Shown: piece after piece, positions 1 to 64,000 of the stretch
How positions within the stretch are numbered: position 1 is the stretch's first letter
Layout: every line of letters starts with the position of its first letter
Translations under genes and position numbers: made by a program
Assembly: GCF_001194135.2 (NCBI RefSeq)
Contig: NC_068990.1
Coordinates: 88,489,180 to 88,553,179, forward strand
DNA length: 64,000 nucleotides
From: Octopus bimaculoides
Lineage: Eukaryota
Direction of reading: 5' to 3'
The notes under the pieces: generated by a model
Databases searched by the model: none
What the model was told of the DNA's origin: nothing
The model's input: the letters and a program-made list of their open reading frames with translations, nothing else

Positions 1-8
1 CTTTCTAG

Positions 9-242
9 TTGATGAGGATATTTTTACATTTAAAAATATTATCTTAGATGTGCAGGATGTTTTTGAACCACTGACAAATCTGAGCTTGAAGGAGTGTAAT
101 GGAGCTTGTCGTCAGACTCCAGGATGTAACTCTTATAAGTATAATGAAAAGAGAAAGTCCTGTCATGGAAACAATGCAACTTACTTGATCCATGACCTGA
201 AGCCAAACAAAAAGGGTTGGGATACTTACATCATTAACCCAG
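9..242 (+). CDS. Exon B1, PAN/Apple domain
   Basis: ttctag|TT...CCAG|gtcagt; 234 nt; DEDIFTFK...LKECNGACRQTPGCNSYKYNEKRKSC...WDTYIINP (C-x3-C-x5-C-x11-C). Confidence 0.9.
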
Positions 243-329
243 GTCAGTAGGGAGTTTACATTTTATTTATTGCGCATGCAATTACATGTGTGTGTTTGTG
301 TGTCTTTGCATTTATGTACATGTGTGTGT

Positions 330-366
<37 letters not shown>

Positions 367-3300
367 AAAATAAAAGAGAGGTTTGTATGATAGTGTATAG
401 AGGAATATATTATTTAAAAGAGTTCCAACTCTGTCTGTTTTTTATGTTTTATTTATATTCTTATAAAATTAATGTGGGATATAGAATATAGAATATATAA
501 TATAAATAGTAAAATGAAATGAAGTATTGAATGTCTTATTGAATATATGAAATATTGAGTATTAAATATATAAGGACTAGTATACTTTCCTGATGACTGC
601 CATGAGGCAGGAAAGTATACTAGTCCTTATATAAGACATTTGATACTTCATTTCATTGTACTAGTTATATTATATATTCCATATTCTATATCCCACATTA
701 ATTTTATAAGAATATAAATAAAACATAAAAAACAGAGTTGGAACTCTTTTAAATAATATACTTATATATATATACATGATAGCCATCTACTCATGACCAA
801 GGAAGACCATTGCTGACCTTTAAGAATATTGTGCGCTCTAGGACTAATATTTTGCATTTGCAGCTCTGTTGGTGGCTAATGAGCCCTACTCTTGATAAAC
901 ATACATGACTGCAAACATTGCAAATCAAGCTTTCTTCATTCACTACACTAGCAGTGCACTTTCGAGTAGCACGCTTAAATTTTTCATGCAGAATACGTAC
1001 TCTCTCAAAGGTGTCAACCCCCTCCTTAACCTGCTTCCTCCATCTGTAGTGATGACAGGCGTTGCTCTCCCAGACAGTCTCCTGCATATCACAGGCCTTT
1101 ATTGAGGACTTGGCTCAGTCTTTAAATCACAGCCTTGGTTTCTGCCAAGATCTTCTGTTGTATCATTATCAATTTCTGCTCTTTCTCACTCAGCTCCTAA
1201 TATATACTTATAATCAATTCTAGTTTTAGCAAAAGTTAACTGTGGAACTCCAAAAGAGGTTGTTGGTGCATCAAAGTTCTACAGTACCACCAAATATAAA
1301 TCTGAAGTGATCTATATTTGTCCTGGAGACGAAACACTAAAGTCAGTATGTGGGAAGGACAACAAATGGACTTCAGTAGCTCCTATTTGTGAAGGTAACG
1401 TAAATAACTTCTCTTTTGTTGCCTCTGTCTGGATAATTTTGTTTTGTTTTTGTGATAAATGTGTGACTACATACTGTAATAAGATATTATGATTAATTAA
1501 AACTTCACCCTCAGTGGGTTGTGAAATCAGTATTTTAAAGACTTATTCTGGTCATGAAATTCAGAAATGATAACCTCGTAAAGATAATTAGTTTTTTTTT
1601 TTTTTAGTTTTTTTTTTCCCCTGTTAAATGTGTAATTTTGATGAAATATGATTTCTTAGCTTGCTAACATTAAGTTTTGAGTGTCCACATTACTACATAT
1701 TTATATTTATTCACTGAATGATGATGATGATGAAAGGGAAATTACTTCAGTTTTCCCAAGCAAAACATTGTAAAATGTTAAAGTGATGGTTTATAAAAAC
1801 TTGCCATTACTAGGCACATTTACATTCTGAGCTTAAATTCCATTCTTTTACATCCTGAGCTTAAATCCCAATGGGATGTACTTTACCTTTCATACTTCTG
1901 AGGTTGATAAAACAAGCTGTATTCAAGTACTGAAGAATCCTCACTGAAGAATGTATGGCTTTGTGCTTAAGATAGAAACCACTATCATTAATATCTGTAA
2001 CTTCAACAATAGTTATAATTGTACTTGTTCTTAAAGGTGATGCATTGACAGAATCATTAGAGCACCAGATAAAATGTGTTGTGGTATGTGTTTGAGCTCT
2101 TTCAATTCTAAGTTTAAATCCTGCTGATATTAACTCTACCCCTTCAGGGCCAATTAAAATACAATGCCAGTCTTGGGGCCAATTTAATTGAAAATATCCT
2201 ACCTCAAAGATATGGGCTCATATCTGTATTAGAAATTACTATTATTGTTGTTGTTCTTATATTTCATTAGTCTAAATTTTATTTTGAATCTAGATACTAA
2301 GAACCAATTTATGAAAATAAAAGATGCATTTCTGGATGTACCCAACAAAACATTGGTGGACAGCGAAAATGTAACAGCAGAAACCTGTATAGAAAAATGT
2401 TTATCAGACAAAACTTGTTTATCATTTGAACTAACTAAAGAAAGTGGAAAATGTTACTTATTAAAGGAAAATGCAGCTTCTTCCAAGAAATTAAAGCCAA
2501 ACGAAAACAGAGATTACTACCAACGAATTAAACGTAAATATTTTTTGGGTTTTATTATTGGAATTCTCTTCCCAATTTTTTTCTGAAATTTGTGATTCCT
2601 AGTAGAGACCTCATCATCTTTTTTGAAATTTCACTTGAAAAGGTAGCTGATGGTGGAGAAGGAGGTGCTGTCCTTGTGTGAATTTATCTATTGGTGGGTG
2701 GAAGTGGCAAAAATGGCAAGAATAGATGGCACCACTATAAGTATAGTTTTGTGAGTCAGAGAACAGGAATTGGAGTGGCACTCGCCCTAAGTGCTCAGGG
2801 AGATCTTGAATGGTGGGCTTCCTTGATTGACCCCAGATGTCCTCCTACATCAAGAGAGTCATGACTATCACCCCATTCTTTCTAGTGATGTATACTATGT
2901 ATACGTTTTTCTTTTCCTTATACTGTATACTGTGAGTACTTACTACATTTCTTCTTACCATTATATTCTACGTCAATCACCACACTTTGTGTCCATCTTT
3001 GGGTCATACCCACAGCCATCACCCTGAAGGCAAATAAAAGGAATTGTTCTTCTTTCACAGATTTTTGGAAAATATTTAATTATATAGAAGTAGCATGTAA
3101 ACGAAATTCTAAATAAAATATGATAAAGCCATCTGGTGCATTGTTTTATAAAGGGATAATTTATTATAAAAACACAATCTGATTAAACATTTTTTACAAT
3201 AAGATACCTTCCCAGAATTCATGTGAATTTTAATACATCATGAGAGATAGTCAAAACGTCATCTCAATGTTTAGGATGTAGATAATCCAATTGTATATCA

Positions 3301-4081
3301 CTCTTCTGATGGTTTGCTTTTGTTTAATATTAAGTGGCTATAACAACACTTGACACTTGTTTAAGGGGGCACTGACCCTAAAAAAATTATACCATTAAAG
3401 AAGAGATGAACAAATGAATTAACTGCAGCCTAAATATTGAGACAAGGTTTCCAATAAGTTTGAAGAAGTTCTACAACTCACATGAATTATGATTAGGGTA
3501 TCATTTTGTTGATGAATTATTTGCTTATTATAAATTATCTATTTTAAAAAAATTATGCACCGTGTACTTTGTAATGTTTAATGTGTGCATGTTTTTGTGT
3601 GTGTATAAAATGTACTTCTTGTTTCCTTTTTTTACCTTCCAGCCAATGAAGAGCATATTATGCTTAAAAAAGTTAGTATACCTGGGCGAGATATTCTAGA
3701 AGTGCTTCGTAATATAGACTTAAAGAAGTGTAATAAAGCTTGTCATCAATATCCAGGATGCAATTCTTATGCATATGATGAGAAAAAACACATCTGTAGC
3801 CTGAGTGATGTTTCTCAGTTGACTGGTGAACTTAAACCCAATAATGTAAGTGCCGATATTTACATCATTAACCCAGGTCAGTAGAATATTTCCATCTTAT
3901 TTATTGTCTGCATGTCTGTGTGTCTATTTATATACATATATGAATGTAGTGTGCAATCTCTTATTTGACTCTGTACTTCACAAAAACTTTCTTTTCTGAA
4001 GCATATTTATATTGAGTTCTAACACCAGATTATTATTATCACTATGCCTTAGTGAAAAATGAAAATACATACATAATCGTG

Positions 4082-4114
<33 letters not shown>

Positions 4115-7100
4115 ACATCCATATATGTATGTATCATCATCATCATCATCATCATCGTTTAACGTCTGCTTTCTATGCTAGCATGAGTTGGATGATTTGA
4201 CTGAGGACTGGCGAACCAGATGGCTGCACCAGTCTCCAATCTGATCTGGCAGAGTTTCTACAGCTGGATGCCCTTCCTAACACCAACCACTCCAAGAGTG
4301 TAGTGGGTGCTTTTACGTGCCACCGGCACGAGGGCCAGTCTGGCAGTACTGACAACGGCCACGCTCAAATGGTGTTTTTTACGTGTCACCTGCACAGGAG
4401 ACAGTCCAGTGGCACTGGCAACAACCTCGCTCGAATGTTTTGTTCACGTACCAGTAAGGTGATGCTGGTAACAATCACGCTCAAATGATGCTTTTTACGT
4501 ACCACCGGCACAGAAGCCAGACAGCTGCTCTGGCAGTGGTCCTGCTCAGATGGAGGTGTTAGCGCTCCACTGGCACAGGTGCCAGTCGTCGAATTTGGTT
4601 TGATTTTGATTTCACTTGCCTCAACAGGTCTTCGCAAGCAGAGTTTTGTATCCAAAGAAGGAAAGGTACGCATAAGTGAGCTGGCTACACAACTGATAAA
4701 GGCCACGGGTTATGGTCTCACTTGTCTTGCTGGGTTTTCTCACACACAGCATATTTCCAAAGGTCTCAGTCACTAGTCATTGCCTCAGTGAGGCCTAATG
4801 TTCGAAGGTCGTGCTTCACCACCTCATCCCAGGTCTTCCTGGGTCTACCTTTTCCACAGGTTCCCTCAACCGCTAGGTGTGACACTTTTTCACACAGCTA
4901 TCCTCATCCATTCTCACCTCATGACCATACCAGCGCAATCATCTCTCTTGCACACCACAACTGATGCTTCTTAGGTTCAACTAGAAAAAGGAGGAAGTCA
5001 GAATTTTGGATAATTGTTATTTAGTGCTTTCACCTCATTTCAGAGAATCATCAGGAATAGTATTTTTACAGAAAATATCATTTATGTATATGTGAGTTAG
5101 TTGGAAAACTCTAGAATTGAATTAGAAAGAGAATGTTCTTTGTCATTTCAAGTTTCTGTGTGTGTAAGTATCTGTATGTGGCAAATTTTTTGAGGAAGGG
5201 AGAAAATAGGAAAAATGAAAGAATGAGGATGATGCAAATCAGTATCAATTGAATCCCTCAAGGAGACATAGGCAGTGCCGACAGATGACCGATGACCCTG
5301 TCTCATGCAAAAGAGTGATCAGTGACAGCTTTGTACACACTGATCTTAGTACCTTTATTCAGAGGGTTTTTGTTCCAGACTCTTTTGTGCTGTCTGCCAA
5401 ATGCACTTTCTGCCTTGACCAGTCTGTTGCCAACCACCTTGTTGATTTTGTTATTTGATGAACTCATGCACTTTAAGTAGGTGAACTGGTTAACTGCCTT
5501 TAGTTCAGTCTCACTGATGGTGATGTGAAGCAGGTATTATTCTTGCCATGGCGCACGTTGATAGAAGACTGTTATTTTCATTAAACTGACTTCTAAGCTA
5601 AAATACTAAGCTGCTTTTGTAAAGCAAGAGTTAATATCTTTGCCTGGGCAACAAAAACAACAGCATCTGCAAAAAGTAATTCATAAATAGCTTTTTCTGT
5701 TGTTCTGGTGTGATTTTATAGGTGCCTCAAGTTGAAATGTCTGTCATCGGTATGGTGCAGGATGTAGTGTGGATGCCATCTTCATCATCAGCATCATAGT
5801 CAAGAAGATAGAGAAAAGGGTTGGGATGTGGACATAGCCTTGCTTCACATCATTGCCAGCAGAAAAGGGCTTGGAAAGACTGTTGCTGTGCATGGTCTGG
5901 CCCTGTCAGTTGTCATATAGCTAGATGATCATGTTGAGGAATTTGAGGGAACATCCAAAACACTTCAGGATTTGCTCTAGACCTCTTCTGCACAGTGTCA
6001 AATGCTTTGGTGAGGTCAACAAAGGTAATGTGAAGTCCTTTGTTTTTACTTTCTGAATTCCTATTGGAGTTGTCTCATGCTTGCTCAGAAACTGCAATGG
6101 GTTTCTGAAAGGTTTTCTTCTACAATAGTGAGCAGTACTTTCACAAAGATTTTGCTCACAATAGAGAACAAGTGACCCAGATCAGTAGAATATTTCCATC
6201 TTGTTGGACTTAAAGAAGTGTAATAAAGCTTACCATCAATATCCAGGATGTAATTCTTATGCATATGATGGAAAAGAAGAGGAGTAGTTGGAGCCAACCA
6301 CACACCTAGACACCAACTCAGATATTTCCACCTCCCCATTTATACATACTCATGTACACATATTGTTGGATGACCACACCCACCTCACCAAGCAAGCTTG
6401 ATGGGGTTGCCAGTTTGGTCGCTAACGACCCAACCATGCAACAGGTTGTACTGGGTTACATGTTACCAGTAGCTCTCAAGAGTGACTTGACATACATACA
6501 CACACACACACACACATACATACATACATACATACATTCATTCATTCATTCATTCATTCATTCATTCATCTATTTATTTATCTGTGTGCAAATTACTTCA
6601 GTTTGTTTCACTTAATACTTTTTATTGTAACATTGTCATTTTCTCATCATTTTAACCCTCTTTCTAACATAATGCATCCCATTGATATCAATTTGTTTTT
6701 TTAACTTCAGCTTACACAAAAGTTAACTGTGGGCCTCCAAATGATGTTATTGGAGCATCAAAGTCTTACAAAACCACCACCTATAAATCTGAAGTGACCT
6801 ACTCTTGCCCAAAGGGAGAAAAACTAAAGTCAATATGTAACAAGGACAACAAATGGAGTCCAGTAGCACCTGTTTGTAAAGGTAATGTAAAAAACTTCTC
6901 TTTTGTTACCTCTGTCTTTGTAATTTTGTTAGGATTTTTTTTCTTTAAATCAAATTTTATATTCTTTCCCCATTTTTATACCTGGAAACAAACCTTTTTT
7001 AATACCTCACTTCTGCATATATCCAGATGCCTAAATTATATATCATAAAACCCCATCTTTGAAACAGAATTGAAGAAATATTTATAAATACATAGCCCAC

Positions 7101-9258
7101 ACACTTTACTTCCATGAAACACAAGGGTTAAAATCTCTTCAAATCAAATTGCTTATGTAACAATGAACACCAAGAGAGAGAGAGAGAGAGAGAGATACAA
7201 CAAACAACTTTACACCTACCAAAATCCTTTTGTGAACATCAAAGCACAAGATAAACAAGTTTCTATACTATCAACACTGTGACATGCCTGACTAATAACC
7301 CCCACCTTCCAATTAAAACAGAAAATACCTTAAATAACAACTAGAACAAGTAAAGAAATTTCATTTTTGTATGTGGTCTGCAAGATTCTGGGGAGAGTCA
7401 TTTTATTTTAGTACCTTATTAGTTTAACTCACCAATTTCCACTCATTTACTTATTTATTTTTACTACATACATATCTGTATGTGCATGCACACTGACGTA
7501 CACACATATGCACAAAAAAAAAAGAACACAATTCTGATAATGGATAAAGTCAATAACTATTGAAAAGTTTGTAAGTCGCAACGGAAATTTTAGTGAAAAT
7601 AAGTAAGTAAATGAGTGGAAATTGGCGAATGTGTTAAATTAATAGGGCACTAAAAGAGAATGACTTTCCCCAGACACAATAAAATATGCTTCAACACACG
7701 AATTTACATAAAGAATCTTGCAAACCACAGGCAAAAACGAAATAAGATAAGCTTTGGCCAAGCTAGCAAGATGCTGAAAAACACTGTGTTCTGCTGTCTA
7801 ACAATCAAAATAGCTACCTGATAGCTCAACTTCATTAAAACATGCATCTCCACCAAGCTATACATAAAATCTGTTAATTTAGTTATCCAGTGGCTAGGAT
7901 TCACAGAACATCAAGCTAGAAGACTAAAACACACGATGTTACAAAACATCAAAAAGAAAATATACGCAGAAATCAACCAGTACCAGAAACGAAAGAAGGT
8001 CCTACTGCATGAACTGAAGAACACCACCACACAACACAAAAGAGACAGATTCATGACAAACATCCAGCAAGAATACCACCAAGTAAACCATGCCTGTAAC
8101 AAACATTTCAACAACTTCAACATGATAAGAATCAACACAGATCTCTGCATTCACAACTCACATCCCACTTCTATGTAGTATACTTGTTCATACACAAGCA
8201 ACATACAATCTGCCTTTCATCCAGAGAAAGGGAACTTTTGTTGCTAACAGAGGTAATAGCTCTCTGAACTTTCTCCATCTTATTCTTAATCTAGCAACTA
8301 TATACATTCAGAACATCTTCCTCTGCTGTTAATTAGGTCACCCGTGTAAAAGAAACTATGTACAGCCTCTAGGGAACTTCCAGGGCATTTGAGAAAATTC
8401 AATTCGTATGTGTCCTTAGTGTTTATTGTTCCTGCACATCTGTCACATACAAAGACTACTTTTTCTATTAACCTTCCTGTAATTTCACTGCATCTTTTAT
8501 GTGTCCATAGCTTACACTGGGTACCCCATATGAAATTCCAGCCAAAACCTTTCCTACATATCAAGCAGAGTATACACACAATATACTTCACCTTTGGCAT
8601 CAATTTCTGTTTTCAATTTCAGTTTATGCACACATTAACTGTGGACCTCCAAAGGAAGTTGTTGGTGCATTAATGACCTACAAAACCACCATCTATAAAT
8701 CTAATGTGACCTATACTTGTCCAAAGGGAGAACAGCTAAAATCAACATGTGAAAGGGGCAGTAGATGGACTTACGTAGTGTCTGCTTGTAATGGTAATGT
8801 AAATTCATTCCTTTTTCCTACCTCGGTCTACATAATTTTGTCTTATTTTTGTTTTAAATATATTATTGTCAGTGGAAACTGGTCTAATACATGAAAAGTT
8901 CCACGGTGTTTGTGGCTGGTTGCAAGGAGGGAGGAAGTTCCACAGATCTTCCTAAATGTTTGCAAGAGCGGACATCATAAATTTTACCAAAGAGCCAGGT
9001 AATGCTATTCAATAAGATGATGGATTAAGTCTGCCTACCAAGAGCTGGAAATGTAGAAACTTGTCTCCAGCAAGTTCCCACAAAGATTGCATCCACTAAG
9101 CTGCATCACAAGGCTTAGTTGAAGCTAATGTTCAGGTTGTATTCAACGCTGGCAGTATATTCTCCACATCATACAAATTATATATATATATACATTATAT
9201 AAGGATTTACTTTTCGTAATGAGATAAAAAACCAAGGCTGTGTACATTATAGAACATT

Positions 9259-9299
<41 letters not shown>

Positions 9300-9705
9300 C
9301 ATTCCCATTAAATAGTACTTTTCAATTTCGCAATCGGAGGAACCAGATTGAAAACTGTTTTGCACATCGGTCTCAACGAAGCTCACACGTTAGTATTGAA
9401 GGAGAATTTCATTACTTTATTCCGTAGGTGTGAAGACTTAATGCATGCTTTTATTTTATCAGATCTTGTTCATCTCAGAATGACTGGCAATGTCTGTTTG
9501 AAGTCTCCTGATAAAGCTAATGTAACTCCTCCCATAAATTTATTGTTGCCTCTGATGCCCTGTAAGGTCTTACCAAGAACTTCCATTGCATCTCTATGTG
9601 ACATGGTGCATTCATCCCAAATGATAAGGTGGTATTGGCACAACACTTCTGCTGAACCTGAATCTTAGCTTATGTTACTTGTGACTAGGTTTAGTGGATG
9701 CATAT

Positions 9706-9778
<73 letters not shown>

Positions 9779-12700
9779 AAACAGATGCATGCATGCACCG
9801 ACACAGAGGCCAGTCAGGTAGCACTGGCATCGGCCATGCTTGAATGGTGCTTTTTATGTGCCACCGACACTGGAGCCAGTCAGGTGGCACTGGCATCAAC
9901 CACACTCGAATGATCATTCACATAACATACCTATGCTATGTGAATAATATTTTGAAAACAAAAGTGTTTAATGTTTTATTTCATATATATATTTGTGTGT
10001 GTGTGTGTGTGTGTGCGTGTGAAATTGATTGACTAAATACAATTTATGATAAAAATTTACAGTTTTGTTTTGATTAAAGTACCAGCATTTTTGGAGCAAT
10101 AGATTTAAATGTTGTTCACCAGCTCTAGTCCCTCTGATTGTCACCTACTCCTACTCCATTTGTTATTTTACTTTTCTTTTGCTAGTGTGACTAATTAGAC
10201 ACACATTACATTTTATTATATGTATGATTATTGCTGGTGTTGTTGTTACTTTTCATTTGTCTCAATTTTACTCTAATTCCAGTTACTAAGATCTATTTTG
10301 TGCAAGTAAGAGGTGCATTTCTGGATATAGCTGGGAAAGTATTAGTTGACGAGGAAAATGTAACAGCAGAAGCCTGTGCAGAAAAATGTTTGACTGACAA
10401 AACTTGTTTATCATTTGAAATAAATAAAGACAATGAAAAATGTTACTTATCAAAGGAAAGTGCAACACACTCCCAGAAAATAAAAACAATCAAAGCCATA
10501 GACTACTATCAGCGAGTAGACCGTAATTATTCTTTGTATTTCAAGATTATATTTTCTCTTATTTTTCTGACCCTGAGAACAACAATCAGGTGAAAGGAAT
10601 GATTGCACATGCAATAGGGGCTAGCATAAGAACCACATAGTAAAGTTTAACAAAACACTATACATGCAGGTTCAAGGTGCAGGCATTGGTGTCAGTGTAG
10701 CTGGAGATATGGCCAGCCTCTTTATGACCTGGTGGGACAGAAAACTTAAGCAATCCTTAGCAGAACAGTCCATAATTCTTCTACTTTACAGTAGGTATGT
10801 AAACAACATTAATATCCAAGTTAAGACCAACTCAAGTAATGGTAATGTAGAAAGTGAGAGGAACATAATGGAGAGCATCCAGCAAGTAGCCAACTCCATC
10901 CACCAAAGTATCAAGGTAACTATAGATTACCCCACTAGGCACCCTAACAATAGACTCCCCGTCCTACATACTGAACTTTAGTTAGAGACAGTGAACAACA
11001 GAGTGCAGCTCTTCCACTCCTATTACACGAAACCCATAGCTTCTAAATATGTTGTTCACAAGAACTCAGCTTTTTCACAAAGCATGAAAATTAACATATT
11101 GATAGCAGACTTAGTCAGGCTAATGAACAACGTGTCCCCATTATGCAGACCCTATGAAACGAAGAAACATTTACAGAACTTCATGCATCGCATGCACTTC
11201 TCTGGATATGATCAGAAAGATAGGGTTCGAGTATACAGGGGTGCTAGAAAGACATTAGATAGCATTATATGTAATGAAACCAGTGGTACCTGCCCTAGAT
11301 ATAGAAGCAGAGACCGGAATAGGATACAAAGAACTTGTGACAAAGCAAACAGGGTGAACACATGGTATAAAACTGACAAATATCAAGGAGTGATGTTTGT
11401 AGAAGCCACAGCCCGTGGAGAACTAACCCATAGATTTAGGAAAGCTCTGAAGGAGACTAAACTCAACATTAAGATTGTTGAAAAGCCAGGGAACACTATC
11501 AGATCACAACAATGTAAGATGTACTCCTTTGAGAATGCCATATACACCAATGATAACTGCATGGTATGTAGGATTAGCCCTGACATTAACTGTAGAACTA
11601 GAAATGTAGTCTACAGCATAAGATGCATAGAAGGTGCTTGTAAAGACATGAACATGACATACACAGGTGAGACATCTGGGACCATTGTGGAAAGACTAAA
11701 TGAACATTTGAGACAACATGACAAAAAACAGTCCTCCATACTCTATCAACATGGAGGCAACTGGATCAACTTCACATCTGCATTTTATCCAAGCATCCAA
11801 AGGACCCAACCCTCAGGCAAATACAGGAGTACCTCTTCATAAATGAATCATCCCAATACTAAATAGGAAATATATGTAGTAGGTAATCATACACACAGTT
11901 TATATTTATATACTGGTACAATAGTTAGTGGGCCGTTATGTAGATGTGTGCATGTATGTGTGTATGTATGTATATGCACATGTATGTAGGCAAATGGATA
12001 TGAAAGTAAGCAGATAGACATACAGATGGATAGGTACATAGGTAATATGGACAGACACACACACACATGCAAACACTCACACACAAAAACACATGAATAT
12101 GCAGTATACATATGTACAAACATACACACACACACACATACATTATATATACATACGCACATACATACATGTGTATGCATACACACACTGACCCACACAC
12201 ATGTGCACAAACAAACAAAAAGACAGCTTGGCTAACAGACAGGGTCAACAGCTATTGAAAGGGTTGCGAGACACAACAAAAATTTTAGTTAAAAAAAAAT
12301 AATTAAGTAAATGAGTGGAAATTTTACCAGTGAGAGTATTAAATTATAAGACACTAAAAGAGAATGACTTTCCCCAGACAAAACAGAATTTCACTTTATA
12401 GCTATTTGTAAAATAAAAGAACTATGCAAAAATATCAGCATTTGAAATTTTGATTAAAATAGCAGAAAATTAACCATGCATTGTTTTATAAATGGCCTAT
12501 GTACAACTAAAAACCAAATTCATCCACAAAATAGTTTGTTAGCATAAAACACCCCTCTCAGAATTAATGTGAATTCTGCTACATCATGAGATGTACATGG
12601 AACTTCACTTCAATGTTTAGGTTGTAGATAATCCATTTATACATCCCTATTCCAATGGTGTGCTTTTGTTTAAAGCTAAATGGCTGTAATAACACAAGTT

Positions 12701-13425
12701 GACCACCTTTTTAATTATGTAATGACTCTACAAAAGCACACCATTACAGAAGAGACATACAAATGCATTGTCTTGAGCCTAAGTAGTGAGACAAGGTTTC
12801 CATTAAGTTTTGAAGAAGTTATACAACTCATGAATTTTAATGAAGATGTCATTTCATGGATCAATTATTTGTTTACAATAAATTAAACATTTACAAAATT
12901 TTGTACCAGATAGATTACAATATTTGATATGTATGGTGTATGTGTGTGTTTGAGTGGGTGGACATGTGTAAAATGTATTTCTTGTTTTCTTTTTTTTATC
13001 CAGCCAATGGAGAGCCTCTTGTGCTTAAAAATACTAGCATACCAAGCAAACATACATTTGCACATCTTGAGAATTTAACCGTAGATGGTTGTCAAGAAGC
13101 TTGTTATCTATATTCAGACTGTTCATCATATTCATTCAATATCAAAGCTAAGGTCTGTGAACTGAGTAATGTGACTGAGTTGAGTAATTTAATTCACCAT
13201 GACAGTGAAAGTTTGGAGGTACATGTTCTTAACCCAGGTCAGTGAATTCTTCCCTTGTTATTTATTGTGTGCATACCTGTGTGTATTTACATACATACTT
13301 GTGTGTGTGTGTGTATTTACCTATCTATCTATCTGTTTGTCTGTCTGTCTGTCTGTCTATCTATCTAGCTTTTTATCTATTTATCTATCTATGTATCTCT
13401 CCCTTCTCTCTCCCCTTCTCTCTCC

Positions 13426-13495
<70 letters not shown>

Positions 13496-16313
13496 CTGTC
13501 TCTCTCTCTCTCTCTCTCTATATGTATATATATATACATATATATCGTAAGCCAAGTAAGATCGTTGCCAGTGCCCCTGGACTGGCTCTTGTGCGGGTGG
13601 CACATGAGATGCACCATTTTGAGCGTGGCCGTTGCCAGTACCGCCTGACTGGCTCCCATAGGATTTTCGAGTGAGATCGTTGCCAGTGCCCCTGGACTGG
13701 CTTGTGCGGGTGGCACATAAAAGACACCATTTTGAGCGTGGCCGTTTTCATGCGGGTGACACGTAAAAGCACCCACTACACTCTCTGAGTGGTTGGCGTT
13801 AGGAAGGGCATCCAGCTGTAGAAACTCTGCCAAATTAGATTGGAGCCTGGTGTTGCCATCCGGTTTCACCAGTCCTCAGTCAAATCGTCCAACCCATGCT
13901 AGCATGGAAAGCGGACGTTAAACAATGATGATGATGATGATGATATATTGTCAGTAAATCATAAATCCAAAAGAGAAGCACACTCTTTGCTCTTGAGCTA
14001 GAGTATTTAGGTAAAGATAGTTATGACTGATTTATAGGGTTATCCAGGGTGTCACATCCATAAAGCACTTAGCTTTATGTCTCATCAGACTGTAATAGTT
14101 GACCAAAACTATCTTTATCTAAATATGTGTGTGTGTGTGTGTGTGTGTAAAAGTTGGGAAAATGGAGAGTTGGTAAAGATGTAAATTGATTTAACATAGT
14201 TCTGAGGTAAAAACTGAATACAAATAAATTTTAAAAAAAGACTATGTACATTTCGATTCCAGCCCACAGATAAATGCAAAATTTCAAGAACTGGATTAAA
14301 TCCAATGATGAGAATTATCATTTTGAAAAATATAGGGTAGAATCTCTTCAGAGATTTTTGTTTTTTGTTTGTTTAAAAGATGAAGGTTACATGCTTATGA
14401 AAGGGATTAAATTAATACACTAAGGAAGAAAGGAAATATCTATCTTACATATAGAGTGTAGGTATATGTTAAGAATATCATACAAATAAACAAAAAATAT
14501 AAAAGTATAAAAATAAGAATAAAGATAAAATAATTAAAAATAAAGATATTAAAAATAATACATAAAAAGTATTAGCAAATTGAAATAAAGATGTATTATA
14601 ATCACAATGATAAAATAAAAACAAATAGTAAGAAATATGTAATACAAATAAATATAAATAAAACTGTCATCTATTTAAATTTTTAGTCCTTTACATAGTC
14701 AATGTAAACTCTTGACCAAAGTGTCAGTAGCCATAAAATCCTATTGAATCAAATTTATTTATTTATATATAATAGTGTGTACTCAAGTTTGAATTGTATA
14801 GTCATTAAGAAATGCATCATTTCATATTTATATATATATACTCAGATAGACTATTAGTGTATGTATGTGTGTTTGTTTGTATTACAGCTATACGTACTTA
14901 TGTAGGAGTGCGTTTGCCTTTATATAAATGTGAAAATATTCTTATATACTTATATATATGTCATTCTGTAATTTGAGACACTAGGATATTTTCCTACTTT
15001 TCTTAACATGAATCCAATGGTAGCCTTAATTTACAAATAAAGAAATTATATATCCGCCAATGTGGTGTTGAGCACTCATTTCATCATTCAATATTTATAT
15101 ATATATATGTAGAATATGAGGATTTTAGATCACTGTTTAGATTCCTCTAATATATATGTATCTATATATATGTGTGTATATATATAACAAAAGGATGTGC
15201 TATAATACTATTCCACAGCCATACCAACAATCCAATAATACTGTTGCACATATACAAAAACAGCCATACCAACAATCCAAAATACCTCCATCATCAGCTG
15301 CCCCATGAATATGATTATGGTTTCGATACCTGAGCAGTACCATTCAATCCAGCGGTGTCAACAGCACTAAAATAAGTGTTGTTTGGGAACAAACAAACCA
15401 AGGAAACCACAACTTTCAAACACATTTACCTTATGTAATTAAATTCAATAAGTAAATTACAACCAACTCCTAAATAGGTAACTAAACAGCAACAAATCTA
15501 TTAAGTCATACAAAAATTATAATCCCTACCATCTTCCATAACACGTGTGTGTGTATAGGTGGTATCAAAAGATTCCTGGACTAGCTATGTTTAATAAAAA
15601 ATAATTTATTTACCTAAGTTTTAACATCTCCTTTAAAATAGTCACCTTGTGCAGCAATACACTGATCCCAGTGTTTCAGCCATTTTTGGAATCCAGCCTG
15701 GAAGTCATCTTCTGCAAATGAGCCAAGGACCTTCTGCAATTCACTCTGGATCTCTTCAACAGTGTTAAAGCAGCAATTATTGAGTTGCATTTTCCTCCTG
15801 GGGAAGAGATGGAAGTCCACAGGTGGAATAGGGTGGGTGCAAAAGCAATATCATGTTGGTTTTGGTGAGGAACTCATGAGTGAGGAGATCTCAGTGAAGA
15901 ATCCAATTCTTTGGTGCTTCACAGATCCAGCCACTTTCACCAACTTGCCTCCCTCAAATGCTTCAAAACATCACAGCTGGACTCTCAATTGATAGTCTGG
16001 CCTTGGGGTATAAATTCTCGATGCACAATATCACATTTCCAGGGGATGCTCATGGCTGGTCTTCCAGGGACATTCTTCTGCTTTTGAAGCACCCATGCCA
16101 CTCGAAGCATTGTGTATAACTCATTGCCATAAGCTCGCCAAAGTATAGTAGTAAACAACCGATTATATTGGAAATAGAGTAGATGATGATAATCTACTGA
16201 GAGATCTGAACTTACTAATAGCAGTGGTACATCAAACTATACACACAAGTAACACTATCTACCTATCTGTCTATCTATCCATCTGCATGTCTGTCCATCC
16301 ATCCATTCATCTA

Positions 16314-16347
<34 letters not shown>

Positions 16348-19300
16348 GACTTCAGTTTCTTTTACTATTTCAGCTCACAGAAAAATTAACTGTGGTCCAC
16401 CAAAAGACATTACTGGTGCAAAGAAGTCCTACACTGCCACCACCTATAAAGCTGAAGTGATCTATACTTGTCCAGGAGGAGAAACATTGGAATCAGTATG
16501 TAAAGAGGATAATAAATGGACTGCAGTTGCATCTGATTGTAGAGGTAATGTAAACAGGTTCTCTCTTGTCTCTGAATTGGAAATTTTGTTGTTTTATGTA
16601 AAATGTCTTTATCAAAAGAACAACTAACTCCATGACAATTTCCATGGTGTTTGTGGCTAGTGGGAGGGAGACAGGAAGCCTCAATGGCTAGTAAAATTAT
16701 TAAGTTAATGACTTGTGGTCATGAAATTCAAAGAGCCAACTTCATAAAGATAATCACTTTTCTTTTTTCATCTCACTAAAATCATAATTTTCAGGAATTA
16801 AAATTTCTTAGCTTGCTAACATTGAGATTTGCATATCCACCTTTATTACTTATTTTATATTTATTTACTTGATGATGATACAAATGCTCTTTTAGTTTTC
16901 TAGGGCAAAGCATTACAAATTCACTAAAGTGATGGGTTTTGCCATCACTAGTTATATTTAGTTACATCCTTTTACATTCTGGGTTCAAATCCCACCTGGA
17001 TGTATTTCACCTTTCTTACTTCTGGAGTTGATAAAATAAGTATTATTCAAGTACAGAATTTCAACTGTTTTTGTGTATCCTCACTGCAAAATTTGTAGCT
17101 TGTGTTTAAGTTAGAAATATTTGATATTGTTAAGTTCAACAATAATTATAATTGTTCTTGTTATTAAAGTGACGGATTGACAGATTTATTAGAATATCAA
17201 AGAATTTTGTGGTATTTGTTCTAGCTCTTTAATTTCTGACCTCATATCCTGCTGATGTAAGCTTTGCCTTTCCTGGACCAAGAAAATAAAATACCAATCA
17301 AGTATACTGGGCAATCTAAATTACCAATTCTGACCTCAGATTTTTTTGTGGGAAATTATCATTATGGTTCTTATTTATATTTGTCTAAATTTTCCTTTAA
17401 TTCTAGATACTCAGATGTATTTTGTGAAAGTAAGTGGTGCAATTCTACATGTATCTGGGAAAATATTGTGGAACAAAAACGTAACAGCAGAAGACTGTGC
17501 AAATGAATGTTTATCTGACGAAACTTGTTTCTCATTTGAAATAAGCAGAGGAAGTGGAAAATGTTACATATCAATGAAAAGTGCAGCTTCTTCCAACAAA
17601 TTAAAACCAACCAATAAAAGAGATTACTATCAACGAATAAGACGTAATTATTCTTTGTATTTTCTTATGCGAATTAATTTTCAGCATTCTCTGATACCTG
17701 ATTCCATTTGTACTTCATATTATATAGACAACCATTTTTGTCCAAACACTGACAGGTTTATCTATAGAAGAGACATAAACATTCCAGAAATAAGCAATAT
17801 TAAGAACTATAAAAACTGTTAGGGCAATTTCATGCCAATGAATTCTAAGTTGTTATTTTGTAGATCAATTATTTGTTTACAATAAATTGTCCATTTAAAA
17901 TAAATTATGCACAGTGCAGAGTGGTTGGTGTTAGGAAGGTCATCCAGCTGTAAAATCCATGCCAAAACAGACACAATAGCCTAGGGCAGTTTTTCTACCT
18001 GGCCAGTTCCTGTAAACTGTCCTCCCATGTATGGAAGATGGACACTATATGATGATGATGATGATGATGATGATGCTATATATTTGATATGTTTGCATGA
18101 ATATAAAATGTCTTTCTCATTTTCTTTTGTTTCTTTTTTATCTAGCTGAAGATGAACTTTTTATAATAAAAAGAACTTCCATACCAGGGCAGGATACATT
18201 TGGAACGCTGAAAAATGTGAGCTTAAAGGAGTGTCATCAAGCCTGTCATCAAACTCCAGGATGTAACTCTTATGAGTACAATGAAAGAGCTCAGATCTGT
18301 GATCGAAGTAATGCAACTCACTTGACTCATGACCTTCAACCCAGCAAATGGAGCTGGGATACTTACATTGTTAACCCAAGTCAGTAGAATGTTTTCATTT
18401 TATTTTTTGTGTGTACATGTGTTTATGTTTATTTAAATATAGGTTCATGCATATGTGCAATATACAGGGTGAGTGAATAAACTGTCATCTAAATTACGCA
18501 AAAATGAAAATAGCACTGACATCTCATTTTAACAGATATATTTATCAAAATTACATAAAAATATCTTGAAATACTAAAGTGTAAATTTAGTCAATAAAAT
18601 TGCCATTGGCTTCAACCACAGCCCCCAGACAACTTCAGAATCTCCTGCAAGTCTTCTGGACAGTCTCCTTGTTTAAGTTGGTCAATGCTGCCATAATCCT
18701 TGCCTTCAGTTCGTCTTTGGAGTTACAAGGAGTTTTGTTGGTCTCTCACTCAAATGCGCCCCACACATAATAATCAAGGGGGTTGCACTCTTGGGAGTTA
18801 GGTGGCCAGATGTTAGGGGTGATGTGGTCGCAGAAATTGTCTGACAGCCATGACTGGGTTCCCCTGTTTGTGTAACATGGTGCAGAGTCCTGTTGCCAGA
18901 CATAGGGTCTTTCAGCACCCACCCTCTTGAACCAGGGGAGCACTACCTTCTCTAGGCATTTGATGTAGGCTTCTGTGTTGAGTCTGAGGCTGTGTGGGAG
19001 GATTAATGGCGGCACAACATCACCATTACTAGTAATCACTCAAAACACCATGATGTTGACTGGATGTTTGAGTTTTATCCCTCTCAGTACTTGTTTTGAG
19101 GACGCAGCAAACAAACAGCTGTTCAGCGTGTTCACCATCTAATCCTGGCAAAAAGTTTTCTCACCTGAGAAGAACCAAAGCCTGTTCTGTTCGAGGGGAT
19201 GCTTGAGTTTGTTCAAAAGCTTTATAGTGCAGTCAACTGCAGTGACAGCACACTGTTGGATATGCAGTCCAGCATCATGGTCGGTGCAGTTTTGTCAGAG

Positions 19301-22300
19301 TCCTTCACCCATGACCGTTTTGGAGAAAAATGGAAGGAATAAATAGTGTTCAGTGGGAGGTAGGGGTGCTACTATTAATAGTCCTAAGAATCTTGAGCTG
19401 GTGAAGTGAAACATGATGCTAAATATAGGCCAAGGCTGGAATAAATTTTTATGTAGATTTATTATTGATTCTAAAAATTTATTGTTCCACTCATTGCAAA
19501 GAGTATATTATTAATGCTGAGTTCTATCATGTTTGATTTATTTCTTTGGTTCTTTGTTTCTCAATTATTATAATAATTATGTATAGTGTTATGTGTTTAT
19601 TTAAATTGTTTCAATGTATTTTTCCTTATGTGAAGCCATCTCAGTGCTTTTTCCTGCCTCATGTTTATTAGATTAAATTTTGAAGTGAAAATTTGGTATA
19701 CTTCCTCAATGCACAGGTTTCATCTCTTTCCAGCTATTCTATAAGGTTTTGCTCTACTAATAATATCCCAGCTTATCAAATAGATTTTGTTACAATTTTT
19801 CAGCAACCAATTTAGCTTACTTAGACTAGTATCTATTCTTTTTGTCCCTATATCTAAAAGAATTTACATAAACTGACAAGGCAAGTTAAGTTTAGTCCTC
19901 AGCAACTGAGTAAGAGTCACTGATGAGGATTAATTAAATCCAAAATCATTGATGATCTGTCTGTATCTCACTTGTTGTAGGGAGTATATCTTCTCTCTGT
20001 TCTCACCCTCTTCCTAACATACAAGTACTCTTGATACCAATTTCTATTATCAATTCCAGTTAAAGCAAATATTAACTGTGGACTTCCAAAGGAAGTTGTT
20101 GGTGCAGTGAAGTTCTACAAAACCACCACCTATAAATCTGAAGTGACCTATACTTGTCCAAAGGGAGAGCAACTAAAGTCAACATGTGAAAAGAACAATA
20201 AATGGTCTCCAATGGTAGAAACCTGTAAAGGTAATGTAAATAGCTTTCTCTTGTCTCTGTCTATGTAATTTTGTTTTATTTTTAAGTGTCTTTGTCAGAG
20301 GAAGGCTGATTGCATGACAATTTTCATGGTGTTTATGACTGGTGGTAGAGAGAAAGGGAGTTATTTTCAGACTGCAGACCTCTCCAAATGTTTGCTGCTG
20401 AGTGAACTCTAATAATGCTACCCAAAAGCCAGGTGATGTTTTTAAATCAGATGATGGATTAAGTCAACCAAGAGCTGGAAGTGTAGAAACTTGTTCTCTC
20501 CAGCAGCCCTCTACATTGTTTGTATCCACCAAATTTTATCCATAAGGCAAAATTGCAAAGCATTCTCTAATTAGAATACAAGATATTTTTATACATGGGG
20601 ATAATCATCTTTTGCCACTTAAACACACACACTATTTATTTGATCTTCACTGTAGGTTTTTACTTATTATTTTTAGTGTATTTGTATGTCAAAGGGGTTT
20701 TTCATCACATATTCTGAGACCTCTTCAGTGACTCTGTCCCATGTGTCTCCTCTTATCCTGTCAATTCTATTTTGTTTTTCTATGGTATGTATCTCTATCT
20801 GTGCATGTGTTTCTGTCTATGTGTTTGTGTGTGTGTGCGTGTTAGTATGTATGTATGTGTCTCAGAGTTTAGTATGTGTGTTCCGTGCACATGTATATGG
20901 GTTTGTATGTTACACTGTTTATACTGGTCTTTATTTCATCTCTTTCTTATACTGTCTTAAGTATGTGTATGTGTGTCTTGTGTGCATATAATGGGTTTGT
21001 ATATTATACTGTTAGTACCCGTGTCATCTACTTATTTTCCTCATTCTGTCTTTAGTCACCAGGTTGCACAGTGTGGTGGAATGGAAGTATTATAATTCCA
21101 CTAACATTTTCTGTTGTGCCTCAGTCTATCTTCTATTACATGTCTAGCCTCCATAATCTGTCTGAGTGTCATGTTTGTTCTATGCGTTAATAAGATTCTA
21201 TCATTTAAGCTGTCAACCAAGCTTCCATGTTCTTACTGAGCATGCTGGTAGAGCACTGACAAATTTGTCTCCTGCTTGAGCTCATGCAAGTGTTTACCTA
21301 TCCACTCACCTATACTACATGCTGTCTCTCCAATGTACATCATTGACCTATTTCAGAACCAGAATGAGGAAAATCAATGAACTGACTTAGACTGAGAATC
21401 AAACCCAGATCATTGACTCACACCACTCAGTTCTATATTTATACTAAAAGACCAACAAGGGAAAAGAGTCACTTCTTGAATGGAAAACAAATAATAAGGT
21501 GGCTACTTGTTGAATGAAGATATTCTGATTAATAAAATGTTCACTCTCGTTGAATGTTAAAATTAACCTCCTTCTGTTCATAAAGTTCAAAAGCGACAAC
21601 CTTGCAAAAATAATCATCATCTTACTAAAAGTATAATTTTGATGAATTAAAATCTCTTAGTTTGTTACATTAAATTGTGAGTGCCCATATATGTATACTA
21701 ATTTATATTTATTCACTACAAATGTTAAAAGTGAAATTATTTTTGTTTACACTCTCTGAGTGGTTGGTGTTAGGAAGGGCATCCAGCTGTAGAAACTCTG
21801 CCAAATTTAGATTGGAGCCTGGTGTTGCCATCCGGTTTCACCAGTCCTCAGTCAAATCGTCCAACCCATGCTAGCATGGAAAGCGGACGTTAAACGATGA
21901 TGATGATGATGATGATGATGAGCAAAAGATTGGGAAATGAATAAAGTCATGGGTGTCAATGTGACAAGTCATACTTAGTTTCATCCTTTTAGATGTACTT
22001 CACCTTTCATATTCTGAGGTTGGTAAAACAAGCTCTATTCAAGTACTGCAATTGATTTATCTTCCTATATCCTTGTTGCAGAACGTGTGACCTCGTGTTT
22101 ATGTTAGAAACTGTTATCAATGATATTGATAACATCAACATTATTTATAATTATTTTTGTTGGTAAAGGTGGTGTATTGACAGAATCATTTGAGCATCAG
22201 ACAAAAAATATGTTGTGGTATTTTTTCTGGCTCTGCATTCAAATCCTGCTGATATTAACTTTGCCATTCCTGAGCCAATAAAATAAAATAAAATTTTTAA

Positions 22301-22975
22301 AAACCAGTCAAGTGTAGGGAGCCATTTTAATTGTCCAGTTCTGACCTCAGATATTTTACCTACTTTCTATATTAGAAATTTATGTTGTTATTGATATATT
22401 TCATTGGTCTAAATTTTATTTTAACTCAAGATCCTCAGATCCATTTTGTGAAAGTAAATGGTGCAGCTCTGGGTGTATCTGGAAAAATATTGTGGTATAA
22501 GAAAAATGTAACAGCAGAAGCCTGTGGAGAAAAATGCATGTCTGACGAAACTTGTTTATCATTTGAAATAATAAAAGAAAGTGGGAAATGTTACATATCA
22601 GAGGAAAGTGCAGCTACCTCTACAAATATGAAAACAGACAATAGCAGAGATTACTACCAACGAGTAAAACGTAATTATTTTTTGTGTTTTATTATTGGAT
22701 TTACTTTTCAGCATTCACTGATATTTTATTCCATTTATATTTCATAGTATATACACAATGACTTCTGTAAAGACGGACATAAATATTTTCCTGAAAAAGA
22801 AAATTTATATCAAGAATTGTAAATACTGTTAGGACATTCTTATACAGAATTTGTTTAACTTCAACACTCTTATGCATGCTTTTAATCATATTTATATGTA
22901 AAAACATAATGTTTTTCTTAAACCCGAGTGGTGGTGATGGTGGTGGTGGAGCTGGTGGTGGCAGTAGTGGTAGTG

Positions 22976-23011
<36 letters not shown>

Positions 23012-26000
23012 ACAGTAGCAACAGCTTTTTCTTCATTTTTCCATGTTGGCATAGCTTAGACAGTGCTGTTACAGCACACTATCACACCACTATTGCTCTC
23101 CTACATAATCCAACATACAAAAGAACAGTAAAAGTAATGCGGATCTATGTAGCCATGTAAATCTTACGTTTTATCATGGCTGTTATAGCAAGATACCCTT
23201 CAAAACCCCAAATGTCAGATGAAGAGTACATTTTCCCATGAAACTAGAATTATAGAAATTGTCTGCTGGAACTAACAATTCTTCTCTACCTAAAATAAGT
23301 TCCTCTTCAGAATAGCTCCAGAATATCAAGATCTAAACAGCCAGCAAATTCACTCATATTTATTTCAAGATTTTATCCTTTTCTGTTGAAATCCTTCCTT
23401 CTTGAAATCTTAAACTAGATTTAGTGATCTCACTATTAGAATACTCATGAATGTGAGAATATAATTGCTATCATGATGAATCTTTCTGACTCAAAAAGAA
23501 AGGTCAGCCATTTCTCTGTATATCTACAACAAAAGTCAATTGGGATAAAGTTGTAGACTTCACTGCATTGCTTATCTTGGACACCCTCAAGAAGTTTAGT
23601 TATATTCATAGATCAAATTTATACAGAGAAAATAGCCTGGCAATTTCAATAATATGAATTGCCATGCCATGAATAGATTTAGGAAGTAATTTGCATGAAT
23701 TTTCTAGTTGTGATTTAAATATAACAATTACTATCATCTAACTACATTTCAATTTGATACCTGTTAAACAGAAATTATTTTTGTTTAATGAAAATTCAAT
23801 AAAATCTAATCATATGTAAGTGAAATTATGCTAAATACAACTAAATTGAAGACCTTTTTCCCCTGGCCAGATCGGCAATTCTGAAAACTTTTGGGTGCAA
23901 ATTTTACATAAGTAGAAGCTTTTTTTAACAATTTTTATCCTGAAAATCACCTGCATAAATTACTTAGGTGTGCAACTTACATGGGTTTTTACGATAATAT
24001 TTTTAAAAAAAGAATATTTTTAAAGTGCAAAAATATTTTAATTTCGTTATTTTTTATTTTCAATAGAAGTAACAAGTAATAACAAATAGAATAACTTGTA
24101 ATAAAATTTTTAGTTTTAATAAAAGCTAATATTTTCTAAATCTAAATATTTTATTTGAAATTTTATCCTTAGCTGCAATATTTTAAGAAAAAATTTTCTT
24201 GTTCTGTACTTTACCAGACGTAATAACTTGTCCTGAATTTTTGCAAGTGTAATAACTTGTCCTGTACTTTTCCAAGTGTAATAACTTGTCCTGTACTTTT
24301 CCAGGTCGATAATCTAAGAATATTATTTCTCTTGCTCGCATTTTTCCATGTAATTTAACATGGTACATGTGATGTGTGTTTGTGATTGGATGGTTGGTTG
24401 AATATAACATATGTTTCTTGTTTTTTACTTCTTTTCTAGCCGATGTTAAGCCTGTGATGCTGAAAAGAATTAGCTTACCAGAAGAGGATACTTTAAAACA
24501 GTTTGAGAATATGGATTTAAATGAGTGTAATAAGGCTTGTTATCAATCTCGAAGATGTAATTCTTACCAGTACAATCAGGAAGATAAAACATGTCGGCTC
24601 AATAAAGTGACTCAGTTGACTGAGAAACTTAAACCCAACAATGGAAATCAGGATGCTTACTTCCTTGCTCCAGGTCAGTAGAGTATTTCCATCTTATTGT
24701 GTGCATTTATACATACAAACATACATATATATTTTTTAAGTGCAAGTGTATGTGGTTATATATGTATGTTTAACCCACAGGCAATGTCATTCATATATAA
24801 TAATAATAAAAAAGTGTAATTTTCTATGAGAAATAACTCAACTTTTAGGTCAACAACTCTCCCACTCTATATATATCACCATCAAACTATCTTTCTCTCT
24901 ATATTTACCTTACTCTTTGACACCCATTCTCTTGTGTATGTATTAACTCTTACACATAACTTACATTTTGTTTAAAACCTCTTCTAATGCTTACTTCCAT
25001 TTTATCGCAGCTATCCTGTACAAAGTCCTTTCTGATTGGGTAACAATTATCAAAATTCCACCTATTCCTTTCTAATTTCTCTTTGCTATTTGCTCTCTGT
25101 CTACTTCCCTTTCAACATACTTATAAAATGCCTTACCATCTATAAACTTCAGGCATTTGATCTCCACAGTATCTTCTACATTTGCTCTCTGATCCTATAT
25201 CATTACCTTTATTACTATGAAGAATGCTAGTAATCAAACAGTTATATTGAAGTAGACTAGATGATGATAACCTATGTTTAGCTCCTAAACTCAACAGTAG
25301 CAGTCGTACATTTAAGTATACATGCAGGTTATATCATGTGTGTGTGTACATGTGTGCAAAATGTCTTCAATTTGTTTCAGTCAACATCTTTTATTTTGAA
25401 TTTGTCATTATCTCCTCATTCTCAATTTCCTCCTGTTGTGTACTCAAAATTGATATAAATTCTTCTTTTCACTTTCAGCTTTTAAAAATATTAACTGTGG
25501 ACCACCAAAAAGAGTTGCTAATGCCTTAAAATCCTTCAAAACCACCACCTATAATTCTGAAGTGATCTACACTTGCCCAGGGGGAAATGAATTGAAGGCA
25601 ACATGTAAAGAGGACAATCAATGGGTTCCGAAAGTGTCTTCTTGTAAAGGTAATATAAATAGACTCTCTCTTTTTTTACTCTCTGCCTAGGTAATTTTGT
25701 TTTATTTTTAGGGATTGACCAAGGAGACAAGTCCCAATTGCCAGACCTTTCAACCTTTTTCATCACACAACCTTTTTTGCTATAGGGTTAGGGTTTAATG
25801 AACTTGAATGATAGCTAGATCTGTCCCACACACAATAGCAGCAGCTTGACGTAAATCTTACAAATCAATAATGCCTGGACACTGAAGAAGTACATGTAAA
25901 ATTAATTTGTTCCACTGTGAATATCTTAAACAGCACTGTCTGATAGCACTTCTATGACTAGATTTTAATTTTGGTTTCATAGAACCGTTTAATAGCACTA

Positions 26001-29000
26001 CCAAGGATTTTATAAAGTTGCCCATAGTATTCCAAGACCAGAAAAATCTTTGAAAAAAAATTGCCACCTCATTCATATCATAGCCCAGAGAATCCCTGAT
26101 AATATCGGTGCTCTTTCCCCCTCAATTAATTTTCTATAGATTGTGTAATGCTCACCAATTACATTGCCCACGTCAAGTGTGATCCAGTATAACAGTAAAT
26201 GTTGAACATAATATTGATTTCAAATTTCAGTAATTTTGGGGGAGGGGATAAGTTGATTACATTGACCCCAGTGCTCAACTGGTACTTACTTTGTCAACTC
26301 TGAAATGATGAAAGGTGAAGTTGAATGTAATAGCATTTGAACTCAGAACATAAATTCAGAAGAAATGCTGCTAAGCATTTTCCCCATTATGAATCAATCA
26401 GCTCACTGTCTTATTGTTGAACATAATATTGCAAGCTAAGTGATCAGATACAGTTTATCCTCTGGTATAATACTTTGCCTATTTCAACACCACCACCTGG
26501 CTCTTCAGGTGGTCATTGTGATGATGGTGTTGGACAATACTTGGTGCAATGTTATTTGATTTATTGCAATAGCAAACACTCACATTGACCCACAGTTGCT
26601 CAGGCTTGGCATGGACCACATTAATCTCAGAATTATAGAAGGGAGGGTGGTCTGAAAAAAATGTCATGATATTGCTATTTCTGACATGGCTAACTTAATA
26701 GAAAATAAAAATACCACCTTATTGTAATCAGTTATTTGTTAAGGGATTAGCCAAAGAGGAGAGCCCCTATTGTCAGACTTTTCAACTTCTTTTGCTATAG
26801 CTAGCAGATAGAGGAAAAGGAACTTCTCTGCTTAGTTAAAGGAGAGAATAGGGCAATCGTCATGACAAACTTGAATGATAGCCAAATCTGTACTGCACAC
26901 AGTATCTGATGCATGATATAAATCTATAACTCCTAATTTCAAATTCATCTCATGTCAACTTTGCCTTTCCAGAGCCAATGAAATACAATGCCAGTCAAAT
27001 GTAGAGGCCAATTTAATTGACCACTTCTGACCTCATATTTTTGTCCTGCTTTCTATGTTAGAAATTATTATTGTTGTTGCTGTTGTTTTTATGCTTACCT
27101 AAATTTTAATTTAATTACAGTTGCTCAGTACCATTTTATGCAAGTAAAAGATGCGATTCTGGAGGTATCTGGGAAAATATTGTGGAAACAGGAAAAGGTA
27201 ACAGCAGACATGTGTGCAGAAAAATGTCTGTCTGACATTACTTGTTTATCATTTGAAATAACTGAAGAAAATGGAAAATGTTACTTATCAAAAGAAAGTG
27301 CAGCTATCTCTAAGAAAATAAATACAGCCAAAAGCAGAGATTACTACCAACGAATAAACCGTAATTACTCTCTGTATATTATTATTGAATTCTCTTTTCC
27401 TCTTTTTCTGAAAAGTTTTATTCCATTTGTATTTCATAATATAGATAACCATTTCTGTAAAGACCTTGACATTTATAAGGAGAGACAAAGACATAGTCCT
27501 GAAAAACAAAGCAGTATTAACTCATAAAGCGCTGGGATTTGCACTTACATAACATGGACTGCTGAGCACATTTTATGAAAATGAGACTACCATGCACACA
27601 CAAAAAGCAAAAAATAGTCAAAATATCTTCTTAGTGTATAATGGTGGTAACTTTTACATCATCTGAAAAGTCATTAGTCGAACTATTAGTCCTCTTGCAT
27701 TCTGGGCATTTGAGTAACATATAATATATTGTACATTTAAAACAAATTATGCACCAGATGCTATATAAATTTTAAATATGTGTGTGTGAGTATAAGATAT
27801 ATTTCTTGTTTCCTTTCTCTTTTCCAGTCAACGATGAGTTTGTTGCATTTAAAAAAACTTTCATACCAGGACATGACGCATTTCCACAGCTGACAAACAT
27901 GAGCTTAATGCAGTGTTATCAAGCCTGTCATAAAACCCTAAGATGTAACTCCTTTGAGTATAATGAAAGATCTAAGCTCTGTAATCGAAGTAATGTGACT
28001 CAATTGACTCACAACCTTATACCCAACAAAGAGGGTTGGGATATTTACCTCATTAACACAGGTCAGTAGAGCATTTAATTTTTCGTGTGTGCACAAGCAT
28101 GTATGTTTGTGTTCATTTGTATTTACATATATGTGCATCTATAATACATACACACACACACTTACGCATATATGCACATCAGTTCTAGGGATCCTGTAGC
28201 TTCATCAACAGCTTGTTAGCACCTATCATACATATGGCTTGTATAGAACAATCAAAAGACAATAAATAAATCGACCTATAAAATTTATTAATCAACATAT
28301 CAGATTCACTTCATCATGTATAAAAATTAATGAAGTAATTGTAGTGGTGCGTGTGGCCGCCATTGGCCGCCATCTTGGGAAGTGCCATTGCGCATGTGCA
28401 AGGGATTAGCCGTCAGTGGAAGTACCCGAGCACGCATGCGCAATGCAACAGGTGTAGAGAAAGCAATAGCGTTCTCTCTCTTATCCATCCAGCAGCTGTG
28501 GAGACAGGAGGTTCTTTCAGGCTGTCCCAACTCGACCCCGACATGTGGTCGAAGCTTCTTTGGTATTCTAGTGGCATGCCTGTTCACCCAGGAACGAAAC
28601 GGCTCTACACCAACNNNNNNNNNNAGACAGGAGGTTCTTTCAGGCTGTCCCAACTCGACCCCGACATGTGGTCGAAGCTTCTTTGGTATTCTAGTGGCAT
28701 GCCTGTTCACCCAGGAACGAAACGGCTCTACACCAACCTAGAATAAATTATTGATCTGCTGTTACTGTTATCCCTCGTGTTGTTGTATTTCTGGATTTTA
28801 ATGATTAATATAAGAACTGGGGAGAGATGGCCGAGCCATCATATCTCATCCAATTCTTATATAATTTTGATGATAAATACTGCACAACACGAGATTCAAT
28901 TACCGTTTACATTGCACCATATGTGATAAATAAACACAAGAATAATCTCTTTCTATTAAGACTTCAAGAAGAACAACCTCCATTGTTTTCTCTCTTACTT

Positions 29001-32000
29001 CGCCTAATTTAGGCTTTTTGGACACATTTTCTTCACTTTTCACACTTATAAGTCATTTCATTAGGAACATATCAAGAGAAGTGTGCTTTTTCCTGCTTTC
29101 TGAAACGTTATGAAAATGCACCAGAGCAGTTTCATAAAATAAAGCAGCTGCACGACCTGCAGATACTTTTCCAGGATGGTATTTATCTACAAATTGAGAA
29201 ACATACTGCCACTTTGCCAACACTGCTTTTATGTCAATCATAAAGATAGCCTTCTCTGATACACTGTCCTCTTCCGGGGAACCACTGCTTCTGAATCTGC
29301 AGGAGTTCATCTGTAGTCAGTTCCTCTGAGTGTTCCTCGACGAGATCGTTAATGCCCACACCGTCAACCTTGAGGCCCATGGACTTGCCAAGAGACACTA
29401 TTTCTTTGACTACAAGTGTCTCAAATTTGAAAACCTTGAAGTATCTTATGGACATGCTATCAGGCTACATTTTCCTCCATGCATTAAGTGAGTTGGGATG
29501 CCCAGGGCATTAATCTAAAATGAAAAGAACTTTGAAATCGAAATTATTATTTTTTTCAATATTTTTCAAATGTGGAACAAAAATTCACATTGAACTATTC
29601 TTCAAACAACTTCTTTGTTACCCAAGCCATTTTATTCTGAAAGTTACTGAAAGGGATTGCTTGTTATTGCCTTTTAATGCTCTTGGGTTCATTGTACGAT
29701 AAATTAGCATCGGTTTTAATTTGCATTCAACTTTGGCATTACCTCCAAGTAGAAGTGTTAATCTATTCTTAGGTGCTTTATAACCTGGTGTTGTCACCTC
29801 TTCTCCTGCCAGAAAAGTTTTTGTTGACATTTTTTTCCAGAATAGACCAGGTTCATCAACATTGAGGATTTAACGATAATGCTACCAATTTTCTGTGCTG
29901 ATAAATGTTGTTTGTCACTTACAGCCAATGGTACTTAAAAAATGAAATATGACACAAATAAACAGAATTCTTTAAAAAAAGCACCTATTGTTTTTGTTTT
30001 TTTAAATTTAATAAAATACAATCAAAATTTTCTTTAACTTGTATATTTTATTTTTATTCCAGTGAAACATAAGATACTATATAAAAAATCAAGGGGGCAG
30101 TAAAAAAAACCCAAAATTTGCGGATTGTTGTTTTATCTTAGAAAAAAGTTATAATTATAAAATGCAAGAAAAAAATTAGAATGATCTAACTAATGTTTTT
30201 TTCTTTTTATTTTAACAGCTTTGCCATGTTAAACTCCACTGAAAAAAACACATCATTTTTACAAACTTTTTTCTGGTTTTGTTTCTATATAAAATGTTCT
30301 TTAAAAATAGGCATTGTTCAACATGGCTACGGTATTCCTTTCTAATGCAGCCACAAGGGCTGAAATTTTGGAGGAATTAGTCTAATCAATTATATTGACG
30401 CCAGTGCTTGACTGGTACTTAATTTATTGACCCTGAATGGATGAAAGGCAAAATCTATCCCAGTGGAATTTGAACCCAGAGCGCAAGTGTGGGCGGAATA
30501 TTGCAAAGCCTTTCATCCGACTTGCTAACAACTCTGCCAGCTCACCACTGTAATATGGCTACGATATTAGAAGAGAGAGTATTTCCATTTCAGAGTTTTT
30601 GTGTGGTAATTAATTAAAAAGCACTTATTGAAATGAGCTAATCAATATTAAGAGGCAGTCTCAAAAATTTTTTGCACACTAATAATAGTATTCCTGTATA
30701 TATTTTGGAAATGTTTGTATGTTTGTTTCTCGTATCTTACTAACTACTTTTCAGACTCCCCATATCTCAAAGCATTTTATACTACACTTTTCGTGGAAGA
30801 CAGGGGAGGGTGGAACGCTTGTAAATCCTCCCCCCACACAACCTCATGCCCTAGTTTCCTAGTCACCCTTTGCCACTGACTCACATATATACATGCATAC
30901 ATTTTATTCATTCTTTTCAACCATTCATTTGCAAGCCTTTGGTCAGCCTGGAGCTATAGAAGACACTTGTTGAAGGTGCTATGCAACCATGTGGTTGGGA
31001 AGCATGCACCTCATCACACATCCACGTCTGTTTCTATATATGAATGAGGAGAAATGTTATCTGCACTTCACCATAATTTTCTTTAGGCTGACCACACTGC
31101 CTTCAGCACTCACATGCTAAAAGGGAATGCTCTTGTGGTTATGTAACCATTGATAAGGAATCTGCAAATCCAGTACCCAAGATACGCTTTCTGCTTCATA
31201 CCTACTATTATTGGAGCAACAGGATGCATACCAACCCATCTGGAGCAAAGTATGGTTGAACTTGGGATCTTGGGGAGAGAATGCAAATCCTTAATTCATA
31301 TGTTACAAATGATCGCGATAGCTGGGACTATAGAAATTTGCAACACCTTAAGATTTAAAGGATGATAGTGAAAAGAAGATACATACATGCATGTATGCAT
31401 GCATGCATACATACATACATACATACATGTGGGCAATTTTTTTTAAAGTTTGGTTCATTCAATAACTTTCATTGCAGCATTATCATTATCACCTTATTCT
31501 CACCCACCTCCTAACATACACTCACCATTGATATCAATTTCTCTTATCAATTCTAGGTTTCCAAAAAATTGACTGTGGACCTCCAAAAGACGTTGCTGGT
31601 GCTGTGAAAATTTACAAATCCACCACCTTTAAATCTATAGTGACATATAATTGTCCAAGGGGAGGAGTATTTAAGTCAATGTGTGAAAAGGACAAAAAAT
31701 GGACTCCAGTACCTCCTACTTGTGAAGGTAATGTAAATAGCTTCCCTTTTGTTGTCACTGTCCAGGTATTTTTTTTTTAATGCTTGTGTTAAATATCTTT
31801 GTCAGAGGAAGTCTGGTTGACACCATGACAATTTCCTCAATGTTTGACTGGTGAAAGAGAGAGACGAATCTAGCTTCATACCACAGTCCTCCCCAAATGC
31901 TTGGACATCATTAAGGGCCAGGTTTTAAATTGGGTGAAGGATTAAATCTGTCAACCAATTAGGGAAAATATGGATGCTTTTTCTCTCTCGTAAGCTTCCA

Positions 32001-35000
32001 CACAGTTTCCTTCAACCAGATTTCATTCTAAGTTGTGAAACAAACTTTTAACCACACAACCAAGACTCCACCTTGTACCAAAGTGTTGTGAAGTAAACTT
32101 CTTTACCTCACAGTGTTTCTATGTACATTTTCTCTTAATTTCTTGCTTTATGATTTTCACCTGAATCATATTTCATCATCCAGAAGTAATTACAATATAA
32201 TGTACTGAGTCCATTTTCACTAGAATTTAACAATCATCTGAAACAGCCTTCCAATGCTTTAATGATTCTTCTCGCCCACCATCACTCTTAATTATAACAA
32301 ATATATCTAATAAAAACAACAGTTTTTAATTCATTCATAAGCCTAGAAATGTTTGGTGGCAGAAGTTTAGACTTTACCATTGACTTCAGTACTTGAATGG
32401 TAATGTATTTTACCAATCCCTGAATGGCTAAAAGGCAATGTTGCCCTTTGCTGGATTTGAATTCAGAACAAAGATTCTGAATACATAATGCAAAGGATTT
32501 CTTCCAAAATTCTAATGATTCTCTAAGTCAACAATCCTTAGTTATAAAGATAGAAATAAATCATTTCTTATATTTGCCACCAGAGCAGCAGCTAATGCTG
32601 GTAATACATAAGCAGACATATTTTCTGGTAGATTACAATCAGATGAATAAAAAGAAAAGTATAAGAGAACATGGTACATCTTTAATAATGATGCTGTCAA
32701 TGACAATGCAGTCCTGCTCATGTAGGAATACTTCTATATTGGTCCTACCAAAAGACACTATGATCCACAATCACAGAGAACTCTGAATGGATATTAGTGA
32801 GGACATATGTGCCCTCACCACTTCATTCCATATCTTCCTTTTCCACAAATTCACTTATTCTAGCAACTGTACATTCAGAACAATCTCCAACAGTGCTATG
32901 AGAAAGAAACTAACTACAACCACTATGGAACCTCACATGCATTTAAGAAAATCCAGTTCTCATGTGCCTTTAGTGTTTATAGTTCCCGCACATCTGCCAC
33001 ATACAGAGATTACTTTCTTATGATTTCACTGCACCTCTGATGTAGCCATATCTTGCACTGGGTACATCGCATGGAATTCAAGCCACATCTTTTCCTACAT
33101 ATCAAGCAGAGTATACACATAATATACATTCACCATTGGTATCAACTTCTGTTTTCAATTTCAGCCTATGCAGACATTGACTGTGGAACTCCAAAGGAAG
33201 TTGTTGGTGCAGTAAAGTCCTATGAAACTACCATCTATAAATCTGTAGTGACCTATACTTGTCCAAAGGGAGAACAGCTAAAGTCAATATGTGAAACGAA
33301 CAACAAATGGACTCCAGTGGCAAAAACATGTAAAGGTAATGTAAATAGCTTCTCTTTTGTTGTCTCTGTCTAAGTAATTTTGTTTTATTTTTGTGTTGAA
33401 TGTGTTTGACAAAAGAAACTGGCTGGAAATACAACTTCCACAGTGTTTGTGGCTAGTGGGAGGGAGGGAGGAAATTATCCTCAAACTTTAGACCTTCCCA
33501 AATGTTTGCAACAAAGTGGACATCATAAATCTTACCAAGTCCCCCAGAAAATTGTCCAAAGTATTCTCTGGTCCAAAGTCCTTCAAAACAAACTTATCAG
33601 TTTGTTTCCATCAATGACCTGAGCAATCCTGGGAATGTTAATCTCTCTCCATAAGCCTGAATAAATTCCTTGAAAAGAACATCCACCAATCCCATTGCCC
33701 TGGTCATATATGATCCTACACACTATATCTTCTGAAATCTTTTGGATTATGTAAGATAACATTGAAACCATTTTTTATGTTTTTATGATGGTTGGTTGTG
33801 TGATTGAAGGATATTTTGTTGATATTTCTAACATGTCAGCCATCCACATAGAGGGGATCCTCTACAGTAAATATTGAACTTAATATTGTATGCTAACAGT
33901 TGTAACACAGCTTATCATCTGGTGTGATGGTGTGATCTCTTTCCTAGTTTAGCACCACCACCTGACCCTTCAGTATTCATGGCAAATGTGGTTCTCAAAC
34001 ATGGTCAGTGTTTGTATATTTATTACAATGTCAAACACTCATAATGACCCACAGTTGCTTCAGCTGAGCATAGACAACATTAATCATACAAATGTAAGAG
34101 AGAAGGTGGCCTGAGACTTTCATGACATAGCTGCTTCAGTCATGGCTAGCTTGTTAAAATATATAAGTAACAACTCATTGTAATCAATTTATATTTATTG
34201 TTTAGGCACATAGTTAAGCCTTATTAGAGAAAGCAATGAGATTGTGTTATATCCATGCCTTTCTAAAGGTCATTAACTATGTAAAGTGAACTGACTTGGA
34301 CTGAGAATCAAACTCAATCATTGACTCACACCATTCCGTTCATATTTATACTAAAAGAACAACTAAGGAAGAACACTCAATGTCATTTCCTGCAACAAAA
34401 ACAAATAGTAAATCATCATCATCATCATCACCGTTTAACGTCCGCCTTCCATGCTAGCATGGGTTGGGCGATTTGACTGAGGACTGGTGAAACCGGATGG
34501 CAACACCAGGCTCCAATCTAATTTGGCAGAGTTTCTGCAGCTGGATGCCCTTCCTAACGCCAACCACTCAGAGAGTGTAGTGGGTGCTTTTACGTATCAC
34601 CCGCACGAAAACGGCAAAGTGCTTACTTATTGAACCAAGATATGATTAACTAAAATGTTTACCATCAGTGTGTGTGGCAAAATTATCATGTTAAAAACTT
34701 ATTCTGGTCATGATGTTCAGACGTGACAACCTTGTAAAGATGATCACTTTCTTTTCTTTCATTTCATTCAAAGAATAATTTTGCTGAATTAAAATTTCTT
34801 AACTTGCCACTTTAAGTTGTGAGTGTTCACCTTTACTACATATTTTCATTTATTCACTAGATGATGAAAGGGAAATTATTTTTGTATTCCCTGGTAAAAC
34901 ATTGCAAAATAGTAAAGTGGTGAGTTGTAGTCCATGCCATGACTAAGCATATGTAATCATGTCCTTTTACACATTGCATTCAGATCCCAGAATGCTGTAC

Positions 35001-38000
35001 TTCGCTGTTCATAATTCTGAGGTTGATAAAACAAGCACTAGTCAAGTTCTAGTTCTAAGATTGATTTACTTTGATGAATCCTCAGTGCTGAATACGTGGC
35101 CTTGTGTTTAAGTTAGGAAACATTATTAGTATTGTTACCATCAACAATAATTATAATTATTCTTCTTGTTAAGGGTGACGGATTAACAGAATCATTAAAG
35201 CATCAGACAAAAGGTGTTGTGGTATTTTTTCTGTCTCTTTAACCTCCAAATTCAGATCTTACTAGTGTTAAATTTTCCCTTCCTGAACCAATAAGATAAA
35301 ATACCAGAGAAGTGTAGAGGCCAATTTACTTGACCAATTCTGATCACGAAGATTCAGCCTAATTTCTTTGTTTGAAATTGTGTTGTTATTTTTCATCGGT
35401 CTAAATTTTACTTTAACTCTAGATTCTGAAATCCATTTTGTAAAAGTAAAAGGTGGAGCTATGGGTGTATCTGGAAAAATATTATGGAATAAGAAAAAAG
35501 TAACAGCAGAAGCCTGTGCACGAAAATGTTTGATTGACGAAAGATGTTTATCATTTGAAATGAGTAAAAAAAATCGAAAATGTTACTTCTCAAAGGAAAC
35601 TGCAGCTACCTCTAAGAAAATGAAAAAAGACAACAGCAGAGATTATTACCAACGAGTAAAACGTAATTATTCTTTTTCCTCTTTTTCTGAAATTTGTGAT
35701 TCCATTTGTACTTCATAGTATGTAAACAACTATTTCTGTAATGACATTGATAAGTGTATCTATAATAGGTATCCCTATGAATTTTTGAAAATATTTAACT
35801 GTAATTTCTACTGTTATTTTTTTCTTGGAGAGCATAAAAAATATTTGATACCTCATTTGCAGATATACAGATATACACAAACAAACACACATGCACGTGC
35901 ATGTATGCACACAATACAAATTACATACCTATATATACATATATAGGCATAGAAACATACAGTGATATACAAATTGTGATAAAAAAGCCTATGACATAGA
36001 CCCGTCCACTTCCAGAGGAACTTTCATTGAAACACATCTGATAATCAATAATCAGCCCCTTCAAGCTGTAAGAAGATTCACTTTCATTGGAAGTATGCTG
36101 TCAAAGAGTGTTCACATTATTGATGTACTGAATACAAAGAAAGCAAAAGCCAGATCTGCCTTTGGACATCTTTGCTTCTAGGTTTATCTAGAATCGTGAA
36201 ACTTGATGTATACAAAACTGTTGCAGTGACTACATTACATTATGGATACGAAACCTGAACAGTTTACAAAAGACATGCAAAAGAATTACTTCACCAATCA
36301 TGCCTGTGAAAAGTTCACTGCAGCAAGTGGCAAGATAAAATTCCAAACAACTGCTGCACTAGTGAGAGCTAGTATGTCAAGCATGTATGTTTTCTTAAGT
36401 AAATAAGTAAATTCCAGTTGTGGTAAAGTTGACATGTAGTTTCATGCCTGACTGCAAACTCCCTAAACTATGTTGAACTCACAGTTGTCTCTCAGTCTTG
36501 TGGTGAACTGAAGAAGAGAAACAAAGACACTCTCAAGACAAATTGTAACTCAGAACAGTCTGTTGGGGGAACATCTTGCTCCAGGATATTCAATGTGCCA
36601 TAGTTCTGTGTACTCTAAAGTGCAAAACTCAGAATCAGAAATGATCAGAAAAACTATTATGTGTTTCCACTCTACTTGTGGATTTTATGCTACTACTGGG
36701 CCTTACACACATATTTTAGCATATTTTTCATAATATACATAGTGCATTCCAAATGGTTTTTATTCCAACAAATTGCTACCTATGGTACTACGGGAACAGG
36801 CTATTATTGCTACTATAATGCAGTTTGAAGTCTACATCAGTTTGTACATTTAATACGACCTACTTATATAATTTCAGTGGTTGTTTTTTCCAGTTTGAAC
36901 TGAGGCAATGCATAGACCATGCAGGCAGCCAAACATACCCCAGGAAAGTTTTTTTCTGCCCTCAGGGGCCCCATTACTTATTATGGGAAAACTTTTAAGG
37001 GTCTAAAACCATCTCCAAAACATATGTAATGTATGTTCTCAGTTTGGAGAAAATCAGTTGCAAACTTCAGAAGTTCTACGGGTTTACACAAACACACACA
37101 CATCTTCAGTTTTACATATATAAATTTACCATTTACACAACTTTGTACAATGTGCTTTGCAGTATTTAATATAAATGTGTGTGTGTGTGTGTGTGTGCAT
37201 ATATATATATATATATATATGTGCATGCACACGCACCCATATATATAATGTATTTCTTGTTTTGTATTGTTTTGCAGCCGATGAGGAGCCTATTATATTT
37301 AAAAAAGTTAGCATACCAAAGAAGTTTATTTTAGAAAAGCTTAAGAATAAGACTTTGCAGGAGTGTAATGAAACTTGCTACCAAAATTCAGTATGTAGTT
37401 CTTATGAGTACAATAAGAAAGCTAAATTGTGTGCTCTGAGCAATATGACTCAGTTGTCTGGTAAACTTCAACCTAACTATGGAAGCTGGGATACATTCCT
37501 CATTCAGCCAGGTCAGTAGAATGTTTCCATTTAATTTATTGTCTGCATGACTGTATTTTCACATATACATATATGTTTGTACTAATATGTGTGTGTACAT
37601 GGAGATACAAGTTGCCAAAAATCATTAGTGAAAATTTGAAAAAACTTTTGATTCTCATAATTTTTTAATATTAATTTTAATTCTCTGCAACCCTCATAAA
37701 TTTATAATCCTCATAAAATTCCCAATGCTCTTAATACTATCTATTTCTCACAAAATTCTTGATAACATACAATTTTAATTCCAAAAAAAACACAATTAAC
37801 AATACATGAATCTGAAGGAAACATGCCACTTGCAACAATTCAAAATTTTGTTGGAAATTGTACAACTTAACTAAACATCTAAATGGGCAATTTACAACCG
37901 TCATTCTGACCCACAAAATTCTTTGCATGTACAATACTCAAGAAGACGTGGGATGAAGTGGTAAGGGCTGACCTCAAGATATTGGGCCTCACGGAGGAAA

Positions 38001-41000
38001 TGACAATGGAATGAGATGTCTGGCAAATAGGGAGTTCTAGAGAAGACCTGCCCACATCAGCGAAACTGAGTTCTAGAAGCACTGTATGCCCCATCCACAT
38101 TTAACATGAAAACTTCTCACACACTCTACCACAACAAATCAAACTACATCTCTTCTTCATATTTCCACTTCATGGATGTGTGTGTGTCCATGTAAGTAAG
38201 CCCATCTCTCCTGTAACCAGTCAAGCATTGGTCAACTACATCTATCACAGCCTGGTTTATTTTACTTTGCAGAGCTTTTTTAAAAGTATTTCGCCCATGT
38301 CTTTAATCCTCTTCACATTATGTGTGTGTGGGCAGGGGGTGGGATGCAGGTAACTTTAGTCTGTTACAGTCAATATCTTATATTCTAAATTTGTTATCTC
38401 CTCATTCTCACCCACTTCCAAATGTTTATACACCATTGATATCGATTTCTCTTATCACTTCCAGCTTATACAAAAGTTGATTGTGGACAACCAAAAGACA
38501 TTGATCGTACATTGATGTCCTACACTACCACCACCTATAAATCTGAAGTAACCTATACTTGCCAAGAAGGAGAAAAGTTGAAGTCAGTATGTAAAGAGGA
38601 CCATAAATGGACTCCAGTGGTGTCTTCTTGTAAAGGTAATGTAAATAGGTTCTCACTTGTCTCTGTCTAGGTGATTTTGTTTAATTTTTTTTTATTACAT
38701 ATCTTTGTCAGAGGAAGAATAGCTAAATCCATGACAATTTCCATTGTATTTGTGGCTGGTGGGAAGGAAAGAGAAAGCTATCTTCAGATCAGATAACTTA
38801 CCAAATCCATGCAACAGAGTGGACTTAATTAAAGCTATCCAAGGATCAGGTATTGGCACTAAAACCACTATTGCAGAAATTGGAAGCTTTTGAATGAGGT
38901 TGTAAAAGAACCATGTTGGCATATGCACACATCACCATCATAGTGCTGAACACCAGGCATGTAAACCTAATCAGCACTGCACTCTAAAAGAATATGAGGC
39001 AATGACAGAAGCAAAAACTAGGCAAGAGAAGTCAGTGGGCCTGCTGCTTGGTACCTGGAGAAGCAGGCCCATGCTATCCAATGACATCATGGGATGCTGG
39101 ATGGAGAAACCGGTTAAATTGCTCGGGTTTGGTTTGGTCCAGATCTCCTGGTGGAAAAGAACTGAGATGAGGTGAAGACCAAGGTGGCCAATGTCATGCA
39201 GAAATGGGCTGAGAGAAAGCTATCTCTGAAAAGTCAGGCAGAAGTGGCAAGTGCTTACATTGTACCCATAATATATTACTGCCTGACCATCATACTCTTC
39301 CCTGGCACTCTATTTGTAATATCCACTGAATGGTGGACTAAGCATAGTATGGCTACTGATGCACAGACATGCACTGAGGCTATATTCCTAGTGCTTCCTT
39401 GATGGTGAGCAGGTGTAGTTGCCATTTATCCAAAACTTGTCTCTTTGCCTGGCACTTAAAGTGTCATCAGCCACTGTCAGTCAGGCAATGTGATCAGTGG
39501 AAATTCCACTCTGGCATTCTATAGAGGGTTAGTGGCATTCAAGTGTGACAGTGTTCTCGGGAAGAATCTGGGCATCAACAAGAATCAACTGGCTGGTCTG
39601 TTCTGGAGGACTTTTGGGCCAGGATTTATGGATAATATCTAGAAATCCTCAGCCTGGCTGTGCTACTGGGAGGCAGCGCAGCATTGCCAGATTGAGATAA
39701 ACTCTACAAGTATGGAAGTGCTATCTGTCAGGCTTGCCCAAGAGGCACACAGTGTGACAAAACTGTTCTGCAGATTCTCATCCAGTGCCTAAGCATTGCT
39801 GACTTGTGGGTTTAGCTTGAACACGTGTAGGACAGATATGGCTATCAGCTGAGTTCATTCTGAAGATCATCCCACTGCCTTCCTTTGACTAGGAAGGGCA
39901 GATAGTGTTATTTTGTTTGGAGACCTTAGTGAAAGTGGTTGTGTGGTGGACCAGATTGAAAGTGCTGAAGACAGATACTTTCCTCTCTGGCCAAGCTCTC
40001 ATCAACCTTTTCAAGTTTCACTTGAAAAGGAAAGGAAGGGTATTTCACCTTTCATACTTCTGAGGTTGATAAATCAAGTGCTGTTCAAGTACTGATTTTT
40101 ATGTGTGCTTACACTGCAGAACATGTGGCCTTGTGCTTAAGTTAGAAACTATCATCATAAAATATTGTTACCCTCAATAAAAATTATAATTATTCTTGTT
40201 GACAGAATTATTTGAGCAACAGACAAAATGTGCTGAGGTATTTATTCTAGCGCTTTAACTTATGAATTCAAATCTTGCTGATGTCAGCTCTGCCTTTCAA
40301 TAAAATAAAATACCTATCAAATATAGGGACCAGTTTAATTGATTAACTCCTACCTCAAATTTTTGTCCTTCTTTACACGCTAGAAATTATTTTTATTGTT
40401 GTTTACATTTGTTTTTTTGTTGTTTACATTTGTCTCAATCTTACTTTAATTCCAGTTTCTAAGATCTATTTTGTGAAAGTAAAAGGTGCAGTTCTTGATA
40501 CACCTAAGAAAACCTTGTGGGATAAGAAAAATGTAACAGTAGATGCGTGTGCACAAAAATGTTTATCTTACAAAAATTGTTTGTCATTTGATATAAATAA
40601 AGTAAGTGGAGATTGTTACTTCTCAAAGGCAAGTGCAGCCTTCTCCAAGAAATTAAAACCAACCAGTGGCAGAGATTACTACCAACGACTAAGACGTAAT
40701 TATTCTGCGTGTTTCTCTTTACCTCTTTTTTTGAAATTTGTGATTGGGCCTAGAACTGTTTTGACTGTCTCTGTGATAACTTCTTTGAACTCATTCCACG
40801 TTTCCTCTCTTCCACCAGTGAGTGGTTTTATCACCTTGAACTTTTCATCACAGCTAGACTGAAACTCCTGCTAGTATTTGATTGAAAAGTGTCTGGATGT
40901 ATTGAAGGCTTTGGGTGTTTGTAATGTTGGAGAACTATGCAGATGTTGATCTTGGCTCTTATGAGTCTGTGGTCTGTCCATATATATATGTCCATATATA

Positions 41001-54144: not shown

Positions 54145-57100
54145 GTGTGCAAATTCAATTTTGTTTCACTCCATGTCTTTTATTATAATATTGTCATTAC
54201 CTCCTTGTTTTTTATCCTCCTCCTAACATTCACCTTTGATTTCAATTTCTGTTATCAATTCCAGTTCTTGCAAAAATTAACTGTGGACCTCCAAATGATG
54301 TTGTTGGTACAAAGAAGTCCTACACTACCACCACCTATAAATCTGAAGTGACCTATACTTGTCCAGGAGGAAGAAAATTAAAATCAGCATGTAAAAGGGA
54401 TACAAAATGGACATCAGTAGCACCTTGTGAAGGTAATGTAAACAGCTTCTCTCCTCTTGTCTCTAACAAGATACTTTTGTTTTATTTCTGTGTTAAATGT
54501 CTTTGTCAGACGAAGCCTGGCTGGCTCCATGTTAATTTCCACAGATTTTATGACTAGTGAGTGGATGGAAGAGATGAATCTAACCTTATACCACAGTTTT
54601 CCCCTAAATGCTTACAACAGAGTGGACATCATTAAGTCTACCCAAGAGTCAGGTATTAAATTGGATGATGCATTAAGTCTGCCAACCAAATAGGAGGAAT
54701 GTGTGAGCTTGTTCCTTCTAGCAGGCTTCCACAGTTTCCATCTACCAGATTGTATTCTTAGTTGTGAAGCAAATTTTTAACCACATAACCAAGACTCTGC
54801 CCAGTACCATAGTATTGTGAAGTAAACTTCTTAAATTCATGTTCTTACCTAAGAGAAGTTATGTAGACCTCTCAACTTGTAAGATAACGTTTTCTTCTGT
54901 ATCAAGTATCATTATCTCAGACTCCGTACAATATAATGCTGGTGGCACGTAAAAAGCACCATTCGAGCGTGATCGTTACCAGTGTTGCATAACTGGCACA
55001 TAAAAAGCACCCTTTAAACATTGAGTGATACGTTGTGCTTGAGAAGACCTGTCAAGGCAAGTGAAATTGTAGTCATGCCCAATGTCAGTGCCATCTGGTT
55101 GGGGCCTGTGTCAGTGGCACATAAAAAGCAACGTTGAAGCGTTGAGCCTAATGAAGGCAGTAACAGATGATCAAAGCCTTTGGCAATATACTGTGCTTGT
55201 GTAAACCTGTCAAGCCAAGTGAGATCATAGTAATGGCTAATGCCAGTGTTACATCAATGGCACCCATGCTGGTGACACATAAAAAGCACCCACTAGACTC
55301 TTGGAGTTGTTAGTGCTTTAGGAAGGGCATCGAGCTATAGAAACCTTGCCAAATCAGAATGGAACCTGGTGCAGCTCCCTGGCTTACCAGTTTTCAGTCA
55401 AACCATCCAACTCATTGCCAGCATGGAAAGCAGATGTTAAACGATGATGATGATATATGTGTGTATATATATATTCCATCATTATCATTCAAAAATCTAT
55501 GTTCCATGCTAGTATAGGCTGCACTTCTTAACAGGATCCAATGAACCCAAGCAGTCATCATGCTCCAATGTCTGCTTCAGCATGGTGTCTATGGCTGGAT
55601 TCCCTTCCTAATGCCAACCACTTAACAGTGCCTACTGGGAGAGTTTTCATGCTACCAATACTACTATTATCACCATATGAATCTCAAGACTATAAATTCC
55701 AAGAGAGAAGTGAGTTAGCTTTATGCTAGGGAATGAGGGGTTAAAGTGTGAGAAAAGGGGATGGTGGGGCAAAGCAGATTCTTGGAGAAAAGTTGCATGT
55801 TTGCTAACATTTAGTAGGTAGGAGAGAATGGTCTGAAGGAGCTTCAGTTAGATAAATAGTAGAGATGAAGTGTCCAGGGGACCCTTGAAAGTGAGTAGAA
55901 ATGGGTGGTGGGTTTGCAAGACTGTACGAGGTGGAGAAGATGTGGGGATGGAAAGGCAGCCTGCAACAGTAAAATGTTAGGTAGTGTTGAAGAGCAATGA
56001 CTGATCAGTCATGAGTTGGGGAAGAGAAAGGGATGCAGAAGAGTGTAGGTGGTGTTGAGAGCAACAGTAATGATATAGTTGTCAAGAGAGAGAGAGAGAT
56101 GACAACGTGGAGTAAGTGAATTAGAGGTGGTGAATCAGTGTAATGTGTGGGTGGAGAGCACAATATACAAAGTGCTTCCAGAGCAGCACACAATCTGCCT
56201 TTCACTCATTGAGAGATCTTTCTTTACCAACTGAGGTAATAGTTCATTGAACTTTCTTCATCTTAATCTAGCAACAATACATTCATAACATCTTCTGATG
56301 CTAATTAGGTCAACTATGTAAAAGAAACTATCTACAACCTCTAGGCTGTTTCATGGGCATTTAAGAAAATCCAATTCTCATGTGTCTCTAGTGTGTATTG
56401 TTCCTGCACATCTGCTACATACAAAGACTACTTTCACTTTTAACCTTCCTGTGATTTTACTGCACCACTTATGTGTCCATAGTTTGCACTGGGTACACTA
56501 TATGGAATCCCTGCCAAAATTTTTCCCGCATATCATGCAGGGCACTCATATAATATACATTTACCATTAGTATCATCTGTTTTCTATTTCAGCCTATGCA
56601 GACATTGACTGTGGAAATCCAAAAGATATTGTTGGTGCATCAAAGTCTTACATAGCCACCACGTATAAATCTGAAGTGACCTATACTTGTCCAGAGGGAG
56701 GTCAATTAAAGTCAACATGTGAAACAAACAACAAATGGACCCTAGTGGCAGAGTCCTGTAAAGGTATTGTTAATAGCTTCTCTCTTGTCTCTGTTCGGTA
56801 ATTTTGTCTTGTGTGTTGAATGAATTTGTCATAGGAAGACTGACTGAAAACATGACAAGTTCTACAGTGTTTGTGGCAGTTAGTGGAGGAGAACTAGTTA
56901 TCCTCAGACCAAAGGTCTCACGAATGCTTGCAACAGAATGAACATCATTAGTTCTAACGAAGCACCAGGTAGTGGTTTTTAATTGCATAATGGATTAAGT
57001 CAACCAGCCAAGAGCTGGAAGTGTAGAAACTTGTTCCTCTCCTGCAGACTTCCACATAACTTATATCCACTACATTTTATCCACAAAGCTTTGTTACAAA

Positions 57101-59445
57101 GTGAATTTTTAACCATGCAGACAAAATTCCACCTACTTCAATATTGTTGTAAACTTATTACTTCCAAAGCTAAACCTCCACAACTCAACTTGATAGATAG
57201 TCTCTTTATTTCTAACTTGACTTTTCACACCTGCACTTTGTGGCATCCTTCAAAGGAAATGATTTTTATATTACCTGATAAAGTATTGCAAAACAGTAAA
57301 GTGATGAGTTATAGTCTGATCTTTGATTAATCATATTTAGTTACATCCTTTTACACTCAGGCTTCAAATCCCACCTGGATGTACTTAACCTTTCATAATT
57401 CTGAGGTTGAAAAAACAAGCTTTATTCAAGTACTGAGGTTGATTTATTTTATGTATCCTCACTGCAGAATATGTGGCCTTGTATTTAAGTTAGAAATAAT
57501 TATCATTAATATTGGTAACATCAATAATAATTAAGTGTATTCTTGTTGTTTATGGTGATGGATTGTCAAGATCATTAGAGCATTGGACAAAATGCATTGT
57601 GGTATTTGTTCTGGTTCCTTATCTTCTGAATTCAAATCCTGCTTATGTTAATTTTGCCTTCCAGGGCCAAGAAAATGAAATACCAATGAAGTGCAGAGGC
57701 CATTTTACTTGACCAATTCTGGCCCCAAAGATATGACCTAATTTTTATTGTAGAAATTTTTATGTTGTTGTTATTTTTCATTGGTCTGAATTTTACTTTA
57801 ACTATAGATCCTCAGATTCATTTTGCGAAAGTAAGAAGTGCAGCTCTGGATGTATCTGGGAAAAGATTATGGAGTAAGAAAAAAGTAACAGCAGAAGACT
57901 GTGCAGAAAAATGTTTGTCTGACAAAACTTGTTTATCATTTGAAATAACTAAAGAAAGTGGCAAATGTTACTTATCACATGAAAGTGCAGCTCTCTCCAA
58001 GAAAATGAAACTAGACACTAGCAGAGATTACTATCAACAAGTAAAACGTAATTATTCTTTGTATTTTATTATTGGAATTCTCTTTGCTTCTTTTTCTGAA
58101 ATTTGTGATTCGATTTGTACTTCATAGTATATAGACAGCCATTTCAATGAAGACATTGACAGGTTTACCTGTAAGGACAGGCATATACACATTCTAGACA
58201 TAAGCAATATTAGGAACTGTAAATACCGTTATTCTCATGCAACTTTTATTGAACAATTTTATGCATGCTTTCAATCATATTTCTGTGTAAGAAAAGAAAC
58301 TTACGTTGTTCTTCTTAAAACTGACCAGGATTAGTGGTTGTGGTGGTGGTAGGAGTTGGAATATGAGTAATGGCAGCAGTAGTAGTAGTAGTAGTACATG
58401 ATAACACTTCCAATCAGTTAAGATCAGAAGCTATGAGAGCTACTGCCTGATACTGCATCAGGGCATATTATTATTATTATTATTATTATTTTATTTGCAC
58501 ATCTTCTAATGCTGGAGATGTACTATGGTGTCAGTTGTTTACTACCAGTGAACTAAGGTAACGCCCCTTATTTTTCAAGCACCATCTAGAATATTCGAGT
58601 GGTTCCAAGGAGTGCTGTTTTCTGCAAGTACTCCACTCTTATTGCAGCCCCTATTTGTTTCATGTACTTCTCAAGATTTTTACTCACTTTTCCCAGAGCT
58701 CTGACAATTATTAGTACTACTACCACCTTTTTCAGCGACCAAAACTGCTTAACCTCCCAAGCTAACCTGTCATATCTATCGACTTTTCTTTCTTCCTTGT
58801 CACATATCTTGTTGTCAGCTGGGCATGCTATAACTATGATCTAGCATCATTTGCTTTCTTTCTCAATTAACACTATGTTTGGTTTCCTATCCTCTATCTC
58901 ATGGTCGCATTGAATCATAAAATCCCATAGGATCTTTGCATTATCATTTTTCGATGATACCTTTATGCTCGTACCACTTTTTTGCTCTGTCAAGTTCATA
59001 CTTGTTGCAAAGTGTTCAATGGACAATCCTTGCTATATTGACATGACATCTCTTATAGTCTTTCTACCCTAGTGGCGTACATTGACTGGTAATATGCCAT
59101 ACGGTTTCACCATTCTGCACTTATCACTTTCTGATGTGCTGTGTATTCTGTATTTGATGTAATTGGTTCTTAATACTTACTCCTGAGCAGCACAGATTAG
59201 AGCCTCCGTTTCCGGTTTTAAATCACTTTTAGTCATCCATAGCCATCTTTTTTCTTTGTCTTTCTTCTTCAACATCCCTATGAAATTGTCCATGCATTCT
59301 TTTCTTTATCCACCTATTTTCAGTTTCATTCATTCTCAAGTGTTTGTGCAGTGCTTATCTATGCAATCTTTCATCATGCACAAGTCAAAGGTCATTATTA
59401 TTATTGTTGTTGTTGTTACTACTACTACGACTACTGCTGCTGCTG

Positions 59446-59477
<32 letters not shown>

Positions 59478-62400
59478 GCTGCTACTGCTGCTGCTGCTTT
59501 AGAGCTGTTTTTAAAACTAGATAATTATGTAGAAGTACCAGTAATTGAAACTGTGAATAGAATATTAGAAAAACAACCAGTGAGTTATTTCATAAATGAA
59601 CAGTATATTACAAAAACACCATCCATCAGCAAACTTATTTTTCAGAATAAGTCATGCTTCTCAGAAATATTGTGAATTCTAATAAATCATGGAATCTCAC
59701 TTCAGTGTTTAGGTTGTATATAATACATTTGTACATCCTTCTGATGATGATGTGCATTTGTTTAAGACAGAATGGTACAACAATACTTGACACATAGGCT
59801 GACAACCTGTTTCAAGGAATACTGATGTTACAAAATCAAACCATTACAGAAGAGATGTACAACTGTATTATCTGCCACCTAAATAGGGAGACAAGATTTC
59901 CAAAAAGTTTGAATGTGTTTTACAACTCATATGAATTCTAGTTAGAGTGTCCTTTCATGGATCAAATATATGTTTATAATAGATTGATAATTTACAAAAT
60001 TATGCACAATTTGCTTTACAGTATTTAATATAAATGCATGTGTAAAAAATGTATTTCTTGCATTCTATTATTTTCCAGACAATAAGGAGCCAATTATGTT
60101 TCAAAACGTTAGCATACCAAAGACTACATTCGGACAGTTTGAGGACATGACTTTAAAGGAGTGTAATGAAACTTGTTATCAATATGAAGGATGTAATACT
60201 TTTCTGTACAATGAACAAGATACGTTATGTGATCTGAGCAATGTGACTCAGTTGACTGGTGAACTTAAACCCAACAAAAAAGGTTGGAATATTTACATAG
60301 TTAACCCAGGTCAGTAGAGTGTTTCCATTTTATTTATTACCTGTTTGACTGTGTGTATTTACATATAAATATATTAGTGTGTGTGTGTGTGTGTGTGTCC
60401 CTTTCTTGTATCACCTAACTGTCTGGATGTTTTGTGTTCTTGTCCCATTTTGTATTATTCATATATATATATATATATATAGCAGCGTACATCCAGTTTG
60501 GTCTCTTATGTGTAAGTATACATTTTTCTAAATCTTGTACGACTCTATTTCTGTTTATCAGCCCTTTTACTCTTACTCGTTCATTCCACTCTTCGTTCTT
60601 TCGTTCTCCCTCTCTCACATTTCCTTGCCATTTCTTCTTGCTCACTTTCTCTCCACTTTTCACTTCACTGTGTCCCTGTCACTTTTTCTCTCCCCTCCTC
60701 AATTCTTTTGTCCCTCTGCCTCTACCTCTCTCTCTTCTCTTCCCACGTGACCGGCGTTTGGTCAAGCCTGATCTTTCTTTCTTGGCCAGCCATTGTGCAT
60801 GCAACATCGATATTTCTCCGTGCCTGTGAAATCTTGTTACCCTGCCGTAAGGCTTTATTTCCATACATGCCAGCTTAATTTAATTCCTCCTTAGTTGAAA
60901 GACATTTGTTGTTATGTCCTGTTATTATTATTTTTATTGTATTTGTGTAACATTGTTCAGTTTTTTTCCGTCCTTGTTTTTGTATACATTGGCTGCTGTC
61001 TTCCAAGGAATCTAATACTCTTAGCTTAGGTTTTCCTTGGGGCTGGCCAGATTGGAATAATATCGAGTATAACCAGCTGAAATTGCAAAGATAATCTGAA
61101 ACTCGACTGATGAAAGAAAACTCCGAATGACCTGTCCTTGTTTTCTTTGTATTGTCTATATGGATGTTTTGTTGTCCCTTTCTTGTATCACCTCTCTTGA
61201 TGTTTTGCGTTCTTGTCCCATTTTGGAGAAAAGCTGAACATTAGAAGCATCAGTTGTGGCGTGCAAGAGAGACGATTGCGCTGGTATGGACATGTGGTGA
61301 GAATGGAGGAGGATAGCTGCGTGAAAAAGTGCCACACCCTAACAGTTGAGGGAACCCGTGGAAGAGGTAGGCCCAGGAAGACCTGGGCTGAGGTGGTGAG
61401 GCAAGACCTTCGTACATTGGGCCTCACCGAGGCGATGACTACTGACCGAGACCTTTGGAAATGTGCTGTGCGTGAGAAGACCCGGCAAGCCAAGTAAGAT
61501 CGTTGCCAGTGCCCCTGGACTGGTTCTTGTGCGGGTGGCACATGAGNNNNNNNNNNNNNNNNNNNNNNNNNNNNNNNNNNNNNNNNNNNNNNNNNNNNNN
61601 NNNNNNNNNNNNNNNNNNNNNNNNNNNNNNNNNNNNNNNNNNNNNNNNNNNNNNNNNNNNNNNNNNNNNNNNNNNNNNNNNNNNNNNNNNNNNNNNNNNN
61701 NNCTGGCTTGTGCGGGTGGCACATAAAAGACACCATTTCGAGCGTGGCCGTTTTCGTGCGGGTGACACGTAAAAGCACCCACTACACTCTCTGAGTGGTT
61801 GGCGTTAGGAAGGGCATCCAGCTGTAGAAACTCTGCCAAATCAGACTGGAGCCTGGTGTTGCCATCCGGTTTCACCAGTCCTCAGTCAAATCGTCCAACC
61901 CATGCTAGCATGGAAAGCGGACGTTAAACGATGATGATGATGATGATGATGATATATATATATATATATCATGGCACAATCATTTTAGCCTAGTTTCCTT
62001 TTCTTCACAGAGAGCTTAAAAGATATTTCAGCAGGATCCTTAATCATTTCTTTTCATGTGATATATGTATGTCTGTATCTATGCGGACATCTTCAGTTTG
62101 TTACACTCAATATCTTTTATTCTAAATTTGTTATTATCTCCTCATTCTCACCCTCTTCCTAACATACATTCACCATTGATATCAATTTCTATTATCACTT
62201 CTAGATATTACAAGAGTTGAATGTGGACCTCCAAAAGATGTTGTTGGTGCAAAGAAGTCCTACACTAACACCTCCTATAAATCTGAAGTGACCTACACAT
62301 GTCCAGGAAAAGAAATATTAAAATCGTTATGTAAAGAGAACTCTAAATGGACTCCAGTTGCATCTAATTGTAAAGGTAAATAGGTTCTCTCTTGTTGTCT

Positions 62401-64000
62401 TTGCCTACGTATTTTTGTTTAATTATTTTGTCAAATATTTTTGTCAGGGGAAGAATAGTTGAATCCATGACAATTTCCATTGTATTTGTGGCTGGTTTGA
62501 GGGAGAGCGAAAGCTAAGCTCAGACCAGATAACTTCCCAAACATTTGTGACAGAGTGAACTTCATTGAAACTATCCAAGGATCAGGTAATGGTATTAATT
62601 TTGGTGATGGATTAAACACGCCAGCCAAGAACAGCAAATGAGGAATCTTGTTCTCTCCAGCAGGCTTCTACTAGTTTCTGACCATTATATTTCATTCGCA
62701 AGGCTTAGTTGTAAAGTAGATATTTAGCCATGCTACCACAAGTCCAGACAGTACCACATTAAGTTAATTTTTTTTCTACATTTACCTTTGTTCTTTATAC
62801 ATTAGAAATTATTATTGTTGTTGTTGTTTTTGTTGTCTGCATTTTTGCATTTGTCTCAATTTTACTTTAATTCCAGTTACTAAGCTCCATTTTGTGAAAG
62901 TAAAAGGTGCAGTTCTTGATACACCTAAGAAAACCTTGTGGGATAAGAAAAATGTAACAGCAGATGCGTGTGCACAAAAATGTCTATTTTATGCAGATTG
63001 TTTAATGTTTGAAATAGACAAAGGAAGTAGAACATGTTACTTCTCAAAGCAAAGTGCAGCTTCCTCCAAGAAATTAAAACCAATGAAAGGCAGAGATTAC
63101 TACCAACGAATAAAATGTAATTATTCTACGTGTTTCTCTTTACCTCTTTTTCTGAAATCTGTGATTTCATTTGTACTTCATAGTGTACAGAAAACCACTT
63201 CTGCAAAGACAGACAGGTTTATCTATAAGGACAGACATAAGTATATTCCAGAAATAAGCAACTTTACGAACTGTAATAACAGCCATTATTCATTTTGAAC
63301 ATTTTAAGCATGTTTTCAGTTGCTTCTTTCTCTGTGTGTAAGCAAGGAAATTCTTGTTATTTTACTTAAACCTGAGTAGTAGTAGTAGTAGTAGTAAGTA
63401 GTAAGTAGTAGTAGAGCTGGCTCAAGACAAACACCATGTCCATGGTGTTTTGGTTTGTTCTAAAACAACAGTAGTTCTCAGAGAGATGATCCACAGCAAT
63501 GGTCAATATATAAAACCACTCCATAATGAGTAGTATTCAGGCCAGGATCTTTCGTGTGATGGCAGGGTAATGCCTCTGTGATTGGAGCTTTGTAACTTTT
63601 TTCCTTATTCTTATAAAGAGTGATGTTGACTGCATTTTTGATGTCTGGAGGAAGTATACCATGCTCCCAGAATTATTCAAAAATAGGTTGTCCTTTTAAA
63701 ACTAATTATGCATCAGATGCTATATGACATTTAATGTGTCTGAGTATGAAATGTATTCCTTGTTTTCTTCCTTTTTCCTTTCTAGCGCATGATGAGATTT
63801 TACCAATTAAAAGCACTTCCATACCTGGGCAGGATACTTTTGGACAGCTGGAAAACGTGAGCTTAAAGGAGTGTGATAAAGTTTGTCATCAAACTCCAGG
63901 ATGTAAATCTTATGAGTATAAGGAAAAAGCTAAGACCTGTGATCGAAGTAATGCAACTCACTTGACACATGACCTTGAGCCCAATAAAGAGGGTTGGGAT
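9..64000 (+). CDS. Partial multi-exon gene for a giant tandem PAN/Apple-PAN/Apple-Sushi(CCP) repeat protein (37 exons, about 2,600 aa in window, open at both ends)
   Basis: Order B1 C1 A1 B2 C2 C2b A2 B3 C3 A3 B4 C4 A4 B5 C5 A5 B6 C6 C6b A6 B7 C7 A7 B8 C8 A8 B9 C9 A9 B10 C10 C10b A10 B11 C11 A11 B12. Exon lengths are multiples of 3, all phase 1, with no stops in exons or junction codons. No ATG/signal exon, TM exon or terminal exon seen. Confidence 0.9.
406..760. repeat. Long fold-back inverted repeat with a hammerhead-like core at its centre
   Basis: Left arm tatattatttaaaagagttccaactctg...aaggactagtatactttcctg is mirrored by caggaaagtatactagtcctt...cagagttggaactcttttaaataatata. Confidence 0.85.
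780..1200 (-). mobile_element. RTE-type LINE 3' fragment
   Basis: Minus ORF ending ICNVCSHVCLSRVGLISHQQSC resembles the C-terminal CxxC...H...C motif of RTE-clade ORFs. Confidence 0.65.
1224..1394 (+). CDS. Exon C1, Sushi/CCP domain
   Basis: ttctag|TT...GAAG|gtaacg; 171 nt; LAKVNCGTPKEVVGASKFYSTTKYKSEVIYICPGDETLKSVCGKDNKWTSVAPICE. An in-frame alternative AG lies at 1228-1229. Confidence 0.88.
2294..2533 (+). CDS. Exon A1, PAN/Apple domain
   Basis: tctag|AT...AAAC|gtaaat; 240 nt; NVTAETCIEKCLSDKTCLSFELTKESGKCY...RDYYQRIK. Confidence 0.9.
3643..3876 (+). CDS. Exon B2, PAN/Apple domain
   Basis: ttccag|CC...CCAG|gtcagt; 234 nt; LKKCNKACHQYPGCNSYAYDEKKHIC. Confidence 0.9.
4135..4980 (-). mobile_element. 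RTE-like retroelement 3' end with (GAT)n tail
   Basis: (cat)n tail followed by the same 3' UTR seen at 13548, 21749, 34413 and 61500. Confidence 0.8.
5330..6170 (-). mobile_element. Degenerate RTE-like reverse transcriptase fragment
   Basis: Broken minus-strand reading includes LFSIFLTMML, similar to the RTE RT core; many stops. Confidence 0.55.
6711..6881 (+). CDS. Exon C2, Sushi/CCP domain
   Basis: ttcag|CT...AAAG|gtaatg; 171 nt; YTKVNCGPPNDV...YSCPKGEKLKSICNKDNKWSPVAPVCK. Confidence 0.9.
7385..8170 (+). mobile_element. Penelope-like relic: inverted terminal-repeat pair plus ORF N-terminal fragment
   Basis: 7385-7460 is an inverted copy of 7590-7675, and the same repeat follows the Penelope ORF at 12250-12385. 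The Lys/Gln-rich ORF 7936-8178 follows. Confidence 0.45.
8170..8575 (-). mobile_element. LINE fragment directly upstream of exon C2b
   Basis: Minus ORF GTQCKLWTHKRCSEITGRL...FVCDRCAG; homologous pieces at 32790-33115, 41935-42165 and 55990-56545. Confidence 0.65.
8623..8793 (+). CDS. Exon C2b, second consecutive Sushi/CCP domain
   Basis: tttcag|TT...AATG|gtaatg; 171 nt; YAHINCGPPKEV...YTCPKGEQLKSTCERGSRWTYVVSACN. Confidence 0.88.
10283..10522 (+). CDS. Exon A2, PAN/Apple domain
   Basis: ttccag|TT...GACC|gtaatt; 240 nt; NVTAEACAEKCLTDKTCLSFEINKDNEKCY. Confidence 0.9.
10570..12390 (+). mobile_element. Penelope-like retroelement, 5'-truncated (RT C-terminal part plus GIY-YIG endonuclease)
   Basis: GAGIG...LFM...LLYSRYVNNI (RYVDD-like RT motif, mutated) then NCRTRNVVYSIRC...YTGETSGTIVERLNEH (GIY-YIG); one stop and a terminal frameshift. 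Confidence 0.85.
13004..13237 (+). CDS. Exon B3, PAN/Apple domain
   Basis: atccag|CC...CCAG|gtcagt; 234 nt; DGCQEACYLYSDCSSYSFNIKAKVC. Confidence 0.9.
13290..13545. repeat. Compound microsatellite (CTAT/CTGT/CT/AT)
   Basis: Runs read directly from the sequence. Confidence 0.9.
13548..13945 (+). mobile_element. Young RTE-like 3' UTR copy with (GAT)n tail
   Basis: Near-identical to 61495-61955; internal sub-repeats gttgccagtgcccctggactgg. Confidence 0.85.
15558..16130 (-). mobile_element. Mariner transposase 3' relic
   Basis: Minus ORF DFHLFP...FQKWLKHWDQCIAAQGDYF (mariner C-terminus); end ggtggtatcaaaa shared with the 45177 copy. Confidence 0.8.
16374..16544 (+). CDS. Exon C3, Sushi/CCP domain
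   Basis: tttcag|CT...AGAG|gtaatg; 171 nt; HRKINCGPPKDI...YTCPGGETLESVCKEDNKWTAVASDCR. Confidence 0.9.
17407..17643 (+). CDS. Exon A3, PAN/Apple domain
   Basis: ttctag|AT...AGAC|gtaatt; 237 nt (one codon shorter, in frame); EDCANECLSDETCFSFEISRGSGKCY. Confidence 0.9.
18146..18379 (+). CDS. Exon B4, PAN/Apple domain
   Basis: atctag|CT...CCAA|gtcagt; 234 nt; KECHQACHQTPGCNSYEYNERAQIC. Confidence 0.9.
18465..19330 (-). mobile_element. Tc1/mariner (DD37D-like) transposon relic
   Basis: TA|CAGGGTG terminus; minus ORF VWQQDSAPC...WPPNSQECNPLDYYVWG; other end not found. Confidence 0.8.
20060..20230 (+). CDS. Exon C4, Sushi/CCP domain (absent from ORF track)
   Basis: ttccag|TT...AAAG|gtaatg; 171 nt; KANINCGLPKEVVGAVKFYKTTTYKSEVTYTCPKGEQLKSTCEKNNKWSPMVETCK. 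Confidence 0.9.
21749..21921 (+). mobile_element. Short young RTE-like 3' end with (GAT)n tail
   Basis: Almost identical to 13777-13945. Confidence 0.85.
22431..22670 (+). CDS. Exon A4, PAN/Apple domain
   Basis: actcaag|AT (AAG acceptor)...AAAC|gtaatt; 240 nt; EACGEKCMSDETCLSFEIIKESGKCY. Confidence 0.85.
23170..23700 (-). mobile_element. Old CR1/L2-like LINE 3' fragment
   Basis: Heavily broken minus-strand reading resembling a CR1-type RT C-terminus. Confidence 0.4.
24198..24305. repeat. 29-bp minisatellite, about 3.7 copies
   Basis: Unit cttgtcctgtacttttccaagtgtaataa, head-to-tail with no spacers. Confidence 0.9.
24440..24673 (+). CDS. Exon B5, PAN/Apple domain
   Basis: ttctag|CC...CCAG|gtcagt; 234 nt; NECNKACYQSRRCNSYQYNQEDKTC. 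Confidence 0.9.
25479..25649 (+). CDS. Exon C5, Sushi/CCP domain
   Basis: tttcag|CT...AAAG|gtaata; 171 nt; FKNINCGPPKRV...YTCPGGNELKATCKEDNQWVPKVSSCK. Confidence 0.9.
27121..27360 (+). CDS. Exon A5, PAN/Apple domain
   Basis: ttacag|TT...AACC|gtaatt; 240 nt; DMCAEKCLSDITCLSFEITEENGKCY. Confidence 0.9.
27828..28061 (+). CDS. Exon B6, PAN/Apple domain
   Basis: ttccag|TC...ACAG|gtcagt; 234 nt; MQCYQACHKTLRCNSFEYNERSKLC. Confidence 0.9.
28340..28861 (+). mobile_element. Candidate solo LTR (GC-rich insertion; internal part duplicated by assembly)
   Basis: Starts TGTAG, ends CTTATA, flanked by a taat direct repeat; AATAAA at 28742; absent from the paralogous intron near 53455-53540. Confidence 0.5.
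29045..29900 (-). mobile_element. Tigger/pogo-like DDE transposase relic
   Basis: TFLAGEEVTTPGYKAPKNRLTLLLGGNA...KLKPMLIYRTMNPRALK is Tigger-type; C-terminal EEHSEELTTDEL and QFVDKYHP segments. Confidence 0.85.
30330..30545 (-). mobile_element. Dispersed SINE-like element
   Basis: Reverse complement of the element at 50636-50850 (gactggtacttaatttattgacc...gatgaaaggcaaa); further minus copies near 26215-26410 and 32340-32530. Confidence 0.7.
31150..31365 (+). mobile_element. RLE-type (R4/Dong-like) LINE C-terminal fragment
   Basis: RNLQIQYP...FIPTIIGATG...LQMIAIAGTIEIC resembles the tail of restriction-like endonuclease LINEs. Confidence 0.5.
31557..31727 (+). CDS. Exon C6, Sushi/CCP domain
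   Basis: ttctag|GT...GAAG|gtaatg; 171 nt; FQKIDCGPPKDV...YNCPRGGVFKSMCEKDKKWTPVPPTCE. Confidence 0.9.
33165..33335 (+). CDS. Exon C6b, second consecutive Sushi/CCP domain
   Basis: tttcag|CC...AAAG|gtaatg; 171 nt; YADIDCGTPKEV...YTCPKGEQLKSICETNNKWTPVAKTCK. Confidence 0.9.
34413..34615 (-). mobile_element. Short young RTE-like 3' end
   Basis: (cat)n then the reverse complement of 13760-13940. Confidence 0.85.
35423..35662 (+). CDS. Exon A6, PAN/Apple domain
   Basis: ctctag|AT...AAAC|gtaatt; 240 nt; EACARKCLIDERCLSFEMSKKNRKCY. Confidence 0.9.
35990..36620 (+). mobile_element. Old RTE-like LINE fragment
   Basis: Broken KAKARSAF-like RT C-terminal reading; related piece at 44980-45175. Confidence 0.5.
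37278..37511 (+). CDS. Exon B7, PAN/Apple domain
   Basis: ttgcag|CC...CCAG|gtcagt; 234 nt; QECNETCYQNSVCSSYEYNKKAKLC. Confidence 0.9.
38465..38635 (+). CDS. Exon C7, Sushi/CCP domain
   Basis: ttccag|CT...AAAG|gtaatg; 171 nt; YTKVDCGQPKDI...YTCQEGEKLKSVCKEDHKWTPVVSSCK. Confidence 0.9.
39020..39950 (+). mobile_element. Tx1/L1-like LINE fragment
   Basis: KWAERKLSLKSQAEVASAYIVPIIYY resembles the Tx1/L1 post-RT region; degenerate. Confidence 0.5.
40456..40695 (+). CDS. Exon A7, PAN/Apple domain
   Basis: ttccag|TT...AGAC|gtaatt; 240 nt; DACAQKCLSYKNCLSFDINKVSGDCY. Confidence 0.9.
41581..41814 (+). CDS. Exon B8, PAN/Apple domain
   Basis: ttccag|CT...CCAG|gtaggt; 234 nt; KECEKACYQIPRCKSYEYNVRAKIC. 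Confidence 0.9.
42437..42725 (-). mobile_element. RTE-like RT fragment joined directly to a (GAT)n 3' tail
   Basis: MAFVDMEKAFDRV...FNVQVGVHKGSVL (RT motifs). Confidence 0.8.
42890..43060 (+). CDS. Exon C8, Sushi/CCP domain
   Basis: tttcag|CT...AATG|gtaacg; 171 nt; FSNVDCGLPKDV...YTCPEGNQLKSTCEKHKIWSQVTPTCN. Confidence 0.9.
44261..44500 (+). CDS. Exon A8, PAN/Apple domain
   Basis: ctctag|AT...AAAC|gtaatt; 240 nt; EACAEKCLSDKKCLAFEINKEKGKCY. Confidence 0.9.
45177..45715 (-). mobile_element. Mariner 3' relic, same family as 15558
   Basis: Shared end ggtggtatcaa...ttcc.ggactag.tatgtttaataaaaa and colinear body. Confidence 0.75.
46277..46510 (+). CDS. Exon B9, PAN/Apple domain
   Basis: ttccag|CC...CCAG|gtcagt; 234 nt; KQCGKACGHYAGCNSYQYNEKAKLC. 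Confidence 0.9.
46691..47180. repeat. Inverted repeat, about 88-bp arms and about 310-bp spacer
   Basis: 46691-46779 and 47093-47180 are reverse complements with an identical core of about 68 nt. Confidence 0.85.
48084..48146 (+). ncRNA. Candidate type I hammerhead ribozyme
   Basis: taataa-CTGATGA-gga...tct-GAAAC-tctga-GTA-ttatta: 6-bp stem I, intact core, GUA cleavage triplet. Confidence 0.6.
48311..48478 (+). CDS. Exon C9, Sushi/CCP domain
   Basis: ttacag|TT...AAAG|gtaatg; 168 nt; VSKVDCGPPKDI...YICREGEELKAVCKEDKKWAPEVSCK. Confidence 0.9.
50094..50333 (+). CDS. Exon A9, PAN/Apple domain
   Basis: atccag|TT...AATC|gtaatt; 240 nt; EVCAEKCLSEKICLSFEINKENGNCY. Confidence 0.9.
50636..50850 (+). 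mobile_element. Relatively young SINE-like element
   Basis: gccgaggtcgactttgcctttcatcc...aataaattaagtaccagtt; degenerate homologs precede the A exons. Confidence 0.7.
50866..51180 (+). mobile_element. Possible non-autonomous Helitron-like element 5' part
   Basis: tctatatatata...gtgtgtctgtg...ccaatttcattcaaattt start; 3' end lost in the N gap. Confidence 0.3.
52654..52887 (+). CDS. Exon B10, PAN/Apple domain
   Basis: ccctag|CC...CCAG|gtcagt; 234 nt; AECDEACYELAECKSYEYNEKTKLC. Confidence 0.9.
53195..53432. repeat. Fold-back element with two degenerate hammerhead motifs
   Basis: Arms ttacattatttacatttga... and ...tcaaatgtaaataatgtaa around gaaatttcga-gcaggt-tcgaaatttc. Confidence 0.8.
54265..54432 (+). 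CDS. Exon C10, Sushi/CCP domain
   Basis: ttccag|TT...GAAG|gtaatg; 168 nt; LAKINCGPPNDV...YTCPGGRKLKSACKRDTKWTSVAPCE. Confidence 0.9.
54925..55455 (+). mobile_element. Older RTE-like 3' UTR copy
   Basis: Degenerate match to 13548-13945 ending gttaaacgatgatgat. Confidence 0.65.
56593..56763 (+). CDS. Exon C10b, second consecutive Sushi/CCP domain
   Basis: tttcag|CC...AAAG|gtattg; 171 nt; YADIDCGNPKDI...YTCPEGGQLKSTCETNNKWTLVAESCK. Confidence 0.9.
57808..58047 (+). CDS. Exon A10, PAN/Apple domain
   Basis: ctatag|AT...AAAC|gtaatt; 240 nt; EDCAEKCLSDKTCLSFEITKESGKCY. Confidence 0.9.
58480..59250 (-). mobile_element. RLE-type (R4/Dong-like) LINE 3' fragment
   Basis: Minus reading has a GETVWHITSQC zinc-knuckle piece and IVIACPAD...LGKVSKNL...LQKTALLGT; (TAA)n tail. 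Confidence 0.7.
60079..60309 (+). CDS. Exon B11, PAN/Apple domain
   Basis: ttccag|AC...CCAG|gtcagt; 231 nt; KECNETCYQYEGCNTFLYNEQDTLC. Confidence 0.9.
61224..61955 (+). mobile_element. Young RTE LINE 3' end (ORF C-terminus, 3' UTR, (GAT)n tail)
   Basis: ERRLRWYGHVVRM...GRGRPRKTW...DRDLWK-stop is a typical RTE C-terminus; internal N gap. Confidence 0.88.
62205..62375 (+). CDS. Exon C11, Sushi/CCP domain
   Basis: ttctag|AT...AAAG|gtaaat; 171 nt; ITRVECGPPKDV...YTCPGKEILKSLCKENSKWTPVASNCK. Confidence 0.9.
62877..63116 (+). CDS. Exon A11, PAN/Apple domain
   Basis: ttccag|TT...AAAT|gtaatt; 240 nt; DACAQKCLFYADCLMFEIDKGSRTCY. Confidence 0.9.
63786..64000 (+). CDS. Exon B12, PAN/Apple domain (cut by window end)
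   Basis: ttctag|CG; HDEILPIKSTSIPGQDTFGQLENVSLKECDKVCHQTPGCKSYEYKEKAKTCDRSNATHLTHDLEPNKEGWD. Confidence 0.88.

What the first reader, a model, noticed from the sequence alone, without database searches (positions are those of the whole stretch)
9..64000. Giant [PAN-PAN-Sushi]n protein encoded one domain per exon
Seen: 37 intact exons, about 2,600 aa, running off both ends of the window. Copies differ strongly in amino-acid sequence, yet none has a stop or frameshift, and all indels are whole codons (A3, B11, C9, C10). Established: PAN/Apple domains bind proteins or glycans, and CCP/Sushi domains occur in complement and adhesion proteins. I do not recognise a named protein with this repeating triplet. 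Inference: a lineage-specific, very large extracellular recognition or matrix protein, possibly immune, mucus or egg-coat related.
Basis: partly seen in the sequence, partly recalled or inferred. Interest (0 to 1): 0.82.

Follow-up and report, generated by a model that had tools for sequence, protein, structure and literature searches.

The report
Giant octopus PAN–PAN–Sushi repeat gene
The window is an internal 64-kb slice of an enormous, octopus-specific gene that encodes a probably secreted protein built from hundreds of small disulfide-bonded binding domains, one per exon; the gene is real and kept intact by selection, but nobody has studied it and its function is unknown.

Summary
The + strand carries 37 exons (36 complete, one cut at 64000). 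All have AG/GT borders and are phase 1-1, and they splice into 2,603 codons with no stop. Exon types A and B are PAN/apple domains and type C is a short Sushi/CCP domain. The order is not a pure triplet: 3 of 11 units carry two Sushi exons, giving an eroded 13-exon super-repeat (ABCC-ABC-ABC-ABC). All four N gaps are intronic, and the two 10-N gaps are unmerged contig overlaps.

Selection is evident. Random substitution at the observed level predicts about 83 stop codons, and none occur. Exon indels are 20–30 times rarer than in the flanks and are all whole codons. All 148 cysteines are invariant. Amino-acid change is nevertheless fast (dN/dS about 0.6–0.9).

The window is orthologous, exon for exon, to uncharacterised Octopus sinensis models (LOC118764741 and LOC118764742). 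In O. bimaculoides the same array runs for at least 568 kb on one strand and ends in a PAN + GON tail.

Close relatives exist only in Octopus. Small PAN/Sushi + GON proteins, several with signal peptides, in cuttlefish and abalone look like the unexpanded form. Function is inferred only: a multivalent extracellular binding or matrix glycoprotein.

The parts
9..242 (+). Exon 1, type B (PAN/apple), 234 nt, phase 1-1
   Evidence: The orthologue is in O. sinensis P0007 (82% aa) with AG/GT conserved.
1224..1394 (+). Exon 2, type C (Sushi/CCP), 171 nt
   Evidence: The orthologue is in P0007 at 89% aa. A second in-frame AG lies at 1228-1229.
2294..2533 (+). Exon 3, type A (PAN), 240 nt
   Evidence: The orthologous exon in L005 is 85% aa identical.
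3643..3876 (+). Exon 4, type B, 234 nt
   Evidence: The orthologous exon in L005 is 86% aa identical.
6204..6275 (+). Dead fragment of a B exon; not part of the coding sequence
   Evidence: A B-exon donor plus about 25 nt of intron is fused to 78 nt of mid-exon. It is flanked by stops and has a Cys>Tyr change.
6711..6881 (+). Exon 5, type C (subtype with K-[VI]-[ND]-C N-terminus), 171 nt; first of a C-C doublet
8623..8793 (+). Exon 6, type C (subtype with A-x-I-[ND]-C N-terminus), 171 nt; second of the doublet
10283..10522 (+). Exon 7, type A, 240 nt
13004..13237 (+). Exon 8, type B, 234 nt; the most divergent B copy
16374..16544 (+). Exon 9, type C, 171 nt
17407..17643 (+). Exon 10, type A, 237 nt (one codon shorter)
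18146..18379 (+). Exon 11, type B, 234 nt
20060..20230 (+). Exon 12, type C, 171 nt
22431..22670 (+). Exon 13, type A, 240 nt
24440..24673 (+). Exon 14, type B, 234 nt
   Evidence: Orthologue: P0008 residues 111-188, 79%.
25479..25649 (+). Exon 15, type C, 171 nt
   Evidence: Orthologue: P0008 residues 189-245, 89%.
27121..27360 (+). Exon 16, type A, 240 nt
   Evidence: Orthologue: P0008 residues 246-324, 89%.
27828..28061 (+). Exon 17, type B, 234 nt
   Evidence: Orthologue in P0008, 91%.
31557..31727 (+). Exon 18, type C, 171 nt; first of a doublet
   Evidence: Orthologue in P0008, 91%.
33165..33335 (+). Exon 19, type C, 171 nt; second of the doublet
   Evidence: Orthologue in P0008, 91%.
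35423..35662 (+). Exon 20, type A, 240 nt
   Evidence: Orthologue in P0008, 83%.
37278..37511 (+). Exon 21, type B, 234 nt
   Evidence: Orthologue in P0008, 83%.
38465..38635 (+). Exon 22, type C, 171 nt
   Evidence: Orthologue in P0008, 89%.
40456..40695 (+). Exon 23, type A, 240 nt
   Evidence: The P0008 model is mis-spliced at this point.
41581..41814 (+). Exon 24, type B, 234 nt
   Evidence: Orthologue in P0008, 90%.
42890..43060 (+). Exon 25, type C, 171 nt
   Evidence: Orthologue in P0008, 88%.
44261..44500 (+). Exon 26, type A, 240 nt
   Evidence: Orthologue in P0008, 78%.
46277..46510 (+). Exon 27, type B, 234 nt
   Evidence: Orthologue in P0008, 78%.
48311..48478 (+). Exon 28, type C, 168 nt (one codon shorter)
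   Evidence: Orthologue in P0008, 80%.
50094..50333 (+). Exon 29, type A, 240 nt
   Evidence: Orthologue in P0008, 81%.
52654..52887 (+). Exon 30, type B, 234 nt
   Evidence: Orthologue in P0008, 81%.
54265..54432 (+). Exon 31, type C, 168 nt; first of a doublet
   Evidence: Orthologue in P0008, 89%.
56593..56763 (+). Exon 32, type C, 171 nt; second of the doublet
   Evidence: Orthologue in P0008, 91%.
57808..58047 (+). Exon 33, type A, 240 nt
   Evidence: Orthologue in P0008, 80%.
60079..60309 (+). Exon 34, type B, 231 nt (one codon shorter)
   Evidence: Orthologue in P0008, 79%.
62205..62375 (+). Exon 35, type C, 171 nt
   Evidence: Orthologue in P0008, 89%.
62877..63116 (+). Exon 36, type A, 240 nt
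   Evidence: Orthologue in P0008, 86%.
63786..64000 (+). Exon 37, type B, cut by the end of the window
   Evidence: Orthologue in P0008, 85%.

Best explanation
Shown:
- The window is an internal piece of a very long octopus gene. Every exon encodes exactly one small disulfide-bonded extracellular domain, in the order PAN(A)-PAN(B)-Sushi(C), with an extra Sushi in about every fourth unit.
- All exons are phase 1-1.
- The array grew by tandem duplication of multi-exon blocks. Traces of a 2-unit and a 4-unit (13-exon) period remain.
- The duplications happened long before this species split from O. sinensis. Since then each repeat has kept its own identity (orthologues 77-91% identical, paralogues 44-59%), so there has been no concerted evolution.
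- Selection keeps the frame, the splice sites, four cysteines per domain and the N-glycosylation sequons, while the remaining residues change fast (dN/dS about 0.6-0.9). Changes between species fall at the same positions that differ between repeats.

Inferred:
- The array is one transcription unit. In O. bimaculoides it spans at least 568 kb, which extrapolates to roughly 250-300 exons and about 20,000 aa. It ends with a last PAN domain and a GON domain.
- The product is a secreted, lysine-rich, N-glycosylated beads-on-a-string protein. It probably works as a multivalent extracellular binding scaffold, lectin-like or protein-binding, in a matrix, mucus, egg-envelope or surface-recognition setting.
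- It arose in octopods by internal expansion of a small secreted PAN/Sushi + GON protein of the kind still found in cuttlefish and abalone.
For: Gene structure:
- 37 exons with AG/GT borders, all phase 1-1, splicing to 2,603 aa with no stops. Donor and acceptor consensus sequences are specific to each exon type.

Domain identity:
- PAN_1 matches at E = 4e-168 with 23 stretches, and Sushi reaches 88.8 bits.
- A profile of the unit hits the CCP modules of CR1, CR2, DAF and MASP-2, and the apple domains of TgMIC4.
- Fold-search hits for the B-domain model are almost all PAN/apple folds.

Selection:
- 0 stop codons against 83 +/- 9 expected; exon indels are 20-30 times rarer than in the flanks and are all whole codons.
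- 148 cysteines, exactly 4 x 37, all invariant.
- Exons are the conservation peaks relative to their flanks.
- A dead B fragment at 6204 shows what an unconstrained copy looks like.

Evolutionary rate:
- Paralogue dN/dS is 0.9 for A, 0.6 for B and 0.65 for C.
- Orthologue dN/dS is 0.79 over 4 exons, with splice sites conserved.
- Orthologue differences fall on the columns that vary among paralogues, r = 0.40-0.58.

Orthology and age:
- Window 1-5906 is collinear with O. sinensis L005, introns included, at 87-96%.
- P0008 is collinear with exons 14-37, including both C-C doublets.

Super-repeat:
- An offset of 13 exons gives z = 0.57, p = 0.002. The top self-BLAST hits lie at offsets of about 22-24 kb.

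Size and continuity of the array:
- O. bimaculoides models lie head to tail from 88.25 to 88.82 Mb.
- Intact exons in the correct order fill the spaces between models, and models start inside exons.
- O. vulgaris has a model spanning 416 kb, flanked by more models of the same kind.

C-terminal tail:
- GON matches at E = 6e-33 in P0002.

Relatives:
- Sepia P0017 is PAN-Sushi-Sushi-GON. GON-Sep-2 is a signal peptide + Sushi + GON. Haliotis proteins are a signal peptide + PAN + GON.
Against: - No transcript or proteomic evidence could be consulted.
- The N-terminus and signal peptide of the giant gene were not found.
- Public annotations split the locus into many models, so several genes cannot be excluded.
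- Single C domains sit at or just below Pfam's Sushi cut-off (21.9 and 18.5 bits against 20.7). A fold search of a confident C model (pLDDT 86) found no CCP match.
- dN/dS near 1 is also what relaxed constraint would give, and the orthologue estimate rests on only 65 substitutions.
- The functional statement rests only on what these domain families do elsewhere.
Confidence: 0.75

Rival explanations
1. The locus is a cluster of several separate, head-to-tail genes of the same family, each of roughly 700-4,500 aa, rather than one giant gene. The window would then hold part of one or two of them.
For: NCBI and other pipelines annotate 6 or more models in O. bimaculoides, and several in O. sinensis and O. 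vulgaris.
Against: - No model starts with a signal peptide. All of them start inside a domain.
- Only the last model has a non-repeat C-terminus.
- Intact exons in register fill every gap between models.
- The window has no intron longer than 3.5 kb and no terminal-exon or first-exon candidate.
Confidence: 0.2
2. The symmetric exons are used combinatorially: cassette or mutually exclusive splicing would make each transcript carry only a subset, so the array would generate many isoforms of a recognition protein.
For: - All exons are phase 1-1 and modular, so any subset stays in frame.
- Every repeat is distinct and individually conserved between species.
- The protein evolves fast.
- Gnomon models skip many intact exons. 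P0008 has 2,643 aa over 153 kb.
Against: - No RNA data were available.
- Exon types alternate A-B-C rather than forming blocks of alternatives.
- Similarity in the intron flanks is no higher than at synonymous sites, so there is no sign of conserved docking or selector elements.
- The exon skipping in predicted models is more simply a prediction error.
Confidence: 0.1
3. The exons are relics of a once-functional array that is now decaying or only partly used.
For: - dN/dS is 0.6-0.9 and the three codon positions are about equally conserved.
- A few broken copies exist in other species' loci, and there is one dead fragment in the window.
Against: - 0 stops against about 83 expected, and no frameshifts.
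- All 148 cysteines, all splice sites and the sequons are kept, and kept again in the O. sinensis orthologues.
Confidence: 0.04
4. The repeat array is an assembly artefact, that is, a repeat expanded or collapsed during assembly.
For: There are four N gaps, and two of them have duplicated flanks.
Against: - The copies differ by 25-55% in protein and are not near-identical.
- Exon order and identity are reproduced in an independent assembly of another species.
- The duplicated flanks are only 113 and 204 nt and lie in introns.
Confidence: 0.02

Closest known systems
Octopus sinensis LOC118764742 (XP_036361601.1, P0008) and LOC118764741 (P0007); O. vulgaris CAI9728790.1 (P0154); O. bimaculoides LOC128248837, LOC128248838, LOC128248840, LOC106869402 and LOC106869390
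   Same: They have the same domains, the same one-domain-per-exon structure and the same ABC/ABCC order. P0008 and P0007 are exon-for-exon orthologues of window exons 14-37 and 1-2 at 77-91% aa identity.
   Different: All are computer-predicted fragments that start inside domains and contain mis-spliced stretches. None is characterised, and the 'SVEP1-like' names are automatic. The window comes from a different, closely related species (about 92% exon and 87-96% intron identity).
Small molluscan PAN/Sushi + GON proteins, several with clear signal peptides: Acanthosepion (Sepia) pharaonis CAE1175485 (PAN-Sushi-Sushi-GON) and 'GON-Sep-2' R4FJA6 (Sushi-GON); Haliotis 'ADAMTS9/20-like' proteins of about 300 aa (PAN-GON)
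   Same: They have the same C-terminal cassette as the last O. bimaculoides model (27-45% identity over PAN/Sushi + GON). GON-Sep-2 and the Haliotis proteins have signal peptides; the Sepia PAN-Sushi-Sushi-GON model starts inside a PAN domain.
   Different: They have 1-3 domains before GON, against hundreds in Octopus. They are also uncharacterised. The GON tail lies outside the window.
Multi-CCP proteins (complement receptors CR1 and CR2, DAF, SVEP1, CSMD)
   Same: The C domain matches their CCP modules. It has four cysteines and an invariant Trp. They also tend to have one domain per phase-1-1 exon and long arrays (established knowledge).
   Different: In the window each Sushi (or Sushi pair) is separated from the next by two PAN domains. 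No VWA, EGF, pentraxin or CUB domains were found. Outside Octopus these proteins match the query only across a Sushi-Sushi stretch, at about 30% identity.
Multi-apple/PAN adhesins and lectins (Toxoplasma MIC4, Sarcocystis SML-2), and factor XI/prekallikrein apple domains
   Same: The B domain's best solved relatives by profile and by fold are these PAN/apple modules. They also occur as tandem PAN modules. MIC4 and SML-2 bind galactose (from the PDB entry titles and established knowledge).
   Different: The octopus PAN domains have 4 cysteines, not the 6 of classic apple domains. There is no protease domain. Sequence identity is 15-20%. Sugar binding has not been tested.
ADAMTS9, ADAMTS20 and GON-1
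   Same: They share a GON domain at the C-terminus.
   Different: No metalloprotease, disintegrin or thrombospondin repeats were detected in P0002, so only the terminal module is shared.

Membership tests
PAN/apple domain (Pfam PF00024, clan PAN) | Match to the PAN_1 profile above the curated cut-off | tested here: met
   A scores 44.7 bits and B scores 31.3 bits against a cut-off of 21.4. The whole product has 23 matched stretches at E = 4e-168.
PAN/apple domain (Pfam PF00024, clan PAN) | Conserved core cysteines (two core disulfides) | tested here: met
   Four cysteines are invariant in all 11 A and 12 B copies.
PAN/apple domain (Pfam PF00024, clan PAN) | Apple subtype: a third disulfide joining the N- and C-termini (6 cysteines) | tested here: not met
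   There are only 4 cysteines per domain. These are generic PAN modules, not classic apple domains.
PAN/apple domain (Pfam PF00024, clan PAN) | Fold: one helix packed on a curved antiparallel sheet | tested here: inconclusive
   The B model has pLDDT 65, with one helix and 5 strands. The top Foldseek hits are nearly all PAN folds, but E is 0.08 or higher.
Sushi/CCP/SCR domain (PF00084) | Profile match above the cut-off | tested here: met
   Single C domains are borderline (21.9 and 18.5 bits against 20.7). The sum over the whole protein is 88.8 bits. A profile of the unit hits the CCPs of CR1, CR2, DAF and MASP-2 at E = 1.6e-8 to 1e-3 over the whole domain.
Sushi/CCP/SCR domain (PF00084) | Four cysteines in the pattern C..C..C..W..C, with an invariant Trp | tested here: met
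   C6, C32, C42, W48 and C55 are invariant in 14 of 14 copies.
Sushi/CCP/SCR domain (PF00084) | Beta-sandwich CCP fold | tested here: inconclusive
   The model has pLDDT 86 and is all-beta. Foldseek against the PDB gave no significant hit and no CCP among the top hits. The query is very short (56 aa).
SVEP1 (the automatic name of several Octopus models) | VWA, EGF, HYR and pentraxin domains alongside the CCP array | tested here: not met
   Only PAN-family and Sushi profiles match the window product, P0001 and P0005. P0002 adds GON.
ADAMTS9 / ADAMTS20 / GON-1 | Reprolysin metalloprotease, disintegrin-like and TSP1 repeats before the GON domain | tested here: not met
   P0002 has GON (E = 6e-33) but none of the other domains. 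The GON tail is outside the window.
Molluscan secreted PAN/Sushi + GON proteins (an uncharacterised group) | A C-terminal PAN or Sushi followed directly by GON, and an N-terminal signal peptide | tested here: inconclusive
   The tail cassette is present in the O. bimaculoides orthologous locus. It is not in the window, and the N-terminus of the octopus gene was not found.
Dscam-type alternative-exon arrays | Clusters of same-type alternative exons, with one chosen per transcript, and conserved intronic docking or selector sequences | not testable with these tools
   There is no RNA data. Exon types alternate rather than cluster, and the intron flanks are no more conserved than synonymous sites.

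The most novel reading that the evidence does not exclude
The whole 0.6-1 Mb array is one gene whose roughly 250-300 symmetric, individually conserved domain exons are spliced combinatorially. Octopods would then make a large repertoire of isoforms of a giant secreted recognition protein, functionally comparable to Dscam or to other diversified invertebrate recognition molecules but built from PAN and Sushi modules. Even without combinatorial splicing, a single product of about 20,000 aa would rank among the largest animal proteins.
Probability: 0.1. Interest if true: 0.85.

Novelty: new variant of a known kind. Interest (0 to 1): 0.5.

Why it matters
Giant modular extracellular proteins built one domain per exon are a known kind; SVEP1, CSMD and fibrillin are examples. 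This one differs in several ways:
- The repeating unit (PAN-PAN-Sushi, sometimes with a second Sushi) followed by a terminal GON domain was not found in any other characterised protein.
- It appears to be confined to octopods, and it occupies more than half a megabase.
- It combines very strict preservation of frame, splice sites and cysteines with near-neutral amino-acid turnover.
- Each repeat has been kept as an individual for longer than the species have been separate.

That combination is typical of proteins at a recognition interface, such as immunity, gamete or egg envelope, or surface and mucus chemistry.

It also exposes a practical problem. Current octopus annotations break the locus into arbitrary fragments with misleading SVEP1-like or ADAMTS-like names. 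The gene is therefore invisible in expression and proteomic studies unless it is re-annotated.

Tried and rejected
- **Fold test of the C domain.** A confident model gave no significant PDB match, so the test is inconclusive and C rests on sequence profiles.
- **Search for the 5' end and signal peptide.** P0009 is not on record. A second homologue search returned no new models, and that tool never returned the models longer than 2,000 aa.
- **DNA of the P0008 and P0154 loci.** The genes are too long for DNA to be returned. Orthologue dN/dS is therefore limited to four exons, and the rest of the comparison is protein only.
- **Transcript evidence from short database fragments.** These proved to be single-exon genomic ORFs with intron read-through, not spliced cDNAs.
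- **O. bimaculoides orthologue of the window.** It is not among the four loci fetched (best 78%).
- **Conserved intron flanks as possible regulatory or docking elements.** Rejected, because flank identity (0.65-0.78 in the first 50 nt) equals third-codon-position identity and decays smoothly.
- **A strict 13-exon period as a general rule.** Rejected, because the spacing of the C-C doublets is irregular in the O. bimaculoides loci.
- **Literature.** Seven searches found nothing on this family.
- **Other genes or RNAs in the window.** No Rfam families and no tRNAs were found. Of ten intron ORFs scanned, only a sub-threshold GIY-YIG (mobile-element-type) hit and two other weak sub-threshold hits (PHD finger, DUF3071) appeared.

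Full report
**What is in the window**

The sequence is AT-rich metazoan DNA (36% GC in exons, 35% in introns) with microsatellites and transposon debris. tblastn with one peptide of each recurring type finds 37 copies, all on the + strand, plus one 24-codon fragment.

Each type has its own conserved splice signals:
- A: ...ttctag|AT ... AAC|GTAATT
- B: ...ttccag|CC ... CAG|GTCAGT
- C: ...ttcag|CT ... AAG|GTAATG

With these borders, all 36 complete exons have AG/GT, lengths divisible by three (A 240 nt, B 234 nt, C 171 nt, with four one-codon deletions) and phase 1-1. They splice into 2,603 codons without a stop, open at both ends of the window. Introns are 467-3,495 nt (median 1.55 kb), and coding sequence is 12% of the window.

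**Assembly gaps**

All four gaps are intronic, and the expected exon order continues across each of them. The two 10-N gaps are flanked by 113-nt and 204-nt stretches that are 100% identical. They are unmerged contig overlaps, so the sequence is continuous there. The 306-N gap abuts a TA-rich microsatellite, and the 156-N gap lies in repeated DNA. Because every exon is phase 1-1, the frame cannot be broken by a gap. The O. sinensis orthologue has the same exon order across all four places.

**Domain identity**

- A and B match Pfam PAN_1 well above the cut-off. C matches Sushi at or just around the cut-off per single domain, and at 88.8 bits over the whole product.
- A profile of ten A-B-C units hits the CCP modules of CR1, CR2, DAF and MASP-2 over the entire C domain. 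Through B it hits the apple domains of Toxoplasma MIC4 and Sarcocystis SML-2.
- An AlphaFold model of B (pLDDT 65) retrieves almost only PAN/apple folds, though none is individually significant.
- A confident model of C (pLDDT 86) retrieved nothing significant, so the fold test for C is inconclusive.
- Each of the 37 domains has exactly four cysteines, all invariant. C also has the invariant Trp of CCP modules.
- The product is lysine-rich (12.6%) and has 35 N-X-S/T sequons, several at conserved positions.

**Order and repeat history**

The order is B C | ABCC ABC ABC ABC | ABCC ABC ABC ABC | ABCC ABC AB. It is therefore not a strict triplet. B exons fall into two subtypes that alternate, and C exons fall into two subtypes. 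Similarity between same-type exons is highest at an offset of 13 exons (z = 0.57, permutation p = 0.002), with echoes at 6-7, 20 and 26 exons. The strongest DNA self-matches lie at offsets of about 22-24 kb. This fits duplication of 2-unit and then 4-unit blocks. In the O. bimaculoides loci the spacing of the double-C units is irregular, so the 13-exon period is local and not a rule.

**Selection**

- Copies differ by 41% (A), 56% (B) and 42% (C) in protein on average.
- Applying the observed number of substitutions at random predicts 83 +/- 9 stop codons, and none are present. Exon indels are 20-30 times rarer than in the adjacent 300 intron columns, and all of them are whole codons.
- Exons are the local conservation peaks. 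Identity falls from 0.66-0.78 in the exons to about 0.35 a few hundred bases away.
- Protein evolution is nevertheless fast. Paralogue dN/dS is about 0.9 (A), 0.6 (B) and 0.65 (C), and the three codon positions are about equally conserved.
- For the four exons with orthologous DNA, exon identity (92.5%) barely exceeds intron identity (87-96%), and dN/dS is 0.79, while splice sites and cysteines are unchanged.
- Substitutions between orthologues concentrate on the same columns that vary among repeats (r = 0.40-0.58).
- A rearranged B fragment at 6204-6275, with flanking stops and a Cys>Tyr change, shows what an unconstrained copy looks like.

**Relatives and genomic setting**

Two word-indexed searches of 5.8 billion proteins and one exhaustive HMMER scan of 1.84 billion representatives find close relatives (54-64% identity to P0002) only in Octopus. 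Below them there is a sharp drop to proteins that share only a Sushi-Sushi stretch (about 30% identity) or only GON.

Window 1-5906 is collinear, introns included, with the end of the O. sinensis LOC118764741 locus. The next O. sinensis model, LOC118764742 (P0008, 2,643 aa over 153 kb), is collinear with window exons 14-37 at 77-91% identity, including both double-C units. The window is therefore from a close relative of O. sinensis, and the array predates their split without later homogenisation.

In O. bimaculoides, models of 1,133, 709, 1,865, 761, 4,083 and 1,067 aa lie head to tail on one strand from 88.25 to 88.82 Mb of CM046610.1. Intact exons in register fill the spaces between models, and the models start inside exons, so the boundaries are annotation artefacts. 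At about one exon per 1.9 kb this extrapolates to roughly 250-300 exons and about 20,000 aa. That figure is an inference. In O. vulgaris one model alone spans 416 kb and is flanked by more of the same kind.

The last O. bimaculoides model ends with PAN + GON (PF08685, E = 6e-33) and is followed by a CACHD1-like gene.

**Probable origin**

Cuttlefish have a PAN-Sushi-Sushi-GON protein and a secreted Sushi-GON protein ('GON-Sep-2'). Abalone have secreted PAN-GON proteins of about 300 aa. Other gastropods attach GON to Sushi arrays or EGF arrays. Argonauta has a secreted four-PAN protein. The octopus gene is best read as an internal hyper-expansion of such a small secreted PAN/Sushi + GON protein. 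This is an inference.

**Function**

Nothing tested here bears directly on function. The following points are consistent with a multivalent extracellular binding or matrix glycoprotein at a fast-evolving interface: the domain families, the secreted relatives, the glycosylation sequons, the fixed disulfide scaffold with persistently variable positions, and the lectin nature of the nearest solved PAN relatives. Whether that interface is immune, reproductive or surface and mucus chemistry is open.

No paper in the searchable library mentions these genes.

**Verdict**

The feature is a real, selected, lineage-specific giant gene that has been predicted in databases but never described: a new architectural variant of a known kind of protein.

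Noticed in passing
window 28502-28737 and 47228-47685: Both 10-N gaps are flanked by exact duplicates (113 nt and 204 nt; the second lies across a (TG)n run). These are contig ends that overlap but were not merged, so each place carries a small spurious duplication.
   Followed up: yes
window 6204-6275: A dead, rearranged scrap of a B exon lies in the B4>C5 intron. A donor plus about 25 nt of intron is fused to 78 nt of mid-exon, with flanking stops and a Cys>Tyr change. It is 90% identical to the O. sinensis B4 exon.
   Followed up: yes
window 10664-11842 (+): Intron ORFs of 105 and 283 aa. The longer one has a weak GIY-YIG nuclease match (22.2 bits, just under the cut-off), as in Penelope-like retroelements. 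It is probably transposon debris.
   Followed up: partly
window 13697-13948, 21748-21919, 61703-61955: A repeat of about 170-250 nt is present in three introns at 97-98% identity, far younger than the exon duplications. It is probably a recently active SINE-like element. One copy borders the 156-N gap.
   Followed up: no
window 18746-19039 (-), 42465-42677 (-), 61213-61497 (+): These short intron ORFs read like transposase or reverse-transcriptase remnants (for example the motif AFVDMEKAFDRV). Pfam gave no above-cut-off match, only a weak DUF3071 hit for the third ORF.
   Followed up: partly
L005 53581-53699 (O. sinensis): O. sinensis carries an extra partial copy of exon A3 about 1.7 kb upstream of the real one (92% identical to window 2391-2509). 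This copy is absent from the window. In addition, the B1>C2 intron is about 4 kb there, against 1 kb in the window.
   Followed up: no
window, all exons: First, second and third codon positions are about equally conserved between repeats (for A: 0.76, 0.80 and 0.78). This is unusual for coding sequence and reflects near-neutral amino-acid turnover outside the cysteine scaffold.
   Followed up: partly
window 3157-3534 versus L005 61081-61458: A 378-nt intron stretch just upstream of exon B4 is 96% identical to O. sinensis, higher than the exons (92.5%). The same flank is alignable upstream of B8 and B34 at about 70%. It may be regional rate variation or a conserved intronic element.
   Followed up: no
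L001-L004 (O. bimaculoides CM046610.1, 88.25-88.82 Mb): Public gene models here start inside exons, skip intact exons and read through donors into introns (for example the '...RNYSL...' tails). The automatic names (SVEP1-like, ADAMTS9-like, zonadhesin-like) are misleading for this family.
   Followed up: yes
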